Shown here: piece after piece, positions 1 through 64,000 of the stretch
Position numbering within the stretch: position 1 is the stretch's first letter
How the letters are laid out: each line of letters opens with the position of its first letter
Source: an uncultured Candidatus Saccharibacteria bacterium
Lineage (GTDB): Bacteria > Patescibacteriota > Minisyncoccia > Phycocordibacterales > UBA9973
Assembly (NCBI GenBank): GCA_964468315.1
Contig: CAYXTA010000002.1
Coordinates: forward strand, 319-64,318
Reading direction: 5' to 3'
Length of the DNA stretch: 64,000 nucleotides
Notes under the pieces: generated by a model
Database searches by the model: none
What the model saw: only the letters and a program-made list of their open reading frames with translations
What the model was told of the DNA's origin: nothing
Program-made: the position numbers and the translations under genes

Positions 1-272
1 ATAGCTGTCCAACAACTTTGTTCATTATTATGTTTAGCTACATCTGCTAAAGAATGTGTAGTAGGTCCTGATGTTGTGGTTACCATTGTCGAAGTAGTTG
101 TTGTAGTATTTTTAACAGGAACTGTTGTTACAGAATTATTTTTATTTTGATAAGGAATATCGTTATAAGTATTATTTGTTGTTTTTTTATTTCCAGCATT
201 ATTTATAAATAAAAAACCTCCAGCTACGATAACGAGTAAGATTATAAAACCAATTTTTATTTTGTTTGTCAT
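1..272 (-). CDS. Partial CDS running off the window start (start codon 272..270). N-terminal TM anchor, Thr/Asn-rich linker, then the beginning of a cytochrome b5-like heme-binding domain.
   Basis: Manual reverse-strand translation from the ATG at 272..270 gives MTNKIKIGFIILLVIVAGGFLFINN...HSLADVAKHNNEQSCWTA. The hydrophobic N-terminus looks like a TM helix. The 'LADVAKHN...CW' stretch matches the start of cytochrome b5 domains. There is no in-window stop, so it is absent from the ORF track. Confidence 0.35.
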   Translation of the reverse strand, partial: MTNKIKIGFIILLVIVAGGFLFINNAGNKKTTNNTYNDIPYQNKNNSVTTVPVKNTTTTTSTMVTTTSGPTTHSLADVAKHNNEQSCWTA

Positions 273-342
273 AAATACATTATACCATATCAAAAAAATG
301 CCTTAGTAATTTATTACTAAGGCATTTAAATTTTAAATCAAA

Positions 343-1137
343 TCAATCTCCTCCACCTCCACAACTTGAACTACAGCTTGAACTACTACAAGAGCTATGA
401 CCAGAATCAACAGCTACACTATCGTGAGTAGAAACTTCAGAATTAACACTGTGTTCACTTATGTGTGTCTCATGTGAATGATTTTCAAAAGAACCTCCTG
501 CTCCTGCTCCACCAAACTCACCTCCACCATAACCGGCAAACTCAGGATAACTCTGATGCTGATGGGTGTCAAAAAACAGGTACAATGGCGAAGAATTATC
601 TTCCGTATTACTAGCAAATGAATTCTTTTGCTTCTTTTTTGATTGATATTCTGAAGCAGAAGATGTTTCCATTTTAAACTTCTTTGTACCCCATATTTCA
701 TCTGGAGGGTCCATACTGAATTCTGTTTTGTACAGCTCAATGGTTTCCACGTACTGAGCATTAAAGATCCCAGTTTCTTCAGTTACCGGTATAAGCTCCG
801 GATTATGATCCAAATTGTAGCAAATAACATCTTTACAGAAAGTTCTGTAAGCCTTTGTAAAAAGAAGATGTTCGTGCCAAACTTGGTCAATCACTTTGGA
901 TGGTGTCACATGGAAATCACTCGCAACAGCGAGATAAACGAATTTCTTGTATTCCATCACTGCTTTTAATGCAAAACTTTTCTCCCAGTTCAATTTCCGG
1001 GCAATCTTGCTTGCAAATGCTTTCGTAGAAGCATCTACACCACCGAAGGTTTCCGTTATCTTGTCCCATAAATGTTCAGGCGCAAGATCATTAAAATGAT
1101 AGCCTTTAATGGCCATCCATAACTGTTTTTTGTTCAT
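343..1137 (-). CDS. Hypothetical protein with a GRDP-like (DUF1399-type) N-domain and a low-complexity Gly/Ser/Cys-rich C-terminal tail.
   Basis: 264-aa ORF. 'WHEHLLFT' and 'WEKSFAL' resemble the conserved W/H core of glycine-rich-domain proteins. The tail reads GGGEFGGAGAGG...SSCSSSSCSSSCGGGGD. Confidence 0.55.
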   Translation of the reverse strand: MNKKQLWMAIKGYHFNDLAPEHLWDKITETFGGVDASTKAFASKIARKLNWEKSFALKAVMEYKKFVYLAVASDFHVTPSKVIDQVWHEHLLFTKAYRTFCKDVICYNLDHNPELIPVTEETGIFNAQYVETIELYKTEFSMDPPDEIWGTKKFKMETSSASEYQSKKKQKNSFASNTEDNSSPLYLFFDTHQHQSYPEFAGYGGGEFGGAGAGGSFENHSHETHISEHSVNSEVSTHDSVAVDSGHSSCSSSSCSSSCGGGGD

Positions 1138-1285
1138 TTGGTTGTTTTTTAAGTTGTTTAGAACACTATTGCTCTAATTTCTATGTTAGCATTTATATTT
1201 AAGTTTGTCAAACAAAACATTGACAAATTTATTATATATGATAAATTTATAAAAAAAATAAGTATGAACCTCTAAAACTAAATAA

Positions 1286-1990
1286 ATGAAAATATTCTTA
1301 AAAAAACTAATATTAGGCAAACCTAATATTGATGAAAAACCAACAGAAGGAGCTCTCCGAAAAAGAGTTAAAAATATCAAAGCAATTTGGAACAACGAAC
1401 AACATGATGATATTGGTATCGAGAAAATACTAAGACTCTTACTTGCCCTTTCACAATTTATTTTCTTAGGAACATACATAAAACAAATTTTTGGAAGAAA
1501 AGGGATCGCATATCAAGATTTATCAGTAGATGTTTTCGTTATCTTAAAAGTAATTTTTCCAATAATAATCCTAAGTTATGAATTACAATCTAATCTGATA
1601 TTTTTTTGGATACTTATGTGGTTAATGTTAGAAACATTACTTTATGTACCAACACTTATATTTGCTTCTGATATATTTTCAACACCACGTTCTTACAGGA
1701 GGTCTATGTTACTGCTATTTTTCAATTATTTAGAAATAATTTTTGATTTTGGCGTGATCTATTCTTCTGGAAATTATTTAAACAAATCCCCTGATCATTG
1801 GTTTGATTATATTTATTTTAGTTTTATAACTTCTGCAACTATTGGATATGGCGATTACTTTCCTGTATCAACAACAGGAAAAATGCTTGTTAGTTTCCAA
1901 TCAGTAATCTTTTTAATTTTTGTTGTTTTATTTTTAAATTTCTTTTCAAATAAAGTTGAACACAAAGGATACTTCAATAAAATAAAATAA
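1286..1990 (+). CDS. Small two-TM potassium-channel pore-domain protein.
   Basis: 234 aa with multiple hydrophobic helices and the K+ selectivity-filter signature 'TIGYGD' (SATIGYGDYFP) between two helices. Confidence 0.7.
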   Translation: MKIFLKKLILGKPNIDEKPTEGALRKRVKNIKAIWNNEQHDDIGIEKILRLLLALSQFIFLGTYIKQIFGRKGIAYQDLSVDVFVILKVIFPIIILSYELQSNLIFFWILMWLMLETLLYVPTLIFASDIFSTPRSYRRSMLLLFFNYLEIIFDFGVIYSSGNYLNKSPDHWFDYIYFSFITSATIGYGDYFPVSTTGKMLVSFQSVIFLIFVVLFLNFFSNKVEHKGYFNKIK

Positions 1991-2027
1991 AAAAAGAGCC
2001 ACTATAATAGTGGCTCTTTTAATTTTT
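1991..2027. terminator. Bidirectional rho-independent terminator for the K+ channel gene (+) and tRNA-Ala (-).
   Basis: Perfect 10-bp stem agagccacta/tagtggctct with loop taa. An A-run precedes it and a T-run follows it. Confidence 0.6.
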
Positions 2028-2028
2028 G

Positions 2029-2102
2029 TGGACCCTACAGGACTCGAACCTGCCACCTCCTCATTGCAAATGAGGCGCTCTAACCAGATGAGCTAAGGGC
2101 CC
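2029..2102 (-). tRNA. tRNA-Ala (anticodon TGC).
   Basis: The reverse complement folds as a cloverleaf. The acceptor stem is gggccct/agggtcc with a G3:U70 pair (the Ala identity element). The anticodon stem is cctca/tgagg with loop tttgcaa, giving anticodon TGC. The T-loop is ttcgagt. CCA is not encoded. Confidence 0.85.
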
Positions 2103-2170
2103 AAAATTTCTCTAACACAACAATATTACTACATTTTTTGTATATTGCAAACTAATTCTACCTTATATAT

Positions 2171-3088
2171 TTACTCCAAAGCAAGAGCTATAATATGCTC
2201 TATGAATTGAATTGTATCTACCCCTATATCTGATAAATGCTTCTCCAGAAGAGCATTTTGAGTTAATACAGGCAATGTGCTTATGTGTAATGCATAAATA
2301 CCTTTTTTAGGAGAAACTACAAATTCGCTTTGTGAAAAATGACCCAATCCTAGAGTAGAATGCATGTGAGTAGCGAGACTTTCTAATTCCTTTTTTTCTT
2401 CTGCAGAGAAATTACCTGGAAGTGTCGCATACAATTCTTTTCCTCTAAAATTTTTCAAAACAGAAATGTTTGCTTGTTTACCGATAATCATTTCTTCTAC
2501 TATTACACTTATTTTCAAAATCTCTTCCAATTTAAAAACCCTCACGAGCTCTGGTAATGTTTTACAGACATGTATAGCAAGTGAAGAGCCAGAAGTCAGA
2601 GGTTTTATGATCCAAGGAGGAGAAAATTTATTAAATACTTCATGCGCTTTTTTTTGTGCATAATTTTCTATATCACCATCAAAATCTTTTTGATAAGCTG
2701 GAATGATAATATGTCTAGGAGTTTTTATGCCATTTTTTTTTAAATGTTTTTTTAAAATATCTTTATTGAAAACAATTTCAGAAGATAAAGAATTTGAACC
2801 AGTATATGGAATATTGTAACTCTCCAAAATCCTCTGTACTTCGCCATCTTGTCCAAATTCACCATGCAAAGTGTTTATTGCGACATCTATAGATTCTGCT
2901 AATTTTTTAAAATTTACTGGTATTCCATTTAAATGCCAAATACCAGCTTTGTCTACTAAAATATCAAAAGCTTTGTATTTATTATTTAATTTTTCATTAC
3001 GCAAATGTAAAAGAATATTTCCACCACTAGAAAGTGAATTTTCGTATTCATTACTAATACCTCCACGAATTACACCAACTTTTAACAT
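2171..3088 (-). CDS. ddl: D-alanine--D-alanine ligase.
   Basis: 305 aa. The N-terminus 'VIRGGISNEYENSLSSG' matches the Ddl GGxSxEhEVSLxSg motif. An ATP-grasp C-terminal region follows. Confidence 0.8.
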   Translation of the reverse strand: MLKVGVIRGGISNEYENSLSSGGNILLHLRNEKLNNKYKAFDILVDKAGIWHLNGIPVNFKKLAESIDVAINTLHGEFGQDGEVQRILESYNIPYTGSNSLSSEIVFNKDILKKHLKKNGIKTPRHIIIPAYQKDFDGDIENYAQKKAHEVFNKFSPPWIIKPLTSGSSLAIHVCKTLPELVRVFKLEEILKISVIVEEMIIGKQANISVLKNFRGKELYATLPGNFSAEEKKELESLATHMHSTLGLGHFSQSEFVVSPKKGIYALHISTLPVLTQNALLEKHLSDIGVDTIQFIEHIIALALE

Positions 3089-3121
3089 AAATATATTATA
3101 ACACTAAAGAAATAAATATTT

Positions 3122-4315
3122 TTATTTCCACAAATCCCAAATAAATGTAGCGACATTTACTGGTTCACCTTCAAGAGCAAAATAATGTAAATCGATAAAT
3201 GGTAAAGAATTACATTCTATGATTCCCCAATTTTGTGTATCAGGGTCAGCTTTTGGGTCTTCGATAATCAAATCAAAACCAGCCACAGGTACAGAGACTA
3301 TTTCTCCTGCTTTTTTAAAAATTGAATGCATTTTAGGATGTACTTCTGGAATCATTTCTTTTGTATAACCACCATAAAGTCTACCTGTTTTCGCTAAAAG
3401 ATGTACTATTTCATCTTTTGGTACGATACTTTCCAATGTGTAATTCTCTCTCTTTAAGAAATTAATAATTTCTTCAGTAATTAAAATTTCTGAAATACGC
3501 TCTGATCTGTTTTTATTTTTTTCTGCAATTAATTCAGCAATAGTAGAAACACCATTACCTACGATTTGTGGTTGATCAGCACGAAAGAAACCGACTAAAA
3601 CATTGTTCACCACCGTTGCTCTGTATACAGAACCAAAAAGGTGTTCTTGCGCTACCATTGTAGGACTTATTTGTTCTGCCAAATCAAAAGCATACTTCAT
3701 TTCTTCTTTTGTATTTATATTTGTTGTTGTATGTCTTCCACGTGAACCTGATTGTGGTTTTACAATAATTGGCTTCTTTAAAGAATCAAAAGCTTCGTAA
3801 GCTTCTTTAAGATTTGAAATTAGCCTAGTAGCTGGACTTGGCATACCTGCATCTTGTAATTTTTTTGCAAAAATTAATTTATCATCTATCCAATCATAAC
3901 CATCCTGAGGAAGCCAAGGTGGAATAGGTAAACTTTGAAAAATAATATCCTTACCTTTTACATGAGCTTTATAATAATCAATATGTTTTCCAAACAAAAC
4001 AGCTTGTTGCATTTTTATGCCACGACGACGAGCTTCTTCCCATATCAAAGTAGAACGTCCTGTTATTGCTTTTTCCATATCATCACTGTATCTTATTAAA
4101 TGAAAAAAGTTAAATATAGAAAAAGCTATTTTTTCCATATTATCTACCAATTTCTGAGAACCCCTACCTCTAAACAAAAAAGTAAAAATTGGTTTACCAA
4201 TACTTGTGATCATATTGTCTACAACACTAGAAAAATACATCAAATGATGATTTGTCGGTGCTGTACCGCAAGCGCTGCATGTTTTTTTGTCTGTGTTTAC
4301 TGTATGTGTATTCAT
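3122..4315 (-). CDS. ATP-grasp ligase related to the cyanophycin synthetase N-domain, with an N-terminal Cys/His cluster.
   Basis: 397 aa. 'KPQSGSRGRHTT', 'TGRLYGGY', 'VHPKMHS' and 'VAGFDLIIED' line up with the CphA-type ATP-grasp motifs KP..GS.G.GV, NLSTGG, HPe and GLDIAGIDV. The N-terminus carries CSACGT...HH. Confidence 0.55.
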   Translation of the reverse strand: MNTHTVNTDKKTCSACGTAPTNHHLMYFSSVVDNMITSIGKPIFTFLFRGRGSQKLVDNMEKIAFSIFNFFHLIRYSDDMEKAITGRSTLIWEEARRRGIKMQQAVLFGKHIDYYKAHVKGKDIIFQSLPIPPWLPQDGYDWIDDKLIFAKKLQDAGMPSPATRLISNLKEAYEAFDSLKKPIIVKPQSGSRGRHTTTNINTKEEMKYAFDLAEQISPTMVAQEHLFGSVYRATVVNNVLVGFFRADQPQIVGNGVSTIAELIAEKNKNRSERISEILITEEIINFLKRENYTLESIVPKDEIVHLLAKTGRLYGGYTKEMIPEVHPKMHSIFKKAGEIVSVPVAGFDLIIEDPKADPDTQNWGIIECNSLPFIDLHYFALEGEPVNVATFIWDLWK

Positions 4316-4327
4316 AAAAATAAAAAT

Positions 4328-4358
4328 AAAAAGATATCCTTTTTAGGATATCTTTTTA
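4328..4358. terminator. Hairpin terminator downstream of uvrC on the minus strand.
   Basis: Palindrome aaagatatcct-tttt-aggatatcttt flanked by A/T runs. It lies between the uvrC stop (4480) and the ATP-grasp gene. Confidence 0.5.
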
Positions 4359-4479
4359 TTTTACTTAAAATTAGTGTCCTCCTAGTACCATAAAATTAAT
4401 TTATTATTTTAAAATTAATAAATCGACTCATATATATTATAACACTTCCAATTAAAAAGTGTGCAAATCTTACAAAAGC

Positions 4480-5715
4480 TTATAAAATAAAGCTCTTGTT
4501 ACGCTTTTCTTTATGGTATTTAATAGCGAATCTATGAGCTTCGCTATTTGCGAGTAAAATATCTTTCTTTAATTTCGGATCAGCAGAGAGAATCATCTTT
4601 GCTTTATGTTTATCGTCTTTCACTACAGCAGAAACTGGGATTTTCAAATTATATTCTTTAAGAATTTTAAGCGCGACATTTCTCTGTGCTGTACTTCCAT
4701 CGACAACAATCAAATCCGGCATTTGCCATTCTGTGTGTTTAAAACGACGAGTAAGCATTTCAGAAAGTGCACCAGTATCATTTGAGCTAGTATAATTTTT
4801 TATTATAAATTTTCTGTATTCATTTTTCGCCGGCTCACCATCATGAAGTACAACCATTACACCAACCATATTCTTACCACTCATATGCGCAACATCATAC
4901 GCTTCAACCCTAAATACTTCACGAATAGGAACTTTTTCGAGCTGGTCTGGTGACTTCCCCCGAGGACCCGAGAAAAAGTTCCTATTCGTGAAGCTATCTT
5001 CTTTAATCAAAGAAACGTCTTGAATATGTTGTAATGCAAAAATCTGTCTCTTTATCTCCCCTGCTTTTTCGAAAGCATGAGCTTTTGCATACATTTTCAT
5101 TTCTTTCTCAAGATTCTTTAATATTGATTTTTTCTTACCTTCAAAAAGTAATTTTATATTTTTTATATTTTGAAATATTATTTCTTTCTGATCTGGAATT
5201 AGTTTTATTTGACGATAAAATTCATATGAACCTTTAATACGAGATTTTTCATCAAGAAATGGAAATATTTTTCTTATTAAATTAAGTGCTTCTTTCAACT
5301 GTCCGCCATTTGGAAAAGGACCATAGATTTTTGAATAATTTTTTTGTTCTAGATTTCTACCGCGAACGATGATAACTTTCGGCATCTCATCTTTTGTAAT
5401 ACAAACATAATTAAAACTCTTATCATCTTTTTCTTTCGTATTGTAATACGGCTGATGTTTTTTAATTAAATTCGCTTCTAAAATAAGCGCTTCGAGGACG
5501 CTGTCTGCTTCAGTCCATTTGACGGCATCTGCCTTAAAAACCATATCTAAAATGAGTGGTCCACGAGTGTTGATGATATCCTTGCCGAAATAGCTTTTTG
5601 TTCTGTCTTTCAAAGACGTCGCTTTGCCGATATATAAAATATCTTTCCCTTTCAAGAAAAAGTAGACTCCTGGCCGATCTGGAATATTGAATTTTTTGAG
5701 TTCTTGACTTTGCAT
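4480..5715 (-). CDS. uvrC: Excinuclease ABC subunit C, compact form with no C-terminal HhH region evident.
   Basis: 411 aa. The N-terminal GIY-YIG reads 'PGVYFFLKG...YIGKATSLKDRTKSYF'. The C-terminal UvrC endonuclease (RNase H-like) region is present ('VDGSTAQRNVALKIL'). It contains one in-frame GC-rich element (4943..4972). Confidence 0.85.
   Translation of the reverse strand: MQSQELKKFNIPDRPGVYFFLKGKDILYIGKATSLKDRTKSYFGKDIINTRGPLILDMVFKADAVKWTEADSVLEALILEANLIKKHQPYYNTKEKDDKSFNYVCITKDEMPKVIIVRGRNLEQKNYSKIYGPFPNGGQLKEALNLIRKIFPFLDEKSRIKGSYEFYRQIKLIPDQKEIIFQNIKNIKLLFEGKKKSILKNLEKEMKMYAKAHAFEKAGEIKRQIFALQHIQDVSLIKEDSFTNRNFFSGPRGKSPDQLEKVPIREVFRVEAYDVAHMSGKNMVGVMVVLHDGEPAKNEYRKFIIKNYTSSNDTGALSEMLTRRFKHTEWQMPDLIVVDGSTAQRNVALKILKEYNLKIPVSAVVKDDKHKAKMILSADPKLKKDILLANSEAHRFAIKYHKEKRNKSFIL
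4943..4972 (+). repeat. GC-rich repeat element copy 1 (subtype A), in frame inside uvrC.
   Basis: tggtctggtgacttcccccgaggacccgag. It is near-identical to the copies at 12457 and 17154. It encodes ...SGPRGKSPDQ... within UvrC. Confidence 0.6.
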
Positions 5716-5770
5716 AAGTATTATAGTATCATATTTAACAGAATAAACAATTTTTTAAAAAATAAGCAAA

Positions 5771-5950
5771 ATGAAAACATTCAACTGGACAGCTATGTCC
5801 GAACAAATGAAAAATTCTTCTTTAAAGAGCGTAAAAAATGAAGGAGAACTTGAAGCAGAGAACTTTATTGATGCTTCAAAACAAATAATTCAGATTCAGG
5901 AAATCCGTGGTGAAGCAAAGAAAATCACAATTACAATTGAAGAAAAATAG
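5771..5950 (+). CDS. Small hypothetical protein (59 aa) between uvrC and uvrA.
   Basis: ATG at 5771, stop at 5948-5950, reading MKTFNWTAMSEQMKNSS...EIRGEAKKITITIEEK. A hairpin plus T8 terminator follows immediately (5966..5999). It is below the 60-aa cutoff of the ORF track. Confidence 0.3.
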   Translation: MKTFNWTAMSEQMKNSSLKSVKNEGELEAENFIDASKQIIQIQEIRGEAKKITITIEEK

Positions 5951-5965
5951 CCACAGAGAACTAAG

Positions 5966-5999
5966 AGTTAGAAGCAGGGATTAAGGTCCTTGCTTTTTT
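5966..5999 (+). terminator. Rho-independent terminator after the small ORF.
   Basis: aagcaggg-attaa-ggtccttgctt imperfect stem followed by tttttttt. It abuts the uvrA stop on the opposite strand. Confidence 0.45.
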
Positions 6000-8603
6000 T
6001 TATTTCCTCAAAACCTTCTTCAAATACTTTCCTGTATACGATTTCGGAGTATTGGCCACTTCTTCAGGCGTGCCTTTTGCAATGAGTGTACCTCCTTTCA
6101 AACCACCTTCAGGACCAAAGTCTAGTAAGTAATCGGATGATTTTATCAAATCCATATTGTGTTCGATAACGATAACACTGTGCCCTTTTTGTACTAGTTT
6201 CTCCAAGACATTTATTAAATTCACAACATCATCATAATGCAATCCCACAGTCGGCTCATCGAGCAAGTAAACAGTCTTTTCTAAATATGGTCGGAATAAC
6301 TCACTAGAAACTTTAACTCTTTGTGCTTCCCCACCAGAAAGAGTCGTCGCAGATTGACCAAGTTTCACATAACCTAAGCCAACATCGATGAGTGTTTTCA
6401 TACGATCATAGATAGCTGGAATCTCATAGAAGAAAACAACAGCTTCTTCAATGGTCATCTCAAGAACTTCATGAATATTTTTCTTTTTGTATTTTACTTT
6501 TAGAGTTTCTTTATCGAATCTTTTTCCTCCACAAACATCACAAGTGACATACACTGTCGGTAAGAAATGCATTTCGACAGCTATCTCACCATTACCTTCA
6601 CATGCCTCACAGCGACCTCCACCAGAAGTTGATTTAACATTAAAAGAAAAACGATTTGATTTCCATCCTCTGAAACGTGCTTCTTCTGTTTCAGCAAACA
6701 TATCACGAATAAAAGTAAAAGATCCAGTGTACGTGGCAATGTTTGATCTTGGTGTGCGACCTATTGGGGATTGGTCGATAAGCACGACACGTTGCACATA
6801 TTCACTTCCAGTAAAACTTGCGCAATTAAATGTCTGATTACTTCTATATTTTCTCTCAAGTCTTGCTTGAAGATTTTTGTACAAAATTTCATACATAAAA
6901 GAAGATTTACCAGAACCAGAAACTCCTGTGATAGAAACAAGTCTACCGAGTGGAATTTCTGCATTCAAATTTTTTATATTAAAAACTTTTCCGCCAACAA
7001 CTTTTAATTTTCCTTTATCATTGTCTCTTCGTTTATCAGGAATAGCCACTTTCAATTCCCCACGCAAATATCCTATTGTACGAGATTTACTATCATTCTT
7101 TTTTGCAGTTAAAAGATCATCGAGATAATCTGCAACGATAACTTCCCCACCGTGGCGTCCAGCTTTCGGACCAATGTCGACGATATAATCGGAAGAATAG
7201 ATTGTGTCTTCATCATGTTCAACAACAATGATAGTATTTCCTAAATCACGCAAATCAAGAAGTGTTTTTATAAGTCTTTCATTGTCACGCTGATGAAGAC
7301 CTATCGTAGGTTCATCAAGCACATAGAGTGCACCGACGAGTCGTGAGCCAAGCTGTGAAGCAAGTCGTATACGTTGTGCTTCCCCACCAGAGAGCGTATT
7401 TGCACGACGATCGAGTGATAAATATTCAAGGCCGACATTTAAAAGGAATTGCACACGAGCATTTATTTCTTTCATTAATACTCCGGAAATCTCTTGTTCT
7501 TTTTTTGTCATTTTAAGTGTTGTAAAAAATTCTCCCGCATCTTCAGCAGAAAGCGCGATCGCTTCGATAATATTTTTTCTATTTTTTCCTTCGCCAATAA
7601 ATACATTCAATGCTTCAGGTCGAAGACGTAAACCTTTACATGTATCACAAGCATCATCACCGAACATATGTTTTGTTCCGAGACCATGACAACTTTCACA
7701 AGCACCATATGGACTATTCCAAGAGAAAAGCCTTGGCTCTATTTCAGGAAAAGAAAATCCATCTTTCGGACAAGAGAATTTGGCAGAAAGCATTGATTCT
7801 TCTTTGTTTACTACAACACTCACTAAACCATCAGACTCGAGCAATGCTCGCTCTACTGATTCAGAAAGTCGCATTTCAGAATCTTTCGTATCTTTCACAA
7901 AAAATTCATGTGCAGAAAATTCATCGACAAGAACTGCGATGTCGTGTTTTTTTGTCTTTGAAAGATCTATACGCTCACGAAGTTCTTTTATAACTCCATC
8001 GATACGGACTTTTGTATAACCCTTACCAAGAAGATCGTAGAGTAATTGATAATATTCTCCTTTTCTTCCACGCACCATCGGTGCAAAGATTTGTATTTTT
8101 GTATCATCAAACTCTACGCCCATAACTTTCTTTTTCTTTCCTGAAAGACTTTTTATTTTTTCTAATACGAAATAAATTATTTCTTCATTTGAAAGTTTTT
8201 TTATTTCATCTCCACAAGTAAGACAATGTGGTTTACCAATACGCGCATATAAAACACGAAGGTAATCATAAACTTCTGTAATAGTTGCCACAGTTGAACG
8301 AGGATTATTTGAACGGGATTTCTGATCGATAGAAATAGCAGGAGAAAGACCATGGATCTCATCCACATCAGGCTTTGCCATTTGTTTTAAAAATTGTCGT
8401 GCGTATGAAGAAAGTGATTCGACATATCTGCGTTGTCCTTCGGCAAATATAGTATCGAAAGCAAGTGATGATTTACCTGAACCAGAAAGCCCAGTGAAAA
8501 CAATCATCTTCCCTCGAGGCATTTCTACGGTGATGTTCTTCAAGTTATGTGTCCTTGCACCTTTCACTATTATTTTGTCTTGTTTTTCTATATCTTTTTT
8601 CAT
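6000..8603 (-). CDS. uvrA: Excinuclease ABC subunit A.
   Basis: 867 aa with two ABC ATPase modules (GLSGSGKSS / GVSGSGKSS Walker A, two LSGGE signatures) and Zn-finger Cys clusters. Confidence 0.95.
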
Positions 8604-8694
8604 AATAAAACTTTAAACACCCATCCGCTCGCGCTTATGGGTATGTGTATTAATTTGTATAAGTATTATAGCACAAAATTGGGAAATAAGAAAA

Positions 8695-10776
8695 TTATTT
8701 TACAAGCCTATCTTTCAAGATTTTAATCTCATCGCGGAGAATTGCGGCGGTTTCGAAGTCGAGTGCTTTTACCGCTTCAGACATTTGACGCTCTTTAAGT
8801 TTTACGAGTTTACTTGGATTTTTTGCAAAAAGCTTTGCATCGAGATTTAGCTCAGCTGATACGGTTTTATCATGCAAGCTATCGAGCTCTTCAGTAATGT
8901 CATGAATTTTCTTTAAAATAGTTTTTGGAGTAATGCCATTTTTTTTGTTATACGCTATCTGTGTTTCTCTTCTTCTGTTCGTCTCCCCCATAGCACGCTC
9001 CATAGAACCAGTAATACTATCTGCGTACAGAATAACTCTACCAGCAACATTTCTAGCTGCACGGCCGATCGTTTGGATGAGCGACGTCTCACTACGAAGA
9101 AATCCTTCTTTGTCAGCATCAAGAATTCCAATCAAAGATACTTCTGGCAAATCGAGTCCTTCACGAAGTAAGTTAACACCAACTAAAATATCGAACTTTC
9201 CTTTTCGAAATTCAGTAAGGATTTTTATACGCTCGATAGTTTTAATATCACTATGAACATATTCTGATTTTATTTTTTTATCTTTGAGATATGCAGATAA
9301 ATCTTCTGCCATTTTCTTGGTGAGTGTCGTCGCTATTACTCGCCCGCCTTTTTTTATTTCAACTTCGGCTTCTTTGATAAAATCCTGCACTTGGCCAGGA
9401 TAAGGCTGAAAATTCTTTTTCTGAGAAAGTCTGGCCGAGCTATTGCGAGGAGAACCGAGGACTTTTGAAGAAGATGAATTTTCGGCAGAACTTTCAGCCA
9501 AAACAGGTCGCACTTCAAGCAATGGATCAATAAGTCCAGTAGGACGGATTATTTGTTCAACGATTTGTTCACTCTCTTTTCTTTCCACTTCAGAAGGTGT
9601 CGCAGAAACATAAATAACTTGCCCAATTCTTTTTTCAAATTCATCATACTTAAGTGGGCGATTATCTTTCGCACTTGGTAATCGAAAACCGTGTTCGACG
9701 AGTGTATTTTTTCTTGAAGCATCACCTGCATACATACCTCTTACCTGCGGAAGGGTTACGTGTGATTCGTCTATAATAGTTAGGAAATCTTTTCCAAAAT
9801 ATGAAATCAATGTCTCTGGTGCTTCACCAGGTTTTTTACCTGAAAGAATTCTAGAATAATTTTCTATACCAGAACAATAACCAACTTCACGAAGCATCGC
9901 TATGTCATACATTGTTCTTCTCTTAATACGCTCAGCTTCCAAAAGTTTCCCTTCTTTATCAAATTTTTTAAGTTGAATATTCAACTCTTGTTTTATATCT
10001 TTAATAGCTTTTTCTAATTTCTTTTTATTTGTAATGAAATGTTTTGCTGGAAAAATAAAAATACTTTTTTCTTCATCTAAAATTTTTGAACTCACTGGGT
10101 CAATTTTCAAAATCCTTTCCACTTTATCACCAAATTCAACATTATAAACAAAAGTATCAGCAACAGGCATTATCTCAACTTTGCTTCCCATTGCACGAAA
10201 AGTACCCGGAGTGAGGTCTGCATTTGTACGTTCAAAATGCATTTTTATAAGTCTGGTCAATAAATCTGTTCTTGTGACTTTATCTCCTTTTGCAATCTGT
10301 AAATTCTCTTCTTGGTATTCTTCTGGACTTCCTAAACCATAAATACAAGAAACTGAAGCAACGATAATAACATCTTTGCGAGTAAGTAATGCTTGAGTAC
10401 TAGCGTGACGCAAACGATCTATCTCTTTATTTATCTGTGCATCTTTTTCTATAAAAGTATCTGTAGTAGGCATATATGCTTCCGGCTGATAATAGTCGTA
10501 ATATGAAACAAAATAATGCACAGCATTTTCTGGAAAGAATGCGCGGAATTCTTGCGCAAGTTGAGCTGCGAGAGTTTTATTGTGAGCAATTACTAAAGTT
10601 GGTTTATTTATTTTTTGTATAACATTTGCGATGGTGAATGTTTTACCACTTCCTGTCACACCCAAAAGTGTCTGCTTGTGCATACCTTTTTTCAAACCAT
10701 CAAGCAAACTTTTTATTGCCTTTGGTTGGTCACCTGCTGGTTCAAATGGAAGTTTTAAATCAAATGTATTTTTCAT
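8695..10776 (-). CDS. uvrB: Excinuclease ABC subunit B.
   Basis: 693 aa with Walker A 'GVTGSGKTF', helicase motifs, a C-terminal UvrB/UvrC interaction region 'EAVKALDFETAAILRDEI' and the 'PTGLIDPLLEVRPV' motif. It carries a roughly 30-aa insertion right after EVRPV that includes the GC-rich element. Confidence 0.95.
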   Translation of the reverse strand: MKNTFDLKLPFEPAGDQPKAIKSLLDGLKKGMHKQTLLGVTGSGKTFTIANVIQKINKPTLVIAHNKTLAAQLAQEFRAFFPENAVHYFVSYYDYYQPEAYMPTTDTFIEKDAQINKEIDRLRHASTQALLTRKDVIIVASVSCIYGLGSPEEYQEENLQIAKGDKVTRTDLLTRLIKMHFERTNADLTPGTFRAMGSKVEIMPVADTFVYNVEFGDKVERILKIDPVSSKILDEEKSIFIFPAKHFITNKKKLEKAIKDIKQELNIQLKKFDKEGKLLEAERIKRRTMYDIAMLREVGYCSGIENYSRILSGKKPGEAPETLISYFGKDFLTIIDESHVTLPQVRGMYAGDASRKNTLVEHGFRLPSAKDNRPLKYDEFEKRIGQVIYVSATPSEVERKESEQIVEQIIRPTGLIDPLLEVRPVLAESSAENSSSSKVLGSPRNSSARLSQKKNFQPYPGQVQDFIKEAEVEIKKGGRVIATTLTKKMAEDLSAYLKDKKIKSEYVHSDIKTIERIKILTEFRKGKFDILVGVNLLREGLDLPEVSLIGILDADKEGFLRSETSLIQTIGRAARNVAGRVILYADSITGSMERAMGETNRRRETQIAYNKKNGITPKTILKKIHDITEELDSLHDKTVSAELNLDAKLFAKNPSKLVKLKERQMSEAVKALDFETAAILRDEIKILKDRLVK
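9428..9463 (+). repeat. GC-rich repeat element copy 2 (subtype B), in frame inside uvrB.
   Basis: agtctggccgagctattgcgaggagaaccgaggact. It shares gtctggccgagc...gaggagaaccgaRgac with the smc copy. It encodes ...LGSPRNSSARLSQ.... Confidence 0.6.
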
Positions 10777-10867
10777 CGAACATATAGTATAACAAAATTT
10801 AAAACCATTGACAAATAAGGATTTTATATGCTATATTTTGTATAAATAAACCTTAAAAACTTAAGAA

Positions 10868-11443
10868 ATGAAAAAAATAATTCTCTTTATCGTACTTGGG
10901 ATATATTCCATTACGACAAACGCGCAATTAATAAATGCGTATAATCCTACTGACACCGTAAAGCTCAACGAGATGATGTTAAACAACTACAACTCAAATC
11001 TTTATGGGGATGTACAAAAAATCAAATTACCAAACAAAGGGAAAAGGGGTTTTAAAAAAATAAACATATTAAAAATAAAGAAAGATAGTACTGTATTCGA
11101 AACCTTTCTTACTATAGACGAGATTACTCAAGCAAACAGAGAAAGATTGAATCAAGGTTATACTACAATAAAATTTGAAACTACAGCAAAAGCTACTATC
11201 TATGAATTAAAAGAATTGCCTGATTTTTATTATGTTGAAATCAAAGCGAGCACAAATGCCAAAGCCTACAATATTGCTTTTAGTAAAGATAAAGAAAATG
11301 TATATCAAAAAGATTCTTGGAGAAAAGGATTTATACGAAAAGTAGATATTGAAAATAGTAAAACTTTTCCCGGATTATATAACAATTTACTTGGGCTAAA
11401 AGTTAAAACAGAATTATTTAATACATGGCTAATAACAAATTAG
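10868..11443 (+). CDS. Hypothetical secreted protein.
   Basis: 191 aa with an N-terminal signal-peptide-like 'MKKIILFIVLGIYSITTNAQ'. No recognisable domain. Confidence 0.55.
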   Translation: MKKIILFIVLGIYSITTNAQLINAYNPTDTVKLNEMMLNNYNSNLYGDVQKIKLPNKGKRGFKKINILKIKKDSTVFETFLTIDEITQANRERLNQGYTTIKFETTAKATIYELKELPDFYYVEIKASTNAKAYNIAFSKDKENVYQKDSWRKGFIRKVDIENSKTFPGLYNNLLGLKVKTELFNTWLITN

Positions 11444-11449
11444 CAACAA

Positions 11450-11486
11450 AAAAACTTCCACTATATTGTGGAAGTTTTTTATTTTT
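11450..11486. terminator. Bidirectional hairpin terminator.
   Basis: aaacttccac-tatatt-gtggaagttt followed by a T-run. It sits between convergent genes 10868..11443 (+) and 11486..11821 (-). Confidence 0.55.
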
Positions 11487-11821
11487 TACAAATACATTTC
11501 ATCACGAATTTTTGTAAGCTCTGCGATGATTTTATCATCAGTGATTTTTTTAAAGCGCTCAGGAATTATCTTCCCGTCTTTTTCAAAATCTTTATCCATA
11601 AACATGGATACTTTACGAAGATCCCAATGCTTGCCAGCCTGATACACCACTTGGTTGTAGATAGGCCGATACATGACCTTTGCAGATGCTTCCAAGCCAT
11701 CGATTTCAGTATCATGACCTATTCCCATTACTTCGTAGGCGTGATCATTTATCCCCTGTTGAGGGTCATGCTTGTAATGATAATAAAATCCATTTTCGGG
11801 ATAAATTAGTTGTGTTTCCAT
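11486..11821 (-). CDS. DUF1653-like small protein.
   Basis: 111 aa. 'YYHYKHDPQQ...YEVMGIGHDTE...VMYRPIY' resembles the conserved core of DUF1653. Confidence 0.5.
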   Translation of the reverse strand: METQLIYPENGFYYHYKHDPQQGINDHAYEVMGIGHDTEIDGLEASAKVMYRPIYNQVVYQAGKHWDLRKVSMFMDKDFEKDGKIIPERFKKITDDKIIAELTKIRDEMYL

Positions 11822-11855
11822 AGGTTTATATTTTAATGTATTTTTTCCTATTATA

Positions 11856-13133
11856 CTATGCTTTATAATTTTTCAAAAACTCTTCTTTAAATTCAAAAAA
11901 AGTATCATCAAGTATTGTTTGGCGAATTTTAGCAACAAGAGAAACGATGAAATGAAGATTGTGTATTGAAGCAAGTGTACCAGCGAGCATTTCTTTGCCA
12001 TGAAAAAGATGTGCTATATATGCACGAGTATAATTTTTACAACTATAACATTCACAATCATTTTCAACTGGGGAAAAATCTTCTCTATATTTTGCATTCG
12101 TAATAATAATCTTCCCTGTTTTTGTATATAAAGTTCCATTTCTACCAAGTCGTGTAGGTAAGACGCAGTCGAAAAGATCTACACCGTTTTCAATACCCAT
12201 AAAAAGATCTTCCGGTTCACCAATACCGAGCAAGTGCCGTGGCTTTTCTTCCGGCAAAATTTCATTTACCCATTTCACAGCAGTAGACATATCTTCTTTT
12301 GCGAAAGATCCACCAATACCAAAACCATCAAAACTTTTTCCATCTACATTCATTTCAGAAATTATTTTTGCGGATTTTTTTCTTAAATTCTCTTCCCTAC
12401 CACCCTGTACTATTCCAAATAAAGCTTGTTCAAGATGCGAAATTTGTTCAGACGAATGGTCTGGCTGACTTCCCCCGAGGACCTGAGTGTGAGCAAATTT
12501 CGCATCTTCTAATTTTTTATGTTCTTCTAAACATCTTTTCGCCCATGCATGAGTACGATCAAGTGCTTCTTCTTGATATTTCACATCTTCGGCTGGTGAA
12601 GTACATTCATCAAAAGCAAAAATAATATCTGCACCAAGATTGTGTTGGATTTGAATTGATTTCTCTGGAGTAATGTAATGAATAGATCCATCTAAATGTG
12701 ATTTAAAAGAAACTCCATCTTGCCCAATCTTTGCTAGACGAGGTGCATCAGAATCATCAAATCTTTCTGGAATCATAAGTGAAGGATCAGTAATTTTTAA
12801 AACTTTCGACATATCTTTGCCATAAGCAGCACCGAGTGAGAATACTTGAAACCCTCCACTATCAGTCATAGTAGGACCAGACCAATTCATAAATTTTCCT
12901 AAGCCTCCAGCTTTTGCCACAATTTCATCTCCTGGTTGTAAAAATAAATGATAAGTATTTGCAAGTACAACTTGAGCAGAAGCATTTAAAACTTGTTCTG
13001 GGTTTAATGATTTCACAGTTGCTTTTGTTCCTACAGTAACAAAAGCCGGAGTCTGTATATCTCCATGAGGAGTACTTAGAATTCCGACTCTACCCAAACT
13101 ATTTTTTAATTTTTTTTCTATTTTAAAATTCAC
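11856..13133 (-). CDS. tgt: Queuine tRNA-ribosyltransferase.
   Basis: 425 aa. 'LGRVGILSTPHGDIQTPAFVTVGT' and 'ALFGIVQGG' are present, with C-terminal Zn ligands 'CECYSC...H'. It contains an in-frame GC-rich element (12457..12487) just upstream of ALFGIVQGG. Confidence 0.9.
   Translation of the reverse strand: MNFKIEKKLKNSLGRVGILSTPHGDIQTPAFVTVGTKATVKSLNPEQVLNASAQVVLANTYHLFLQPGDEIVAKAGGLGKFMNWSGPTMTDSGGFQVFSLGAAYGKDMSKVLKITDPSLMIPERFDDSDAPRLAKIGQDGVSFKSHLDGSIHYITPEKSIQIQHNLGADIIFAFDECTSPAEDVKYQEEALDRTHAWAKRCLEEHKKLEDAKFAHTQVLGGSQPDHSSEQISHLEQALFGIVQGGREENLRKKSAKIISEMNVDGKSFDGFGIGGSFAKEDMSTAVKWVNEILPEEKPRHLLGIGEPEDLFMGIENGVDLFDCVLPTRLGRNGTLYTKTGKIIITNAKYREDFSPVENDCECYSCKNYTRAYIAHLFHGKEMLAGTLASIHNLHFIVSLVAKIRQTILDDTFFEFKEEFLKNYKA
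12457..12487 (+). repeat. GC-rich repeat element copy 3 (subtype A), in frame inside tgt.
   Basis: tggtctggctgacttcccccgaggacctgag. It encodes ...GGSQPDHSSEQ.... Confidence 0.6.
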
Positions 13134-13136
13134 TTT

Positions 13137-13940
13137 TTATATTTCTATTTGTACAAATTTTAATTCACTAATATTTACAGGGCTCACAAGTAATGCTTTT
13201 TGGAAAGAATCTCTAGGATCAGAAATAATGTCTTCCACAACTCCAAATATATAATTATGTATTCCAGGCAAATCCACTTCTGCACCTTTTGCAATTACAA
13301 AATCTCTTGGCATAGCGAGTTCAAAATTTCCTCCACCACGACCTACAGCTTGTACAAAAGTATCACGTCCAGAAACAACAACTTCGGTTTTTTCTCCAGA
13401 ACCTGAATACAAAACAACTTTTGATGTTTTAGAATATACTTCTGAAATTCTACCAATAGGAATATTACCCAAAGCAAAAACACGAGAACCGACTTTCACA
13501 CCATCACTCTCCCCTAAATCAATAATTAAACTTCCATACAAAGATTGATTTGTTTGTGACAAAATCCCAGCTAAAATAAATTTACTATTTTCATTTTTTC
13601 TTCCTAAAATTTCTTTTAATTTAATATTTTCATTTACCACAGAAGAATAATTTGCTCTGTCAGCTTCACTTTGTAATATTTGATTTTTTAAATTTTCATT
13701 TTCTTTCAATAAAGATTTTTTAGAAACAAAAAAAGATTTTGTTGAATATATACTATTTCCTAGAGAATTACCTAAAACAACAATAGGCCTAAAAACAAAA
13801 TGACTTGCTTTAGAAAGTCCTGTAAAAATTAAATTTCTACTTAAAAACAATAAAGCTACAATTAAAAATATTATTAAATAATTTAAAAACTTTCTTCTTT
13901 TTAATTTTTTATCTAGGAGGTAGCTCATCTTGATTACCAA
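13137..13940 (-). CDS. mreC: Rod-shape-determining protein MreC.
   Basis: 267 aa with an N-terminal TM, a coiled-coil segment, then the Gly-rich beta domains typical of MreC ('DLGESDGVKVGSRV', 'GRGGGNFEL'). It sits immediately downstream of mreB. Confidence 0.75.
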   Translation of the reverse strand: MVIKMSYLLDKKLKRRKFLNYLIIFLIVALLFLSRNLIFTGLSKASHFVFRPIVVLGNSLGNSIYSTKSFFVSKKSLLKENENLKNQILQSEADRANYSSVVNENIKLKEILGRKNENSKFILAGILSQTNQSLYGSLIIDLGESDGVKVGSRVFALGNIPIGRISEVYSKTSKVVLYSGSGEKTEVVVSGRDTFVQAVGRGGGNFELAMPRDFVIAKGAEVDLPGIHNYIFGVVEDIISDPRDSFQKALLVSPVNISELKFVQIEI

Positions 13941-14955
13941 TTAAAACTTCTTTATAAGATTCAATATCGTCCAATATAATACCTGTACCACGAGCTACAG
14001 CTGAAAGTGGATCTTCAACTACATAAACAGGTATCTTTAAAGTATGTTGCAATAAATCATCTAACCCATGAAGTAATGCTCCTCCACCTGAAAGTACAAT
14101 ACCTCCACGCATAATATCAGAAAGGATTTCTGGCGGGGTAGTTTCTAATACATCTTTTACTCCGTCCACAAGCCCTGCCACAGAAAGAGCGATAGCTTCA
14201 CGAATATCAGAATCAGTAACGACTACTTCACGAGGTAATCCAGTCAAAATATCTCTTCCACGAATTGCACTCTCCATGTATTCACCCGATGTAGCTGATC
14301 CTATAGCTATCTTCACACTCTCTGCAGTTTTCTCACCAATTAAAATTTTAAATTCATCACGCATATAAGTAATTATGTCATTATTCAATCTATCTCCTGC
14401 AATTTTCAAATTTCTTGATTTTACAATTCCACCTAAAGATATAACTGCGACATCAGTAGTACCTCCACCAATATCTACAATCATAGAACCAACTGCATCT
14501 TTTACAGGAAGACGAATACCGATAGCTGCAGCCATAGGCTCTTCTACTAGATACACTTCTCTTGCACCTGCAGACTTTGCTGCATCATACACAGCACGAG
14601 TTTCTACGTTTGTAGTTCCAGAAGGAACACCGATAACAACTCTTGGACGCACAAATTTCTTTACCATTTTGTCAGCTTTATTTATGAGATATGAAAGCAT
14701 CTCTTCTGTAACTTCAAAATCGGAAATAACTCCATCCACAAGAGGACGGACAGCTTTTATGTGTCCAGGTGTACGGCCAAGCATTTGTTTAGCTTGTGCT
14801 CCTACGGCAAGAATTTGATTTGTCTTCACGTTTACAGCAACAACAGAAGGCTCATTTATCACAATACCTTGCCCTTTCAAATACACCAGCGTATTTGCTG
14901 TGCCAAGATCGATACCAATATCATTTGAAAATAATTTATAAAATTTTTTAAACAT
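13909..14955 (-). CDS. mreB: Actin-like rod-shape protein MreB.
   Basis: 348 aa. 'IGIDLGTANTLVY' and the phosphate/adenosine motifs are present ('DIGGGTTDVAVIS', 'LSGGGALL'). Confidence 0.9.
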   Translation of the reverse strand: MFKKFYKLFSNDIGIDLGTANTLVYLKGQGIVINEPSVVAVNVKTNQILAVGAQAKQMLGRTPGHIKAVRPLVDGVISDFEVTEEMLSYLINKADKMVKKFVRPRVVIGVPSGTTNVETRAVYDAAKSAGAREVYLVEEPMAAAIGIRLPVKDAVGSMIVDIGGGTTDVAVISLGGIVKSRNLKIAGDRLNNDIITYMRDEFKILIGEKTAESVKIAIGSATSGEYMESAIRGRDILTGLPREVVVTDSDIREAIALSVAGLVDGVKDVLETTPPEILSDIMRGGIVLSGGGALLHGLDDLLQHTLKIPVYVVEDPLSAVARGTGIILDDIESYKEVLIGNQDELPPR

Positions 14956-14960
14956 AATTA

Positions 14961-16235
14961 CTATTCGTTACCTGTCATTTTTAATAATTCCAACAATTCT
15001 GTAAGAGAAACAACTTTTCCTTTTTCCTCTGTTCTTTTTTTAATTTCAATACCACCTTCTTTTAGGCTTCTTTCAGAAACAACAGCTCTATAAGGAATTC
15101 CTAATAAATCAGAATCTGCAAATTTTTCTCCTGCAAGCATTCCACTTCTATCATCAAAGATAACTTCAATACCAGCTTTTACTAAACTTTCATACACATT
15201 ATCAGCTTCTTTCAAGACAGCTTCACTTTCACCTAAAGAAAGTAATTGAATTTTAAAAGGAGCAATACTTTCAGGCCATATAATACCCTTATCGTCTGAA
15301 AGTACTTCTACTACTGTACCCATAAGACGAGTCAGGCCAATACCATAAGAACCCATTATTACTAAATTTTCTTCATTGTTTTCATTTTTGAATTTCAAAT
15401 CAAAAGGAGCTGAGAATTTTGTACCCAATGAAAAAATATTACCGACTTCTATAGATTTCCTTTCAACTAATTTTTCTTTTTCTAAATTTAAATCTTTTAA
15501 AACTTCATCTGTAAATACTTCTTGATTTACAGCAACAGAAGTTTCTTCGTTTATATATATAGTATCTTCTCCAGCAGAAGTAACTGTTTGAAATTCATGA
15601 GAAAATTTTGAAAAAGTTCCACCTGAAGCAAAAGTAATATATGTAAGATGTCCAATTCCAACTTTTTGGAAAATATTTTTATAAGCAATTTTAGCTTTTT
15701 CGTAAAATTCATTATGCTCATTTTCATCTTTAGAAAAAGAATATAATGCTTTCCAATAAAACTCTCTACCTCTTAAAATGCCGGATTTACTTCTAGTTTC
15801 ATTTCTGAAAATATTTTTAAAATCATAAACATATACAGGTAAATCTTTATATGAATTTACATATTGTTTTAAAATATTTGAGTGAGCTTCTTCGTTTGTA
15901 AAAGACAAGCCGACTTCTCCTCCGTTTTTTAATTTTGTTTTAAACCAATTATCTACAATTTCATCATCCCATCTATTAGTTTTTTCCCAAACTTCTTTTG
16001 ATTGCATTACAGAAGTCTTCATCTCAATACCACCGATCATGTCCATTTCATCTCGTACTATTTGTTCTATCTTTTTTAAAACTCTTACACCTAAAGGCAA
16101 AAAACTGTAAACTCCCGCCATTTCTTTATGTATAAAACCACCACGGATCAAAAGTTCAGCGTTTTTTGAAACTTCGTCTGCTGGAGCTTCTTTCCTTGTT
16201 TTAGTAAAAAGTTTTGTTTGTCTCATATATCCCAT
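14961..16235 (-). CDS. proS: Proline--tRNA ligase, short form lacking the INS editing domain.
   Basis: 424 aa. The N-terminus 'MRQTKLFTKTRKEAPADEVSKNAELLIRGGFI' is classic bacterial ProRS, followed by a class II core and an anticodon-binding domain. Confidence 0.85.
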   Translation of the reverse strand: MGYMRQTKLFTKTRKEAPADEVSKNAELLIRGGFIHKEMAGVYSFLPLGVRVLKKIEQIVRDEMDMIGGIEMKTSVMQSKEVWEKTNRWDDEIVDNWFKTKLKNGGEVGLSFTNEEAHSNILKQYVNSYKDLPVYVYDFKNIFRNETRSKSGILRGREFYWKALYSFSKDENEHNEFYEKAKIAYKNIFQKVGIGHLTYITFASGGTFSKFSHEFQTVTSAGEDTIYINEETSVAVNQEVFTDEVLKDLNLEKEKLVERKSIEVGNIFSLGTKFSAPFDLKFKNENNEENLVIMGSYGIGLTRLMGTVVEVLSDDKGIIWPESIAPFKIQLLSLGESEAVLKEADNVYESLVKAGIEVIFDDRSGMLAGEKFADSDLLGIPYRAVVSERSLKEGGIEIKKRTEEKGKVVSLTELLELLKMTGNE

Positions 16236-16275
16236 ACTACCCTAAAAACTTAGGCTTTGCAAAAGCTTATGAAAT

Positions 16276-16304
16276 TTGCAAATAATTAAAATTATTGCTA
16301 TTAT
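16276..16304 (+). promoter_or_regulatory. Candidate sigma70-like promoter for rpsB-tsf.
   Basis: TTGCAA (16276-81), a 17-nt spacer, then TATTAT (16299-304), about 105 nt upstream of the rpsB ATG. The AT-rich background makes this weak evidence. Confidence 0.25.
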
Positions 16305-16410
16305 ATAAACACCTGTCTAGAGATGGGTTTTTAATTTCTAGATGAAAAATAAGCATTAAAAGGCTTGTTTAAGTCGCAAGGTAAGATTATTAATTATAAA
16401 TTATATATAC

Positions 16411-17118
16411 ATGTCAAAAAACGAAACAGTTACAATAGATAAAATGTTCGAAGCAGGAGCCCAATACGGCTACTCAAAAACAAGAAGACATCCTTCAGTT
16501 TCTTCTTATATTTTTACTACAAAAGCTAAAACAGATATCATAGACCTAGAGAAAACAGAAAAAATGCTTGCTGATGCTTGTGCATACGTAAAAGACCTTG
16601 GTGCTCGAAACAAGACTATTCTTTTTGTTGGTACAAAACCTGAAGCTCGTGAAGCTATCAAGATGTCTGCAGAATCTATCAATATGCCATACGTTATCGA
16701 AAGATGGATCGGTGGAGCTATCAGTAATTTTAGTGAAATCAAAAAAAGAATAGCTGAACTTGAAAATTACAAAGTTGAAAACGAAAAAGGTGAACTACAA
16801 AAATACACAAAGAAAGAAAGACTCGTTCTCGCTAAAAAAATGGAAAAATTAGATAAATATTATTCTGGTATGCTTGGTATCAAAAAAATACCAGATGCTA
16901 TGTTTATAATTGATGCTAAAAAAGAAGCTATTGCTGCTACAGAAGCTCGTAAATCAAATCTTCCAGTTATTGCCCTTACAAATACTGACTCAAACATAAA
17001 AGAACTATCTTTTGCTGTCGTTGCAAATGATGCTTCAAGAAACAGTATCAATGTCTTTGTTAAAGCTATAGCTGATGCTTACAAGCAAGGACAAATGTCA
17101 GTTGCTGATAAAAATTAA
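16411..17118 (+). CDS. rpsB: 30S ribosomal protein S2.
   Basis: 235 aa with S2 family sequence throughout and conserved rpsB-tsf synteny. Confidence 0.9.
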   Translation: MSKNETVTIDKMFEAGAQYGYSKTRRHPSVSSYIFTTKAKTDIIDLEKTEKMLADACAYVKDLGARNKTILFVGTKPEAREAIKMSAESINMPYVIERWIGGAISNFSEIKKRIAELENYKVENEKGELQKYTKKERLVLAKKMEKLDKYYSGMLGIKKIPDAMFIIDAKKEAIAATEARKSNLPVIALTNTDSNIKELSFAVVANDASRNSINVFVKAIADAYKQGQMSVADKN

Positions 17119-17126
17119 AAATAACA

Positions 17127-17206
17127 AACTCATTATGGGTTTTGTTTTTTAAGTGGTCTGGTGATTTCCCCCGAGGACCCGAAAAAAATAGAACCCATAA
17201 TGAGTT
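17127..17206. repeat. Intergenic inverted repeat, probably the rpsB-tsf terminator/attenuator, split by a GC-rich element.
   Basis: Perfect 15-bp arms aactcattatgggtt (17127-41) and aacccataatgagtt (17192-206). They extend imperfectly by about 10 nt of T/A-run. The 50-nt spacer contains element copy 4. Confidence 0.6.
17154..17182 (+). repeat. GC-rich repeat element copy 4 (subtype A), intergenic.
   Basis: tggtctggtgatttcccccgaggacccga, centred in the loop of the rpsB-tsf palindrome. Confidence 0.6.
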
Positions 17207-17215
17207 CAAAAAAAT

Positions 17216-17992
17216 ATGTCACAAATAACAACAGAACTTGTAAAAGAATTAAGAGATGCTACTGGTGTCTCTGTTATGCAATGTAGAAAAGCTTTAGAAG
17301 AAGCTGAGGGTGATATGGCAAAAGCTGTAGCTATATTAAAAAAATCTAGTGGAGATATAGCTCTAAAGAAAGCTGGACGTGAAGCAAAAGACGGAGCAAT
17401 AGCTGTTGTACAAAAAGACGATAAAGCAATATTACTTGCACTTAATTGTGAGACTGATTTCGTAGCAAAAAACGAAGATTTCACTAACCTTCTTTCTTCC
17501 CTATCACAAAAAGCAATATCTGAAGGAGTGGAAAAAATGAAAACAGAAGCAAAAGATATGATAGATCCTATCATTCAAAAAACTGGTGAAAACATCCAAC
17601 TCGGTGAAACTTACGAAGTAACAGGAAGTACACTAGGATATTATGTACACAATGGTAAATCAGCAGTTATTGTTTCTCTTGAAGGTGGAACAATGGAACT
17701 TGCTAAAGACATAGCTATGCATGTCGCTGCAATGAAACCAGAATATATCACAGCTGACGAAATCACAGAAGAGATGAAAAATACAATGACAGAAATCTTC
17801 CAAAAAGAAGTTGCAAGTATCGATAAACCAGAAGAAATAAAAAATAAAATGCTTGAAGGAAAAATCTCAACATATTTCAAAGAAAAAACTCTCACAGAAC
17901 AACCTTTCATCAAAAATGGCGATGAAACTATTTCAAGTTTGCTTTCAAAAGCAAATGCAAAAATAAAAGAAGTAAAACGCTATTCAATATAG
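17216..17992 (+). CDS. tsf: Elongation factor Ts.
   Basis: 258 aa. The N-terminal UBA-like region reads 'LVKELRDATGVSVMQCRKALEEAEGDMAKAV', followed by the EF-Ts dimerisation core. Confidence 0.9.
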   Translation: MSQITTELVKELRDATGVSVMQCRKALEEAEGDMAKAVAILKKSSGDIALKKAGREAKDGAIAVVQKDDKAILLALNCETDFVAKNEDFTNLLSSLSQKAISEGVEKMKTEAKDMIDPIIQKTGENIQLGETYEVTGSTLGYYVHNGKSAVIVSLEGGTMELAKDIAMHVAAMKPEYITADEITEEMKNTMTEIFQKEVASIDKPEEIKNKMLEGKISTYFKEKTLTEQPFIKNGDETISSLLSKANAKIKEVKRYSI

Positions 17993-18028
17993 CTTGCTAC
18001 TAAGTAGTAATCATAATAAAATATAAAG

Positions 18029-18430
18029 ATGACTCTTGTTTTAATTTTGTTTTTTATAGCACTCATAGGTCTAGTCATTATGATTATGAAAAGGGTTTTT
18101 CTTATTCGTGCTGGATCAAGGATCATTATTAACGATGATCCTTATCTTCCTCCAGTACACGAAGTGCGTCATATTTTTGTAAAAAATACTAGACAATATA
18201 GTTTGATAATTATAAGTATCATATTAAGAACATCAATAAGAACTTATATTTTATTAAGAAGAAAAGGTAGTGAAATTGCTCATAAAATAATAAATAAATA
18301 TAATAAAAGCACATCAAAATTGGGACCAGAAAAAAGAGAAGTTAATCGTTTTTTGAAAGGTATATCTGAATATAAAAATAAAATTAAGAATTTGAAAGAA
18401 AAAATAATAGAGGAAGAGTTAAATTCTTAG
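18029..18430 (+). CDS. Hypothetical small membrane protein.
   Basis: 133 aa with an N-terminal TM helix and a basic, Lys/Arg-rich remainder. No recognisable domain. Confidence 0.4.
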   Translation: MTLVLILFFIALIGLVIMIMKRVFLIRAGSRIIINDDPYLPPVHEVRHIFVKNTRQYSLIIISIILRTSIRTYILLRRKGSEIAHKIINKYNKSTSKLGPEKREVNRFLKGISEYKNKIKNLKEKIIEEELNS

Positions 18431-18510
18431 GGTTGATTTATACAAAAAAAATGCTAGTATGGAATGTAATACCTCTTTGGCTGTTTTGGTAAACGACAAC
18501 AGAATACAAC

Positions 18511-18583
18511 GCCGCTTTAGCTCAGTTGGTAGAGCAACGCTTTTGTAAAGCGAAGGTCCTCGGTTCAAGTCCGAGAAGCGGCT
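18511..18583 (+). tRNA. tRNA-Thr (anticodon TGT).
   Basis: gccgctttagctcagttggtagagc... The acceptor stem is gccgctt/aagcggc, the D-loop agttggtag, the anticodon stem cgct/agcg with loop tttgtaa (anticodon TGT), the T-arm ctcgg-ttcaagt-ccgag, and discriminator T. Confidence 0.8.
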
Positions 18584-18592
18584 CAAGAAAAG

Positions 18593-18633
18593 TAAAAAAA
18601 ACGTAAACAACTTTGTGTGTTTACGTTTTTTTG
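18593..18633. terminator. Bidirectional terminator after tRNA-Thr and after minus-strand gene 18635..19300.
   Basis: A-run, then acgtaaaca...tgtttacgt, then T7. Confidence 0.6.
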
Positions 18634-18634
18634 T

Positions 18635-19300
18635 TTAAGCTAATTCTATCCTTCTGTAACCCATAAAAGGACTAGTTGCATTTAAATCGACATATTTAGG
18701 AAACATTCTTCCATCTTTGGATAAATACATAACACGAGCTTTTCCTCCTACTACCGTAGAAAGAATTGTCATTTTTTGTTTATCGTATCTGTCTCCTTTT
18801 TCATAACGTCTCATAAAAGCAGTCGCAAGATATTCCCTAGTATCCGTAATAATGGTACCAGTTTCTAATGCATCATTATGACTAAGTCCAATCAAATGCA
18901 CCTCAGGATCGTCAAAATAACCAATTACATAATCACCCTTAGGCCTAACAGGTTTTACAATATCAAGACCATTTATAAGTTTTACAAAAATCTGATTCTC
19001 ACCAAACTTCTTCGCGTAAGCTTTTCGATAATCTTCTTCAGAAATATCATCAAAAATATAAGTTACACGATTAATATTTAAATGATGTTTCGGCATTGGT
19101 AAATCAGGAAATTTTGTAAGACCAAAAATTTTTTTGTAAAAATTTTGAGCTTTTTTTATTTCTTCATACCAATGATAATTTTGACCTGGACTAAAATCAA
19201 CAGGCTTCTGTGTTTTTTCAATTTCTTGTTTTTTGGTAAATTCTGCTCCATATGATCTAGCTTCGTCATCATCGGATAGTCTTATACTTGAATGTATCAT
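18635..19300 (-). CDS. Hypothetical protein, unrecognised.
   Basis: 221-aa ORF with typical local codon usage. No motif I can place. Confidence 0.5.
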   Translation of the reverse strand: MIHSSIRLSDDDEARSYGAEFTKKQEIEKTQKPVDFSPGQNYHWYEEIKKAQNFYKKIFGLTKFPDLPMPKHHLNINRVTYIFDDISEEDYRKAYAKKFGENQIFVKLINGLDIVKPVRPKGDYVIGYFDDPEVHLIGLSHNDALETGTIITDTREYLATAFMRRYEKGDRYDKQKMTILSTVVGGKARVMYLSKDGRMFPKYVDLNATSPFMGYRRIELA

Positions 19301-19388
19301 TGTCTTATTTTTTTGTGAATGAACTTATCAGTTCTTCTGGTTTATACTATAAACATTATATACTTTTTAAGTAAAAAGTCAATAGATA

Positions 19389-20090
19389 TTAGTTATTTTG
19401 TGTTTTAGGTAAAACTTTAGTAGCTTTTACTTTTGGTAGTATTTTTTCTATTTCTTCAATAGTGGAGAACCCTGTTACCTTCTTTTCATTTATGATTAAC
19501 GCTGGAAGTTTTGTATCTTCTATTTTATAAATCTTTATAAGTGCATGAAGTGCAGAAAGATCTAAATTATAATCAAAAGAATATACTCGGAGATCCGGAT
19601 ATTTCTTACGAAGCTCAGTTAAAACAAAACCTTGCTTTGTACATTCAGTACAATTTTCTGCTGTTGTATAAAAATACAAAATAGAAGAACGTTTTTGGCC
19701 ACAACGCTCATTTATTTTCTTCATCAACAAATAATCTTTAATTTCAAGAATAGTATAATATCTTTTTAATTCTGTTGCTGTTTCATTTGTTTTGAAGTTT
19801 GATTCACTGTATTCTATCTTTTGAGCCATATCAGAAAGTTCGTCGGAAAGATTTTCCTGTCCATCGTTTTGACTACAAGAAAGCTCAGAAAGAAGAGTGA
19901 ATTGAGTTTCAGAAGACAAAATATCTGTGGAAAGTTTATCTTGAATATCACGCATTGTTTGTATTTTTTTATTTGTAAAAAAATTACTAAGCCCTCCTGC
20001 TGTAGCAAAAAGTCCTAATGTAATAACAAAAACTACAATATATTTAAACCAATCATTTTTCTTTAAATTTTTTTCTATATTTGTTTCCAT
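19389..20090 (-). CDS. Membrane-anchored thioredoxin-fold protein with a CxxC motif.
   Basis: 233 aa with an N-terminal TM ('WFKYIVVFVITLGLFATAGG'). 'AENCTECTKQG' is a CxxC in a thioredoxin-like context. Confidence 0.45.
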   Translation of the reverse strand: METNIEKNLKKNDWFKYIVVFVITLGLFATAGGLSNFFTNKKIQTMRDIQDKLSTDILSSETQFTLLSELSCSQNDGQENLSDELSDMAQKIEYSESNFKTNETATELKRYYTILEIKDYLLMKKINERCGQKRSSILYFYTTAENCTECTKQGFVLTELRKKYPDLRVYSFDYNLDLSALHALIKIYKIEDTKLPALIINEKKVTGFSTIEEIEKILPKVKATKVLPKTQNN

Positions 20091-20100
20091 ATATTTATAT

Positions 20101-21390
20101 TTATTTATTTTGAACAGGGTTTTCTATTAAATAATCTCTTTCATTTGACCAACTTGCTTCATGTGAAGTTATAGCGTTATATACTGCTTTTAAGAGCCAA
20201 ATTGGGGCTAAAACACTGTATATAACCAAAAAAACTGGAATGTCCCAAGAAGTATACTTTCCCCTGCCATAGATCATTTTTCTACCATTAAGCAATCCAG
20301 CAATAACCAAAATATACAATATTATAGATATAAACACAAAAGCCTTTGTACTTAGAAAGAAAAGATTAAAAGAAAATAAATTACCACCCAAAACATGAAA
20401 ACCAACAGCCTGAGATTCTAAAACTTTTTTTGCTACATACTCATACAACCTTGTGAAAGAAAAAAACAAAAGAAATATCGTACCAGTAATAGAAATAATA
20501 CCTGATGGTAATGTAAAGATTCCGATAGTTCCATATTTAGGACGGAAAAATAATTCTCTATAATCAAAAGCATTTCTTATGAAACCATAAATCCAACGTA
20601 CGCGCTGACGATATAATTTAGGTATACTATTTGGACTTCCTGTATACACATAAGCATCTGGACAATGATCTATCTTCAAACCATTCTTTTGCATTCGAAG
20701 AGCTATTTCTTGATCTTCCGTATGGTGTGCTTTTCTGTAAATACCAATTTTATCAAATACTGTTTTACGAAAAATAGAAAAAGGACCAGGAGTTACGTGT
20801 ATACCTCCTAAAAATGCCAACATTTTTTTATTGTAATGTGCCATATCATATTCTGCACGTTGTGCGTACTGGAGAATATTTTTTGGATTACGAACTACTA
20901 TACTAGGAGCTACAGCCATTGTATCTTCATTTACAAAATAACTCATTATCCTTTTTAAGGATTCAGGGTGAACAGTAGAATCAGCATCAAGACAACCAAC
21001 AAATTCTGTTTGAGTATTTTCTAAGCCCTTGTTTAAAGCATTATGTTTCCCTACTTTTTTTTCTTGAAAAATTCTTATTTGAGAATTTTTTTCTAAATTT
21101 TGTAAAACATTCCAAGTGCCATCTTTGGAAGCGTTATCTACAACAATAATTTCTAACCTATCTTTTGGGTAATCAAGTTCGAGCAACGAATCAATAGTAT
21201 TTAAAACGGTTTTCTCTTCGTTATAGCAAGGTACTATTATGGTAACAGTTGGATACTCATTAAGCGTAATAGCATCTTTTCTGATTATGATTTTTTTTCT
21301 ATTTTCAAAAAAAGTAACAAGTAAAAAAACTTGCACGTAAACGGCCAAAAAACTAACTATGTAAAATAAAATACCAAAAACTGAAGCCAT
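20101..21390 (-). CDS. Processive family-2 glycosyltransferase (PgaC/IcaA/cellulose-synthase-like) with integrated TM helices.
   Basis: 429 aa. GT2 signatures 'IIVPCYNEE', 'VVDNASKDGT' and 'CLDADS', the processive motif Q-R-V-R-W ('YRQRVRWIYG'), and N- and C-terminal TM segments. Confidence 0.8.
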   Translation of the reverse strand: MASVFGILFYIVSFLAVYVQVFLLVTFFENRKKIIIRKDAITLNEYPTVTIIVPCYNEEKTVLNTIDSLLELDYPKDRLEIIVVDNASKDGTWNVLQNLEKNSQIRIFQEKKVGKHNALNKGLENTQTEFVGCLDADSTVHPESLKRIMSYFVNEDTMAVAPSIVVRNPKNILQYAQRAEYDMAHYNKKMLAFLGGIHVTPGPFSIFRKTVFDKIGIYRKAHHTEDQEIALRMQKNGLKIDHCPDAYVYTGSPNSIPKLYRQRVRWIYGFIRNAFDYRELFFRPKYGTIGIFTLPSGIISITGTIFLLFFSFTRLYEYVAKKVLESQAVGFHVLGGNLFSFNLFFLSTKAFVFISIILYILVIAGLLNGRKMIYGRGKYTSWDIPVFLVIYSVLAPIWLLKAVYNAITSHEASWSNERDYLIENPVQNK

Positions 21391-21417
21391 AAAATTATAT
21401 ATATTTTAACAGAAAAT

Positions 21418-21466
21418 AGCCCAAAAAGCAATCAGCCTCGCACGTAAGTGCGAGGCTGATTTTTCT
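21418..21466. terminator. Strong hairpin terminator serving gene 21487..21765 (-); it looks bidirectional.
   Basis: Perfect 13-bp stem atcagcctcgcac/gtgcgaggctgat with loop gtaa. T-runs lie on both sides. It is a conspicuous GC-rich patch in AT-rich DNA. Confidence 0.7.
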
Positions 21467-21486
21467 ATAATTTATTAAAAAACAAA

Positions 21487-21765
21487 TTACATATTTGAAG
21501 ATTCTTTTGGTCCCATTCCACAAGTTGCACATCCTTCCATACATTTCTTGCACTTACAACCAAAGATCATAACAACAGCAGAAACACCTACGAGAACATA
21601 AACAATTGCTTCTATCATTGGCATTGTACCAAAAAGCATATTTACTAAATTCCAACTGTTCATACTATTCATAAGCATACCGACTCCTACCAAGCCCCAA
21701 TTCAATCCACCAACAATAACTAAAATCTTTGCTATCATTGCTGGAACACATTTACAATTTTTCAT
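21487..21765 (-). CDS. DUF378-family small membrane protein with a Cys-rich C-terminal tail.
   Basis: 92 aa. 'GGLNWGLVG' matches the conserved DUF378 motif. The tail reads CKCKKCMEGCATCG, seven Cys in 15 residues. Confidence 0.6.
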   Translation of the reverse strand: MKNCKCVPAMIAKILVIVGGLNWGLVGVGMLMNSMNSWNLVNMLFGTMPMIEAIVYVLVGVSAVVMIFGCKCKKCMEGCATCGMGPKESSNM

Positions 21766-21884
21766 AATTTTTTTATAATTAAATTATTAATAATAAAGGA
21801 CCTTTATAATAACTTTATTATAACATTAGAAGAAGTATGGTACAATAAGAAAAGTGGATTGTTTATTATTTAAATACATAAAAT

Positions 21885-22634
21885 ATGAATATTGAAGAAA
21901 ATACAAAAGAAGAAGTTCAAGAGATAAAAAACACAAAAGAAATAAACCTAAGCACTTCAATAATAATAGCTAGTATTGTTGTAGCTGGTTCTGTGCTTAT
22001 AGGTTTTTCTTGGTTAAAAAACGGATCTTCTCCTAAGGCAAATGAAGCTATAAAAAATGTTCGAAACGATATTAAAGCATTAGAAACAGTTCCACCTATT
22101 TCTACAAGTGATAAAGTTCTAGGAAATCCTAATGCAGAAATTACAATTATAGAATATTCTGATTTTCAATGCCCTTTCTGTGGCAGATTTCATAAAGATG
22201 CAGAAGAAACAATTAAAAATAATTATGTAAATAAAGGTTTAGTTTCTTTCGTATATAGAGACTTCGCTTTTCTTGGAGATGAATCTATAAAATCAGCAGA
22301 AGCTGCAAAATGTGCAGATGATCAAGGAAAATTCTGGGAATATCACGACTATCTTTTCACACACCAAAAAGGTGAAAATCAAGGTAATTTTTCAAATAAA
22401 AATCTAAAATCTTTTGCTAGCGAATTAGGATTAAATACTACGATATTTAATAAATGTCTTGATTCTGATAAATACAAACAAGCAGTGTTAGATGAAACAA
22501 GTGCAGGATCTCAAGCTGGTGTAGAAGGTACGCCTAAAAGCTTTATATTAAAAAATGGTGAAGTTGTAGATACTATAGACGGCGCAGAACCTTCAAATAG
22601 TGTAATAAATAAATTAGATAAAGTATTAAGATAA
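21885..22634 (+). CDS. DsbA-family thiol:disulfide oxidoreductase, membrane anchored.
   Basis: 249 aa with an N-terminal TM. 'YSDFQCPFCGRFH' is a CPFC active site in the canonical DsbA/BdbD context. Confidence 0.8.
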   Translation: MNIEENTKEEVQEIKNTKEINLSTSIIIASIVVAGSVLIGFSWLKNGSSPKANEAIKNVRNDIKALETVPPISTSDKVLGNPNAEITIIEYSDFQCPFCGRFHKDAEETIKNNYVNKGLVSFVYRDFAFLGDESIKSAEAAKCADDQGKFWEYHDYLFTHQKGENQGNFSNKNLKSFASELGLNTTIFNKCLDSDKYKQAVLDETSAGSQAGVEGTPKSFILKNGEVVDTIDGAEPSNSVINKLDKVLR

Positions 22635-22642
22635 AAAAAGAA

Positions 22643-22680
22643 AAATCCCTAACAAATATTTATTTGTTAGGGATTTTTTA
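22643..22680. terminator. Bidirectional terminator between convergent genes.
   Basis: Perfect palindrome tccctaacaaata-ttt-atttgttaggga followed by a T-run. Confidence 0.65.
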
Positions 22681-22691
22681 ATAGATTCGAT

Positions 22692-23042
22692 CTATTCACC
22701 CTCTTTGATTTCTCCTGTTTTTTTAACAAAAATAAGATTTAAGGCTTCAACAAAAGCTGATTGAATAGCATTAGAGAATTCTCTTACCATGTGTAAAGCA
22801 TTACCTTCAATTTCAATAAATTTTTCATCAATTTTTATTTTGATATCCATTAAATATGAAGAAACCTCTAGTCTTATGTAGGAAAATGAATACTCTTCAA
22901 TAAATTTTATTTCATGAGTTAAAAGAGGATTGGCTATTTTGGAATCAAATTTCCATTTACCTAAAATTTTTAGTTGTTTGATTTTTTCAATAGCGGTCTC
23001 TTGATCCACATTATGTTCAAGAATAATTTTGAAACTTTTCAT
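22692..23042 (-). CDS. Hypothetical protein.
   Basis: 116-aa ORF with no recognisable motif. Confidence 0.45.
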   Translation of the reverse strand: MKSFKIILEHNVDQETAIEKIKQLKILGKWKFDSKIANPLLTHEIKFIEEYSFSYIRLEVSSYLMDIKIKIDEKFIEIEGNALHMVREFSNAIQSAFVEALNLIFVKKTGEIKEGE

Positions 23043-23165
23043 TTTTATTAGATTTAATTATTTATACTAATTTATTTATCAAAGTTATTTTGATTTATAA
23101 TATAGTAAAAATAAAAAAAGTCAATAAAATACAAATTTAAAACATTATTTTCAATTTGACAAATT

Positions 23166-24467
23166 TTGTGTATAATCAATAAATATATGGAAAAATGGCG
23201 TAAAAGTATACTTTTTATTGGTGATGGACTTTCTCTTTGTCTGGCTGGATACTTGATGTTAATAAGTCGTTTTGGTTTACCGAAGGCAACAGAACAAATC
23301 CCCCTGCACTTAAAACCATTCATAATTTGGGGTATTTTAGTTTTTCTAATTTTCTATATTTTTAATTTGTACGAAGTAAGTGCGCTAAAACCAACACTCA
23401 ATAACATAAGACAATTTATTTTTGCAATCATTGTAAGTGCAATAACAGGAATAATATTATTTTATATTTTCCCTTTTTCTGTTACACCAAAAACAAATTT
23501 AATCATAACTCAACTATACTTTACTTTTTTCATTTTAATTTGGAGAAGATCTTTCTATCGTCTTTTTTCAAAAAAATTCAAAAACAATATTGCGTTTATA
23601 GGAGAAACACCTGAATCAAAAATACTTATTAAAAACATAACAGATAATCCTCCTATTGGATATGAATACAAAGGTACTTTTGAAAATTTTGAAATGCTGC
23701 AAAAAAGTAATTTTAAAATAAATACGGTTGTATATGCTTCTAGTAATAGTAATATTGATTTATTAGAACTAAGTAGATCAAATTATATTCACTTAGATAT
23801 AAACAAGGCTTTTCAGATTATTCTTTCTAAAATACCAGTTGAACTTATGAATGATGTAATTGCTCTTGATATGCTTGAAGATAGAAAAAATATTCTATCT
23901 AAAACAATAGAAAGGTTTTTAGATATATTTTTTTCTGTATTAGTGTTAATAATAACTCTCCCAATAACAATAGTTACTTCATTTTTAATATACACAGAAG
24001 ATGGTAAAAATATTTTTTACAAACAAAAACGTATCGGGTTAAAAAATAAAGAATTCTCAATAATAAAATTTCGCTCAATGAAAATTGATGCCGAAAAAAA
24101 TGGAGCTGTATGGGCGAGCTCTGAAGATATACGCATAACTCGTATAGGAAAAATAATACGCAAACTTCACATCGATGAAATACCTCAAATGATCAATATT
24201 CTTCGTGGTGATATAACACTCGTAGGGCCAAGACCAGAAAGACCAGAATTCGTAAATATGCTTGAAAAAGAAATTCCATATTATTTTTTAAGACACACAA
24301 TAAAACCCGGATTCACTGGTTGGGCTCAAATAAAATATCGATACGCTCGCACCATAGAAGATTCAAAAGAAAAATTTGAATATGACTTACACTATATAAA
24401 AAACAGAAATTTTTTTCTTGATATGGGAATTATTGTGAGAACAATACAAATAATATTTACTCATTAA
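23166..24467 (+). CDS. Polyprenyl-phosphate hexose-1-phosphate transferase (WbaP/bacterial sugar transferase family), the initiating enzyme.
   Basis: 433 aa. The N-terminus is multi-TM. The C-terminal 'bacterial sugar transferase' domain reads 'KRIGLKNKEFSIIKFRSM...ITLVGPRPERPEF'. The real start may be the ATG at 23187. Confidence 0.85.
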   Translation: MCIINKYMEKWRKSILFIGDGLSLCLAGYLMLISRFGLPKATEQIPLHLKPFIIWGILVFLIFYIFNLYEVSALKPTLNNIRQFIFAIIVSAITGIILFYIFPFSVTPKTNLIITQLYFTFFILIWRRSFYRLFSKKFKNNIAFIGETPESKILIKNITDNPPIGYEYKGTFENFEMLQKSNFKINTVVYASSNSNIDLLELSRSNYIHLDINKAFQIILSKIPVELMNDVIALDMLEDRKNILSKTIERFLDIFFSVLVLIITLPITIVTSFLIYTEDGKNIFYKQKRIGLKNKEFSIIKFRSMKIDAEKNGAVWASSEDIRITRIGKIIRKLHIDEIPQMINILRGDITLVGPRPERPEFVNMLEKEIPYYFLRHTIKPGFTGWAQIKYRYARTIEDSKEKFEYDLHYIKNRNFFLDMGIIVRTIQIIFTH

Positions 24468-24503
24468 ACTGGAAAAAAACCTATAAAATGCTAGTATAGA
24501 ATT

Positions 24504-25331
24504 ATGAGCCACACTCATACTACAGTTATAAAACCTAAGAAATTATTTAGTTTTTCTGACCTAAAAGAAATATGGGAATACAGAGAATTGCTCTATTTTT
24601 TCACATGGAGAGATTTAAAAGTACGTTATAAACAAACAGTTATCGGTGTACTTTGGGCAATATTGCAACCATTTATCACAATGGTAGTATTTACTGTTTT
24701 TTTTGGTGGTTTATTAAAAATTTCTTCTGACGGAGTACCCTACCCTATTTTTGTTTATACCGGTCTTTTGTTTTGGCAATTTTTTTCTTCTGCTCTTACA
24801 GATACGAGTAATGTGCTAATAACAAATCAATCAATAATCACAAAAGTTTATTTCCCAAGACTTTTACTTCCCCTTTCTTCTGTAATGACAAAATTTATTG
24901 ATTTTGCATTTGCTTCGATAATACTAATCGGTATGATGTTCTATTATGGATACACTCCAAACCTTTTAGGATTATTAATCCTCCCCCTTCTTTTAATAAT
25001 CACATTTATGGCTTCAGTCGGTCTTGGCCTTTTTCTCGCTTCAGTAAATGTAAAATACAGAGATGTACGTTATGCTTTACCATTTTTTATACAAATACTT
25101 ATGTTTGTCACACCAGTTATTTATCCAGCAGGAATTGCAGGAAAATATTCTTGGATACTTGCACTCAACCCCATGATGGGTGTCATTCAAAGTGCTCGTG
25201 CTGCATTACTTGGAACAACGGTTCTAAACTGGACATTAGTTAGTATTTCACTTTTTGCTACTTTTATCTTTATGTTATTCGGAATTTACACATTCAAAAA
25301 AACAGAAAGATATTTTGCTGATTTAATTTAA
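24504..25331 (+). CDS. wzm: ABC-2 type polysaccharide export permease (Wzm/TagG-like).
   Basis: 275 aa with six predicted TM helices and an ABC-2 family profile. It sits immediately upstream of the cognate ATPase. Confidence 0.8.
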   Translation: MSHTHTTVIKPKKLFSFSDLKEIWEYRELLYFFTWRDLKVRYKQTVIGVLWAILQPFITMVVFTVFFGGLLKISSDGVPYPIFVYTGLLFWQFFSSALTDTSNVLITNQSIITKVYFPRLLLPLSSVMTKFIDFAFASIILIGMMFYYGYTPNLLGLLILPLLLIITFMASVGLGLFLASVNVKYRDVRYALPFFIQILMFVTPVIYPAGIAGKYSWILALNPMMGVIQSARAALLGTTVLNWTLVSISLFATFIFMLFGIYTFKKTERYFADLI

Positions 25332-25335
25332 ATAT

Positions 25336-26574
25336 ATGGAAAAACCAATAATACAAGTAAAAAATATAGGTAAGAAATACAACATTAATCATCAAAAAAT
25401 TGGTTATGTTACACTACGAGATAAAATAACAAATGTATTTGTGAATCCTTTTTCTTTTTTAATAAATAAAATTAAACAAGTCGCTGGTATAGGAACAAAA
25501 GAAGAATTTTGGGCATTAAAAGATATAAATTTTGAAATAAAAAAAGGTGAAGTTGTAGGTATTGTTGGCCAAAATGGTGCAGGAAAATCTACATTATTAA
25601 AAATACTTTCACAAATCACTCCACCGACGACCGGAGAGATCAAAATCCACGGTACTGTTGGGAGTTTACTTGAAGTTGGAACAGGTTTTCATCCAGAACT
25701 TACAGGAAGAGAAAATATATTTTTAAATGGTGCTATTTTGGGTATAAAGAAAAAAGATATAATAAAGAAATTTGAAAAAATCGTAGAATTTGCAGGTATT
25801 GAGAAATTTCTAGACACTCCAGTAAAATACTACTCTAGTGGAATGTATGTTCGTCTCGCCTTCTCTGTCGCAGCTCATATGGAAACAGATATATTGATTA
25901 TTGATGAAGTACTCGCTGTTGGTGATGCTGAATTTCAAAAAAAATGCCTTGGTAAAATGGAAGATATTACAAAAAACCAAGGACGCACTATTTTATTTGT
26001 TAGTCATAATATGGAGGCAGTTAAAAAAATATGTGAAAAAGTTATTTGGTTAGAAAAAGGATCTGTAAAAGATATTGATAGTACAGAAAAAATAATAAAA
26101 GAATATTTAAATCAAAACAATGATGGTGTGTCTGAAAAATGGATAAATAAAAATAATGTTAAAGAAAATATTTTCTTTAAACCAGAAGTTTTTGAAATAA
26201 TAAGAGAAGATAAAGATATATATATAAAAATAGAAGCAGAAATAAAAGAAATAAATAAAGAGTTAACAATAGGATATGCTTTGTACACAGAAAATATGGA
26301 ACTTTTATACTGGTCATATCAAACAGATGACAATGATATTGAATTAAAAGTTGGTAAAAATATTTTTCAATCAAAACTACCATTAGAAATTTTAAACAAT
26401 GGAAGATATATAATAGAATTAATCGGTGGTATACATGGAAAAGAATGGTTTTTTGAACCAAATAAAGGAAACCCAACATTAATAGTCGAAATAAATAAAG
26501 AATTTAATAATAAACCATTCTGGATTAACCAAAGACCTGGAATATTAGCACCAAAAATATCATGGAAAATATAG
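25336..26574 (+). CDS. wzt: ABC transporter ATP-binding protein (Wzt/TagH-like) with a C-terminal extension of about 170 aa.
   Basis: 412 aa with Walker A 'GQNGAGKST', signature 'YSSGM', and Walker B 'ILIIDE'. The C-terminal extension resembles a Wzt substrate-binding domain. Confidence 0.85.
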   Translation: MEKPIIQVKNIGKKYNINHQKIGYVTLRDKITNVFVNPFSFLINKIKQVAGIGTKEEFWALKDINFEIKKGEVVGIVGQNGAGKSTLLKILSQITPPTTGEIKIHGTVGSLLEVGTGFHPELTGRENIFLNGAILGIKKKDIIKKFEKIVEFAGIEKFLDTPVKYYSSGMYVRLAFSVAAHMETDILIIDEVLAVGDAEFQKKCLGKMEDITKNQGRTILFVSHNMEAVKKICEKVIWLEKGSVKDIDSTEKIIKEYLNQNNDGVSEKWINKNNVKENIFFKPEVFEIIREDKDIYIKIEAEIKEINKELTIGYALYTENMELLYWSYQTDDNDIELKVGKNIFQSKLPLEILNNGRYIIELIGGIHGKEWFFEPNKGNPTLIVEINKEFNNKPFWINQRPGILAPKISWKI

Positions 26575-28031
26575 AAATATATAAAAAGAATATCACTTCC
26601 CAATGGGGAGAGGATGGAATCACAGAAGAAATATTTAAAAGAATCAGTACAAAAGAAAGATTTTGTATAGAATTTGGGGCTTGGGATGGAAAACATTTAA
26701 GTAATGTATGGAACTTATGGCATGAAAATAATTGGTCTGCCCTTTTAATAGAAGGCGATGAGAAAAAATGTAAAGATTTAGAAATATCAGTTTCTAAATT
26801 TCCAAAAGTAAAACCATATTGTGCATTTGTAAAAAAAGAAGGTGAAAATTCTTTAGACAAAATATTAGCGAAAACATTTCCAAATAAAGAAATAGATTTA
26901 CTCTCTATTGATATAGACGGAAATGATTATTACATATTAGAAACTCTCATAGCTAAACCAAGAGTAATCATAATTGAATATAATCCTACAATACCTGTGA
27001 GTTTAGATTTAGTGCAAGGAGAAGATCAATACTTTGGTTCTTCTGCTTTATCTATCAATACTCTTGCTCATCAAAAAGGTTACAAATTAGTATGTATTAC
27101 TGAAACAAATATGTTTTTTGTAAGAGAAGACGAATTTTCAAAATTAGGAATAGATGAGCCTGTACTTGAAAAAATTTTTATTTCAAAACACCTAACATAT
27201 ATAATAACTGGGTATGACGGAACTCCTGTATTAACACAAATACCTACATATAATAATATTCTTAAACTTACAAAACGTGAGATAAATTTCAAAAATGTTA
27301 AACTACCAACAATAAATTTTTCAATATATAAATCAACAAAATCATATATAAAAAATATTACAATTATTTTAGAAAAGATATTGTTAAAAATAAGTCTTTT
27401 TTTTAGAAAAAATAAAAAAGAAGATGAGCAAACAAAAAGAGTTATTCCTTGGTTTAAAATAGATGGAGATAAAACATTAAGAATAAATTATGAGCTTAAT
27501 GGTTCTTCTGTTGTTGTTGATGTTGGTGGATACGAGGGACAGTGGTCAAGTGATATTTTTGCAAAATACCAATGTACTATACATATATTTGAACCAGTAA
27601 AAAGTTTTTTTGAGAAAATAAAAGAAAGATTTACTAAAAACAATAAAATAAATATATATAATTTAGGACTTTCAAATAAAAACAGAGAGATGTCTATCTC
27701 TTTATTAGAAGATAGCTCTTCTTTGTTTAAAGAAGACGCTAAAAATGAACACATACTAGTAACTGATGCTTCAATCTTTTTCAAAGAAAATAATATTGAT
27801 CATATAGATCTAATAAAAATTAATATAGAAGGCGGTGAATATGATTTACTGGAAAATCTAATTGGAACTGGATTTATTTCAAAAATAAAAAATATTCAAG
27901 TACAATTTCACGATTTTGTACCTAACGCAAAAGAAAGAATGTTACAAATTCAAAAAGAATTAGAAGAAACTCACCACATCACTTACCAATATGAATTTGT
28001 TTGGGAAAATTGGGAAATAAATGAAAAATAA
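26562..28031 (+). CDS. Tandem FkbM-family SAM-dependent methyltransferase with two FkbM-like modules.
   Basis: 489 aa. Module 1 has 'CIEFGAWDGKH...IDLLSIDIDGNDYYILE'. Module 2 has 'VVVDVGGYEGQW...IDLIKINIEGGEYDLLE'. Confidence 0.65.
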   Translation: MENIEIYKKNITSQWGEDGITEEIFKRISTKERFCIEFGAWDGKHLSNVWNLWHENNWSALLIEGDEKKCKDLEISVSKFPKVKPYCAFVKKEGENSLDKILAKTFPNKEIDLLSIDIDGNDYYILETLIAKPRVIIIEYNPTIPVSLDLVQGEDQYFGSSALSINTLAHQKGYKLVCITETNMFFVREDEFSKLGIDEPVLEKIFISKHLTYIITGYDGTPVLTQIPTYNNILKLTKREINFKNVKLPTINFSIYKSTKSYIKNITIILEKILLKISLFFRKNKKEDEQTKRVIPWFKIDGDKTLRINYELNGSSVVVDVGGYEGQWSSDIFAKYQCTIHIFEPVKSFFEKIKERFTKNNKINIYNLGLSNKNREMSISLLEDSSSLFKEDAKNEHILVTDASIFFKENNIDHIDLIKINIEGGEYDLLENLIGTGFISKIKNIQVQFHDFVPNAKERMLQIQKELEETHHITYQYEFVWENWEINEK

Positions 28032-28833
28032 TTTAAATATAGAAATTTCAAATATTTCAGTTGTTATACCTAATTGGAATGGAGCAAAAACGCTTGAGAA
28101 TGTTATTAAAAGTTGCATAAATCAAACATTAAAACCTCTTGAGATACTTATTTGTGATGATGGATCAACAGATAATAGTAAAGAAGTTGTAGATCAAATA
28201 AATAATGATTTAGTTAAATGGATTCCACTTCCACACTCTAGAACACCAGCTATTCCTAGAAATAATGGAATAAAAATAAGCAAAGGAGAATGGATTGCTT
28301 TCTGTGATAGTGATGATGAATGGTTGCCGACAAAATTAGAAAAACAAATAAAAAAAGCTTATGAAACAAAATGCAAAGCTATCTGTACTAATGCAATAAG
28401 AAAAATAAATGGTATAAATATAATTGGAAATATGATCAATTATAAAAAAGAAAAAATATCTTTTAATGATTTATTAAATAGCAACAGTGTTGTGTGTAGC
28501 TCATCGATGATTCATAAATCAGTTCTTGAAAAAGTTGGCGGATTTTCAGAAGCAATAGAATACGGCAGTTATGCCGATTTTATATGCTGGCTTAGAATAA
28601 CCACTCAGACTAATTTTGCTTTTATTAATGAACCCTTGGTTATATATGACGACCACCCACAAACAAGTATACGGGCAAATGAAACATCAGCGGAAAGAAT
28701 AAAAATCCTAGCCTTAGATAATTTTATAATATGGTCAAAAAAAATGAATCTCCCCTATTTCAGATATCTTATAAAAAAGAATCTTATAAAAAATAAATTA
28801 TTAAATTTAATCAAAAAAATAATTCATGCTTAA
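28021..28833 (+). CDS. Family-2 glycosyltransferase.
   Basis: 270 aa. 'ISVVIPNWNGAKTL', 'ILICDDGSTDNS' and 'CDSDDEW' are GT-A motifs. Confidence 0.8.
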   Translation: MKNNLNIEISNISVVIPNWNGAKTLENVIKSCINQTLKPLEILICDDGSTDNSKEVVDQINNDLVKWIPLPHSRTPAIPRNNGIKISKGEWIAFCDSDDEWLPTKLEKQIKKAYETKCKAICTNAIRKINGINIIGNMINYKKEKISFNDLLNSNSVVCSSSMIHKSVLEKVGGFSEAIEYGSYADFICWLRITTQTNFAFINEPLVIYDDHPQTSIRANETSAERIKILALDNFIIWSKKMNLPYFRYLIKKNLIKNKLLNLIKKIIHA

Positions 28834-29539
28834 AACAAAATTAAAAAATATAATAAAAAAAATATTCTACAAAAAAAACAAAAATGTCTTAATCAGTAAC
28901 ACTGGAAAAGAATTTGAAGTTAATAATTGGGTATTATCGGAATTTATTATTGATAAAATCATTCCAAGTGTTGGATTTCACCCATTTCCATTAAATGAAC
29001 TAATGCTTATGTCTGGGGCTATTTGTTTTATAAAACCAACTCATTTATTTGAATGGGGTACGCACTTTGGTAAATCTGCAAGGATATTTCATGAAACAGC
29101 TCGTTATTTTAATATCGAAACAGAAATACATTCTATCGATTTACCTGAGAATATAGAACACAATGAGCACCCACACAAAGAAAGAGGTAAATTTGTTAAA
29201 AAATTTAAAAATGTATCTCTACACTTAGGAGATGGATTAGACACTTCCCTTTCTATACTAAAAGGAAAAGAGGGTAAAAAAATAATACCACTTTTTTTTC
29301 TTGATGGTGATCATTCATATGAATCAGTAAAAAGAGAGCTCAATGGGATTTTTGAAAAATACCCTCAGTCAAACATTATAATACACGATACATTTTTTCA
29401 AACAAAAGAAAGCAATTATAATATAGATCCATACGAGGCTGTAAAAGAATTTTTAAAAGATAAAAATGATGTTTTTGTATTAATAGACACAAAGACAGGT
29501 TTACCTGGAATGACATTGCTTTTAAATAAAAAAATATGA
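28826..29539 (+). CDS. Class I SAM-dependent methyltransferase (Methyltransf_24/CmcI-like).
   Basis: 237 aa. 'FEWGTHFGKSARIF' and 'FFLDGDHSYESV' match the Methyltransf_24 pattern. Confidence 0.55.
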   Translation: MLKTKLKNIIKKIFYKKNKNVLISNTGKEFEVNNWVLSEFIIDKIIPSVGFHPFPLNELMLMSGAICFIKPTHLFEWGTHFGKSARIFHETARYFNIETEIHSIDLPENIEHNEHPHKERGKFVKKFKNVSLHLGDGLDTSLSILKGKEGKKIIPLFFLDGDHSYESVKRELNGIFEKYPQSNIIIHDTFFQTKESNYNIDPYEAVKEFLKDKNDVFVLIDTKTGLPGMTLLLNKKI

Positions 29540-31119
29540 AAATAGGAATACTTTATATATGCACTGGTAACTACACTATCTTTTGGAAAGAATTCTATTT
29601 GAGTATGGAGAAAAATTTCATCAACGATTCCGAAAAACATTATTTTGTATTTACTGATGGAGATAAAATAGATTTTGAAAATGAAAATCCAAGAATTCAT
29701 AAAATATATCAGCGTGACTTGGGCTGGCCTGATAATACATTAAAAAGATTCCACGTATTTCTAAAACATGAAAGAAAATTGGCAAATATGGATTATTTGT
29801 TCTTTTTTAATGCTAATTTGCTCGTATTAGAAAAAATTACTCAGGAAGAATTTTTACCTATTAACAATGAGAATCTTGTTGCAGTATTACATCCAGGATT
29901 TTATGACAAAAATAGAAATAAATTCACTTATGAAAATAATAAAAAATCTACTGCATATATATCACCGGAAAAAGGAATACAATATTTTGCAGGAGGATTG
30001 AATGGTGGAAAAACAGCAGAATTCATTAATGCAATGAAAACAATGAAAGAGAATGTATACATTGATACGGAAAACAAGATTATAGCAAAATGGCATGATG
30101 AATCACATTGGAATAAATACTTAATAGACCAAAATGATATAAAAATACTAGGGCCAGAATACCTTTATCCTGAAGGATGGAATTTGCCTTTTAAACAAAA
30201 AATATTAATACGAGATAAAAATAATTATGGTGGACATAATACATTACGAAAAAAACAGGAAACAAAAACTGAAGTATTGATTAAAAAAATAAGGAACTTA
30301 ATGACTAAGATTAGAAAGAATCTTCCGAATTTTGGTAAACTCTTATTTTATAAATACAAAAAAGCATTAATTTTAGATAATGGAGTAGAAATTTTTAATA
30401 CTAATTTACTCATTACAACAATTGCTTTTAATAATCTCGATATACTAAAAATACAGTACCCGCAATTAAAGAAAAATTTAAAAGATGAATTTATATACAT
30501 GATTGCTGATAATTCATCAATATTCTCTTTGTCAGAAGAAATAAAAAACTATTGCATAAATGAAAAAATACCTTATATAAAACTACCGCCAAACCCATAT
30601 AAAAATCCAAGTAAATCACACGGAATTGCTCTCAATTGGGTTTATAAAAATATAATAAAAAAATACGAACCACATTTTTTTGGTTTCTTAGATCACGATA
30701 TATTCCCTTACAAAGAAACATCTGTAATTCCAGATATACAAAATAATGTATTTGGTTTAATACAAGAAAGAGAAAATAAATGGTATCTATGGGCAGGATT
30801 TTGTTTTTATAATTTTAAAAATTTAAAAAATATTACTATGAATTTCATGCCATCAAAAGGCCTCGATACTGGTGGATCAAACTATTACATCTTATATAAA
30901 AATATTAATAAAAATAATTTAAAAAAATTACCTCAAATATATATCGATACTAAAATAGAGAAAAAAGTGTTAGAAATAAATAATTCAAATACAGCTACTA
31001 CTATAGAATGCATAGGTGACTGGATTCACTTAATGAGAATCTCGAATTGGAATGACCAAAAAAATAATAAAACTGATTCTATAGAAAAAATAATTTCTTT
31101 AGCAAAAGAATTGTCATAA
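29536..31119 (+). CDS. GT6-family alpha-1,3-Gal/GalNAc-transferase (bacterial NXN type) fused to a roughly 280-aa C-terminal domain, possibly a second GT-A module.
   Basis: 527 aa. The N-terminal half aligns with ABO/alpha3GalT enzymes: 'HYFVFTDG', 'LHPGFY', 'FTYE', 'YFAGGLNGG', 'WHDESHWNKYL' and 'GPEYLYP'. The DXD position is NAN ('FFFNANLL'), as in metal-independent bacterial GT6. The C-terminal half contains 'IADNSS' and 'GFLDHDIFP' (a DxD-like motif). Confidence 0.75.
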   Translation: MKIGILYICTGNYTIFWKEFYLSMEKNFINDSEKHYFVFTDGDKIDFENENPRIHKIYQRDLGWPDNTLKRFHVFLKHERKLANMDYLFFFNANLLVLEKITQEEFLPINNENLVAVLHPGFYDKNRNKFTYENNKKSTAYISPEKGIQYFAGGLNGGKTAEFINAMKTMKENVYIDTENKIIAKWHDESHWNKYLIDQNDIKILGPEYLYPEGWNLPFKQKILIRDKNNYGGHNTLRKKQETKTEVLIKKIRNLMTKIRKNLPNFGKLLFYKYKKALILDNGVEIFNTNLLITTIAFNNLDILKIQYPQLKKNLKDEFIYMIADNSSIFSLSEEIKNYCINEKIPYIKLPPNPYKNPSKSHGIALNWVYKNIIKKYEPHFFGFLDHDIFPYKETSVIPDIQNNVFGLIQERENKWYLWAGFCFYNFKNLKNITMNFMPSKGLDTGGSNYYILYKNINKNNLKKLPQIYIDTKIEKKVLEINNSNTATTIECIGDWIHLMRISNWNDQKNNKTDSIEKIISLAKELS

Positions 31120-31124
31120 AAAGA

Positions 31125-31955
31125 TTACCAGTATTTTTGATACAGTTTAAACATTTTATTAAAAGAAATACGAAAAGGAAGTTTAACAAAAAAACCATAA
31201 ACAATAATACGAGCTAAGGCACGAAGATATGAAATGAGATAATTTGGATATTTACCTTTAAAATGTTTTATTACTTTAAAAATTTTCTTATATTGTTCTA
31301 TCTTATTTTGTGCACTAATACTTGCATCATGTAATTTAAATCTAACAGAATATGATGATAGGTTTGAAAATTTACCACAAAGTCCAAGACGAAGCCAAAG
31401 ATCATAGTCTTCAACGTGACGTGTATTTACAGACTCATCATAACCACCTATTTTTAATACAACATCTTTTCTAAAAAGAACACTTGAATGTATAAAACAA
31501 TTTTTTCCAAGAATTGTTTTTCTTATTTGAATATCTTTTTCTGGTAAGAAGTATCTGAATAATTCATTATTATTTTCATCAACAATAATCACTCCCGTAC
31601 CAACCAAAACATACTCTTTATTTTTTTCTAAAAACAAAACTTGCTCACTTAATTTATTTTGATCAATCCAAACATCATCGTCATCAATACGAGCTATATA
31701 TTCCCCTTTTGCTTCTCGGAGTCCCTTATTGAGTGTTTTTTGAATACCAAGATTTACTTCATTTTTAATATATTTAATTCTGGTGTCTTGCTTTACAAAA
31801 GTATCAACAATAAAAGCTGTATTGTCCTGTGAGCCATCATCGAGCACCAAAAGCTCCCAATTACTGTATTTCTGGTCTAAAACGCTCTGTATAGCCATTT
31901 CTATACGTTTAGAGCCGTTATATGTTGGTAATATAATTGATACTAATTTATCCAT
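31125..31955 (-). CDS. Family-2 glycosyltransferase.
   Basis: 276 aa. 'VSIILPTYNGSKRI', 'LLVLDDGSQDNT' and 'RIDDDDVW' are GT-A motifs. Confidence 0.8.
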   Translation of the reverse strand: MDKLVSIILPTYNGSKRIEMAIQSVLDQKYSNWELLVLDDGSQDNTAFIVDTFVKQDTRIKYIKNEVNLGIQKTLNKGLREAKGEYIARIDDDDVWIDQNKLSEQVLFLEKNKEYVLVGTGVIIVDENNNELFRYFLPEKDIQIRKTILGKNCFIHSSVLFRKDVVLKIGGYDESVNTRHVEDYDLWLRLGLCGKFSNLSSYSVRFKLHDASISAQNKIEQYKKIFKVIKHFKGKYPNYLISYLRALARIIVYGFFVKLPFRISFNKMFKLYQKYW

Positions 31956-31959
31956 ATTT

Positions 31960-32811
31960 TTATAGTTTTATCCATTCGTTAGGTATTAAATCACTGGTAT
32001 CTATTGATGTATCTGGAAACCAATTTTTAGGTGCGACAACAATTTTGTCTTTATTATCAGAAAGCCATACAGCCCACCAAGAAAATGAACTGTTTGAAAT
32101 AACAAAATTTTTACACTGACTCATTAAGAATAAATGCCCTGTATCTTTTATTCCTAAATATTCATCTCCTACAAACATCACAGGTAAATCAAATTTTAAA
32201 TTATTTTCACACCACTTTATATCATCAGAAAAAACATATATTTTATCTATTTTTTTATTTTTATAAATATAATCAATACCATTTTTATAATAATCATTAT
32301 TCACAACTTCATGATGTTTATTACCAACAAAATCTCCTCTACGTACATGCAAACAGAGTGATTCGTTATTTGAAATTTCTTTAGCAACTTCTTGTATATT
32401 TTGTGGTAAATTATTTTTTAATGTAAAATCTTTACGTATAATATCTTCAAAACCAGAAAAATATTTTGGTGACTGAAAATATCCATCTAAATAAACATCT
32501 TTTCCTAAATCAAAAAATCTTAAATCAAAGTTAAAAGAATTCTCTTTTCCTTTATTTTTCATAAATCTAGAAAAAAAATAATTAAATAAACTGTTTCGAT
32601 ATATAATTGGTATATCTAATTTCCTTGCTATATCTCCTTGTATATTAAAAACATCCAAACTATAAATTCTTTTTGTTACTCCTAATAAATTTAAATCAAA
32701 AAAAGAAGTATCAAATTTTAACTCTGTATTATTTTTTATCGATAAAACTCGTCCCAATGCATATTGAAACATTTGATTACCCATTCCACCTTGTAGTCTG
32801 ACAATAATCAT
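31960..32811 (-). CDS. GT11-family alpha-1,2-fucosyltransferase.
   Basis: 283 aa. The N-terminus 'LQGGMGNQMFQYA' and 'LHVRRGDFV' (the HxRRxD motif) are the GT11 (FutC/WbsJ-type) signatures. Confidence 0.85.
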   Translation of the reverse strand: MIIVRLQGGMGNQMFQYALGRVLSIKNNTELKFDTSFFDLNLLGVTKRIYSLDVFNIQGDIARKLDIPIIYRNSLFNYFFSRFMKNKGKENSFNFDLRFFDLGKDVYLDGYFQSPKYFSGFEDIIRKDFTLKNNLPQNIQEVAKEISNNESLCLHVRRGDFVGNKHHEVVNNDYYKNGIDYIYKNKKIDKIYVFSDDIKWCENNLKFDLPVMFVGDEYLGIKDTGHLFLMSQCKNFVISNSSFSWWAVWLSDNKDKIVVAPKNWFPDTSIDTSDLIPNEWIKL

Positions 32812-32815
32812 AGTT

Positions 32816-33706
32816 TTATTTTTTTAACTCTAAAATACCTTCTTCTAAAGTAATTTTCGGCGACCAATCAAGAAGTTCTTTTACTTTTACAATACTTGCG
32901 CTTGTAGCATATGGCTCAACTCTTTTTTCAATATATACAACTTCCCCACCGATGAGTTCTGCGATTTTATTTATAGAATACGTTTCATTAGTTCCTATAT
33001 TTATTACTTCACCATTACCGACTTTTTCTATTTTCATAGCCATAATATTTGCTTGAGCAACATCAGCAACATTTATAAAACTACGAGTTTGATTACCATC
33101 ACCAGTTATTGTTAGAGGTTTACCTTGTTTATACAAATCTACAAATTTCGCAACAACACAAGGATATGCACCACCGATACTTTGTCTTAAACCGTAAACA
33201 TTAAAATACCGAAGCGATACAGTTTCGACACCATATAAATCTGCCCACAACTTACAATACACTTCACCAATATATTTATGTGCACCATACGGAGAAAGTG
33301 GATTTGAATTCATTGTTTCTATTAAAGGCAAAGTATCTTGATCACCATATACAGCACTTGATGCTGCAAAAATAACTCTCTTAACTCCATTCAAACGTGA
33401 AGCTTCTAAAACATTGAGTAAACCTGTAACATTTACATCGTGTGTTTCTATAGGATTCTCTATTGAATACTGCACTTGTGGCATTGCAGCTTCGTGAAAA
33501 ACATATTTCACATCTTTAAATATTTCTACTAGTTTTCCTTTATCCCTGATATCTACATTATGGAAAATTGCTCGGGAATTAACATTTTCAATTTTCCCAG
33601 CTGATAAATCATCAACAATATGCACTTCATAATCAAGCTCAACTAAAGCATCTACTATATGAGATCCTATGAAACCAGCTCCGCCTGTGACAATAATTTT
33701 TTCCAT
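32816..33706 (-). CDS. NAD-dependent epimerase/dehydratase (UDP-hexose/UDP-HexNAc 4-epimerase-like).
   Basis: 296 aa. Rossmann 'VTGGAGFIGSH', catalytic 'YGAHKYIGE' (YxxxK), short-chain SDR-e architecture. Confidence 0.8.
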   Translation of the reverse strand: MEKIIVTGGAGFIGSHIVDALVELDYEVHIVDDLSAGKIENVNSRAIFHNVDIRDKGKLVEIFKDVKYVFHEAAMPQVQYSIENPIETHDVNVTGLLNVLEASRLNGVKRVIFAASSAVYGDQDTLPLIETMNSNPLSPYGAHKYIGEVYCKLWADLYGVETVSLRYFNVYGLRQSIGGAYPCVVAKFVDLYKQGKPLTITGDGNQTRSFINVADVAQANIMAMKIEKVGNGEVINIGTNETYSINKIAELIGGEVVYIEKRVEPYATSASIVKVKELLDWSPKITLEEGILELKK

Positions 33707-33712
33707 ATATAA

Positions 33713-35725
33713 TTATAATTTAAAACCTGGTATATCTTTCTCTGCTTGTTCAAGTGCTTCTTTGTAAAGTTTTTGATCTCCTTTATTTTTAGCAAAATTA
33801 ATAAAAAATCTATGTGATACTGAAATACTTGGATCTAATGTTATAGCATCTCTATACGCTTTTTCAGCACTACCCAAATCTGTAGTCCATGAATACACTT
33901 GGGCTATTCTCCAATAAACTTCTGGATTACTAGGTGAAATAGTGAGGGTGTGATCTAAAATTTCAAGGATATGTTTACGAGTATTTTCATCATTTGGAGT
34001 ATCAGACAAATATGCTCTGGTGTTGTACAAATCAACAATAGAGATATTCAATCTGTAATCAGTAGGGTTTTCATTTCTGACAATTTCAAGATATTTCAAA
34101 AAATTATCTAAATCTTTTAAGATATACGGTAAGACTTGTTTATTATTTTTTATTGCAACAGCATTTTTAAAAAGTGAACCAAATGTATCGTGTGCTAATC
34201 CACCAATATCCCAAACATCTCCAACAACAGACCCGCCTGCCAGTTCATTGAACGGCTTATTAATTTGTTTACTAAAAACCCTACCGATTGTATCTATTTT
34301 TTTATAAGGTCGATACAAAAAGAATACTAAAGAAATACTACAAAAAATAAGAAGTACACCAACGATAAGGTTTTTAGCATATTGATCAGTTATTTTAAAC
34401 TTGTTATTTTCTATAGAATTATCTTGTAATCCAAAAATAATTCCAACAAAAGAAAATAGCACCATAAAAGATAAAACTGAATCAAAGAAAAATAGATTTT
34501 GAAATACATATCCTACAACTAATCCAAAAAACAATGAGGCTTGCAAGGTGGTCAATATTTCTTTTTCTTTTAATTTATACAAACAAAATAGTATTGAGAG
34601 AATAAAAATAAGATAAAAGATAATTGCTGGATACCCTGCAGAAGCACCGATGTCATAATAAATATTGTGAAATCGATCTGCATATCCTTCATAGTTATAT
34701 TCAGCAAGTAACATCTTTGGGTTAAAATGTGCCTGAAATGCAATTGCCTGATTTTCAGGACCATAGCCAAACCATGGATGTTCATTCATAGACTTCTCTG
34801 CAGTATCCCAAAAAATAAAACGTGTACCAGACGCTACTTGCGTAAATTTCTGATGGAGCTCCGTGTTCGGTGTCACAAGCTGTTTCCAGCCAAACACAAA
34901 AACAATGAGACTAAGAACAATCCCTGTTATACCTAAAAAATGAAATGTCTTTTTCTTTGATAATGCTAAACATCCTAAACCTGTCGCACCTGTGCCAATA
35001 ATAATACCAAGTAATGCTCCACGGGCATTACCGAGCAGACTTCCCCCGGTAAATAAACCGTAAATATTTATAAAAATTGGAGAAAAAATAATCGTAGCTA
35101 AAGCTATACTAATTAATATTTTTGTTTTTTTAGATATATCCTTGAAAGTTAAAAGAAATATACCAAACACAAAAACAAACATCAAGTATGCAGCTGCTAC
35201 TGATGAGTTTCCTGTAAGTCCACCTCCTCCATCAGTAGTTAAAAATTTATATGGTAAATGAAATCCTCCTGAACCAAACCATAAAGATAATGCAAGAATA
35301 AAACCACCAGCAATAAACCATTGTAAAAAATTTTGTATATACTCTTTACCATAGCGATACGTGAGTGAAGCAACAATAAATGTAAATAATAAAGAATGGT
35401 AGAGTGTGAGCAATCCTGTACCACGGGAAAGAGTAGACCAAAATGAAAGATTTGAATCAACAGCCAATATTCCAGCAATTGTCATCCAAATTAAAAAACC
35501 AATAGCTGGTAAAAACCAAAGTAGTGTTTTCTTTGGTAAACGATATGATGGGTCAACTGTTATGGTGTAAATTAAAATACAGACAAGAATATCTACAACA
35601 CCATAAAAAAAGAATGGTTTTGAAGAAAGATGCGGGTATATTCTACTACCGACATAAATAAGCGGTAAAATAAATACAAAAAAATAAGTACCATATTTCA
35701 AAATATTTTTACGAAATAAATCCAT
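33713..35725 (-). CDS. O-antigen ligase/Wzy_C-family polytopic membrane protein with a C-terminal TPR-repeat domain.
   Basis: About 670 aa from the ATG at 35725 (the ORF track extends to a GTG at 35764, which would overlap the upstream terminator). At least 10 TM helices. Wzy_C-like periplasmic loop 'FIFWDTAEKSMNEHPWFGYGP'. C-terminal TPR-like repeats ('AEKAYRDAITLDPS'). Confidence 0.7.
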   Translation of the reverse strand: MDLFRKNILKYGTYFFVFILPLIYVGSRIYPHLSSKPFFFYGVVDILVCILIYTITVDPSYRLPKKTLLWFLPAIGFLIWMTIAGILAVDSNLSFWSTLSRGTGLLTLYHSLLFTFIVASLTYRYGKEYIQNFLQWFIAGGFILALSLWFGSGGFHLPYKFLTTDGGGGLTGNSSVAAAYLMFVFVFGIFLLTFKDISKKTKILISIALATIIFSPIFINIYGLFTGGSLLGNARGALLGIIIGTGATGLGCLALSKKKTFHFLGITGIVLSLIVFVFGWKQLVTPNTELHQKFTQVASGTRFIFWDTAEKSMNEHPWFGYGPENQAIAFQAHFNPKMLLAEYNYEGYADRFHNIYYDIGASAGYPAIIFYLIFILSILFCLYKLKEKEILTTLQASLFFGLVVGYVFQNLFFFDSVLSFMVLFSFVGIIFGLQDNSIENNKFKITDQYAKNLIVGVLLIFCSISLVFFLYRPYKKIDTIGRVFSKQINKPFNELAGGSVVGDVWDIGGLAHDTFGSLFKNAVAIKNNKQVLPYILKDLDNFLKYLEIVRNENPTDYRLNISIVDLYNTRAYLSDTPNDENTRKHILEILDHTLTISPSNPEVYWRIAQVYSWTTDLGSAEKAYRDAITLDPSISVSHRFFINFAKNKGDQKLYKEALEQAEKDIPGFKL

Positions 35726-35754
35726 AAAGGCATTATACCGTAAAAATACAAAAC

Positions 35755-35785
35755 AAAAAAGCACTCATTTCTGAGTGCTTTTTTG
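35755..35785. terminator. Terminator downstream of the surface-protein gene (minus strand).
   Basis: gcactca-tttc-tgagtgc flanked by an A6 and a T6 run. Confidence 0.55.
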
Positions 35786-35829
35786 TGGTTCGCAGTTTTC
35801 CTTCTGTTTAGATGTTTATATCAGTAAGG

Positions 35830-37875
35830 TTAGTTATTGATATATACAGCGTTAGTTCTAAATGCGTCTACAGGTAACAATGTATTAACAGCAGAACCTA
35901 AGCCAAGACCAGCATCAGTAAATGTTTGGATTGTCTTAAGTTGTACACGGTAATAAGTGTTAAGTGTAACAGGACCAGTTAGAGTAACGTTCACAGTAAA
36001 GTGCTTAGCACTTCCTGATGGAAGCATAAAGCCTGTTCCTAGAGCGTTAGCAGTAGCATCATTACTTATGATAGTGTGTGATGCTGTACTTGTCCAGTCA
36101 TTTGAGTAAGAACCTGAAGCTGCGTTTTGGAATACGAATGCAATTGCACCAGAACCTGTTGATGTAACAGCTTCTTGTGTTGATTGACCGATGTATGCAT
36201 CGTTACCGAAAGCAGTGATTGTCAATGGGATACTGTATGAAACTGAAGTTATGTCACCGTTTGAAGCAACAGTTGTTGAAGTAACAACAGAGCCCATAAC
36301 TGTGTTAACACCATTTTCACGTAATGTCATAACATTACCTACAGCTGAACCAAGACGTAATGCTGAATCACTGTCTGTTAATTGATCACCATTTTTGTCT
36401 TGTACTGAGAAGTTTGCAGCAAGTAATACGTCAGCATTAGCTACTGAAGCTACGATTGTTGTACCGTCTGAGTAAGAACCAGATGTCTTTGACTTAAGAT
36501 CAGCAACAACACTGAATTCTACTGTAGAACCAGCAGTTATTGTTTGTGATGATAAGTTAACAAATTTGTAACCAGTTGAAGTTGCACCAGCTGTTGGTGT
36601 AGTTGTTATTGAAGTTGAAATAGTGTAACCATTTGAACCATCAAGTGTATCAACTAAATCAGAACCTCTGTAAAGTTTCAATGTGTTGATAACAGCAGAG
36701 CCGTTAGCACCAACAGTTGTAACTTGAACAGGAACTTTTCTTAGACTCAAGTCAGTATTTGTAGCTTTAACTGTGAATTTAAGTAATGTTTGTCCGTTTG
36801 TTGCAGAAGTGTTTCCAACACCTACGATTGAAGATGATGGATTTGATGTTGATAGACCAACTGTAGCTTTGATACCATTTGAAACAAATTTACCAAACAT
36901 TAATCCTGTTTGTTGTAATCCTGTAGTACTTGGAGAAACAACATCAACATATGTGTCATATGTACCATCTGGTGATGATGCACTTACTCCTCCAGCTGTA
37001 AATGTAACTGTCCAGTTACTATCTGTATCACCTGAATCAAGTGATCCATTAGTATTAACAGAAACATAGAAACGACCAATAGAATCTTTTGCTATTGGAG
37101 CGTTTAATCCAGCGAAGTTGAATGTGTAAATATCACTTGATGTAGCACGATCAGCATCAGCTACTGACATAGTAGCTAATTTTGTAGAACCATTCCATAG
37201 TGAAACACTAGAAATGTATTTTCCAAGATTTGCAGAAGAGTTAGTAAGTGAATTTACAAAAGTAACACGAACGCGGTTAACATTTTGTGAAGACAAACGA
37301 GCTGTTGCACGGAAACCAGCTACAACTTTGTCTGTTTCTGATTCATAAACTGTTGAAACACGGTTTGTTGAATCTAAAGCAATATCAGCTAAGTAGCCGT
37401 TTGTTCCTGATACAACTGAAGTTGAACCTGAACATGAAGCACCAGTTGTTGAACTGAACATAGCACCTGCAGCACAACCAGCAACTGTTGAAGTTGAAGT
37501 TGAACATGGAGCACCAGTTGTTGAGTTAAACATAGCACCTGCAGCACAACCTGAAGTTGTAACTGGTGATGTTGAACCACCTGCTAATTTAGCACGTGAC
37601 ATTGAACCGAATAGACCTGTTGAAGGTAATCCGTTTGCAGCTTGCCATGCTACCACAGCTGCTTTAGTTATAGAACCGAAGTATCCTGTTGCAGGAGATA
37701 CACCGAGTGTATTTTGCAAACAAGTAACTTGACTGTTTCTCATACCTACACTAAGACTCATAGTGATTGAACAATCAGCAGCAGAAACTGATTTTGCTGA
37801 AGCAAAACCACCACCGATAACTAATCCAAGCATCATAACTCCAAGAAGGATTTTTGATTTGAATAATTTACTCAT
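35830..37875 (-). CDS. Secreted Ser/Thr-rich cell-surface protein. It has a signal peptide, an N-terminal peptidoglycan-binding-like domain, two Cys-containing tandem repeats and a long beta-rich S/T-rich region.
   Basis: 681 aa. Signal 'MSKLFKSKILLGVMMLGLVIGGGFASA'. 'CLQNTLGVSPATGYFGSITKAAVVAWQAANGLPSTG' resembles PG_binding_1. The tandem repeat is GCAAGAMF(N/S)STTGA(P/S)CS. The rest is very rich in T/S/G/A/N/V. Confidence 0.75.
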   Translation of the reverse strand: MSKLFKSKILLGVMMLGLVIGGGFASAKSVSAADCSITMSLSVGMRNSQVTCLQNTLGVSPATGYFGSITKAAVVAWQAANGLPSTGLFGSMSRAKLAGGSTSPVTTSGCAAGAMFNSTTGAPCSTSTSTVAGCAAGAMFSSTTGASCSGSTSVVSGTNGYLADIALDSTNRVSTVYESETDKVVAGFRATARLSSQNVNRVRVTFVNSLTNSSANLGKYISSVSLWNGSTKLATMSVADADRATSSDIYTFNFAGLNAPIAKDSIGRFYVSVNTNGSLDSGDTDSNWTVTFTAGGVSASSPDGTYDTYVDVVSPSTTGLQQTGLMFGKFVSNGIKATVGLSTSNPSSSIVGVGNTSATNGQTLLKFTVKATNTDLSLRKVPVQVTTVGANGSAVINTLKLYRGSDLVDTLDGSNGYTISTSITTTPTAGATSTGYKFVNLSSQTITAGSTVEFSVVADLKSKTSGSYSDGTTIVASVANADVLLAANFSVQDKNGDQLTDSDSALRLGSAVGNVMTLRENGVNTVMGSVVTSTTVASNGDITSVSYSIPLTITAFGNDAYIGQSTQEAVTSTGSGAIAFVFQNAASGSYSNDWTSTASHTIISNDATANALGTGFMLPSGSAKHFTVNVTLTGPVTLNTYYRVQLKTIQTFTDAGLGLGSAVNTLLPVDAFRTNAVYINN
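37421..37565. repeat. Tandem direct repeat (2 x ~72 nt) inside the surface-protein gene.
   Basis: ...gaacatgRagcaccagttgttgaRYtRaacatagcacctgcagcacaacc... occurs twice in tandem, encoding the duplicated GCAAGAMFxSTTGAxCS motif. Confidence 0.6.
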
Positions 37876-38473
37876 AAAGTTATTTTTAATTTCTGCGAAG
37901 TAATTTTTTATTTTTTAATATATAAAAATTACTAAACAGGTTCGTGCAATCATTAATTAGTTTCGACAAAACTAAGAACTGCACAATTTTTCTATCACTA
38001 TACTTTTGTCAGCTTTTTAACGAAGACAATAACATAGTGGACAGATATAAACGAAAACATTTCTACCTTGCGATAGACCCGCTTTTAAAGGCGGAGAAAA
38101 CTAAACATTTTTCTTACAGGATTTATTAAATTCTGTAAAAATTACTATTTAATTTTCAATGATCTTTCCTTGTTTCTGTATGAAATTCTTTCGACAAAAT
38201 TTCAAACAAAAACAAATACAGATTGTTAACACAGTTAAGACATATAAAATGCGTGAACTGCATTAACAAGATTATTATAATCCTTACTCTACAAGAGAGC
38301 AAAATTATATGTGGATAACTAAGGTTTTAGGCCTCAAAATCCACTCATACATAATAGCAAATTTTGCTATAAAAAGCAACCGCATACCTACCCTGCCCTA
38401 CAATATATAGAACAGATACATTGAAACAAATCTGGGTGAAAATTAAGTATTTTTTGATAGAGAATCTTTGGGT

Positions 38474-39310
38474 CTATTTAAGAGAATATTTGGACCATCT
38501 CTTCTCACCAATTTTGTTAAGGACATGGTCTTTGACCATTGAGATCAATTCTCTTTGTAGTGTCTTTTCACTGCAAGATTTTAATACAGAATTTTTAACT
38601 TCTTTTATGTCCTTTATGGTTGCTCCTCCAGCTTTTGGATTTGTATCTTTTATATTTTTTATTATTTTAACTATTTCAAATCTTCTCTCTTTCTTTAGCA
38701 TATCGAAACTATCCGAATGTTGTATTGAGAAAGTTTTGTCCGATATAGCTTTCATTAAAGTACTCCCTTTCTGCATCCCAATGTTAGTACTTTTTATATG
38801 TCCTTTATGATGTCCTTTATAAATTAAACTAGTATTTTGGGTAATAATTTCTTTTGTATTATTTATTGGAAACTGATCCTCTTCTACAAAGAAACCTTCT
38901 AAAGAAAATTCATTTTGTTTTGGTGTAAATAGAGCTTTTTTTAGATCTAAAAATTCACGACTTAGAATATTTTTATTCATTATGGAAATCATATTTAGAG
39001 TCAAAGACATGTCCAAAAGTTCTAAAATGATTGCTACTTTTTTTGAAAGGATAAATCTGTTTTCTGTATCAATGTCTGATAAAATTTCTACACCCAATGT
39101 CCTTAATTTATTTCTTATTGGTTCACTTTTATCCATTATGTCCGTTACCATATACATTGCTGTTACAAGCTTATTTGTTTTTGTATAAGAAATTTTAATG
39201 TCCTTTAAGCTATCAAAACTACTCATTTTTTGAGCAGAAATTTGATAATTAGAATTACTAGAATTTGAGGAGTCTTTTATGTTTTTATTTTCTCCAAACA
39301 TAGTGTCCAT
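38474..39310 (-). CDS. Hypothetical protein with a C-terminal winged-helix DNA-binding domain (putative regulator).
   Basis: 278 aa. The C-terminus 'EKTLQRELISMVKDHVLNKIGEKRWSKYSL' matches the wHTH pattern (...L..LV..G.L.R.G.GR...Y.L) seen in Fic/AlbA_2/TrmB-type regulators. The N-terminal 240 aa are unrecognised. Confidence 0.55.
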   Translation of the reverse strand: MDTMFGENKNIKDSSNSSNSNYQISAQKMSSFDSLKDIKISYTKTNKLVTAMYMVTDIMDKSEPIRNKLRTLGVEILSDIDTENRFILSKKVAIILELLDMSLTLNMISIMNKNILSREFLDLKKALFTPKQNEFSLEGFFVEEDQFPINNTKEIITQNTSLIYKGHHKGHIKSTNIGMQKGSTLMKAISDKTFSIQHSDSFDMLKKERRFEIVKIIKNIKDTNPKAGGATIKDIKEVKNSVLKSCSEKTLQRELISMVKDHVLNKIGEKRWSKYSLK

Positions 39311-39346
39311 TATATATAACGGACAGCAAAAAGCAAGGAATTTTTT

Positions 39347-39449
39347 CTCCTCCTTTTTAAGGAGGAGCGCTCTTTAGAGCGAGGTGGTAATTTTATTTAG
39401 TACCACCCCGTCTCAGATTACTGAGCCACCCCTCCTAAATAAGGAGGGG
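39347..39449. promoter_or_regulatory. Cluster of four consecutive stem-loops in the divergent promoter region between the wHTH gene and ftsK.
   Basis: SL1 ctcctcc-tttttaa-ggaggag (39347-67). SL2 cgctc-ttta-gagcg (39368-81). SL3 ggtggta-attttatttag-taccacc (39383-407). SL4 cccctcc-taaataa-ggagggg (39429-49). SL1 and SL4 are near-identical CCTCC/GGAGG palindromes. Confidence 0.4.
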
Positions 39450-39488
39450 AAGAAATACAAATTCAAATATGCTAAAATATATTTATAT

Positions 39489-41681
39489 ATGGCAAAAAAA
39501 GAAATTAAAAAACAAAAAAATTCTACAGAAAAAATAGAATCTTTTGGTAAATTAAAAACTGAAACGAAACACGGAATATGGGCTGTTGTTTTTTTTGTTT
39601 TAGCATTGTTCTTGATTTTATCTTCGTTTGGAATTGCAGGTGTCGCTGGTAAATTTTTCTACAAAATTTTCTCTTACTTACTTGGTGTTGGTTATGGATT
39701 GTTACCGATACTTTTGATGATGCTTGGTTACTCTTTTGTGAAATCTGAAAAACCAGATATCGGAGCAGGAAGAACACTTAGTGCAATTTTATTTTTAATA
39801 TCAGGTCTTGGACTTTTCGACATCGCTTCAAAGAATCATGCAGGAGGAATTATTGGAAAATTTACAGCGTCTCCCCTCATCGGACTTTTTGATATTTATG
39901 CAAGTATTATTTTCCTCGGAGCACTACTCATCATCTCAATACTTATGATGTTCGATGCACGCCCAACATTGCTTCCATATATAGAAAAATTCTTTACAAT
40001 TTTCAAGAAAAAAACTTCAGAACTTGCAATAGATAATGATGAAGAAATCGATGCAGAAATTGGTACAGAAAAAGACCCCGAAGAAGACGAAGAAGTACCC
40101 GAAGAAAAACCTCAAAAAGAAATTAAAAAAGAGAAAATAAAAGATAAGAAAGATGAGGAAGAATTGACTCCAAATCCAGCAGGAAAATATATCTCGCACG
40201 CATACGTTCCTCCACCACTTTCTTTGCTTGAAGAAGACAAAGGAAAACCAAATACAGGAGACATAAAAGCAAATGCAAATATCATAAAACGCACACTTCA
40301 GAATTTCGGTATTGAAGTAGAAATGGATGAAATAACAGTCGGGCCAACGGTCACTCGTTATGCATTAAAACCAGCCGAAGGTGTAAAACTTTCTCGTATT
40401 GTTGGTCTTCAAAGTGACTTGGCTCTCGCTCTCGCAGCTCACCCAATACGTATCGAAGCACCTATCCCTGGTAAGTCACTCGTAGGTATTGAAATACCAA
40501 ACAAAGTAAAATCAACAGTCGGTCTTGCAACACTCCTTAAAGATGAGAAATTCCAAAATTCTGCAAAACCACTTACAGTCGCACTCGGCCGTGGAATATC
40601 TGGTAAAGCTACTTTTGCAAACTTAGCAAAGATGCCTCATGCACTTATCGCTGGTACTACAGGATCTGGAAAGTCAGTTACTATACACTCTGTCATAACA
40701 TCACTCCTATATAGAAACGGTCCAGATGATTTGAAATTCATAATGGTTGACCCAAAACGCGTCGAGTTAACACTTTACAACAAGATACCTCACTTACTCA
40801 CTCCTGTTATTACTGACGCAAAGAAATCAATCCTTGCTCTTAAATGGGCTGCGAAAGAAATGGATAGAAGATACGATATCTTACAAGAAATGTCAGTGCG
40901 AGATATAGGCTCTTATCACGAAAGTTTTGCTGGTAAAACAAGAATAGTTAAAAACGAACAAGGAGAAAAGGTAGAAAAAGAAAATGAGAGAATGCCTTAT
41001 ATCGTAATAATCATCGACGAACTTGCAGATATTATGACTGCTTATCCTCGTGAACTTGAAAGTGCCATAGTCCGTCTTGCTCAAATGTCTCGTGCTGTTG
41101 GAATACATCTTATTCTTTCTACACAACGCCCTGAAGTAAATGTCATTACAGGACTTATTAAAGCAAACATTCCTGCTCGTGTTGCCCTCAAAGTGTCTTC
41201 AGGTATAGATTCTCGTACAATTCTCGACGCAACAGGTGCAGAAAAGCTCCTCGGTGCTGGAGATATGCTTTATTCTTCTGGAGAAGCTCAACCAGAACGT
41301 CTACAAAGTGCCTTTATTTCTGAAGGAGAAGTTAAAAAAGTGGTAAAATATCTAGCAGATAGTTATGCAGATGAAGTAACAGCTGAGATTTCCCTTTCTG
41401 GAGAAAGTATTTCAAGAGATAAAAGTATATTTGAAAGCAATTTAGACGAAGAATCAGGCGAAGAAGATGAAATGTACGAAGAAGCTAGAAGTGTTATAAT
41501 AGAAGCAGGTAAAGCTAGTACTTCATATTTACAAAGAAAGCTTGGACTTGGTTATGCTCGTGCAGCAAGACTCATAGACATGCTTGAAGAACGCGGAGTA
41601 GTAGGACCAGGAAGTGGATCAAAACCAAGAGAAGTATTAGAAAAAGTAAACCGTGATGAAAGTGGTAACAATATAATATAA
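39489..41681 (+). CDS. ftsK: DNA translocase FtsK/SpoIIIE.
   Basis: About 730 aa from the ATG at 39489 (the ORF track's 39384 is a GTG start inside the hairpin region). It has N-terminal TM helices, an acidic/Lys-rich linker, a motor domain with Walker A 'GTTGSGKSV' and Walker B 'IVIIIDELAD', and a C-terminal gamma (KOPS-binding wHTH) domain 'SYLQRKLGLGYARAARLIDMLEERGVV'. Confidence 0.9.
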   Translation: MAKKEIKKQKNSTEKIESFGKLKTETKHGIWAVVFFVLALFLILSSFGIAGVAGKFFYKIFSYLLGVGYGLLPILLMMLGYSFVKSEKPDIGAGRTLSAILFLISGLGLFDIASKNHAGGIIGKFTASPLIGLFDIYASIIFLGALLIISILMMFDARPTLLPYIEKFFTIFKKKTSELAIDNDEEIDAEIGTEKDPEEDEEVPEEKPQKEIKKEKIKDKKDEEELTPNPAGKYISHAYVPPPLSLLEEDKGKPNTGDIKANANIIKRTLQNFGIEVEMDEITVGPTVTRYALKPAEGVKLSRIVGLQSDLALALAAHPIRIEAPIPGKSLVGIEIPNKVKSTVGLATLLKDEKFQNSAKPLTVALGRGISGKATFANLAKMPHALIAGTTGSGKSVTIHSVITSLLYRNGPDDLKFIMVDPKRVELTLYNKIPHLLTPVITDAKKSILALKWAAKEMDRRYDILQEMSVRDIGSYHESFAGKTRIVKNEQGEKVEKENERMPYIVIIIDELADIMTAYPRELESAIVRLAQMSRAVGIHLILSTQRPEVNVITGLIKANIPARVALKVSSGIDSRTILDATGAEKLLGAGDMLYSSGEAQPERLQSAFISEGEVKKVVKYLADSYADEVTAEISLSGESISRDKSIFESNLDEESGEEDEMYEEARSVIIEAGKASTSYLQRKLGLGYARAARLIDMLEERGVVGPGSGSKPREVLEKVNRDESGNNII

Positions 41682-41690
41682 ACATAAAAC

Positions 41691-42035
41691 ATGAACCAAG
41701 ATTATAAAAAAATAATAAAAATTTCTTCAATAACAGTATTATTTTTATTTATTATTTTATATGCTTTTTTTAGATCAAAAGATTTAGTGTTTGGTGTTCA
41801 CATAAAAGATGTAAATCTTGTAGACGGTAAAAAAGTAGAAAATAATATAATCAATGTAAGTGGAAATGCAAAAAATGCAGTAATACTTACTTTAAACGGC
41901 AGAGAAATATCAATAGATCAAAATGGTAATTGGAACGAAACAATAGTCGTATTACCAGGATACAATGTAGTTAAAATTAACGCGAAAGATAAATTTGGGC
42001 ATACAGATGAGAAAAATTATAAGTTAATTTTATAA
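41691..42035 (+). CDS. Hypothetical small membrane-anchored protein.
   Basis: 114 aa with an N-terminal TM and a beta-rich remainder. It is operonic with ftsK and recA. Confidence 0.45.
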
Positions 42036-42040
42036 AAAAT

Positions 42041-43096
42041 ATGATTAAAAAAGCAAAGAAAGCAGGAAATAGTGAGACGATGGATAACAGAGCGTTGAAT
42101 GACACAATCAAGTCTATTCAAACAAAATTCGGTGAAGGTGCAATCATGAAACTCGGTGAGAAACCAAAAGTTGATATCGATGTCATCCCTACTGGCTCAC
42201 TCGGTCTTGATATGGCTCTTGGTATAGGTGGAGTTCCTCGTGGAAGAATAATAGAAATATTTGGACCAGAATCATCAGGTAAAACAACTCTCGCTTTACA
42301 TATCGTAGCAGAAGCTCAAAAGAAAGGTGGTGTTTGTGCTTATATCGATGCAGAACATGCTATGGATCCTGTATATGCAAAAAATCTCGGTGTTAATACT
42401 GATGATCTTTTTATATCTCAACCAGACACAGGCGAACAAGGTCTTGAAATTTGTGAGTCACTCGTACGTTCAGGAAAAATAGATGTAGTTGTTATAGACT
42501 CTGTAGCAGCTCTTACTCCAAAAGATGAAATCGAAGGAGATATGGGCCAAGCACATGTTGGACGACAAGCACGCCTTATGTCTCATGCCCTTCGTAAACT
42601 TACTGCAATAGTCGCAAAATCAAAGACTGTTGTTATATTCATCAACCAAATCCGTATGCAAATAGGTGTAATGTTTGGTAATCCTGAAACAACTCCAGGA
42701 GGAAAAGCATTGAAATTTTATACTTCTGTTCGTTTTGATATCCGTAGAATCGCTCAAATAAAGAAAGGTGAAGAAGTAGTTGGAGGAAGAACACGTGTAA
42801 AAATTGTTAAAAACAAAGTTGCTGCCCCATTCAAACAAACAGAATTCGATATCATATATGGTGAAGGTATTTCACACGAAGGTGAACTTATGGCTCTCGG
42901 TGAGAAACTCGGTATCATAGAAAAATCCGGTGCTTCATACTCTATGAAGGATAAAGAAGGAAATAAAGTTGCTATGGGCCGTGGTTATGATGCAACTCGC
43001 ACATGGCTAAAAGAAAATAGTAAAGTAGCAAAAGAAATCAAAAAAGAAATAGAACACCGTTTTGGTGAGATACAAGTATCGAGCTCTGGAGAATAA
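42041..43096 (+). CDS. recA: Recombinase RecA.
   Basis: 351 aa. '[38 protein letters not shown]' matches the Walker A region. The L1 and L2 loop regions are conserved. Confidence 0.95.
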
Positions 43097-43149
43097 AAAA
43101 AACGCCACACAATTTGTGCGACGTTTTAATAAATAACTTAATTCTTTTT

Positions 43150-43707
43150 TTATCTCTTTTTAGAAGTTAACAAAAAATCCTCATTAATAGAAATATCTTC
43201 ATGATGAAAACAAGTAAAGTGAGCTATCTCATTTTTTAGTAATTTTGGAAAATAACCCAAATCACCTAAATGGAAAGATTTATCAAGCGCTCTTTCTACA
43301 AGTTTTCTCATTTCAGATTGACTGATCTTAGATTTTTTGCCTTTTTTCATTCTATTAAAATAATCTCTAAGTGGAATATGGTTCCTTTTAGGGGTTATTT
43401 TTAATGTTGCATAAAAATAAAAGAGATTTTCATAATGTAACACAAAAGGTTCTTCGTTTTCATCAAAAACAAACTCAGATTGAGACATTTCAGGAATAAA
43501 CAATAATTCTGTACTTCTTTTAATTGAAAATTTTTCAGATTTTTTAGGAATAAAAGTAATTGGGACGATTTCATTATCATATCTTTCCATGTAAAAGCCT
43601 ACTGAGGTAGCTTTTGTTTCAAAAAACAAAGTAAGATAGATAAGTAAAAATGCTGGTGTTCCAGCAATAATAAAAAAGAAAATCTCGGGAAAATTTTGTG
43701 GAATCAT
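43150..43707 (-). CDS. Hypothetical membrane-anchored protein.
   Basis: 185 aa with an N-terminal TM ('IFFFIIAGTPAFLLIYLTLFF'). No recognisable domain. Confidence 0.45.
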   Translation of the reverse strand: MIPQNFPEIFFFIIAGTPAFLLIYLTLFFETKATSVGFYMERYDNEIVPITFIPKKSEKFSIKRSTELLFIPEMSQSEFVFDENEEPFVLHYENLFYFYATLKITPKRNHIPLRDYFNRMKKGKKSKISQSEMRKLVERALDKSFHLGDLGYFPKLLKNEIAHFTCFHHEDISINEDFLLTSKKR

Positions 43708-43859
43708 AAGTTTTTTATTTAATTGTTAATAATACAAATATCCCATATATTATAGCACATCTAATATATAAAAGTCAATAGACTGGACTAGAATAGACTT
43801 TTGAGCTTAATTTTGCTATATTTTAGGTAATATTTTATAAATTTAAAGAATATATACAT

Positions 43860-44441
43860 ATGGCAACACTAGAATACAGTGAAATAAGAGAGAAAAAGAT
43901 AATATTACATGGCGACGAACCTTGCGAAGTCGTAGAATCTCATGTAGCTCGTACACAACAAAGAAAACCTCAAAACCAAGTTAAACTCCGCAGTTTGATT
44001 TCTGGTAAAGTCTTCCCTGCTACATTCCACGTTTCAGACAAAGCAGATGAAGCGGATATAGAAAAAAGAGAAGTTACTTTCTTGTACAAGAACAAAGGAG
44101 AATTTTGGTTCTGCGAAAATGGAAACAAAGCTAATCGTTTCAAGCTCGATGAAAAACTTCTCGATGCAAATACAGGAAAATTCTTAAAAGAAAATGAGAA
44201 TGTCACAGCTTTGGTCTGGGACAATGATGGAGAAGAAGAAACAATTGGATTAAAGCTTCCTATCAAAATGCAATTCAAGGTCAAAGAAGCTCCTCCTGCA
44301 GTACGTGGAGATACTTCAAAAGGCGGTAACAAATACATCGTTCTTGAAAATGGATCATCTGTCACAGCTCCTATGTTTATAAACGAAGGAGATACAGTAA
44401 TAATAAATACAGAAACTGGGGACTACGTAGAAAGAGCATAA
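43860..44441 (+). CDS. efp: Elongation factor P.
   Basis: 193 aa with the EF-P family three-domain pattern ('GGNKYIVLENGSSVTAPMFINEGD', a C-terminal OB domain). Confidence 0.85.
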   Translation: MATLEYSEIREKKIILHGDEPCEVVESHVARTQQRKPQNQVKLRSLISGKVFPATFHVSDKADEADIEKREVTFLYKNKGEFWFCENGNKANRFKLDEKLLDANTGKFLKENENVTALVWDNDGEEETIGLKLPIKMQFKVKEAPPAVRGDTSKGGNKYIVLENGSSVTAPMFINEGDTVIINTETGDYVERA

Positions 44442-44446
44442 AAATA

Positions 44447-44478
44447 AAAAAATCCTTACAAAAGTAAGGATTTTTTTA
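44447..44478. terminator. Bidirectional terminator between efp (+) and rpsR (-).
   Basis: aaatccttac-aaaa-gtaaggattt followed by a T-run, with an A-run upstream. Confidence 0.65.
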
Positions 44479-44493
44479 TTTGAGCTTTAAATA

Positions 44494-44694
44494 TTATTTA
44501 GCTACGAATGGGAGTAGTGCCATAAAACGAGCACGCTTGATAGCAGTAGCTAAATCACGTTGATTCTTTGAAGTCACACCAGTTCTCTTGTGATTCATTA
44601 TCTTTCCGTTTGGATTAAGAAAACGCTTAAGGATATCTACATCCTTATAGTCTATATGCTTTATGTTATTTGATGAAAAGTAATCTTGTCTCAT
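44494..44694 (-). CDS. rpsR: 30S ribosomal protein S18.
   Basis: 66 aa. '[13 protein letters not shown]...GKI...RTGV...[18 protein letters not shown]' is canonical S18. Confidence 0.9.
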
Positions 44695-44722
44695 ATATTT
44701 GTTTATTTTTATAATTTATTAA

Positions 44723-45172
44723 TTAAAATGGAATGTCTTCTGGGTTAATATCTTCTTCTGGGTATTCTATACCGCCCATATCGTCTTCTTTTGGAGCTTC
44801 AGATGAAGGAGCACTTGTAGCTGGAGCATTATTACTTGGTGTACCCTTAGAACCAAATTGTGTACGGTCAGCGATGATTTCAGTACGGTATTTCTTTTCT
44901 CCAGTTCCTTTATCATCCCAAGATCTTGTCTGCATTCTACCTTCTACTAAAATTGAACTTCCTTTTTTCATATATTGAGCAACTGTTTCTGCTTGTCTTC
45001 CGAATACAACTATATTGTGATAATCTGCTGATTCTTGTCTTGCACCATTCTTATCTTTCCAGACACGATTTGTTGCTACTGAGAAACTACAAACTTTTAT
45101 ACCAGATGGTAGAGATTTTAATTCTGGATCACGAGTGAGGTTTCCTATGACGATTGCTTTGTTTAAATACAT
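44723..45172 (-). CDS. ssb: Single-stranded DNA-binding protein.
   Basis: 149 aa. The OB-fold 'MYLNKAIVIGNLTRDPELK' is present, and the acidic C-terminal tail ends in 'DIPF'. Confidence 0.9.
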   Translation of the reverse strand: MYLNKAIVIGNLTRDPELKSLPSGIKVCSFSVATNRVWKDKNGARQESADYHNIVVFGRQAETVAQYMKKGSSILVEGRMQTRSWDDKGTGEKKYRTEIIADRTQFGSKGTPSNNAPATSAPSSEAPKEDDMGGIEYPEEDINPEDIPF

Positions 45173-45190
45173 ATTTTTATATAATTATTA

Positions 45191-45685
45191 TTAAGCTTCA
45201 ACCATAGCATCGATTTCTTTATCGATCTCTTCTTTGTTTATTTCTACAGGTGTTTCGTTTTCTCCTGTTGCATCAGAACCTCTTTTTGCAACAAAAGTAC
45301 TTTTTACGAATTTCTTTGAATAAATAGTATTTTCACGAACTGTCTTTATTATGAGGTGTCTAACTATTTTAGCATCAAGATCAAGTTTCTTTTTAAGTTC
45401 TAAAACTTTATCAGCATCCATAGTAAATTTGAACCAGCCGAAATATGCATTATCAAATTTGTGACGGATGTTTTTGATAACTTTACTGATTGTGTAAGCA
45501 AGTTCGATGTTTTTTGGCATTTCATCTGAAATAAATTCGCCACCGAGACTTGAGATAAGTTCTTTTAAATTGCCGTATTCTGCGGGTACGTCATTTTCAC
45601 TGATTGCTCCGTTTAAAAGGTAAGAAACCTCGTAAACACGGGCATCTGATGAATTATTAAGGGTTTTTTCTTCTTTTATTTCCAT
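45191..45685 (-). CDS. rpsF: 30S ribosomal protein S6, extended.
   Basis: 164 aa. S6-like core 'YEVSYLL...NIELAYTI' plus a C-terminal extension, in conserved rpsF-ssb-rpsR gene order. Confidence 0.7.
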   Translation of the reverse strand: MEIKEEKTLNNSSDARVYEVSYLLNGAISENDVPAEYGNLKELISSLGGEFISDEMPKNIELAYTISKVIKNIRHKFDNAYFGWFKFTMDADKVLELKKKLDLDAKIVRHLIIKTVRENTIYSKKFVKSTFVAKRGSDATGENETPVEINKEEIDKEIDAMVEA

Positions 45686-45740
45686 TCCCCAATAATAGCA
45701 GAAAGCTTTTCAAAAGTAAACCCCTTATTTCGTTACATTT

Positions 45741-46529
45741 TTAGATATTAAAGACTCTTTTTGTATTACTCATCAAAGCGTCTATAAATTCATTTTCAGG
45801 TATATTTTTTATTTCTGAAATTTTTTTAACAATTTCTACTACATAAGAAGGTTCATTTATCTTTCCTCTGTAAGGCACAGGAGCTGCGAAAGGAGCATCT
45901 GTCTCAGCCATAATAGATGTAATAGGTAAAAACTTTATAACTTCATCATAATCATTTGAAAAAGTTATCGGCCCATCGAAAGACATAGTAAAACCTATTT
46001 CCAATGCTCTTTTTGCAATATTTATATCACCAACAAAGAAATGGAAGTTTCCTATTAATTTTTCATTTGTTTTTTTATATTCCTCAAGAATAGTGAGTGT
46101 GTCTTCGTATGCATCCATTGATCCTTTACTTGGTCGAGCATGTATCATAAGTGGCTTCCCTATTTCAAGTGATAGTTCAATATGTTTATTGAAAATTTCT
46201 TTTTGTTTTATTTTTGTTTCTTCTTTTTGGTCACGAAAATAATCTAGTCCACATTCACCGATACAAACAACCTTAGGATTTTCTGCTAATTTTTTATATT
46301 TTTCTATATCAAATTCTTCTTGCGTATTGTCTGTCGGATGAAGCCCTACGCCCGCCCAAATAAAATCGTATTTTTCTGCTATTTCTATGGCTTTTTGTGA
46401 AGTCTCATAATCCACTCCGATAGTGATAGTGCCAACTCCAGCCTCTACCATACGCATAATCACACCATCTCGATCTTCATCAAGCGGTGATAAATTTAAA
46501 TGAGAGTGAATATCTATGTATTTAAGCAT
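45741..46529 (-). CDS. tatD: TatD-family metal-dependent hydrolase/DNase.
   Basis: 262 aa. 'IDIHSHLN', 'ECGLDYF' and 'MIHAR' are the TatD metal-ligand motifs. Confidence 0.85.
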   Translation of the reverse strand: MLKYIDIHSHLNLSPLDEDRDGVIMRMVEAGVGTITIGVDYETSQKAIEIAEKYDFIWAGVGLHPTDNTQEEFDIEKYKKLAENPKVVCIGECGLDYFRDQKEETKIKQKEIFNKHIELSLEIGKPLMIHARPSKGSMDAYEDTLTILEEYKKTNEKLIGNFHFFVGDINIAKRALEIGFTMSFDGPITFSNDYDEVIKFLPITSIMAETDAPFAAPVPYRGKINEPSYVVEIVKKISEIKNIPENEFIDALMSNTKRVFNI

Positions 46530-46530
46530 A

Positions 46531-47988
46531 TTAATCTTTTCTTAAGAAAAGTGGTTCTGTTGGCATCTTTCTTTCACGAATAATAGTTCTAATTTTATCT
46601 GATGTTTCAGGTAAAAATGGTTTTAAAAAGAAAGCTACTTCGTCAAGAAACATAATTAACGTCGTTGCAATTATTTTTTTTGCCTCTTCTGGATTTGTTT
46701 TAAACAAAATAAAAGGTTTTTCTTCATTTATTTTTTTATCAAGAATGCTTATTTTTACCCAAATTTCATCAATAACTTTTTTTAGATTAAAAACATTCAT
46801 ATCTTTTCTATAATATATATCAAATTTTTCTTGCATTCCTTTTTCGGTAAAAAGATCATATTGAACATCATAAGAAATAACCATTTTCATAATACGACTC
46901 GTAAGATTTCCCAATCCATTCGCCAGTTTCGCATTATATGATTCCTTGAAACGTTCCATAGTAAAAGGAGAATCTTCAAATGAAGAAACTTCAGAGAGTA
47001 AAAAGAAACGCAAAGCGTCAGTGCCATATTCTGCGACGATATCTTTTGGATCAACAACATTTCCCAATGTTTTGGACATTTTTACACCACCATCTGCTGT
47101 AATAAATCCGTTTATAATTATCTGATGTGAATTAGGTAAATCAGCAGCCATGAGCATCGCTTGCCACATTGCAGACTGAAAACGCAAATTATCTTTACCA
47201 CAATATTGTGTAGGATTTCCATTACTCCAAAACTTTTCAAATTTTTCTGTATCTTCTGGCCAACCCAATGTAGAAATATAATTTGTAAGTGCATCGAACC
47301 AAACGTACATAACATGATTTTCATCTCCTGGTACTGGTATCCCCCATGGCATCTTTTCTTTCAAACGAGAAATAGAAAAATCTTGAAGTCCCCTACTTAC
47401 AAAAGCTTTTATTTCATTGTAACGAAAATCAGGGACAACAAAATTTGGATTTTCTTCATAAAATTTTAATAATTTTTCTGTAAACGCACTATATTTAAAA
47501 AAGTAATTTTCTTCACTAATTATCACCAAGTCTTTTCCTGGATGATCAGGGCAAAATCCGTCTACGAGCTCAGAATCTGTCTTCTCACTTTCACAACCAA
47601 CACAATATTTTGACTCATAATTCTTTTTGTAAATATATCCATTATTAGAAACTTTTCTCCAAAATTCTTGTGCGGATTTTATATGATGCTCGTCTGTAGT
47701 ACGAACAAAATTAATATCTTCTGAAACACCAAACATATTTAATTGTTTCTTAAAATTTAGAAAACCATTATCCACGAATTCTTGAGGAGTGAGATTATTT
47801 TCTTTTGCTTTTTCGAAAATCTTTAAACCGTGCTCATCTGTACCAGTATTAAAAAACACTTCATATCCTTGAAGCTTTTTATATCGAGCAATAGCATCTG
47901 CTCTAACGAATTCAAGCGCATGACCCATATGAAGTGGTGCATTCACATATGGAAGTGTAGTAGTAATGTAAAAACTATTTTGTTTCAT
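46531..47988 (-). CDS. metG: Methionine--tRNA ligase.
   Basis: 485 aa. HIGH reads 'PYVNAPLHMGHALE' and KMSKS reads 'KMSKTLGN'. Confidence 0.9.
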   Translation of the reverse strand: MKQNSFYITTTLPYVNAPLHMGHALEFVRADAIARYKKLQGYEVFFNTGTDEHGLKIFEKAKENNLTPQEFVDNGFLNFKKQLNMFGVSEDINFVRTTDEHHIKSAQEFWRKVSNNGYIYKKNYESKYCVGCESEKTDSELVDGFCPDHPGKDLVIISEENYFFKYSAFTEKLLKFYEENPNFVVPDFRYNEIKAFVSRGLQDFSISRLKEKMPWGIPVPGDENHVMYVWFDALTNYISTLGWPEDTEKFEKFWSNGNPTQYCGKDNLRFQSAMWQAMLMAADLPNSHQIIINGFITADGGVKMSKTLGNVVDPKDIVAEYGTDALRFFLLSEVSSFEDSPFTMERFKESYNAKLANGLGNLTSRIMKMVISYDVQYDLFTEKGMQEKFDIYYRKDMNVFNLKKVIDEIWVKISILDKKINEEKPFILFKTNPEEAKKIIATTLIMFLDEVAFFLKPFLPETSDKIRTIIRERKMPTEPLFLRKD

Positions 47989-49054
47989 TTTTTTCTCGAG
48001 AGAATACTTTTTCTTTCTCTATATCATTCGTAAATTCCATAATAGCGACAGCGACAGGAACAGCAAGTACTATACCCCAAATTCCTCCAAGTTCATAACC
48101 AACCAAAACTGCGAGAATAACAACAAGCGGAGAAAGACCTGTAACTCTTTTTACAATAAGAGGTGTAAATAAATAAACTTCAAATTGATGAATTATAAGA
48201 TAAGCACCGAGCACCATAAGCATATTTGAAAATCCTCCAGAAAGATAACCGAATGACAAAGCTGGTACCATCGCGACGATCATACCGTAAGGTACAAGTT
48301 CCATAAAACCAGTAAGAATTGCTAGCAATAAAGCATATTGTATTCCTATAAGTGAAAGTACAAGATAAATAAGAACTGCAACAAGCAAACCAAGAAGCAT
48401 CTGCCCTTTTATCCAAAGAGCGATCTTTCTACGAACTCTCTGCCATAAATCAATAGCGTATTCTTCATTTTTCTGAGGAAGAACAATACGCAAGAAACTT
48501 TCAATACCATTTTCTTGGATTGAAAGATAAAAAGAAATTATAATAATCATTCCCACGTTAAAGAATGAACCGAATGCAGCTGAAAGTGTTTGGAAAAGTC
48601 CTCCGGAAAGATTTGTGATAAATGCTTTTGAAGTTGCTAGAAGTGCATCAATTGAGAAATTACTTGATAAAGTATTTACAATATCTTTTGCTCCAGAGAA
48701 AGCTTGATTATTGAAATAATCTAAGAAGTTTATATCAGGGAAATATGAAGAAAGAAATGATGAGAAATTATAAACTTCTGTTATAAGTATCGGAGCAAAA
48801 AGATAAAACATTCCTGCTAGAAATGAAAGCGAAATTGCATAAATTATTACTACTCCTAAAACTCTACCAATACGCAATCTTCCCATTCTGTTTACCGCAG
48901 ATTCTACGAATGAAGCTATAACAATAGCAGTCATTATTATCAAAACTAAATCGCGCAAATACCAAGCCAAAAAAACTCCAAGTCCGAGCAAAATTGCACG
49001 GAACATCGTACCTGTACTTATTGAAATAGTTGTATGTTTATGTAAATCAGACAT
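47975..49054 (-). CDS. AI-2E family (UPF0118/PerM-like) membrane transporter.
   Basis: 359 aa with about 8 TM helices and the family pattern ('LTGFMELVPYGM', 'VPVAVAI'). Confidence 0.7.
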   Translation of the reverse strand: MSDLHKHTTISISTGTMFRAILLGLGVFLAWYLRDLVLIIMTAIVIASFVESAVNRMGRLRIGRVLGVVIIYAISLSFLAGMFYLFAPILITEVYNFSSFLSSYFPDINFLDYFNNQAFSGAKDIVNTLSSNFSIDALLATSKAFITNLSGGLFQTLSAAFGSFFNVGMIIIISFYLSIQENGIESFLRIVLPQKNEEYAIDLWQRVRRKIALWIKGQMLLGLLVAVLIYLVLSLIGIQYALLLAILTGFMELVPYGMIVAMVPALSFGYLSGGFSNMLMVLGAYLIIHQFEVYLFTPLIVKRVTGLSPLVVILAVLVGYELGGIWGIVLAVPVAVAIMEFTNDIEKEKVFSREKNETK

Positions 49055-49078
49055 ACGAATATTATAGCATTAAAAGTA

Positions 49079-50347
49079 TTAAATTTTCAAAAGAGGCATG
49101 AATTCTTCTTTTTTTGAAAATGGACCGATAAGAGCTAGATTGAGTTTATTTTCTTGAAATACAAAACGTGCCATATCACGGACTTGTTTTGTTGTAACTG
49201 CTTTTATTTTCTTTATTTTCTCTTCTGGACTTTCTATTTTTCCAACCATTACTTCCTGTCCTCCATAAAAATTTGCAATATCATCTGTCGCTTCCAAGCC
49301 CATTTTCATTCCAGACATAAACATTTCTTTTACTTTTACTAATTCTTTTTCACTAATAAATTCATCTTTTAATTTCTCACATTCTTTCAAAATAGCTGTG
49401 ATTACTTCTTTGACTCTTTTATTGTCTACACCGGAAGAAATTTGAAATACTCCGTGGTCAGTATATGGGTCGGTGTTTGCACGCACATAATAACAAACAC
49501 CCATTTCTTCACGAAGTTTATGGAAAAGTCTTGAACTCATCCCCGCTCCAAGTACTCCTGCAAGTACAGAAAGTATTGTACTTTTTTTATCAAAAACATT
49601 TAATGAACGAAAACCAAGCACGAAATGTGTTTGGTCTGTCACTTTGTGTTTTATCAAAGCTTGCGGAGCAGATTGCTTTTCAATTGTTTTTATTTTTCCA
49701 TTTTTTTTGTCATTTTTCAAACTTCCAAAAGCTTTCTTTACTTCATTCATCATATCTTTTTCTTTTACTCCTCCTGCAATAATGACAGTCGTTGCTTTTG
49801 GCACGTATTGTTCTTTTTTATATTTTACAAAATCATCACGCTTCATTTTTTTAATATTTTCTATTGGTCCTGCAATACTCCAACCCGCTGGTTGGTCGCC
49901 ATACATAACTTCCATTATCAGATCTTGAACGTGACGCATTGGCTGGTCTTCGTACATATTTATCTCTTCAATGATTACGCCTTTTTCTTTTTGCATTTCT
50001 GCTTCAGGAAAAGTTGAGTTTAAATAAATATCACTTACAACATCAAAAATATTTTTGAAATGTTTTGTATCACTCTTTGCATAATAACCTGTATATTCTT
50101 GGCCAGTAAATGCATTGTATTGCGCGCCCATTGTGTCTAGTTCTGTTGAAATGTCTCTTGAAGTTGGTCTTTTTATTGTTCCCTTAAAACACATATGTTC
50201 CAAAAAGTGTGATAAACCATTTATCTCTTTTGTCTCGTATTTACTACCTGTTTCAACCAACACCAAAGCAGTCACAGTCGGTGACTCTTTCATTGGTACA
50301 GTAATTACCCTTAACCCATTTTTTAAGATTATCTTTTTAGCTTTCAT
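49079..50347 (-). CDS. M16-family zinc peptidase (pitrilysin-like).
   Basis: 422 aa. The inverted zinc motif HxxEH reads 'GLSHFLEHMCFKGT', with a downstream Glu. Confidence 0.8.
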   Translation of the reverse strand: MKAKKIILKNGLRVITVPMKESPTVTALVLVETGSKYETKEINGLSHFLEHMCFKGTIKRPTSRDISTELDTMGAQYNAFTGQEYTGYYAKSDTKHFKNIFDVVSDIYLNSTFPEAEMQKEKGVIIEEINMYEDQPMRHVQDLIMEVMYGDQPAGWSIAGPIENIKKMKRDDFVKYKKEQYVPKATTVIIAGGVKEKDMMNEVKKAFGSLKNDKKNGKIKTIEKQSAPQALIKHKVTDQTHFVLGFRSLNVFDKKSTILSVLAGVLGAGMSSRLFHKLREEMGVCYYVRANTDPYTDHGVFQISSGVDNKRVKEVITAILKECEKLKDEFISEKELVKVKEMFMSGMKMGLEATDDIANFYGGQEVMVGKIESPEEKIKKIKAVTTKQVRDMARFVFQENKLNLALIGPFSKKEEFMPLLKI

Positions 50348-51657
50348 TAATCTAATCTTTCTTTTATAAATTTAGACAAATCACTTACTTTCACTCTCTC
50401 TTGAGTTCCAGTATCACGGTCACGGATAGTTACTGAGTCATCAGTAAGAGTGTCGAAGTCTATGACAATACACCAAGGTGTACCAATTTCATCTTGTCTT
50501 CGGTAACGCTTACCGATATTACCATTGTCATCATAAGCGATTCTTCCAAATTCTGCTTTGAGTGGTGCGAAGACTTTCATTTCTGCATATTCTACAAGTT
50601 CCGGTTTATTTTTCAAAAGTGGAGAAACACAAGCAAGTATCGGTGCCATTTTTGGTTTGAATTTCAAGAATACACGAGTTTCTTCTCCTGAATTATCTTC
50701 TGTATAAGCAGAAAGGAATAAAGCAAGAAATGCACGATCCACACCAAATGAAGGCTCGATAACATGTGGGGTTATTTTCTCACCTGCTTCTTCATCTACG
50801 TATTCAAGTTTGTGATTCGTCAAATCAAAATTACCACGATATGCCAAACCAAAAAGTTCTTTCTTTCCGAAAGGGTAATCAAACTCGAAATCTACAGTTC
50901 TCTTTGAATAATGAGCGAGGTCTTCTGGTGATACTTCAAGTTCATGAACTTTGCTCATATCGATACCAATATCTTCCATCCATTCATTCATTTGATCTTT
51001 GAAATATTCAAAATATTTTTGCCAGTCAGTCTCACGCACAAAATATTCTATCTCCATCTGTTCAAATTCTCGACAACGGAAAATAAAATCACGAGGAGTT
51101 ATTTCATTTCTGAATGCTTTACCTATCTGTGCCATACCAAAAGGAAGTTTCGGGTGGTACGCATCAACAGTATTTTTGAAATTAGAAAATATACCTTGTG
51201 CTGTTTCAGGACGAAGGTATACAGTAGAAGAAGAATCTTCCATCGCACCTATCTGTGTTGAAAACATCATATTGAATTGTTTTGGATCAGAAAGTTTTCC
51301 ATTGCACTCTGGGCAAATTTCTTGAAAGTTTGGATCGAGTTGATCTGCACGAAATCTTCTTTTACATTTACTACATTCAACCATAGGGTCAGCGAAACCA
51401 GCGACGTGGCCAGATGCTTCCCAAACTTTACTATTCATAAGTATCGCTGCACGTATGCCGTACATATCGCGACGTGAAGAAACAAATTTTTTCCACCAAG
51501 AATTTTTTATATTATGGAGAAGTTCCCCACCCAAGTCTCCGTAGTCAAATGTTCCTGCAAGCCCACCATAAATCTCAGAACCTTGAAATATAAAACCACG
51601 TCTCTTGCAGAGACTTACAACTTTTTCCATTAATTCATTTTCTTTTTCTTTTGCCAT
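50347..51657 (-). CDS. glyQS: Glycine--tRNA ligase (class II, alpha2 type).
   Basis: 436 aa. Motif 1/2 region 'FQGSEIYGGLAGTFDYGDLGG', class II motif 3, and a C-terminal anticodon-binding domain. Confidence 0.9.
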   Translation of the reverse strand: MAKEKENELMEKVVSLCKRRGFIFQGSEIYGGLAGTFDYGDLGGELLHNIKNSWWKKFVSSRRDMYGIRAAILMNSKVWEASGHVAGFADPMVECSKCKRRFRADQLDPNFQEICPECNGKLSDPKQFNMMFSTQIGAMEDSSSTVYLRPETAQGIFSNFKNTVDAYHPKLPFGMAQIGKAFRNEITPRDFIFRCREFEQMEIEYFVRETDWQKYFEYFKDQMNEWMEDIGIDMSKVHELEVSPEDLAHYSKRTVDFEFDYPFGKKELFGLAYRGNFDLTNHKLEYVDEEAGEKITPHVIEPSFGVDRAFLALFLSAYTEDNSGEETRVFLKFKPKMAPILACVSPLLKNKPELVEYAEMKVFAPLKAEFGRIAYDDNGNIGKRYRRQDEIGTPWCIVIDFDTLTDDSVTIRDRDTGTQERVKVSDLSKFIKERLD

Positions 51658-51661
51658 ATAT

Positions 51662-53584
51662 TTATTCTACAACTTTATCTGATCCAAACGCAGGTGAAGC
51701 ATCTCCTGTAATAGCAGTATTTAAAGAGGCCTTTGTAACCCTTACACCTACATTAGCAAAATCATCCACTCCGGTCAAAATTGCTTCATTTACCAAAGTT
51801 GGTGAGGAGCCTACTTGAGACAAAGAAGGATTTATAGAAACTTGGAAATAAACTTCTTTTGAAGCACCTGTAATACCTGTACCCTTCGGTATTGTTCCTA
51901 TATTCCAAGTAACTTCTCTTTTAAATGAATCATATTTCAAATCTTCAGACATTGGTGAAGTCGGTCCGACGAATTTCACATAATTTGGTAACGTAGCAAC
52001 AATCTTTGCACCAGAAATATTATTTACTGTATTTGAAAGATTCCAAGAAATAGTATAAGTTGTTTCTTTTTCTGCTGTCGGTGGTATCGGTCCTGAGTTT
52101 GTGATAGGTCCTGAATTATAAAAAACTTTACTAGAAAAAGATGTATCTGATGCAATTTTTATTTTCTTTGATTCTGTGTCTTTTACTGTTTCGATAGCAT
52201 CATTGTCCAATGCTTGTTTTCCTGTAATAGAAATATCTATTTGTATATATGGATCAGCAACAAGTCCTGCTGAAGAGAAAAGTGAAAGTGGTGCAAATGA
52301 AAATCCAACTTGTCCACTCTCCCCTGGGTTAATTTCTGCAAAACTAGAATCAGAATTTTTATCCCAAATAATAGTATCTTCAGCAGAACTATAAAAACCA
52401 TTGGACGCAAAAATTTTCTTTCGATCATAAGCATTACCGGAAATTTTTGCACGGATCTCAACATCATTTACATTTGTTGGTAAATTATTTGCCCATTCTA
52501 TTTGTACGCCAGTATTTGTTTTTGAGTCTGTTGAATATTCTGATTTATATTCTCCATTCACCAAAAGTCTTGCTTGGATAAATGGCTTTTGCACAGCAAT
52601 AGTGTGACCAATAGAATTGAAAATAACTCCTATGACACCTTTGTCACTAGAACTTTGTTCACCAGCAAAGAAATGAAAAGTTTTATCTTCTCCATCTTCA
52701 GCTCCTGTCATATTACCTACAATCGTAATTGTTTTTTCTGCACCAGGAGACATATCGCCAAGATCCCAAACATTATTATTTATAGAAGGGCTTGGGTTTG
52801 CACTCTTAAAGGCAAAACCTATTGGGTAATCAGCTTTTACCAAAAGTCCTGAAGCAGACTTTGTAGCATTTAATGTAGCTTTTATATTGAAAGTGACATC
52901 TTGGTTTGGACTAGTCGTAACTGGTGCAACAACAGAAAGATCAATAGGAGCAGAAGAAACAGTCACAGAATAATCTTTTTCTTTTACGAAAATAGAATTA
53001 GAACCTTCGACTCTGTATTCTAAAGATATTTTGATTGGTTTAATACTACCTTGTTCACCAAACAATGTAACTTTTATATTGTCAGTGCGCACGCCTCCTG
53101 CAGGGATAGTGCCGAGTGAATCACGAAGTCTTTCAACCTCTTGTTTTAAATCAGTAGAAGATCCTTTTGGATATTCAAGAACTAAATCAGCGAGTTCAAG
53201 GGCAGTATTATTTTTATTTGTAATCTCAATCTGAAGTGGTAGTTCTTCCCCACCAGCAGTAAAACTATTTCCTAGTACAGCTATCTCGATATTATTATTT
53301 GAAACAGTATTTCCTCCAAATAAAAAGCTATAAAGAGCGAAAGCTATAGCCAACAAAAAAAACCCTATTGAAAAAATAAAGAATTTCTGGAATAACGAAG
53401 TTTTCATAAAAAATTTCTTTGTCATATTTTCTTCCACCTTATCATCTTCCCAATTTTCTTTTACATCAAAATCTTTCTTGTGAAGAACACCAAAACGTTT
53501 TCTGGTCAATGATTCATAACTCTTACTAAAGAGTCTGCTTTTCATATCTTCAAGGCGATGAAGTTTTTCTTCTTCAGGTTTCAT
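51662..53584 (-). CDS. Hypothetical membrane-anchored large surface protein.
   Basis: 640 aa with a charged cytoplasmic N-terminus, a single TM ('FFIFSIGFFLLAIAFALYSFLF'), then an extracytoplasmic Thr/Ser/Asn-rich beta-type region of about 540 aa. Confidence 0.6.
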   Translation of the reverse strand: MKPEEEKLHRLEDMKSRLFSKSYESLTRKRFGVLHKKDFDVKENWEDDKVEENMTKKFFMKTSLFQKFFIFSIGFFLLAIAFALYSFLFGGNTVSNNNIEIAVLGNSFTAGGEELPLQIEITNKNNTALELADLVLEYPKGSSTDLKQEVERLRDSLGTIPAGGVRTDNIKVTLFGEQGSIKPIKISLEYRVEGSNSIFVKEKDYSVTVSSAPIDLSVVAPVTTSPNQDVTFNIKATLNATKSASGLLVKADYPIGFAFKSANPSPSINNNVWDLGDMSPGAEKTITIVGNMTGAEDGEDKTFHFFAGEQSSSDKGVIGVIFNSIGHTIAVQKPFIQARLLVNGEYKSEYSTDSKTNTGVQIEWANNLPTNVNDVEIRAKISGNAYDRKKIFASNGFYSSAEDTIIWDKNSDSSFAEINPGESGQVGFSFAPLSLFSSAGLVADPYIQIDISITGKQALDNDAIETVKDTESKKIKIASDTSFSSKVFYNSGPITNSGPIPPTAEKETTYTISWNLSNTVNNISGAKIVATLPNYVKFVGPTSPMSEDLKYDSFKREVTWNIGTIPKGTGITGASKEVYFQVSINPSLSQVGSSPTLVNEAILTGVDDFANVGVRVTKASLNTAITGDASPAFGSDKVVE

Positions 53585-53602
53585 AAGTTATATTATAACA
53601 CA

Positions 53603-54190
53603 TTACATCTGTGTCTCATTCAATGCATCGTTAATTTGTTTTAAAATAAAATTTTTATTTGAATTCACCTCTTGTAATACTTCACTTTCCCAAGGTGAAA
53701 GAACGAGATGTCCTAATTTACTTTCACTACTAAAGTATCCAAGATGATATAAAATTCTCAAAACCAAAATCATTTCTGCATTATCTAAATCTTCTTTTTT
53801 TTCTATACTTTTTTCTAAAATAGTAATTCCACCGACAACATCTTCAAAAAGTGGAGTATTTTTTTCTTGCTCTGGTACTAATCTTTTGAGCAACCTACTG
53901 ACATTCGAAAGCATTTTTAATGCATCATGTGTTTTTGTTATTTTTTCAAAGCTATTTGTTTTAGAAGCACTTGTGATACGCCAAAATTCTTTACCTTTAA
54001 CTAAATCAACTTTTACAAAAGCAAAATCAGTAAGTACATAACGTAATTTTGAAGATATTTTTCTTACGCTTTGAGCAGAAGCATTTATAAGTCCTAAATC
54101 TTTCGTAAGAATAGAATAAAATTTATTCGCTTCTCCATAATTATACCCACCCAATATAAAACCTTCTGTATGATAAATATGATGTGCCAT
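53603..54190 (-). CDS. recO: DNA repair protein RecO, short form.
   Basis: 195 aa. The N-terminal OB-fold 'TEGFILGGYNYGEANKFYSILTKDLGLI' is RecO-like. The C-terminal Zn-binding region appears reduced. Confidence 0.55.
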   Translation of the reverse strand: MAHHIYHTEGFILGGYNYGEANKFYSILTKDLGLINASAQSVRKISSKLRYVLTDFAFVKVDLVKGKEFWRITSASKTNSFEKITKTHDALKMLSNVSRLLKRLVPEQEKNTPLFEDVVGGITILEKSIEKKEDLDNAEMILVLRILYHLGYFSSESKLGHLVLSPWESEVLQEVNSNKNFILKQINDALNETQM

Positions 54191-54249
54191 AGTTTTTTAC
54201 TAATGACTAATTATACCAAAAAATCATAGATTTATGCTATATTGTCTAT

Positions 54250-56238
54250 ATGAATTCTAAAAAAGGTATACATCATAATAAGAAAGAAAAAACAGCAGGG
54301 GGTACTATTTCTATAAACTCTAAAGGTACAGGATATGTCACTTTAGGCGAGGTAAAGAAAGATCGTAATAAAAACGAAGATGTAGAGATAGATTTCACTG
54401 ATTTAAATACTGCTTTACATGGAGACGAAGTAGAAATAAGTATCAATCCTAAAAAAATAAAAGGAAGAGTTACAGGAAAAGTTACAAAAATTATTTCTAG
54501 AGCAAAAAATGGTTTTGTTGGTATTCTAGAAAAAGAAAATGATAAGTTTTTCTTAAAACCTGATGATACTAGAATGTATACTGATATTTTGATACCGATA
54601 GAAAATTTAAACAATGCAAAAAATGGAGAAAAGATTTTCGTAGAAATAACTTCTTGGAAAGATTCATCGAAATCCCCTATTGGAAAAGTTTTGAAAGTTA
54701 TGGGTCTTCCTGGAGAAAATAATACAGAAATGTATTCTATCGCAATAGAAAGAGGTTTCGTGGCAGAATTCCCTGATAATGTAGAAAACGAAGCACATGC
54801 AATAAAAACTGCTGGTATTGGGGAGAAAGATTTTAAAGACAGACGTGATTTCAGAAATATTTTAACTTTTACAATAGACCCAGATGATGCAAAAGATTTC
54901 GACGATGCAATATCATTCAGAAAAATAAATCACAAAGATTTTGGTGATGTTTTTGAAATTGGCGTACACATAGCTGATGTTTCTCATTATTTAAAAATAG
55001 GAAGTGAAATAGATAAAGAAGCGCGCAACAGAGGAACTTCTGTGTATCTTGTGGATCGTACAATACCAATGCTTCCTGAAACTCTTTCCAACGACTTGTG
55101 TTCCCTTGTACCAAATCAAGACAGACTTTGTATGTCTGCTGTTTTTTTGATTGATAAAAATGCAAAAGTAAAAGACAAATGGTTCGGAAGAACAATAATT
55201 CATTCTAAATATCGTTTTACTTATGCTACAGCAGAAAAAGCAATTCATGAAAAAAATGAAATACTACACAAAGAACTTTCTACTTTAAATGATTTAGCGA
55301 AAAAGCTTACAAAAGAAAGATTTGCAAATGGAGCAATATCTCTCGAGCAAGAAGAAGTGAAATTTGTCTTAGATAAAAATTCAGTACCAATAAAAGTGAT
55401 TCTCAAGGAGCGTGGTGATTCAAATAAATTAATAGAAGAATTTATGCTTCTTGCAAACAGACAAGTCGCGGAAACTATCTCAACCGACGCAAAAGGTAAA
55501 AAATTAAAAATTCCACAAAGTGGTGTATTCGTCTACAGAATACACGATTTGCCAAATAAAGAAAAAATGGCTGACCTAGCAATACTTTTAAAAAGTCTCG
55601 GTTATAAAGTGAGTTTAAAAAATGGTATCATACCTTCTTTTGAATTAAATGAAATATTAAAAAAATTAGAAGGAAAAAACGAAAAAGAAACAATCCAAAA
55701 ATCTGTAATACGTTCTATGGCAAAAGCTATTTACTCTACAAAAAACATAGGCCATTACGGACTTGCATTTGAATATTATACACACTTCACTTCCCCAATA
55801 CGTAGATATCCAGATGTAATGGTACACAGACTTCTTGAAGATTATGTAAAAAATAAAAAGATAGATCAGAACAAATGGGTAGAATTTGAAAAAATTTCTA
55901 TTAAATCTTCAGAGCAAGAAAAACGTGCAGCTGATGCAGAGCGTGCTTCTATAAAATACAAACAAGTAGAATATATGAGTAAAAGAATTGGTGAAGAATT
56001 TATCGGCATCATAAGTGGAGTAACAAATTGGGGTATTTATGTAGAAGAAATGGAAACAAAATGCGAAGGACTTATACGCGTCAGTGATTTGAATGACGAT
56101 TATTATGTCTTTGATGAAAGAAAAGTAGAACTCGCAGGACAAAAAAATAAAAAGAAATACAAACTCGGAGATAAATTAAAAATAAAAGTTAAAAGTGTAG
56201 ATGCAATCAAAAAAACAATTGATTATGTTTTATTATGA
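54250..56238 (+). CDS. rnr: Ribonuclease R / RNase II family 3'-5' exoribonuclease.
   Basis: 662 aa. N-terminal cold-shock/OB region, RNB catalytic domain ('DPDDAKDFDDAISF', 'VYLVDRTIPMLPE'), and a C-terminal S1 domain. Confidence 0.85.
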   Translation: MNSKKGIHHNKKEKTAGGTISINSKGTGYVTLGEVKKDRNKNEDVEIDFTDLNTALHGDEVEISINPKKIKGRVTGKVTKIISRAKNGFVGILEKENDKFFLKPDDTRMYTDILIPIENLNNAKNGEKIFVEITSWKDSSKSPIGKVLKVMGLPGENNTEMYSIAIERGFVAEFPDNVENEAHAIKTAGIGEKDFKDRRDFRNILTFTIDPDDAKDFDDAISFRKINHKDFGDVFEIGVHIADVSHYLKIGSEIDKEARNRGTSVYLVDRTIPMLPETLSNDLCSLVPNQDRLCMSAVFLIDKNAKVKDKWFGRTIIHSKYRFTYATAEKAIHEKNEILHKELSTLNDLAKKLTKERFANGAISLEQEEVKFVLDKNSVPIKVILKERGDSNKLIEEFMLLANRQVAETISTDAKGKKLKIPQSGVFVYRIHDLPNKEKMADLAILLKSLGYKVSLKNGIIPSFELNEILKKLEGKNEKETIQKSVIRSMAKAIYSTKNIGHYGLAFEYYTHFTSPIRRYPDVMVHRLLEDYVKNKKIDQNKWVEFEKISIKSSEQEKRAADAERASIKYKQVEYMSKRIGEEFIGIISGVTNWGIYVEEMETKCEGLIRVSDLNDDYYVFDERKVELAGQKNKKKYKLGDKLKIKVKSVDAIKKTIDYVLL

Positions 56239-58142
56239 TAAAAAATATTCATCCTAAAATAAAATATATTTTTTGGGTAATATTTTCTATTACTATAGGA
56301 ATTTTTTTTGCTTTTGCTATCACAAAAACTGTTGGTTATGAAAAAATAAAAAACACAAATACTGGCAAAGAAAATATGGAAGCACAAGTAATACAAAGTG
56401 TTTCAGAAAAAAATACAGAAGATCAAAATTTTTATTTTCTTAAAAACCAAGAGAAGAAACCGAATGTAAAAGCTGAAGCTTATTTCGTAGGAGATGTTGA
56501 AAACGGAAAAATGATAATTGAGAAAAATTCAAATAACAAATTCCCTATTGCTTCTGTTTCAAAATTAATGACAGCGACTGTAGCTGAAGAGAATCTAAAC
56601 CAAGATGAAACAACTACAATAACACAAAAAGTTTTAAATACTTATGGACAAAATGGGGATTTTAAATTAAATGAAAAAATAAGATTGGGAGATTTAATTT
56701 ACCCAATGCTTTTAGAATCTAGTAACGATGCAGCAGAAGCTATCGCATCACATAACAACAGAAATTCATTTATAAAAATGATGAATGAGAAAGCTCAAAG
56801 TCTAGGACTCATATCTACTACTTTTGAAGACCCAAGTGGACTTTCCGTAAACAACCAATCCACAGCATTTGAACTTTTCAAACTTACAAAATATATCAAA
56901 GAACACAGAAAAGCTATTTTTGAAAAAACAATAAAACAAAGTTATATAACAAAAAAACACAATTGGTTTAGTACAAATCAATTCGTTAGAGAAAAAGAAT
57001 ATGAAGGTGGAAAAAGTGGTTATACTGACCCTGCAATGCAGACGGCTGTATCTACTTTCTCTATCCCTTTGGGTGAAAATGGAGTAAGACATATTGCTAT
57101 CACAGTGCTTCGTAGTCCTGATAGAAAAAAAGATGTTGAAAATATATTAACTTATCTAAAGAAAAATGTTTATTTTGGAAAAGAATCTGATGCAGACCTC
57201 GCTTGGGTAAAACAAAAAGAAAATACTGTCGAAGAATTGGAACCTGATTTCGTAAATCTCGCTTTCGTCGGAGACATAATGCTTGATCGTGGAGTCAAAA
57301 GTTCTGTGCGTAAAAACTTCGGAGGAGATTATTCAAAGCTTTTTGATAATTTAGATATTCTTAAAAAATCAGATATAGCATTTGCAAACTTAGAAGGCCC
57401 TGCTTCTGATCAGGGAAAAGACTTACGCAATCTGTATTCTTTCAGAATGGATACTTCTACAATACCAGCACTTAAGGGTGCCGGATTTGATGTCCTCTCT
57501 GTTGCTAATAACCATGTCGGTGATTGGGGTCGTACTGCTTATGCAGATACTCTTGAAAGACTTAAAGAAAATGAAATACTATATACTGGAGGAGGTATAA
57601 ATAGTGGCGAAGCAGAAAAACCAACCATTGTAGAAAAATATGGAATGAAAATAGGATACTTGGCATTCTCTGACAAAGGACCAAATGCTATGGCTGTGGA
57701 ATCAAACAAAGCAGGACTTTTACTCGCAAGCAATCCACGCTTTGATGAAATTATAAAAAATGCTTCAAGCCAAGTGGATTATCTTATCGTCTCATTCCAC
57801 TTTGGTGAAGAATATCAAAAAATACATAACGAAAGACAAACTTATCTTGCTCACAAAGCTATCGATGATGGAGCAAAAATAATAATTGGAGCGCACCCAC
57901 ATGTTATGCAAGATTTTGAAGTGTATAAAAATAGTTTCATCGCCTACTCACTCGGCAACTTTGTTTTTGATCAAAGATTTTCTGCAGATACAATGCAAGG
58001 AATGCTTCTTGAAATAAAACTTCATAAAAATGGTCTTATGGAAACAACAAAAAATATTGTTAAACTAAATTCATCTTTCCAGCCTGATCAAATAATCAAA
58101 GGCAAACCTGAAAGAGTAAAATTTCAAGAAACAAAAATATAA
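56235..58142 (+). CDS. Fusion of a D-alanyl-D-alanine carboxypeptidase (peptidase S11) with a CapA/PGA-capsule-synthesis (metallophosphatase-like) domain.
   Basis: 635 aa with an N-terminal TM. S11 motifs SxxK 'ASVSKLMTA', SxN 'LESSNDAA' and KTG-like 'GKSGYT'. The C-terminal half has CapA-family motifs ('FVGDIMLDRG', 'VANNHVGDWG', 'GAHPHVMQ', 'YSLGNFVFDQ'). Confidence 0.75.
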   Translation: MIKNIHPKIKYIFWVIFSITIGIFFAFAITKTVGYEKIKNTNTGKENMEAQVIQSVSEKNTEDQNFYFLKNQEKKPNVKAEAYFVGDVENGKMIIEKNSNNKFPIASVSKLMTATVAEENLNQDETTTITQKVLNTYGQNGDFKLNEKIRLGDLIYPMLLESSNDAAEAIASHNNRNSFIKMMNEKAQSLGLISTTFEDPSGLSVNNQSTAFELFKLTKYIKEHRKAIFEKTIKQSYITKKHNWFSTNQFVREKEYEGGKSGYTDPAMQTAVSTFSIPLGENGVRHIAITVLRSPDRKKDVENILTYLKKNVYFGKESDADLAWVKQKENTVEELEPDFVNLAFVGDIMLDRGVKSSVRKNFGGDYSKLFDNLDILKKSDIAFANLEGPASDQGKDLRNLYSFRMDTSTIPALKGAGFDVLSVANNHVGDWGRTAYADTLERLKENEILYTGGGINSGEAEKPTIVEKYGMKIGYLAFSDKGPNAMAVESNKAGLLLASNPRFDEIIKNASSQVDYLIVSFHFGEEYQKIHNERQTYLAHKAIDDGAKIIIGAHPHVMQDFEVYKNSFIAYSLGNFVFDQRFSADTMQGMLLEIKLHKNGLMETTKNIVKLNSSFQPDQIIKGKPERVKFQETKI

Positions 58143-58233
58143 AAAAATCCCCCTGCATTTTCATACAGAGGGAATTTCAATTCGCACAAAGTCCAAAGGG
58201 TCAAAAGAGACCGAAGTGAACAAAAATAAAGTA

Positions 58234-58914
58234 CTACTTGCGAACACCCGCGAACCACCAGTAGTCACCCCAGTCACCGTCATAACGGCGGACACTCAGG
58301 TCCCGCTCGTCAACATCGCGGCGGAAAACGGCATAACACCACTTTCCATCTCCATCTTTCCATTGAGTTCCGTTAGGATGCTCATCGGCAAAAGCAGGGT
58401 CAGCTTCGTTTACTGCGGCTTGTGAATACGGATCGGCAGGTTTTAATCCACGCAATGCATATTCTTTTTCCAGGTCATCCATACTTATCTGGCGTCCGAT
58501 TTTAAAGAAGATAACTTCTGTTTCTTCGGTTTCGCCTTTGGGTATTGTTTTCAGCACGCTGTCGTCCACATACTGGTTTCTGCCAGTAGCTTTCAGAGCT
58601 TCTTTGGCAGAACGGTTGCGGTTTACTTTTACAACGCGGATAATCATATTCGAGATTGCTTCAACGCGTTTGCGGATTACAGCAAATAGCTCACCTGCAA
58701 GTTCGGGGATGCCCAGAACTTGTTGTATAAGATTGCTGGGAAGCTCGGCTTTGTGCTTCTGCAATTTTGCGTTTAACAACTCTTTTAACTTACCGATTTG
58801 ACCCTCGGTAATGGGTTCTGATGGGGTTATGGTCTTTTCCATAGCGTCATAGATTTGATTTGATTGCGTCCCGCAATAGAGGGCTAGACAGTCGTAGTCA
58901 TAGCTAGGAAACAT
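58234..58914 (-). CDS. Hypothetical protein encoded in a compositionally foreign GC-rich island.
   Basis: 226 aa from the ATG at 58914 (the ORF track starts one codon earlier at a TTG). Local GC is markedly higher than the flanks. The C-terminus is Trp/Asp/Gly-rich ('WKDGDGKWCYAVFRR...YDGDWGDYWWFAG'). No family recognised. Confidence 0.55.
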   Translation of the reverse strand: MFPSYDYDCLALYCGTQSNQIYDAMEKTITPSEPITEGQIGKLKELLNAKLQKHKAELPSNLIQQVLGIPELAGELFAVIRKRVEAISNMIIRVVKVNRNRSAKEALKATGRNQYVDDSVLKTIPKGETEETEVIFFKIGRQISMDDLEKEYALRGLKPADPYSQAAVNEADPAFADEHPNGTQWKDGDGKWCYAVFRRDVDERDLSVRRYDGDWGDYWWFAGVRK

Positions 58915-59042
58915 CAAATGATTTAATGTCTTTTAGCTATGACTACAAGTAGTACTTATTGGGAAAGAACCTTAATTACTAGGATTAAGTATAGCATAGA
59001 TGGTGGTAAAAGTCAATGATAAATACTCTTGTAAATTAAGCC

Positions 59043-61379
59043 TTATTTTGCAATAGCTGCAGCTTCTTCGAATTTCACTGAGAGGAGTTTAGAACCTCCA
59101 TCAGAGCCAACGGTAACGCCGTAGAGGACACCAGCACGAGACATAGTCTCACGATTGTGAGTGACGACGATGAGCTGTGAATGGTGCGAGAGTTTTTCGA
59201 GCATATCTCCATATTTACGAGAATTCGCTTCGTCGAGCGCTGCGTCTGTCTCGTCGAGGACGAGGAATGGCGGAGGGTTCACTTGTGACACAGCAAAAAG
59301 AAGTGCGATAGATGTGAGTGATCTTTCCCCTCCTGAAAGAGCTTGAAGTTCTTTCACTTTTTTATGTGGAAGAGAAACACTGATTTCAATACCATGTTCA
59401 AAGACAATAGCTTCTTCGTCTATTTCTTCTTCATCTTTCTTGCCTCTTTTTTGTTCTGCGACAACAGAAAGAAATGCAGAACCTCCCCCGAACATAAGAG
59501 CAAAGAATTCTTGGAATTCTTTATTGATTTTTGTAACACCAAGTTTAAATTCAGTATCTATCTTTTCTTTAAGATCGAGCATTAGCTTACGAAGTGATTC
59601 TATGCTCATAGAAAGATCTTCCATTTCTTTTGCAAGGAATGCATCTCTATCTCTCACCTCTTCAAATTCTTTTAATACTTCAGTTGTACCTCCAAGTCCA
59701 GCATCTTCGAGTTTTATTTTAATGCGTTCGATTTTTCTACGACGTTCTTCTTGATTTTCTCTTGATTCATCGATATTTTCTATTTGAAAATTCTTATATG
59801 ACAAAATATCTGCACCGAGAAATATTGAACCTTCTCGTATTTGATCTTCAAAGCTAGTCATAAGGCGAGCGTAACTTTCTTCTTTTATAGCAATAGTATT
59901 TAAAGACGAAATGAGTTCTTGTTTTCTAACAGCAAAATCAAATTTGTTTTTTTGTATTTCTTGAAAAGAAAAATTATCTTTTTGTATTTCATTTTTCAAA
60001 TTTTCTAATGCTTGAGCAAACTTCCCTTCTTCATCTTCTATCTTACTCATCTCTGCGAGAATTTCTGTTTGAGTATTTTTCAAATTTTCTAGATTATTTT
60101 GATTCTCAAAAGCATCAGTTATGTGTTCTTGCGAATGGTCTGGCCGAGCGGAGTGAGGAGAACCGAAGACCTGAGCAGGAGCACTAACTGATGCTGTTCT
60201 AATAAAGCGATCCAAGATATCTTTTATCTTTCCTAACATCGGTGCAATGTTTTCTAAAACATCTATGTACATAGCTTCTTCTATATATTCATTTAACTCT
60301 TTATAGAAAGAATCAAAATCTTCTTTTGAAATACTTACTTTGTCGTTTGTATGTTCTTTTACTTGAGTTTCATTATGTACAACTGGTGCGCGATTGCTTT
60401 CCATTTCTATCATAGCTTCTATGCGACCAAGTTTACGTGAAAGTTCACTTTTTATATTTCTTATTTCTGATATTTTCTTTTCAAGATCTCGTATTTCTAT
60501 ATTCTTTAAATTTTCAGTATTTGGTGTTGTATTTTCTATTCCTGATATTTTTCCAGAAATAACTTCAATTTCATTTTGAATACGCTTTTTATCTTCTAAA
60601 AAAGAAGTATTTTGATTTTCTAAATAAAGCGCTTCTCTTTTTAAATATTCACGAGAAAGATCAAGAAGTTCTATCTTTAGTTCTTTTGCTTTTTCTAATT
60701 TCTCTACTTGTTTACGCAAAAAATTAAGATGTGGAGCTATTTCTTTACGAAGAAGTGAAACTTCTTTCATATTGTTTGTAGTACGGTCAAGTTTACGCTC
60801 ACTTTCTTTTATTTTGTATTGATATATCTTGAGTCCGAGTGCATCTTCGATCATTTCTCTTCTGTCTTTCGCTGAAGCATTAAGTATTCTATCTGCTTCT
60901 CCTTGAGAAATAATATGGTGACCAGAAGAACCAATGTTCACAGATGAAAGCAAGGTCATAATATCTTTCAAACGAACTTCTGATCCATTGAGAGAATATT
61001 TATTTAAACCATCAGAAAAAACTTCACGAGAAACAGTAATGTGTTCGTAATTTAAATTTACTTTATCACCATTTTCATTTTCTAATTTAAAAACCTTATC
61101 AGTATTGTTGAAACAAATAGAAACAGAAGCACGAGAAGATTTTGGTAGTGTTTTTGAGCCTTTGAAAATAAGATCAAGCCCTGCTTTCCCACGCATTGAT
61201 TTGATGGATTGTTCACCAAGTACGAAACGTATCGCTTCTACGACATTAGACTTTCCAGATCCATTAGGACCAACAACAGATGTGATAGAACTTTGAAACT
61301 CTAAAGAAGTTTTTTTTGCGAAAGATTTGAAACCATTTATTTCTAAAGATTTAAGTCGCATAGAAATTAATCGAGCCAA
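59043..61379 (-). CDS. smc: Chromosome segregation SMC-family ATPase, short form.
   Basis: 778 aa. N-terminal Walker A 'GPNGSGKSN', long coiled-coil regions, C-terminal signature 'LSGGERSLTSIALLFAV' and Walker B 'FLVLDETDAALD'. It is about 400 aa shorter than canonical SMC. It contains one in-frame GC-rich element (60127..60166). Confidence 0.8.
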   Translation of the reverse strand: MARLISMRLKSLEINGFKSFAKKTSLEFQSSITSVVGPNGSGKSNVVEAIRFVLGEQSIKSMRGKAGLDLIFKGSKTLPKSSRASVSICFNNTDKVFKLENENGDKVNLNYEHITVSREVFSDGLNKYSLNGSEVRLKDIMTLLSSVNIGSSGHHIISQGEADRILNASAKDRREMIEDALGLKIYQYKIKESERKLDRTTNNMKEVSLLRKEIAPHLNFLRKQVEKLEKAKELKIELLDLSREYLKREALYLENQNTSFLEDKKRIQNEIEVISGKISGIENTTPNTENLKNIEIRDLEKKISEIRNIKSELSRKLGRIEAMIEMESNRAPVVHNETQVKEHTNDKVSISKEDFDSFYKELNEYIEEAMYIDVLENIAPMLGKIKDILDRFIRTASVSAPAQVFGSPHSARPDHSQEHITDAFENQNNLENLKNTQTEILAEMSKIEDEEGKFAQALENLKNEIQKDNFSFQEIQKNKFDFAVRKQELISSLNTIAIKEESYARLMTSFEDQIREGSIFLGADILSYKNFQIENIDESRENQEERRRKIERIKIKLEDAGLGGTTEVLKEFEEVRDRDAFLAKEMEDLSMSIESLRKLMLDLKEKIDTEFKLGVTKINKEFQEFFALMFGGGSAFLSVVAEQKRGKKDEEEIDEEAIVFEHGIEISVSLPHKKVKELQALSGGERSLTSIALLFAVSQVNPPPFLVLDETDAALDEANSRKYGDMLEKLSHHSQLIVVTHNRETMSRAGVLYGVTVGSDGGSKLLSVKFEEAAAIAK
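60127..60166 (+). repeat. GC-rich repeat element copy 5 (subtype B), in frame inside smc.
   Basis: tggtctggccgagcggagtgaggagaaccgaagacctgag, encoding ...FGSPHSARPDHSQ.... Confidence 0.6.
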
Positions 61380-62062
61380 TTTTTTACTTTTAAAGCACTT
61401 TGAGCAGCAGATTGTTCAGCTTCTTGTTTAGACTTACCTTTTCCTTCAGCAATCAAATCTCCACCAAATAAAATACCGACAGTAAAATGTTTATCATGAT
61501 CAGGTCCTGATTCGGATAAAACTTTGTATGCAGGAGTAAGACTAAAAAATTCTTGAGATTTTTCTTGTACGAGACTTTTTGCGTCACGCCATAATTTCTT
61601 TGTAACTATTTCTTCTGTATAAGGCAAAAGCGTTTCTGTGATAAATTTCTCTGCAATCTCATAACCAGAGTCCATATACAAAGCTCCAACAAATGCTTCA
61701 TAAGTATTCGCGAGAATGTATTGGCGAGCCTTACCTGTATCTTTTGATTCACCACGTGACAAAAGTAAATATTCATTCATTCCTATTTTAGATGCAATTT
61801 CAGAAATAATAATTGCATTTACGAGTGCACTGCGAAGAGCAGTAAGCTCTCCTTCTGTATATGTATTATATTTTTTATATAAATAATCTGTAACGACAAG
61901 CTCAAGCACTGCATCACCCAAAAACTCTAAGCGTTCATTGTGAGTCATTCCTGTATTTGGATTTTCATTTATATATGAACGATGTATAAATGCTTGCATT
62001 AAAAGATTTTTGTCTTTAAACGATACACCTATTTTTTTTTCGAAAATAGAAAAATCAACCAT
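61367..62062 (-). CDS. rnc: Ribonuclease III.
   Basis: 231 aa. The RNase III signature 'ERLEFLGDAVLEL' is present, with a C-terminal dsRBD. Confidence 0.9.
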   Translation of the reverse strand: MVDFSIFEKKIGVSFKDKNLLMQAFIHRSYINENPNTGMTHNERLEFLGDAVLELVVTDYLYKKYNTYTEGELTALRSALVNAIIISEIASKIGMNEYLLLSRGESKDTGKARQYILANTYEAFVGALYMDSGYEIAEKFITETLLPYTEEIVTKKLWRDAKSLVQEKSQEFFSLTPAYKVLSESGPDHDKHFTVGILFGGDLIAEGKGKSKQEAEQSAAQSALKVKNWLD

Positions 62063-62070
62063 AATTATTT

Positions 62071-62970
62071 TTATTTATTTATAATCTCAACTGCTTTTGT
62101 AATAAGAGGAATTATATCGTTATACATTTTCAAATCTGGAATTTCAGAAAGAGAAAACCATCTTGCTCCATCAAGACCACCTGATTCCGCAAGCATAAGT
62201 TCTTTGTATTCACTTTCAGCCAAGAAATATGTAACCTTTTTTAAAATTCTTCCCTTTTCTGGATGCTTTGCGACATATTCATTTTCACCAAGTTTTGCTT
62301 TTATCTCAACATTTAAATTTATCTCTTCTTTCATTATTCTCTTTGTAGCTTCTTCGTCACTCTCGCCTTCTTCTACACCACCTTTTGAAAGGGTCCAGTA
62401 TCCAAATACATCATGCACAAATGCAAAATATAAATTATTTTCTTTTCTAGCATAAACAATAGCTCCGCCTTTTCTTTCAATTGGAAGTTTTGTAATGTCT
62501 ATCGGTTCATCATCTTTGAATTTCTTTTTACTAACTTCGTCTTTACCAGGCTCACCGATTTCTTTATAAACTGCACCGAGAACTCCGTTAATAAATTTAC
62601 CAGAATTCTCTCCACCGAAAGTTTTTGCGAGTTCTATAGATTCATTTATCGCAACCTTTGGAGGTACTTGTGTACGATCACCAAAAAGAAGCTCATTGAG
62701 CCCTATTCTTAAAATATTTCTATCTACTATTGAGATCTTGTCTATTGGCCACTCAGGAGCAGCTTTTTCTATGATCTCATCTAAAACGTTACGATTTTTT
62801 AAAATTTGTTCTGTAAGATTTAAAACAAAAACATCGTCTTCAAGACCTGGAGCGAATTCACTTAAATTACGAGCAACTGCTTCTTTTATATCAGAAGTTT
62901 TTGCACCGTTAAAATCCCACTCAAAAAGTGTCTGAAGAACTATTGATCTGGAAAGGTGCCTGTTAGCCAT
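62071..62970 (-). CDS. nusB: NusB-family RNA-binding domain fused to a C-terminal NUDIX hydrolase domain.
   Basis: 299 aa. Residues 1-140 are NusB-like ('RSIVLQTLFEWDF', 'DRNILRIGLNELLF'). Residues about 160-299 carry a Nudix box 'GGVEEGESDEEATKRIMKEEINL' (GX5EX7REUXEEXGU). Confidence 0.75.
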   Translation of the reverse strand: MANRHLSRSIVLQTLFEWDFNGAKTSDIKEAVARNLSEFAPGLEDDVFVLNLTEQILKNRNVLDEIIEKAAPEWPIDKISIVDRNILRIGLNELLFGDRTQVPPKVAINESIELAKTFGGENSGKFINGVLGAVYKEIGEPGKDEVSKKKFKDDEPIDITKLPIERKGGAIVYARKENNLYFAFVHDVFGYWTLSKGGVEEGESDEEATKRIMKEEINLNVEIKAKLGENEYVAKHPEKGRILKKVTYFLAESEYKELMLAESGGLDGARWFSLSEIPDLKMYNDIIPLITKAVEIINK

Positions 62971-63014
62971 AAATTAAAATTTAAAAATTAAGGCTCTAGA
63001 ATTTTAGCTAGTGC

Positions 63015-63239
63015 CTATTTGTCTGCTTTCTTTGCTTTTGCTTTCGTGACTTTCTTTTCAGCTTTTTTAACCAAATCTAAAACTTTCTTACCATTATAAA
63101 AACCACAAGTCTTACAAACCATGTGACTTTTCTTAAGTGCTGAACAATTTGTACACTTCACGAAACTCGTTGTTTTAAGAGCGTGATGTGAACGTCTGTT
63201 CGCTGTATGTGATTTTGTATGTCTCATTCGTACTACCAT
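63015..63239 (-). CDS. rpmF: 50S ribosomal protein L32 with a Lys-rich C-terminal extension.
   Basis: 74 aa. 'MRHTKSHTANRRSHHAL' is the L32 N-terminus. A C4 zinc ribbon 'CTNC...CKTCGFYNGKKV' is present. Confidence 0.7.
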   Translation of the reverse strand: MVVRMRHTKSHTANRRSHHALKTTSFVKCTNCSALKKSHMVCKTCGFYNGKKVLDLVKKAEKKVTKAKAKKADK

Positions 63240-63314
63240 AATGAAACCATTCTAGCATTACTCTTAATAAAAAGCAAACTAGCAAAACAAGCCAAATATG
63301 CTATTATTTAACCT

Positions 63315-64000
63315 ATGAACAATACTGAAAAATTACACAATATAAGACATAGTTTGGCACACCTTTTAGCTGCAGCTATTTTAGAAATTTATCCAGATAC
63401 AAAAAACACTATTGGCCCAGCTATCGATGATGGTTTTTATTATGATTTTGAATTCTCCTCCCCTGTTTCTGAAAAAGAATTACCAAAAATAGAGAAAAAA
63501 ATGAAAGAACTTTTAAAAGCTTGGAATAAATTTGAAAGTGAAGAAAAAACTCCAGAACAAGCAAAAGAATATTTCAAAAACAATGAATACAAAATAGAAT
63601 TAATAAACGATATCGTTGAAAAAGGAGAAAAAATAACTTTCTACACTTCTGGTACCTTTACAGATCTTTGTCGTGGAGGACATACAGAAAATCCTGTAAA
63701 AGATATATCTGCTGATGCCTTTACACTCGACCGTGTAGCTGGTGCATACTGGCGTGGAGATGAAAAGAATAAAATGCTTACTCGTATATATGGCCTCGCA
63801 TTTGAAACAAAAGAAGAACTCGAAGCATATTTAAATCAAAGAGAAGAAGCTAGAAAAAGAGATCATAAAAAAATAGGAAAAGAGCTTGGACTCTTTGTTT
63901 TCTCTGAACTTGTAGGTGCAGGGCTCCCCCTTTGGACACCAAAAGGTACAATCATCCGTGAACTTCTTAACGACTATGTTTGGAGTTTAAGAAAACCAAA
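63315..64000 (+). CDS. thrS: Threonine--tRNA ligase, N-terminal part; it runs off the window end and no TGS domain is evident.
   Basis: Starts directly with the second-additional-domain motif 'HSLAHLLAAA', then 'RDHKKIGKELGLF', which is classic ThrRS. Confidence 0.85.
   Translation, partial: MNNTEKLHNIRHSLAHLLAAAILEIYPDTKNTIGPAIDDGFYYDFEFSSPVSEKELPKIEKKMKELLKAWNKFESEEKTPEQAKEYFKNNEYKIELINDIVEKGEKITFYTSGTFTDLCRGGHTENPVKDISADAFTLDRVAGAYWRGDEKNKMLTRIYGLAFETKEELEAYLNQREEARKRDHKKIGKELGLFVFSELVGAGLPLWTPKGTIIRELLNDYVWSLRKP

Follow-up and report, generated by a model that had tools for sequence, protein, structure and literature searches.

A family of hairpin insertions with a constant centre in genes of Patescibacteria

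Rickettsia palindromic elements (RPE), of which RPE-1 to RPE-8 were reportedly described by Ogata, Claverie and colleagues, are short palindromic repeats of a reduced, AT-rich genome that lie in spacers and, in frame, in conserved genes, where they are translated as an extra surface peptide; they have no transposase of their own. GC-rich foldable islands in very AT-rich DNA are also found in mitochondria, as the GC clusters of yeast and the double-hairpin elements of fungi; the GC clusters are sometimes in frame in genes (var1), are polymorphic between strains and are suspected of spreading by recombination or strand switching. Here we analyse five elements in a 64,000-nucleotide stretch of DNA, referred to below as the window, and consider them to be probably non-autonomous DNA hairpin insertions of 75-100 bp of Patescibacteria (Paceibacteria/Nomurabacteria-like) that are tolerated by translation and resemble RPE.

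The likeness to RPE was drawn in an initial annotation of this DNA and is supported by the present data: the elements of the window are palindromic and fold as hairpins (arms of 22-27 nt; z-scores of the five + strand folds from -5.7 to -8.1), four of them lie in frame in genes, where they would be translated, and all come without a transposase of their own. The pattern of conservation is inverted, however. RPE share their whole sequence including the arms, whereas in the present family constancy is confined to the centre and each copy has arms of its own. The elements also differ from RPE in their modular tips, in a core that flips in situ and in the occupation of the same sites across deep lineages; the hosts belong to another phylum, and the likeness is one of description. 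With the mitochondrial GC clusters the elements have in common that they are GC-rich foldable islands, occasionally in frame and polymorphic, while the GC clusters are organellar, mostly intergenic and devoid both of long locus-specific AT-rich arms and of a constant bulged helix with variable tips.

Elements in the window and in related genomes

The unified pattern GTCTGGN{8,22}CCGARGAC matches the window five times, always on the + strand, against 0.00 matches expected from 100 dinucleotide shuffles, in agreement with the five motifs first annotated (Table 1); a relaxed scan of the window gave no copies beyond these. The unit is not the motif of 30-40 nt originally proposed but a hairpin of 75-100 bp. 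Nor is the hairpin restricted to the intergenic copy, as had been thought, since all five cores cap locus-specific inverted repeats of 22-27 bp.

Table 1. Hairpin elements of the window (positions in the window; strand of the host gene in parentheses).
Element	Tip type	Extent	Strand	Arms	Constant core	Location
W1	A	4917-4993	+	4917-4938 / 4972-4993 (22/22 complementary)	4944-4968, GGTCTGG...CCGAGGACC	within UvrC-like gene 4480-5715 (-)
W2	B	9405-9486	+	9405-9431 / 9460-9486	9428-9463, AGTCTGG-CCGAGCTATTGCGAGGAGAA-CCGAGGACT	within uvrB 8695-10776 (-)
W3	A	12432-12508	+	12432-12453 / 12487-12508	12458-12483	within tgt 11856-13133 (-)
W4	A	17127-17206	+	17127-17150 / 17183-17206	17155-17179	intergenic, between rpsB 16411-17118 (+) and tsf 17216-17992 (+)
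W5	B	60111-60195	+	basal stem ~60111-60133 / 60174-60195	60137-60171, GGTCTGG...CCGAAGACC	within smc 59043-61379 (-), which adjoins rnc

The four genic copies lie in minus-strand reading frames without breaking them, as had been claimed; the UvrC-like, UvrB, Tgt and SMC frames are open throughout. In UvrB the insertion follows the EVRPV motif, again as annotated, and lengthens the protein by 28 aa over its closest relatives and by 32 aa over B. subtilis UvrB; relative to the latter the insert spans 9406-9501. Structure prediction gives this insert as coil with a pLDDT below 50, in keeping with the proposal of a repeated, frame-preserving family of DNA-level elements that is tolerated in linkers. 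W3 corresponds to Tgt residues 209-234 and stops immediately ahead of ALFGIVQGG, where the initial annotation had placed it. Compared with the host protein, the hairpin in its entirety is thus shown to be additional sequence. The encoded peptides had been described as similar; W1 encodes FTNRNFFSGPRGKSPDQLEKVPIREV, and its SGPRGKSPDQ and the VLGGSQPDH of W3 are the shared core read in different frames, so that conservation is at the level of nucleotides and not of peptides.

Exact type-A copies occur eight times, in five Patescibacteria MAGs, and nhmmer adds more; the matches listed include about 90 further copies in low-GC Patescibacteria MAGs and metagenomes. At least 74 metagenome copies are flanked by hairpin arms, all on contigs of 31-48% GC, and core matches on high-GC contigs come without the stem. 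The metagenome set was gathered by means of the constant core, so that the set itself gives no measure of how far that core is conserved. Two thirds of the further copies listed lie in housekeeping genes. Genes contain 49 of the 74 metagenome copies listed and four of the five in the window; the antisense placement seen in the window is not general, the listed metagenome copies being antisense to their gene in 31 cases and sense in 18. Every genic copy is in frame and free of stop codons, both in the window (4/4) and among the metagenome copies listed (49/49), where no gene is split by an element. Genic copies occur in either orientation and the reading frame of the core varies. They would therefore be translated as a variable, disordered linker, the peptide sequence of which is set by the frame and orientation of the element. 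Hairpin insertions of 75-100 bases within essential genes are widespread in the ultra-small Patescibacteria and apparently undescribed so far: a literature search found no paper matching the family, and, as the initial annotation had supposed, the CPR literature that it covered held no description.

The uniform orientation in the window, and a presumed reliance of Patescibacteria on DNA uptake, might suggest an uptake signal, and motifs of this kind could also be assembly or adapter artefacts. We regard both readings as effectively refuted. Uptake sequences are short words at about 1 per kb, whereas the elements number 5 in 64 kb (about 1 per 13 kb) and what they keep is not a short word but a fold in which the spacing varies. 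Four independent assemblies (JGI, Logan, ENA, NCBI) encode exactly the same UvrB protein at the same locus, and the insert is therefore not an artefact of assembly or adapters; the element copies stand inside long contigs and not at their ends.

Hairpin anatomy and folding

Read on the GGTCTGG strand, the outermost part of the element is a basal stem, AT-rich and 14-28 bp long, that differs in sequence from copy to copy; at its inner end the 5' arm has T4-6 and the 3' arm A4-6. Next inward is a 5'-YGAR-3' / 5'-YGAR-3' loop, a tandem G.A motif, followed by one R-Y pair and a bulge of 1-2 nt on the 5' strand. These enclose a constant 5-bp helix, GGUCU/GGACC, which includes one U.G pair and leads past a GA bulge in the 3' strand to GG/CC and then to a tip that varies from 8 to more than 50 nt. 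The tips are of many kinds; subtypes A and B of the initial annotation both exist, but are only two of more than ten on one common scaffold, and the closing GGTCT/RGACC helix, which had been judged weaker or partial in subtype A, is equally present in both. What the copies share is limited to the central 25-36 nt and the T/A-run junction. The arms of W1 to W5 are unrelated to each other and have no relatives elsewhere in the sequence searched.

The five elements rank among the eight most stable folds of 100 nt in the window, and their + strand folds are more stable than those of the - strand (for example, -36.1 against -19.6 kcal/mol). The W1 orthologue in L027 has five stem differences, each compensated in both arms, and the tip helix of the W2 orthologue in L027 has changed from C-G to U-A, a switch displayed by tip helices of the family. 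Among the metagenome copies listed, the junction pair is A-U in 39, G-C in 22, G.U in one and A.C in none, and for mismatches in the stem, read on the motif strand, G.T outnumbers A.C by 65 to 20, with the same direction in antisense, sense and intergenic copies. These observations show that pairing is kept by compensatory change and that the mismatch bias favours folding of the GGTCTGG strand; covariation and the excess of G.T over A.C together show folding on one strand.

The elements show G.U-type pairs, tandem G.A, a conserved U.G pair and compensatory changes, as structured RNA typically does, and a transcript of the GGUCUGG strand could fold in a manner like a bulge-helix-bulge and be cleaved, excised or bound, to yield a small RNA or an intervening sequence. 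The order of bulges in the predicted fold fits this topology, with a short helix flanked by two bulges on opposite strands and set between outer and inner stems, as in archaeal bulge-helix-bulge introns; the position of rnc beside smc in the window would also suit this reading. We nevertheless consider it very unlikely. The bulge/helix/bulge arrangement is 1-2/5/2 and not the canonical 3/4/3, and the host is bacterial. The intact, stop-free frames of all 49 listed intragenic copies would be needless if the element were excised from the mRNA, the 31 of these that are antisense would require antisense transcription, and the location of copies in frame on either strand argues against splicing. 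Only tRNAs and one tmRNA reach the gathering threshold in Rfam, where the elements belong to no family and match generic hairpins below threshold only.

The elements resemble integron attC sites in the conservation of structure over sequence, in extrahelical bases that give strand choice and in a terminal structure of variable length; they differ in having no R/L boxes, cassettes or nearby integrase, and in lying in housekeeping genes.

Filled, empty and flipped sites across lineages

All four genic sites of the window are occupied in other lineages, one of them as judged by peptide similarity alone, and sites in RsmA, Tgt, UvrB, PheT, UvrD, MnmA and SMC are common to several lineages. Shared sites carry either orientation of the core and different tips. 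The tgt site of W3 holds a type-B element in L027 and, in L123, a flipped copy that has homologous arms and a tip rich in pyrimidines, which shows that at a given site the core may point either way with a different tip while the arms are homologous. The SMC site of W5 is filled also in L143 and L155. W4 is kept in L026, and L027 has a diverged core with unrelated arms instead, so that one site holds different elements in the two; unrelated hairpin families are also found at the same sites.

Sites may equally be empty. The UvrB site is filled in 72 and empty in 30 of 102 homologues; it is empty in L026, where the empty allele was read at the DNA level, and the spacer upstream of ddl provides a second filled/empty pair. 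Presence of the element differs between relatives that are 95% identical. The initial annotation raised the possibility that the encoded peptides are lineage-specific and counted orthologues from distant lineages with the same peptide against its reading. The inserts are not novelties of one lineage: orthologues of about 70% identity have a peptide of the same kind at the same sites, which in part contradicts that reading, although the closest relatives of the window organism lack the uvrB copy. Identity along the uvrB region is mosaic, which is consistent with allele exchange.

We favour a selfish or near-neutral element over one that serves a host function. As a non-autonomous insertion it would live at the DNA level as a palindrome that forms hairpins or cruciforms, persisting at permissive sites and passing from one allele or lineage to another by homologous recombination. 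Its centres may be swapped or flipped by strand switching or by recombination between the inverted arms and the constant core, and new sites would be gained rarely, probably through a mechanism dependent on single strands.

It is unlikely, by comparison with this selfish or near-neutral insertion, that the element is a domesticated site beneficial to the host, at which a conserved host protein recognises the constant bulged helix once the AT-rich palindrome has extruded as single-strand or cruciform DNA. Candidate partners would be a topoisomerase, a nucleoid protein or a junction-binding or recombination protein, as for a REP/BIME-like site of E. coli, and such sites would be forced into genes by the near absence of intergenic space in these genomes. 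Orthologous sites keep the core across lineages whose host proteins share only about 70% identity, whatever the frame and orientation; this conservation, the strand-specific selection on structure, the orientation bias relative to inferred replication and the lack of a mobility gene in the window and flanking loci are all in line with a host site. The variation between close relatives and the empty UvrB sites described above argue against it, as do the unrelated hairpin families at the same sites and the irregular spacing along the window (4.9, 9.4, 12.4, 17.1 and 60.1 kb).

Mobility genes and strand bias

No gene of the window encodes a transposase, integrase, reverse transcriptase or HUH domain, and no mobility gene recurs among the neighbours of the elements. 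No gene for an HUH/Y1 enzyme is present in the 64-kb window or in about 0.6 Mb of flanking loci; a Y1 (RAYT) transposase is likewise absent from the window and not recurrent among neighbours. We therefore conclude that the element is non-autonomous. No act of transposition and no donor copy was seen. Neither the two filled/empty pairs, the alleles of which are AT-rich and 12-25% diverged, nor the flanks of 66 copies display a clear direct repeat, and these flanks carry no conserved target tetranucleotide.

A classical MITE or REP-type element might be mobilised in trans, likely by an HUH/Y1 enzyme acting on single-stranded hairpins (IS200/IS605, RAYT), with the constant bulged helix and YGAR flanks as recognition and cleavage signals. 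REP/BIME with RAYT, and IS200/IS605, share with our elements an imperfect, GC-rich bulged hairpin with conserved flanking bases, here tetranucleotides; they are recognised as single-stranded DNA and their orientation is related to replication, to which the strand-specific folding and biased orientation of our elements may be compared. In some genomes the same full hairpin is present at three or more loci (L005, L008, L021, L025 and L055 share the stem GCAAATTATTTTATTTC). We consider mobilisation of this type quite unlikely. REPs lie outside genes, but two thirds of our copies lie within them, and no RAYT/TnpA gene was found near any copy in the window or among neighbours. In REPINs the arms are the conserved part and here they are the variable part; MITEs have their conserved inverted sequence at the ends, matching an autonomous IS, whereas here it is internal, and the window and loci hold no IS or transposase. 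That no conserved target tetranucleotide and no clear target-site duplication was found, the latter in diverged, AT-rich alleles, may also count against it. Non-orthologous copies within one genome have unrelated arms, although a classical element spreading by copy-and-paste would retain its arms, and this weighs against the insertion reading that we favour as well.

The constancy of the core across deep lineages, in any frame and orientation, exceeds what would be expected of a purely neutral passenger, and points to a recognising protein or to frequent homogenisation between copies. We can suggest only tentatively, and with considerable doubt, that the bulged helix is a recognition module for a single-strand- or cruciform-specific enzyme, with arms created or selected at each site, or else a domesticated structural DNA signal within genes. 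If the former were true, the arms might arise by fold-back copying, or act as guides or homology arms, and the family would be a hairpin-based, site-persistent 'homing' system that drives into conserved housekeeping genes while its centre flips and is swapped. If the latter were true, structural DNA signals would sit in genes because the genomes are without intergenic space.

The + strand of the window, on which all five copies fold, is C-rich at third codon positions in genes of both orientations, and the same sign of strand bias is found at 14 of 18 loci. With the direction of replication taken from GC3 skew alone, the folding strand tends to have lagging-strand composition. Preferential deletion of copies with their more stable strand on the lagging-strand template would explain this bias. 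Neighbouring copies are nearly always co-oriented.

Five hairpins on a common scaffold

The five GC-rich motif positions of the initial annotation were all recovered in one orientation, as it had described (5/5 on the + strand). The pattern GTCTGG-N8-22-CCGARGAC matches the window at these five places and nowhere else, where shuffled sequences give an expectation of 0.00, and a relaxed two-half-site scan requiring flanking complementarity found no extra copies in the window. A hairpin had been noted at the intergenic copy only; instead, every copy (W1 to W5) caps a long inverted repeat. All five hairpins lie within the top eight 100-nt folds of the 64-kb window by stability, with z-scores of -5.7 to -8.1 on the + strand, and their arms are mutually dissimilar in sequence.

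W2 lies in UvrB (E = 4e-238 to B. subtilis UvrB), W3 in Tgt, W1 in a UvrC-like protein and W5 in SMC, with W4 between rpsB and tsf; all four host ORFs stay open through the element. The UvrB insert, defined against the B. subtilis protein, comprises the entire hairpin plus 15 nt, and hairpin W3 corresponds to Tgt residues 209-234, with ALFGIVQGG directly after. Copies 1 and 3 read the same core in different frames, which implies that the DNA is conserved and not a peptide. The view of the UvrB site as a tolerant linker agrees with an AlphaFold model of the window protein (mean pLDDT 68.5), in which residues 429-456, located after a strand and before the opening helix of the following domain, are predicted as coil with pLDDT <50. 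The copies are not an assembly artefact, a possibility raised at the outset, as the identical UvrB sequence is found on contigs of four independent sources (JGI, Logan, ENA and NCBI). Relatives that bear a name are MAGs labelled Paceibacteria, Nomurabacteria, Minisyncoccia and 'Patescibacteria group'. Against usual lengths of about 600 aa for UvrC and about 1180 aa for SMC, both proteins of the window organism are markedly short.

Coordinates of the hairpin elements and of neighbouring or related features (L handles denote MAG or metagenome loci compared with the window; L026 and L027 are relatives of the window organism)
Feature	Sequence	Position	Strand	Remark
W1 arms (uvrC-like)	window	4917-4938 / 4972-4993	+	22/22 complementary
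W2 arms (uvrB)	window	9405-9431 / 9460-9486	+	inverted repeat
W3 arms (tgt)	window	12432-12453 / 12487-12508	+	inverted repeat
W4 arms (rpsB-tsf)	window	17127-17150 / 17183-17206	+	inverted repeat
W5 arms (smc)	window	about 60111-60133 / 60174-60195	+	inverted repeat
UvrB insert	window	9406-9501		residues 426-457
UvrC-like ORF	window	4480-5715		411 aa
SMC ORF	window	59043-61379		778 aa
RNase III gene	window	61367-62062		overlaps smc start
GC-rich hairpin cluster	window	39351-39450		four small hairpins
FtsK-like ORF	window	39384-41681		cluster at its 5' end
Palindrome	window	58894-58946		26-nt arms (85% complementary), 1-nt centre
ORF with palindrome at its start	window	58234-58917		
Mosaic uvrB region	window	9250-9640		
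Mosaic uvrB region	L026	8547-8844		
Mosaic uvrB region	L027	11144-11523		
uvrC site	L026	about 13350-13520		unrelated hairpin
rpsB-tsf site	L027	about 3600-3720		diverged core GTGGGTCCCCTGCC...CTCCGAGGGCGAAG
uvrB site	L028	about 1770-1900		three GC mini-hairpins, peptide PRGKMKGG
Two elements	L030	1163-1189; 1879-1947		
Two copies in a 431-aa ORF	L014	3561-3586; 4201-4225		640 nt apart
Recurring stem	L005	7865-7889		
Recurring stem	L008	1264-1288		
Recurring stem	L021	3802-3826		
Recurring stem	L025	7918-7942		
Recurring stem	L055	about 6285		different tip
Tandem core 3' half	L080	about 1142	motif strand	triplicated
RF03531 match	L067	1353-1446		41 bits
RF03531 match	L101	1010-1105		35 bits

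Two other structures in the window stand apart from the family. The hairpin cluster at the FtsK-like ORF is the most stable 100-nt fold of the whole window and is unrelated in sequence to the scaffold, and the near-perfect palindrome at the start of ORF 58234-58917 lacks a GC core.

The order of the scaffold was established from the folds and an alignment of 66 sequences. Outermost is the basal stem, whose inner end is a run of T4-6 in the 5' arm and of A4-6 in the 3' arm, followed by 5'-YGAR-3' facing 5'-YGAR-3', a context that favours tandem sheared G.A. There follow one R-Y pair, a bulge of 1-2 nt on the 5' strand, a GGUCU/GGACC helix that includes a U.G pair, a GA bulge on the 3' strand, GG/CC and the tip. 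At the R-Y pair, 39 copies have A-U, 22 have G-C, one has G.U and none has A.C; the A-U and G-C states are each found with the same tip types. Between the constant halves the sequence is highly variable, with short loops (TGACTTCCC, type A, and GGATTTTTT), pyrimidine tracts (e.g. CTCCTCGTCCTCCCTCAT), small helices (e.g. C[C/T]GGG-ATAGGGA-CCC[G/A]G-AGAA), the type B tip (CC-GA-GC...GC-GA-GG-AGAA) and nested hairpins of >50 nt. Types A and B, proposed initially as two subtypes, are thus just two of many tips on one scaffold. At the L080 locus the 3' half of the core is triplicated in tandem (CCGAGGACC CGAGGACC CGAGGACC), which is direct evidence that the constant core undergoes slippage.

Distribution and host genes

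A search of 185,579 species genomes with the exact type-A pattern gave eight hairpin-flanked copies in five Patescibacteria MAGs; 13 further matches, in Oscillospiraceae (Firmicutes), encode VRLETSPEDIEGM in a conserved gene, have no hairpin and were attributed to chance. The scaffold pattern GGTCTGG-N8-30-CCGAGGACCYGAR occurs at >119 metagenome loci, at the least. Among the matches listed, 74 copies lie on contigs of 31-48% GC with AT-rich flanking stems of 14-28 bp, and the matches in high-GC contigs have no flanking stem. A phage origin was considered and rejected, since the nine matches in viral_contigs are all high-GC and stemless and are ascribed to chance.

Forty-nine of the 74 listed copies are genic, in ORFs of at least 150 codons that read through them (31 antisense and 18 sense); the remaining 25 lie at gene boundaries, and none of the 74 splits a gene. 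The antisense placement of genic copies therefore holds throughout the window and is only a tendency among the listed metagenome copies. Lethality of the sense orientation, to which all nine early copies had pointed, is ruled out by the same split and by orthologous copies that are flipped.

The hosts are ordinary core genes of small genomes, with functions in translation and RNA modification (RsmA, at eight loci, MnmA, Tgt, TruB, IleRS, ArgRS, PheT and RF1), in DNA repair and replication (UvrA, UvrB, UvrC, UvrD, LigA, RecJ and PolA) and elsewhere (SMC and IscS). Patescibacteria account for a large part of the diversity of bacteria, and to our knowledge very little is known of their repeats and mobile DNA. 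These data imply that their streamlined genomes tolerate, and long keep, structured DNA parasites in essential repair, translation and tRNA-modification genes, which provides a natural test of the hairpin load that the ribosome and the replication fork can bear.

A single gene can hold two elements, as seen at L030 and L014: UvrB of P0022 has one in its customary linker and another close to residue 225, and the L014 pair shares one ORF. One basal stem, GCAAATTATTTTATTTCYGA...GAAAGAATATAATTTGC, is the same at three or more different loci in several MAGs, twice in the rplJ-rplL spacer, which indicates that the whole hairpin propagates as a unit in some lineages.

Occupancy and turnover of sites

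The UvrB linker (EVRP...YPGQ) is empty in 30 of 102 homologues, typically reading A-x-KKYPGQ, and carries inserts of 10-60 aa in the other 72, many of which bear peptide signatures of the scaffold (e.g. VLGSP...PDH and RSS...ARP). A sister scaffold, GTCCTGG...CCTCGAGGAC, may underlie the large family of 'SHSVLEGQ' peptides found in UvrB homologues. As this linker illustrates, the element family explains many hitherto unexplained lineage-specific 'insertions' in Patescibacteria proteins; such inserts make proteins look more diverged than they are, can lead gene calling and alignment astray, and are usable as strain-level markers.

The uvrB site is empty in the closest relatives of the window organism (94-95% identity), where the DNA allele is CCAGGATATTTTTTATCAGC, and the window has a net 84 bases more; the more distant L027 (92%) has an orthologous type-B copy. 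Around uvrB the window is 85-88% identical to L026, with tgt and rpsB-tsf at 95-96%, and 86% identical to L027, with about 75% elsewhere. This mosaic suggests a recombinational exchange of the allele that carries the insert.

The other sites are also variably filled. At the tgt site L027 has a type B copy with other arms and L123 a flipped core with a pyrimidine tip; at the uvrC site L027 has a truncated B fused to an A; at the smc site L143 and L155 have, on protein-level comparison only, inserts of similar peptides where the sequences align; and the uvrB copy of L100 is sense-oriented. In RsmA, the element lies between DILxF and YKIIANIPYN in eight lineages, in five as a sense and in three as an antisense copy, with three tip types and with arms whose homology, in gene coordinates, is recognisable for either direction of the core. 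The same holds for sites in PheT, UvrD and MnmA. Taken together, these comparisons show that sites persist or are re-used, that cores flip in place and that tips are exchanged. The same sites also hold other hairpin-insert families, in L026, L027 and L028.

Strand asymmetry and origin of the element

Pairing is maintained as the sequences diverge. The W1 stem shows five compensated changes relative to its L027 orthologue, and the W2 tip helix is likewise compensated relative to its orthologue (GAG[C]UAUU[G]CGAGG to GAG[U]UUUU[A]CGAGG). Mismatches in the basal stems, counted on the GGTCTGG strand, are G.T in 65 cases and A.C in 20; a single-register column alignment of the stems was kept out of pair counting because the junction bulge shifts the register. 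The excess of G.T is present in antisense-genic (34:6), sense-genic (16:8) and intergenic (15:6) copies; thus the asymmetry tracks the core and not the host gene. Coding-strand composition is an insufficient explanation, as the excess persists in the sense and intergenic copies, and a replication mutation bias would give the opposite sign, an excess of A.C on the motif strand. The asymmetry indicates that the folding of one particular strand has mattered.

The + strand of the window is C-rich at third codon positions (-0.18 in + genes and -0.08 in - genes), and two thirds of the coding sequence lies on the - strand. The motif strand here is the + strand, and under the usual rule its composition is that of a lagging strand. 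Of 18 loci that have genes in both orientations, 14 agree with the window in the sign of the skew. Copies that neighbour one another almost always point the same way (5/5 in the window and in L027, 3/3 in L108, and 2/2 in each of L048, L122, L141, L013, L014 and L030), with L081 as the exception. Work by Trinh and Sinden in 1991 reportedly showed that the more stable hairpin is deleted preferentially when it lies on the lagging-strand template. With such deletion, the surviving copies would be those that present their weaker strand to this template.

No transposase, integrase, reverse transcriptase or HUH domain was found in any window gene, and clustering of 565 neighbouring ORFs gave housekeeping families only, with no recurrent mobility enzyme. 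No target duplication was found, and a search for a donor of the arms, over about 130 kb of sequence from the same genomes or their sisters, returned only chance 10-12-mers. Arms arising as an inverted target duplication are ruled out for uvrB and tgt, where each of the two arms is an addition to the host protein. This origin is possible in the spacer upstream of ddl, because the empty site is already a small AT palindrome, and for the L027 uvrC copy, because its arm overlaps a truncated type-B tip. The L027 arm made of such a tip and the palindromic empty site near ddl are also hints of fold-back copying or of insertion at the centre of a palindrome, which uvrB and tgt do not simply fit.

These results fit a palindromic element that exists at the DNA level and whose translation is tolerated, by analogy with the Rickettsia palindromic elements (RPEs), to which the initial annotation had likened it. 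In contrast to RPEs, MITEs and REPINs, conservation is reversed, with a constant centre and free arms; set against ordinary MITEs and REPs, the bulged constant centre, free arms, modular tips and in-place flipping amount to a reverse architecture, which points to a novel route by which palindromes are made or maintained. Given the depth to which the core is conserved, there is real room for a protein that recognises it, or for a host role. We found no description of the family in the literature.

Rfam gave no match at the gathering threshold in the window and eight loci, and none in E-value mode in four sets; candidate likenesses to SRP RNA domain IV, the hammerhead core, the K-turn and the sarcin-ricin loop failed on reading the fold. 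Below the gathering threshold (65), two loci match RF03531, a C. difficile sRNA inside a helicase gene. Both matches adjoin elements and are not at them, and they probably reflect coding conservation in a UvrD-like gene.

Follow-up and report, generated by a model that had tools for sequence, protein, structure and literature searches.

A recurrent hairpin insertion, probably a selfish element, in the rpsB-tsf spacer and in housekeeping genes of a Patescibacteria lineage

We propose that the 80 nt at positions 17127-17206 of the window (the whole 64,000-nucleotide stretch of DNA analysed here), which lie between rpsB and tsf, are probably a complete copy of a multi-copy hairpin insertion element of this Paceibacteria (Patescibacteria/CPR) lineage. 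By analogy the element is most likely a selfish hairpin, comparable to the Rickettsia palindromic elements (RPEs), and it would be selfish or neutral for the host rather than a regulator. It would act, and probably spread, as a folded single strand, for which single-stranded DNA at replication would be a likelier form than RNA, while fold-back template switching would copy one flank across the tip, making the arms complementary or keeping them so. Because fold-back copying of this kind uses the local flank, it would explain why the arms of the element are site-specific and often perfect.

The window has a GC content of about 31%, and the rpsB-tsf hairpin is, as a sequence-only reading of this DNA had recognized, the sole non-coding copy within it. 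That reading had also described perfect 15-bp arms around a GC-rich element, and both are found, with the arms AACTCATTATGGGTT (17127-17141) and AACCCATAATGAGTT (17192-17206) just where it had placed them; the 29-nt GC-rich core, GTGGTCTGGTGATTTCCCCCGAGGACCCG, occupies 17153-17181, shifted by one base to the left of the 17154-17182 that it had given. The arms lengthen to 24 nt, are then 92% complementary with 32 nt separating them, and both of their mismatches are G:U on the + strand. The rpsB-tsf spacer measures 97 nt and its RNA fold has a free energy of -39 kcal/mol (z = -7.2), which none of 200 shuffles equals; inverted repeats with arms of at least 14 nt and a loop of 24-48 nt number three in the window versus zero to two in shuffles. 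The same 97-nt spacer is present, identical, in nine independent metagenome assemblies, and the hairpin is therefore not an assembly artefact.

Table 1. Positions of the rpsB-tsf hairpin, its flanking genes and the in-gene copies of the element in the window
Feature	Position	Strand	Remarks
rpsB (ribosomal protein S2)	16411..17118	+	stop codon ends 8 nt before hairpin base; Pfam labels of syntenic loci
5' arm, rpsB-tsf hairpin	17127..17150	+	outer 15 nt perfect; 24 nt including two G:U pairs
GC-rich tip, rpsB-tsf hairpin	17151..17182	+	32 nt; AAG-TGGTCTGG-TGATTTCCC-CCGAGGACC-CGA; conserved ends GGTCTGG and CCGAGGACC
3' arm, rpsB-tsf hairpin	17183..17206	+	
tsf (EF-Ts)	17216..17992	+	ATG 9 nt after hairpin base; Pfam labels of syntenic loci
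Family A copy in uvrC	4917..4993	+ (gene -, antisense)	core at 4942-4970; perfect 22-nt arms, CTTCACGAATAGGAACTTTTTC and its complement, with the 33-nt tip between; in-frame read-through
Family A copy in tgt	12432..12508	+ (gene -, antisense)	core at about 12457-12486; 22-nt arms, AAGATGCGAAATTTGTTCAGAC and its partner, with 2 mismatches and the 33-nt tip between
Family B copy in uvrB	9404..9486	+ (gene -, antisense)	tip AAGTCTGG-CCGAGCTATTGCGAGGAGAAC-CGAGGACTT; missing in closest relative L012
Family B copy in SMC-like gene	60111..60195	+ (antisense)	gene at 59043..61379, -

Five copies of the element are found in the window, in uvrC, uvrB, tgt, the rpsB-tsf spacer and an SMC-like gene (Table 1), compared to none in 30 shuffles; the two family B copies among them came from a looser tip-motif search. 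The tally over all sources, which includes the syntenic loci of relatives fetched through Tgt, RpsB and Tsf, is 28 copies at 17 sites in ~10 Patescibacteria sources. In a scan of one genome per species the core is restricted to Patescibacteria MAGs, and a scan of metagenomes yielded only three further copies. As a control, the tip motif was matched by chance 30 times in viral contigs rich in GC, never with arms, whereas all true copies are armed. The sequence-only reading had implied that the in-gene copies are bare cores, contrary to the 22-nt arms that the uvrC and tgt copies possess, and the 15-bp arms of the rpsB-tsf hairpin do not recur at the other copies, every one of which is armed with an arm sequence that differs by site. 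Its observation that the core sits at the center of a palindrome, on the other hand, extends to a family-wide rule (28 copies), although the pre-existing native palindrome that it had supposed at rpsB-tsf does not hold up.

Copies of the element are gained, lost and swapped among close strains. The uvrB hairpin, 84 nt, has no counterpart in L012; the ATP-grasp-ddl spacer is filled with a hairpin only in L010; and a single uvrC site, in four genomes otherwise >95% identical, is occupied by a family A element (window, L010), a family B element (L008) or a third type (L012). Likewise, Tgt exists in forms of 403-408 aa without an insert versus 425 aa, the window allele being 54 nt longer than that of L049, and across 120 homologs one loop of this protein has either no insert or one of at least six unrelated types of insert peptide, which include the tip of the element read in two frames. 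The host ORF stays open through the element at 10 in-gene sites, where the tip is read in three frames (as SGPRGKSPDQ, QVLGGSQPDH or RSSGEVSQTI); a protein-level census with these tip-encoded peptides found no candidate with three words in common. The in-gene copies are antisense to their hosts at all 10 independent sites, and orientation is uniform along a contig whatever the strand of the gene (5/5 in the window and 5/5 in L010), the sole sense-oriented copy being the one between rpsB and tsf. One arm sequence, GCAAATTATTTTATTTCT, and no other, is shared across loci (L001, L003 and L007): in two genomes the same arms and tip precede rplL, dnaK and an aaRS gene, and entire hairpins can thus also move.

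The unit itself measures 62-108 nt and consists of an AT-rich stem, usually of 17-28 bp, and a GC-rich tip of 26-35 nt or more. The tip has the consensus GAR-YGGTCTGG-(middle)-CCGAGGACC-YGA, with fixed ends and a middle that varies by sub-family, being (C)TGAYTTCCC in family A and CCGAGYnnnnGCGAGGAGAAC in family B, with other middles in L016 and L018; the apical stem covaries across the families, with GG..CC in family A versus AA..TT in family B. The arms are instead unrelated between sites, their mean identity being 0.36 versus 0.32 after shuffling. Over the 28 copies the paired arm positions comprise 480 Watson-Crick pairs, 34 G:U, 2 A:C and 27 others. In a 14-copy alignment both sides have changed in 14 of the 15 stem pairs, and none of 500 shuffles matches its pairing or covariation, with the arms extracted by maximizing pairing, such that the within-sequence pairing is partly built in by construction. 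For the mismatch counts the arms were obtained by anchored extraction, the scoring was symmetric and the copies were oriented by their tips. With one copy per site, there are 17 G:U mismatches versus no A:C (p = 1.5e-5), and a 19-copy subset has 20 G:U, 10 G:A or G:G, 6 T:T or A:A, 1 C:T and 0 A:C mismatches. A G-containing mismatch on one strand corresponds to a C-containing and much less stable mismatch on the opposite strand. As the mismatches on the GGTCTGG…CCGAGGACC strand mostly contain G, and those on the opposite strand C, it is on the former strand that the stem is kept foldable. Judging from skew and the strands of the genes, the usual deamination asymmetries, whether of the non-transcribed or of the leading strand, would predict the opposite bias.

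The rpsB-tsf hairpin had been taken in the sequence-only reading for a native rho-independent terminator or attenuator, an interpretation that comparison with relatives does not bear out. Neither an uninterrupted palindrome nor the arms of the window without their core was found in the rpsB-tsf spacers of any of about 10 relatives, and a consensus promoter/terminator scan returned no + strand terminator at 17127-17206. In close relatives the 30-nt coding flanks of the spacer are identical, while the spacers themselves are unlike: L060 (Tsf 98% identical), L062 and L008 carry an unrelated hairpin of 101-102 nt that has other arms and an AT-richer loop, and the 37-nt spacer of L063-66 (Tsf 95% identical) is free of such hairpins. 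Among more distant relatives, L010 and L016 have hairpins with other arms, related tip ends and the same sense orientation, L018 has 73 nt with a short GC-rich element, and L017, L050 and L049 have 9, 13 and 34 nt, respectively. Since no relative has an uninterrupted palindrome and the spacers differ between identical flanks, the arms arrived with the insertion, the whole 80 nt having been inserted. On this comparison, the entire 80-nt hairpin, arms included, is inserted DNA in a spacer that otherwise measures 9-37 nt, and the rpsB-tsf spacer is evidently a hot spot of hairpin gain and loss.

The hairpin does resemble a rho-independent terminator in being a stable hairpin in an operon spacer with flanking A and T runs, but it differs in having a loop of 32 nt rather than 3-8 nt and an AT-rich stem, and in its absence from close relatives. 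An intrinsic terminator has a GC-rich stem, a loop of ~3-8 nt and a U-tract; on the mRNA strand the AT-rich stem and 32-nt loop are followed by CAAAAAAAT, with no U-tract, and the structure is not conserved at this position in relatives. We accordingly rejected this candidate, and annotation of the rpsB-tsf ‘terminator’ as a regulatory element of this operon should be avoided. In the transcript the hairpin would add -39 kcal/mol and, when folded, would leave 8 + 9 nt, counted across the stem base, between the rpsB stop and the tsf start. As this folded distance is near the 9-13 nt of empty spacers, the coupling of the two genes is likely preserved, and we suspect that their translational coupling is probably little altered by the hairpin. 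RNase III, which could cut such stems in mRNA, is encoded at 61367-62062.

How the arms might arise is indicated by two of the in-gene sites. In the uvrC gene of L010 a family A hairpin is nested within a family B element that was already resident there: one arm of the hairpin holds the family B tip sequence TTCTCCTCGCGAA, which is in place also in L008, and the other arm is the complement of this sequence. At tgt, the empty alleles of L049 and L050 have native outer flanks (encoding KLEEQK and IFPQA) that are already quasi-palindromic, whereas the window reads ISHLEQALFG, the complement of its left flank having replaced the conserved F-P of FPQALFG and turned the right flank into an exact complement of the left one; the 54-nt excess of the window allele over L049 approximates one arm plus the tip. 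Four positions distinguish the uvrC arms of the window from their L010 orthologs; three of them are fully compensated and the fourth is a G:U pair. The arm patterns at uvrC and tgt point to footprints of intrastrand (fold-back) template switching. This process is documented to create and maintain perfect hairpin stems (PMC8794818), and it produces reverse-complement copies of adjacent sequence, perfects stems and introduces multi-base compensatory changes in one step (PMC8794818, PMC7202029, PMC8604942). An arm that is the reverse complement of adjacent sequence is seen at L010 uvrC and window tgt and is not demonstrable at rpsB-tsf. Quasi-palindrome template switching thus matches the arms of uvrC (L010) and tgt (window), but it is a mutational process rather than an element and cannot by itself explain a tip common to many loci and genomes. 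Comparison of the left arm with the right flank, and of the right arm with the left flank, gave no general signal of copying; a test for tandem copies of arm and flank likewise gave no general signal, only isolated ones; and no matches to the arms occur within ±1.5 kb. The polarity of arm-templating is unlike among the informative loci, namely uvrC (L010), tgt (window) and uvrB. This variable polarity, the lack of a flank-copy signal at most sites, and the single recurrent arm sequence count as evidence against the selfish-hairpin explanation.

The same sites bear on a different reading, which we judge unlikely, namely that only the GC-rich core of 29-33 nt is mobile and inserts at the loop or center of palindromes, the rpsB-tsf arms being a native terminator or attenuator. 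Apart from GAR…YGA, the conserved unit indeed lacks arms of its own, near-identical tips are found on unrelated arms, and close relatives have different tips at the same sites. The L010 arms at tgt consist, over their outer 14-16 bp, of native flanks that are shared with the empty alleles of L049 and L050, themselves quasi-palindromes (GGGAAATTTCCC, CTTGA…TCAAG); insertion at a palindrome center, as the sequence-only reading envisaged it, is hence not baseless at this locus, although it fails at rpsB-tsf. Moreover, terminator-like hairpins native to this genome have AT-rich stems of 15-18 bp and loops of 2-8 nt, and a 33-nt insertion into one of these would yield the architecture observed. It also has to be counted against the selfish-hairpin explanation that the tip, including its non-essential middle TGACTTCCC, is near-identical between copies with unrelated arms, which fits a core-only mobile unit better than old copies of whole hairpins. 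However, the rpsB-tsf arms do not occur without the core in the relatives compared, in which spacers with identical coding flanks are 37 nt long or hold unrelated hairpins and those of distant relatives measure 9-34 nt; perfect palindromes of 2 x 21 nt are unlikely to have pre-existed at 10 sites within coding sequence; at L010 uvrC and window tgt an arm can be seen to have been newly copied from the opposite side; and identical arms accompany the tip to three loci. A classical MITE, in which the arms are the terminal inverted repeats of a non-autonomous transposon with its transposase elsewhere and the in-gene copies are degenerate or core-only, strikes us as very improbable. It would account for a small, palindromic, multi-copy sequence that is polymorphic in its presence and for the one arm type found at three loci in two genomes, but unrelated arms around a conserved tip are the reverse of a MITE and no transposase was found in the window. 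Nor is there a consistent target-site duplication: the test for direct repeats gave isolated signals at uvrB (p = 0.003), L007 and L008 only. The version of this idea put forward in the sequence-only reading, in which the in-gene copies are cores deprived of the inverted repeats, is contradicted both by the full arms on those copies and by the lack of relationship between the arms of different sites.

A functional RNA has to be considered as well: the tip might be a kink-turn or K-loop on a long stem, bound by an L7Ae-family or similar protein and serving the host in processing, stability or regulation, a reading to which we assign a rather low probability. Box C/D, the U4 5' stem-loop and Kt-7 serve as kink-turn comparators. 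The tip can be written as GGUCU-GGU-GA-CUUCCCCC-GA-GGACC, that is, a C-stem (GGUCU/GGACC), a 3-nt bulge whose GGU fits the N-R-U of box C, the tandem G.A and A.G pairs and a loop, in line with the kink-turn consensus pattern (PMC5061560). Exactly the C-stem and the two GA dinucleotides are conserved across sub-families while the middle is free, and 26 of the 27 true copies have the 5' GA though the search pattern did not impose it. The covariation of the apical stem (together with a U.G to U-A change in the copy at 60138) and of the C-stem, the retention of hairpins at orthologous sites with compensatory change and the bias toward G:U and G-containing mismatches, which tracks the tip strand, would agree with such an RNA, as would the rpsB-tsf spacer, where tip strand and mRNA strand coincide in the window, L016 and L010. 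Long conservation of the hairpin at orthologous sites and strand-specific tolerance of mismatches, being expected also of a functional RNA, weigh to that extent against the selfish-hairpin explanation. On the other side, the tip strand is antisense to the host mRNA at 10/10 in-gene sites and the promoter scan found none; presence and absence vary among close strains, and the element is therefore not essential; and unrelated hairpins with AT-rich tips occupy the same sites in L008 and L060. The kink-turn itself is read from a sequence pattern that fits family A tips, with many copies having 4-nt bulges, and unlike known kink-turns it has no non-canonical stem and its motif strand is antisense to the host genes. 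An Rfam search of the window at gathering thresholds matched two tRNAs and nothing else, a more permissive one, run at the locus, brought up nothing but noise from generic hairpins of the miRNA type, and no L7Ae-family gene was seen in the window. A rival reading of the mismatch bias alone is that selection weakens hairpins in mRNA; this accounts for the in-gene copies but leaves unexplained the G:U pairs on the mRNA strand at rpsB-tsf (window and L016), which amount to three events only.

Returning to the selfish hairpin, a Pfam scan of ORFs in the window turned up no partner enzyme for it, with no transposase, HUH, RT or L7Ae domain, which counts against it only weakly since the window is 64 kb of a larger genome, and literature searches retrieved no prior description of such elements in CPR bacteria, which is not proof of absence. 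CPR/Patescibacteria genomes are among the smallest and most streamlined, yet the essential genes uvrB, uvrC, tgt, pheS and the SMC-like gene carry hairpins of 60-110 nt; the rpsB-tsf spacer, which bears a hairpin here, is just 9 nt long in one relative, and hairpins differ between strains with identical flanks. Should the family prove as general as one would expect from the tgt site, it would be a major unannotated source of variation in protein length and of strain polymorphism, as well as a source of noise in assembly and annotation. In that event, the combination of a conserved tip with a free stem, foldable on one strand, would offer a natural system for the building of hairpins by template switching, and a concrete candidate for a new single-strand-acting mobile element or a kink-turn RNA. 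We would also entertain, while doubting it, a bolder proposal, in which the tips, far from being inert, are self-propagating modules with a kink-turn-like GC hairpin that function as folded single strands and build stems of ~21 bp by fold-back, or else the elements are transcribed as antisense hairpin RNAs with a protein-binding kink-turn. If true, a self-propagating tip would add ~54 nt per landing, a multiple of three, and take its stem from the flanks of the host, and long, site-specific hairpins built inside essential genes would be a behavior undescribed for any bacterial repeat; if transcribed, CPR bacteria would have a family of antisense hairpin RNAs encoded within their housekeeping genes.

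Several known systems were considered and dropped: a CRISPR repeat (there is no array), a tRNA fragment (a weak match, at 18555, proved to be tRNA-Thr), a spliced or excised intervening sequence (host ORFs are open through every copy), a hammerhead-like core (the CUGANGA motif is lacking) and an integron attC. Yeast GC clusters and the repetitive hairpin-forming elements of sponges are GC-rich mobile hairpins in AT-rich, compact mitochondrial genomes. They are similar to the present element as GC-rich hairpin-forming mobile sequences that invade spacers and sometimes coding regions, but they are organellar and their copies share the entire sequence, and they are not known to have long, site-specific AT-rich arms on either side of a common tip. 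In REP/REPIN elements mobilized by RAYT (HUH) transposases, and in single-strand transposition of the IS200/IS605 type, a hairpin is recognized on one DNA strand and orientation is tied to the strand rather than to genes; both features would agree with the mismatch bias toward one strand and with the uniform orientation along contigs seen here. REPs, however, are extragenic, with conserved stems and a GTAG or CGTC tag (PMC3733652), whereas most copies here are intragenic with variable stems and no visible GTAG/CGTC tag, and neither RAYT nor TnpA was found in the window, and we rejected an assignment to REP/REPIN. RPEs are inserted in-frame in unrelated housekeeping genes and translated, and are also found in non-coding DNA (PMC10969869). 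The likeness to them comprises small palindromic repeats, an AT-rich reduced genome and translated in-frame insertions in unrelated housekeeping genes, and a multi-copy palindrome that is in-frame and translated is indeed found at 10 in-gene sites. RPEs differ in being ~150 bp long, with a full-length consensus and a conserved peptide, neither of which is seen here, where the unit has 62-108 nt with conservation confined to the 25-35 nt tip, each site has its own stem sequence, the reading of the tip is in three frames and always antisense in genes, and the host belongs to Patescibacteria and not to Rickettsia. From RPEs the element most likely differs in combining a conserved tip with a stem that is free in sequence and templated locally.

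Comparison of Tgt from the window with 120 homologs revealed that a single surface loop of this protein is an insertion hot spot, which across these sequences is either empty (proteins of 403-408 aa) or occupied by inserts of 15-60 aa. The inserts belong to at least six unrelated types, examples being SHSNLNMVNE..AYVAES, FLGSLSPSADGALPLGSSACETP, NSPLEEYP..TPSRKRATPQEGN and PSPSTEWDPRAQKFERS, and this diversity suggests that several further families of GC-rich elements are present in the clade.

Coordinates of the features compared (window positions unless prefixed by the locus of a relative)
Feature	Window	Relatives	Remarks
tgt	11856-13133	proteins P0001-P0120	insert site ~12432-12508
uvrB-uvrA spacer	~8600-8700	L012:7420-7730	
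In-gene hairpin, ATP-grasp gene	3122-4315 (ortholog)	L008:19284-19348; L012:12297-12361	
63-aa ORF	18419-18610		- strand; spans tRNA-Thr(TGT) region; 18511-18584
Low-GC island	~22000-35800		25-29% GC; glycosylation and O-antigen-type cluster
Terminator-like intergenic hairpins	4323-4362, 22641-22678, 35753-35786, 44442-44481, 18595-18632, 296-327		
Long imperfect palindromes	58894-58946, 20176-20226		
RNase III gene	61367-62062		- strand

The uvrB-uvrA spacer of the closest relative (L012) contains extra stretches of 120 nt and 87 nt, with a 63-aa ORF predicted on the other strand in one of them; both stretches are missing from the window, which is otherwise 91% identical to this relative across a 14-kb alignment. 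Within the window, a different 63-aa ORF, which includes '…LNRGPSLYKSVALPTELKRR', was rejected as spurious: it runs across tRNA-Thr(TGT), and the T-arm of that tRNA accounts for the ORF's weak similarity to the core motif.

The six short-loop intergenic hairpins of the window, with perfect AT-rich stems of 15-18 bp, loops of 2-8 nt and flanking A/T runs, look like the ordinary bidirectional terminators of this genome and show what an uninterrupted hairpin is like in it. Two longer palindromes have arms of 25-26 nt, 76-85% complementary, around a centre of 1 nt. In the 'empty' rpsB-tsf spacer of the related loci L063-L066 (37 nt), a perfect 14-nt palindrome, TTTAAAGCTTTAAA, lies inside a direct repeat, TTTAAAGCTTTAAAGCTT, and might be a footprint or seed of hairpin formation. 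The low-GC island, which codes for a sugar transferase, an ABC-2 exporter, several GT2/GT6/GT11 glycosyltransferases, methyltransferases, an epimerase and a Wzy-like ligase, harbors no copy of the hairpin element. The RNase III gene adjoins the SMC-like gene bearing one such copy, and the 21-24 bp stems in the uvrC, tgt and rpsB-tsf transcripts would be plausible substrates for RNase III.

We also observed small GC-rich palindromic inserts without AT-rich arms, in frame, in uvrC of relatives (L012:10655-11945, L008:17680-18933): that of L012 is 36 nt long (GCCTGCCCGCCCTCACGATCATTCGGGAGCAGGCGG), a shorter form of 18 nt interrupts the L008 gene at the identical codon, and in the window the site, at ~5393, is empty. 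Separate from these is a replacement, PSTALGTGR, near the N-terminus of the L010 product. The in-gene hairpin of the ATP-grasp gene in L008 and L012 has perfect 16-nt arms and an AT-rich loop of 33-37 nt, part of which is the reverse complement of its left flank (ATGGAAAAG/CTTTTTCCAT); although it lacks a GC tip, its geometry equals that of the GC-tipped elements.

Follow-up and report, generated by a model that had tools for sequence, protein, structure and literature searches.

A candidate ABC-transporter-dependent surface-glycan locus pairing GT6 and GT11 glycosyltransferases in a Patescibacteria bacterium, with a predicted blood-group-A-like product

Does a bacterial locus that combines a GT6 and a GT11 glycosyltransferase with an export machinery build an ABH-type glycan and, if so, which one? 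The locus in question spans positions 23166-35725 of the window, the whole 64,000-nt stretch of DNA that was analysed, and consists of two operons that form one glycan locus. Our preferred answer, to which we assign a probability of about 0.6, is that this is an ABC-transporter-dependent surface-glycan locus of a small-genome member of the Patescibacteria (Nomurabacteria/Paceibacteria-like), which builds a blood-group-A-like motif. The analysis shows to which families the proteins belong, which active-site residues are retained, how the genes are linked in different genomes, and how an extra domain folds; all donors, acceptors, and linkages, the methyl cap, and the protein acceptor are predictions. 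All genes listed for the cluster in the first-pass annotation were present where it had placed them, and their families were matched in profile searches with scores far above the curated cut-offs.

The first operon begins with an initiating polyprenyl-phosphate glycosyl-1-phosphate transferase (23166..24467, plus strand), which combines four TM-like segments with a Bac_transf domain at its C-terminus (PF02397, 213 bits, 2.7e-63) and matches TIGR03025 EPS_sugtrans with 311 bits (cut-off 296). It had been described as WbaP-type; the architecture is indeed WbaP-like, but its score with the WbaP-specific model, 175 bits, is below the cut-off of 403. This enzyme would start the glycan on undecaprenyl phosphate. 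The next two genes encode a Wzm-type ABC-2 permease (24504..25331, plus strand; ABC2_membrane PF01061, 2.7e-16), for which the galactan Wzm/RfbD model scores best in NCBIfam and which is 82-97% identical across related loci, and a Wzt-type ATPase (25336..26574, plus strand) with its ABC_tran domain (PF00005) at aa ~55-260 and a C-terminal all-beta extension of ~150 aa. No match to a flippase family was obtained in profile searches of the 13 locus ORFs, and the locus thus holds the genes for Wzm/Wzt export and no Wzx. The Wzt extension is probably a carbohydrate-binding domain, as it matches those of known Wzt proteins (2R5O, 5HNO, 6O14) in a low-confidence model (pLDDT 59); beta-sandwich folds in general match many unrelated proteins.

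Downstream of the transporter lies a two-domain FkbM-type SAM methyltransferase (26562..28031, plus strand; PF05050 in two stretches, TIGR01444), a candidate chain-terminating O-methylase, the type of which co-varies across loci with the type of the Wzt tail. A Methyltransf_24/CmcI-like O-methyltransferase (28826..29539, plus strand; PF13578, PF04989) is an accessory gene, missing in the related loci L001 and L002 and present in L003, L006, L022, and L084. Both methyltransferases would cap the non-reducing end, the Wzt C-terminal domain would read this cap, and Wzm/Wzt would then export the lipid-linked glycan. A methyl-capped, ABC-transporter-exported product is the probable outcome of the proposed pathway, and such methylation could hide any A-like antigenicity.

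Before export, two GT2 enzymes would assemble the glycan at the cytoplasmic face together with the GT11 and a proposed bifunctional GT6/GT-A enzyme. Both GT2 enzymes are of the inverting type: GT2a (28021..28833, plus strand; PF00535, 2e-33) is a variable allele with 56-59% identity to its L001 and L002 counterparts, and the EpsE-like GT2b (31125..31955, minus strand; PF00535, 1.8e-36) occupies a position next to GT11 that is conserved in related loci. [quoted passage not shown]

At the far end of the second operon, a Wzy_C/TPR membrane protein (33713..35764, minus strand; PF04932, 4.2e-15; TPR_8) displays ~12 TM segments in a TM scan and a C-terminal TPR domain; the previously proposed end of the cluster, 35725, corresponds to the first ATG, but the ORF runs to 35764. 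The protein is predicted to be a glycan ligase or an O-oligosaccharyltransferase, and the protein O-oligosaccharyltransferases WsfB and PglL likewise combine Wzy_C with TPR (PMC2943079). Next to it is the gene for a secreted PG_binding_1-anchored protein of 681 aa (35830..37875, minus strand; PF01471), which has a signal/anchor at aa 4-22 and a serine plus threonine content of 28%, as compared to a window mean of 12%. We infer that this Ser/Thr-rich, wall-anchored protein is the most plausible surface acceptor to which the Wzy_C/TPR protein would move the glycan. The strongest competing explanation, which we consider possible but clearly less probable than our own, is a polysaccharide linked to the wall or to a lipid, either a secondary cell-wall polymer or a lipoglycan, which the Wzy_C protein would ligate to a non-protein acceptor and in which the A-like unit may be repeated as in E. 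coli O86. The WsfB/PglL-type architecture argues against it, as does the synteny of the Ser/Thr-rich protein with Wzy_C, which is retained in the Patescibacteria relatives L002, L003, L006, and L084.

The A-type prediction itself depends on the GT6 gene (29536..31119, plus strand). Its assignment to GT6 held in the profile searches, with 120.1 bits for PF03414 (cut-off 25) and 303.4 bits for NF041524 (cut-off 250), but the GT6 domain is confined to aa 1-240 (29536..30255, plus strand) of the 527-aa product. The motifs LHPGFY, FTYE, and WHDESHWNKYL quoted for it are all in the translation. The best match of the domain is BoGT6a of Bacteroides ovatus (4AYJ/4AYL, E 1.6e-76), with human GTA and GTB at ~1e-28. 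A metal-independent-type NxN motif, N92-A-N94, aligns with N95-A-N97 of BoGT6a; the catalytic glutamate E189, in the W-H-D-E-S motif, is invariant among 23 homologues; and H119, G121, T131, Y150, W186, I225, K228, and R238 are conserved as well. The residues of BoGT6a that bind 2'-fucosyl-galactose are H122, G124, T134, Y153, W189, I228, and K231 (PMC3516806), and these align with H119, G121, T131, Y150, W186, I225, and K228, respectively. The small residues equivalent to G121 and I225 make room for the 2'-fucose in the GT6 acceptor site (PMC3516806), and all substrate-binding residues named in that study and in PMC3961637 are retained. The dN/dS of the gene is ~0.13.

As for the donor, the pocket residues G121/A152/G154, equivalent to human positions 235/266/268, are identical to the G/A/G of BoGT6a, a proven GalNAc-transferase (PMC3961637), and, unlike that of human GTB, the pocket has no bulkier Met/Ala pair. 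Since this donor pocket is that of BoGT6a, we predict transfer of GalNAc and an A-type rather than a B-type product, so that of the two products originally put forward, B or A, the latter is now favoured. The A-versus-B call is based on three pocket positions and one characterised homologue. The domain is accordingly predicted, from its residues, to be an alpha-1,3-GalNAc-transferase acting on Fuc-alpha1,2-Gal. An unlikely variant retains the same locus and logic but has the GT6 transferring Gal, giving a B-like or alpha-Gal-like epitope; in its favour, E. coli O86 has a characterised Gal-transferase, the GT6 WbnI, with a Fuc-alpha2-Gal acceptor (PMC4202792), UDP-Gal could be supplied equally well by the epimerase described below, and the pocket pairs found among bacterial GT6 enzymes (A-G, M-G, Q-A, and Q-C) indicate that the donor site is plastic, whereas the identity with the GalNAc-transferring BoGT6a and the missing Met/Ala pair speak against it.

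The remainder of the GT6 gene encodes a putative basic-hydrophobic-basic linker, KKIRNLMTKIRKNLPNFGKLLFYKYKK (30256..30360, plus strand; read from the sequence), and an additional C-terminal glycosyltransferase domain (aa ~276-527; 30361..31119, plus strand) with a GT-A fold and a DxD motif (D386-H-D388), which is invisible to Pfam and has no Pfam family model. The linker resembles the membrane-association tail of bacterial GT6 enzymes, in which a BHB domain has been described (PMC3516806).

The GT11 gene (31960..32811, minus strand) matches PF01531 with 119.8 bits (1.8e-34) against a cut-off of 23.9, over profile positions 35-295 of 298, in agreement with its earlier assignment. The signature motifs of the family (GGxGNQMFQY, HxRRxD, and SxFSWW) are all found in the translation, as GGMGNQMFQYA, HVRRGD, and SNSSFSWWAVWL, and LQGGMGNQMFQYA and HVRRGD are present as quoted in the first-pass annotation. 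The gene displays a dN/dS of 0.13 in comparison to L084, indicating purifying selection, and NCBI names its homologues alpha-1,2-fucosyltransferase. Family membership does not fix the linkage, since GT11 also includes the alpha-1,3-fucosyltransferase HhFT2 (PMC4202792); the linkage of this GT11 to a GT6 argues for alpha-1,2. The enzyme is thus a predicted alpha-1,2-fucosyltransferase, which would transfer fucose onto beta-galactose, after which the NxN-type GT6 would add alpha-1,3-GalNAc (less likely Gal) to the fucosylated galactose, to form a blood-group-A-like trisaccharide.

Between GT11 and the Wzy_C/TPR gene lies an SDR (32816..33706, minus strand) previously described as 4-epimerase-like, and this description was borne out: its best PDB matches are the UDP-glucose 4-epimerase 4ZRM (7.7e-58), WbgU entries, and a wbpP entry; its top NCBIfam model is GalE, with a score below the cut-off; and its identity to the L001 Fcl and Gmd is just 27% and 23%, respectively. 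With a dN/dS of ~0.13, this UDP-hexose/UDP-HexNAc 4-epimerase-type enzyme is the likely source of UDP-Gal/UDP-GalNAc. It is the sole SDR of the locus, and the GDP-fucose biosynthesis genes expected in an O86-type mimic locus are missing from it; neither gmd, fcl, nor other GDP-fucose genes were found in the 64-kb window or in ~9 kb past one of its ends. The fcl-gmd pair is also absent from the clusters of the closest relatives, L002, L003, and L084. In related Nomurabacteria/Paceibacterota clusters, gmd (556 bits) and fcl (494 bits) are positioned exactly between GT11 and the epimerase, and in the syntenic relatives L001/L004, L006, L008, and L023 both adjoin GT11. The GT11 allele has been swapped by recombination: it shares 52% identity with that of L002, compared to 82-96% for the flanking genes. 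That the lineage has lost GDP-fucose synthesis and that GT11 and GT6 act on other substrates (another GDP-6-deoxyhexose, a non-fucosylated acceptor), with a product that is not ABH-like, would fit both the missing pair and the exchanged allele, but is quite improbable, as GT11 retains the donor-binding HxRRxD under purifying selection and is more similar to the GT11s of gmd/fcl-bearing clusters (350-355 bits) than to the L002 and L003 enzymes, GT6 retains K228 along with G121 and I225, and gmd/fcl could be located elsewhere in the genome.

An A-like product made by GT11 followed by GT6 also agrees with the distribution of the two genes, which in the window converge across an 841-bp gap that holds one GT2 gene. 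GT6 relatives were found in 442 stretches of species-representative genomes; in 65 of the 80 best GT6 loci, from different phyla, a GT11 lies within 10 kb of the GT6, and in 31 within 100 bp. Natural single-chain GT6-GT11 fusions form ~20 protein clusters, and in relatives GT6 is also fused to FkbM or to Wzy_C. Together with the conserved acceptor residues, the GT11 motifs, and the dN/dS of 0.13, these counts support the proposed order of action. The pairing had been presented as notable in this organism and as a sign of host or partner mimicry; neither suggestion is supported, as the two genes commonly occur together in Patescibacteria and, more generally, in soil, freshwater, and gut bacteria, and the proteins are already named by NCBI, the GT6 homologues as 'family 6 glucosyltransferase'. 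As this adjacency recurs in numerous bacterial phyla, the find is solid but not exceptional. Details added here are the GT-A domain in the GT6 gene, a probable glycan-binding Wzt tail that co-varies with FkbM, and the Ser/Thr-rich protein beside Wzy_C/TPR. A far more speculative idea, to which we give little credence, is that wall-anchored glycoproteins of Patescibacteria and of many free-living environmental bacteria bear genuine blood-group-A/H-type trisaccharides, possibly O-methylated. Modular GT6 enzymes with a fused GT11, methyltransferase, ligase, or previously unclassified GT-A domain would make these epitopes, which would act in episymbiont-host recognition or in evading phages and not as vertebrate mimics, and the environmental pool, with its NxN and DxD forms, would be the reservoir from which vertebrate ABO-type enzymes originated.

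Among known systems, the GT6 domain most resembles the metal-independent blood-group-A synthase BoGT6a (4AYL/4AYJ/4CJ8), which it matches across the whole catalytic domain, including the NxN motif, the G/A/G pocket, and identical catalytic, acceptor-binding, and diphosphate-binding residues; BoGT6a is a single domain of ~250 aa, whereas here a BHB-like linker leads on to a second GT-A domain. The hosts differ too, that of the present locus being a Patescibacteria bacterium, which we presume to be a monoderm without LPS. With E. coli O86, a blood-group-B mimic with the GT6 WbnI and a GT11, the locus shares the presence of GT6, GT11, and GT2-type transferases in one surface-polysaccharide locus. 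The O86 system is Wzx/Wzy-dependent, produces an LPS O-antigen with UDP-Gal as the donor, and has GDP-fucose genes as part of its locus; the present one has a Wzm/Wzt route, a predicted GalNAc-type pocket, methyltransferases, and no gmd/fcl. The overall layout matches that of S-layer glycan (slg) clusters, known from Geobacillus stearothermophilus and Paenibacillus alvei, which comprise a WbaP-like enzyme, Wzm/Wzt, a methyl-cap terminator, multi-domain transferases, and a Wzy_C+TPR O-oligosaccharyltransferase (PMC2943079), the methyl cap and the transfer to a protein being predicted in our case. In contrast, slg glycans are rhamnans or Gal/ManNAc polymers made without GT6 or GT11, and the protein target here is a candidate. 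Finally, the locus resembles those of capped ABC-dependent O-polysaccharides (carbohydrate-binding domains 2R5O, 5HNO, and 6O14) in the beta-sandwich match of the Wzt C-terminus, itself a low-confidence model, in its dedicated candidate terminal-modification enzymes, and in the co-variation of putative binding domain and modifier; the candidate modifiers are FkbM and Methyltransf_24 methyltransferases in place of WbdD.

Two operons, converging at 31119/31125, make up the region, and every open reading frame in it scores well over the curated Pfam and NCBIfam cut-offs for the family named in the first-pass annotation, all of whose quoted motifs could be read in the translations. The genes encode a Bac_transf initiating transferase (23166-24467), Wzm (24504-25331), Wzt (25336-26574), an FkbM methyltransferase (26562-28031), a GT2 (28021-28833), a Methyltransf_24/CmcI protein (28826-29539), a GT6 (29536-31119), a GT2 (31125-31955), a GT11 (31960-32811), an epimerase-type SDR (32816-33706) and a Wzy_C protein with a TPR domain (33713-35764, first ATG at 35725). 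The gene list proposed for 23166-35725 was thus confirmed, including the profile-based placement of the GT6 and GT11 genes. Some details had to be corrected: only two Pfam GT2 genes lie within these coordinates, where three had been claimed; the initiating enzyme satisfies the general EPS_sugtrans model yet falls short of the WbaP-specific one; and only amino acids 1-240 of the product, which has 527 in all, belong to the GT6 match. Just upstream of the locus, at 20101-21390 on the minus strand, lies a processive-synthase-type GT2 of 429 aa (Glyco_tranf_2_3 and Chitin_synth_2-like matches), its position kept in the related locus L002; its product may be a separate polymer.

The GT6 domain aligns over the full catalytic domain with BoGT6a of Bacteroides ovatus (E 1.6e-76), as compared to about 1e-28 for human GTA/GTB. 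In this domain N92-A-N94 replaces the DxD of the vertebrate enzymes; the NxN motif belongs to the bacterial form that needs no metal, as described for BoGT6a (PMC3516806, PMC3961637). All the substrate-binding residues of BoGT6a named in the same two papers align with identical residues in the window (BoGT6a/window: H122/H119, G124/G121, T134/T131, Y153/Y150, W189/W186, E192/E189, I228/I225, K231/K228, H239/H234 and R243/R238). G121 and I225 are small residues at the positions that give space for a 2'-fucose, both of which are Trp in alpha3GT, a non-fucose enzyme (PMC3516806). The first-pass annotation had left the product as A or B and suggested inspecting the equivalents of human residues 266/268. 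At positions 235/266/268 the window reads G/A/G, as does BoGT6a, while the alignment and PMC4202792 give G/L/G for GTA and S/M/A for GTB. Among GT6 genes of other genomes the donor pocket was A-G in 21, M-G in 15, Q-A in 4 and Q-C in 2, with others besides; that of the window belongs to the BoGT6a class. Since this pocket matches that of a proven GalNAc-transferase, an A-type (GalNAc) product is favoured over a B-type one, with one characterised homologue as the basis.

The remainder of the GT6 product begins with a basic-hydrophobic-basic stretch (residues about 241-275) that resembles the membrane-association tail of bacterial GT6 enzymes (PMC3516806), and its C-terminal part, aa 276-527, is a second glycosyltransferase domain of the GT-A type. 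An exhaustive profile-free search returned 866 representative homologues of this domain, mostly standalone proteins of about 270 aa. The gene is therefore predicted to encode a bifunctional enzyme, a GT6 joined to an unclassified DxD GT-A transferase that represents an uncharacterised glycosyltransferase family. The second module is separable: the GT6 proteins of L008 and L022 lack it, in L023 it is a separate neighbouring ORF, and in L084 a GT2 has been added. This last protein (L084 11685-14216, P0006) is an 843-aa triple fusion of GT6, the novel GT-A domain and GT2. In other relatives the fusion partner of GT6 is GT11, an FkbM/FtsJ methyltransferase or Wzy_C. Four further proteins (P0027, P0046, P0074 and P0077) and locus L017 have GT6 fused to the same novel GT-A domain, with DxD (DVD/DAD) and not NxN; metal-dependent-type bacterial GT6 enzymes were rare according to the 2012-2014 descriptions.

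To place the GT6-GT11 pair in context, a scan with one genome per species was performed; it yielded 442 stretches with GT6 relatives, the best 80 of which were annotated with phmmer. GT11 was found within 10 kb of GT6 in 65 of these 80 loci and within 100 bp in 31, and the 15 lacking it were mostly short contigs or contig ends; gmd and fcl were also present in 10 of the 80. Of the best 120 protein clusters, about 20 were single-chain GT6-GT11 fusions, two of them Pfam-confirmed. Because of this linkage and these fusions, there is strong comparative evidence that GT6 and GT11 would work on one glycan, and together with the acceptor residues it lends good support to the proposed order, in which GT11 acts before GT6. 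The suggestion that the pair would be notable in this organism, for example as host mimicry, was not supported. The pair is found in Nomurabacteria, Paceibacterota, Parcubacteria, Saccharibacteria, Magasanikbacteria and Minisyncoccia, as well as in Bacteroidota, Lachnospiraceae, Neisseria and others, many of them from groundwater, lakes and soil; the pairing is ordinary, widespread and already auto-annotated, and vertebrate mimicry is not needed to account for it. In the literature of 2012-2014 bacterial GT6 was known from about 25-30 Gram-negative species, many of which live in symbiosis with vertebrates or infect them (PMC3516806, PMC3961637). Given the 442 stretches, with their groundwater, lake and soil lineages, that view is too narrow and outdated, and the environmental spread weakens vertebrate-host mimicry as a general explanation of bacterial ABH-like glycans. 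A limited literature search found no paper linking GT6 or GT11 with CPR/Patescibacteria. If the predicted chemistry is true, ultra-small Patescibacteria bear an A-type fucosylated surface cap; the natural GT6-GT11 fusions could also be of use in making blood-group antigens chemo-enzymatically.

The GT11 match extends over almost the entire Pfam model and the GDP-fucose motif HxRRxD is kept; NCBI gives the name alpha-1,2-fucosyltransferase to its homologues in Nomurabacteria, Paceibacterota and Minisyncoccia, and a sequence search against the PDB gave no match. As for the source of GDP-fucose, phmmer searches with Nomurabacteria Gmd and Fcl found neither gene among all ORFs of the 64 kb. GT11 also occurs in identical form on a 129,627-bp NCBI contig. 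Beyond the right end of the window a strain-variant contig carries housekeeping genes only, without GDP-fucose genes; contigs extending past the left end reach at most 2.4 kb. The syntenic cluster from a Candidatus Nomurabacteria MAG (L001/L004) has both genes right next to GT11, with gmd scoring 556 bits (TIGR01472) and fcl 494 bits (NF047922). The order is GT11-fcl-gmd-SDR in L006 and L008, followed in L006 by Wzy_C; in the window, L002, L003 and L084 it is GT11-SDR-Wzy_C, with a gap of only 4 bp at the fcl-gmd position. The simplest reading is that GDP-fucose would be made by genes elsewhere in the genome. The SDR as a diverged Fcl or Gmd was rejected, as it is only 27% and 23% identical to these and its best matches are 4-epimerases; it is of the UDP-Glc/GlcNAc 4-epimerase type (4ZRM, 7.7e-58; also WbgU and wbpP entries), which would fit a supply of UDP-Gal/GalNAc. 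Decay of GT11 into a pseudogene or relic was rejected on its dN/dS of about 0.13 against L084 (88% amino-acid identity), a value shared by GT6 and the SDR.

The locus and its flanks are 86% identical in DNA to L002 and 81% to L003, a 'Patescibacteria group bacterium', with shared DsbA and FtsK flanks, so that the assignment to Patescibacteria is sound. Ancestry within the locus is uneven: L084 matches the window at 88% identity in GT11 and the SDR but at only 42% in Wzy_C, whereas L002 matches it at 82-90% in Wzy_C (90%), the GT2 at 31125-31955 and GT6 but at only 52% in GT11. The Methyltransf_24 gene is present or absent between relatives. These identities, with 31125-35725 compared against L002 and L084, mark the cluster as a mosaic produced by recombination between glycan-locus alleles, a pattern typical of surface-antigen loci under diversifying selection. 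Elsewhere in the window, a 227-aa ORF with no Pfam match (58234-58917, minus strand) ends in ...RRYDGDWGDYWWFAGVRK; on a strain-variant contig, L085 (13522-15968), its homologue is followed by bAvd and a reverse transcriptase, components of a diversity-generating retroelement. In the window its neighbour is not a retroelement but a carboxypeptidase gene, and the ORF may be a target left after retroelement loss. At 56235-58142 (plus strand) an S11 D-Ala-D-Ala carboxypeptidase domain and a PGA_cap (CapA) domain are joined in a single ORF, and a protein of 640 aa at 51662-53584 (minus strand), which has a DUF11 repeat and a membrane segment at its N-terminus, is probably another surface protein.

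Since the locus encodes Wzm/Wzt and no flippase, completion of the glycan is expected on the cytoplasmic side. Wzm and the Wzt ATPase keep 77-99% identity between related loci; the Wzt tail, aa 258-412 in the window, comes by contrast in discrete types that share 20-30% identity, and the FkbM methyltransferase type switches together with it. Compared with L003, Wzm is 94% and the Wzt ATPase 89% identical, but the tail only 28% and FkbM 39%; the same joint change of type at 25336-28031 is seen against L006 in an otherwise near-identical locus. A single-sequence structure model of the tail was weak. The co-variation suggests that tail and FkbM form a matched cap-and-reader module and, with the GT6-FkbM fusions of relatives, is consistent with a non-reducing-end methyl cap that Wzt would recognise; such a mechanism has been put forward for S-layer glycans as well as E. 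coli O8/O9a (PMC2943079). The glycan is probably A-type, methyl-capped and ABC-exported. Its most likely acceptor, as far as gene neighbourhood and composition allow us to infer, is the 681-aa secreted, PG_binding_1-anchored protein at 35830-37875 (minus strand), which has 28% Ser+Thr (12% in the whole window) and a raised local GC of 0.38, and which adjoins the Wzy_C/TPR gene also in L002, L003, L006 and L084. This protein is a candidate S-layer-like glycoprotein. The locus is a concrete candidate for a system of protein glycosylation, in a phylum whose glycobiology has hardly been explored, and its Wzy_C protein, which has about 12 TM segments with a TPR domain at the C-terminus, is organised like the O-oligosaccharyltransferases WsfB and PglL (PMC2943079).
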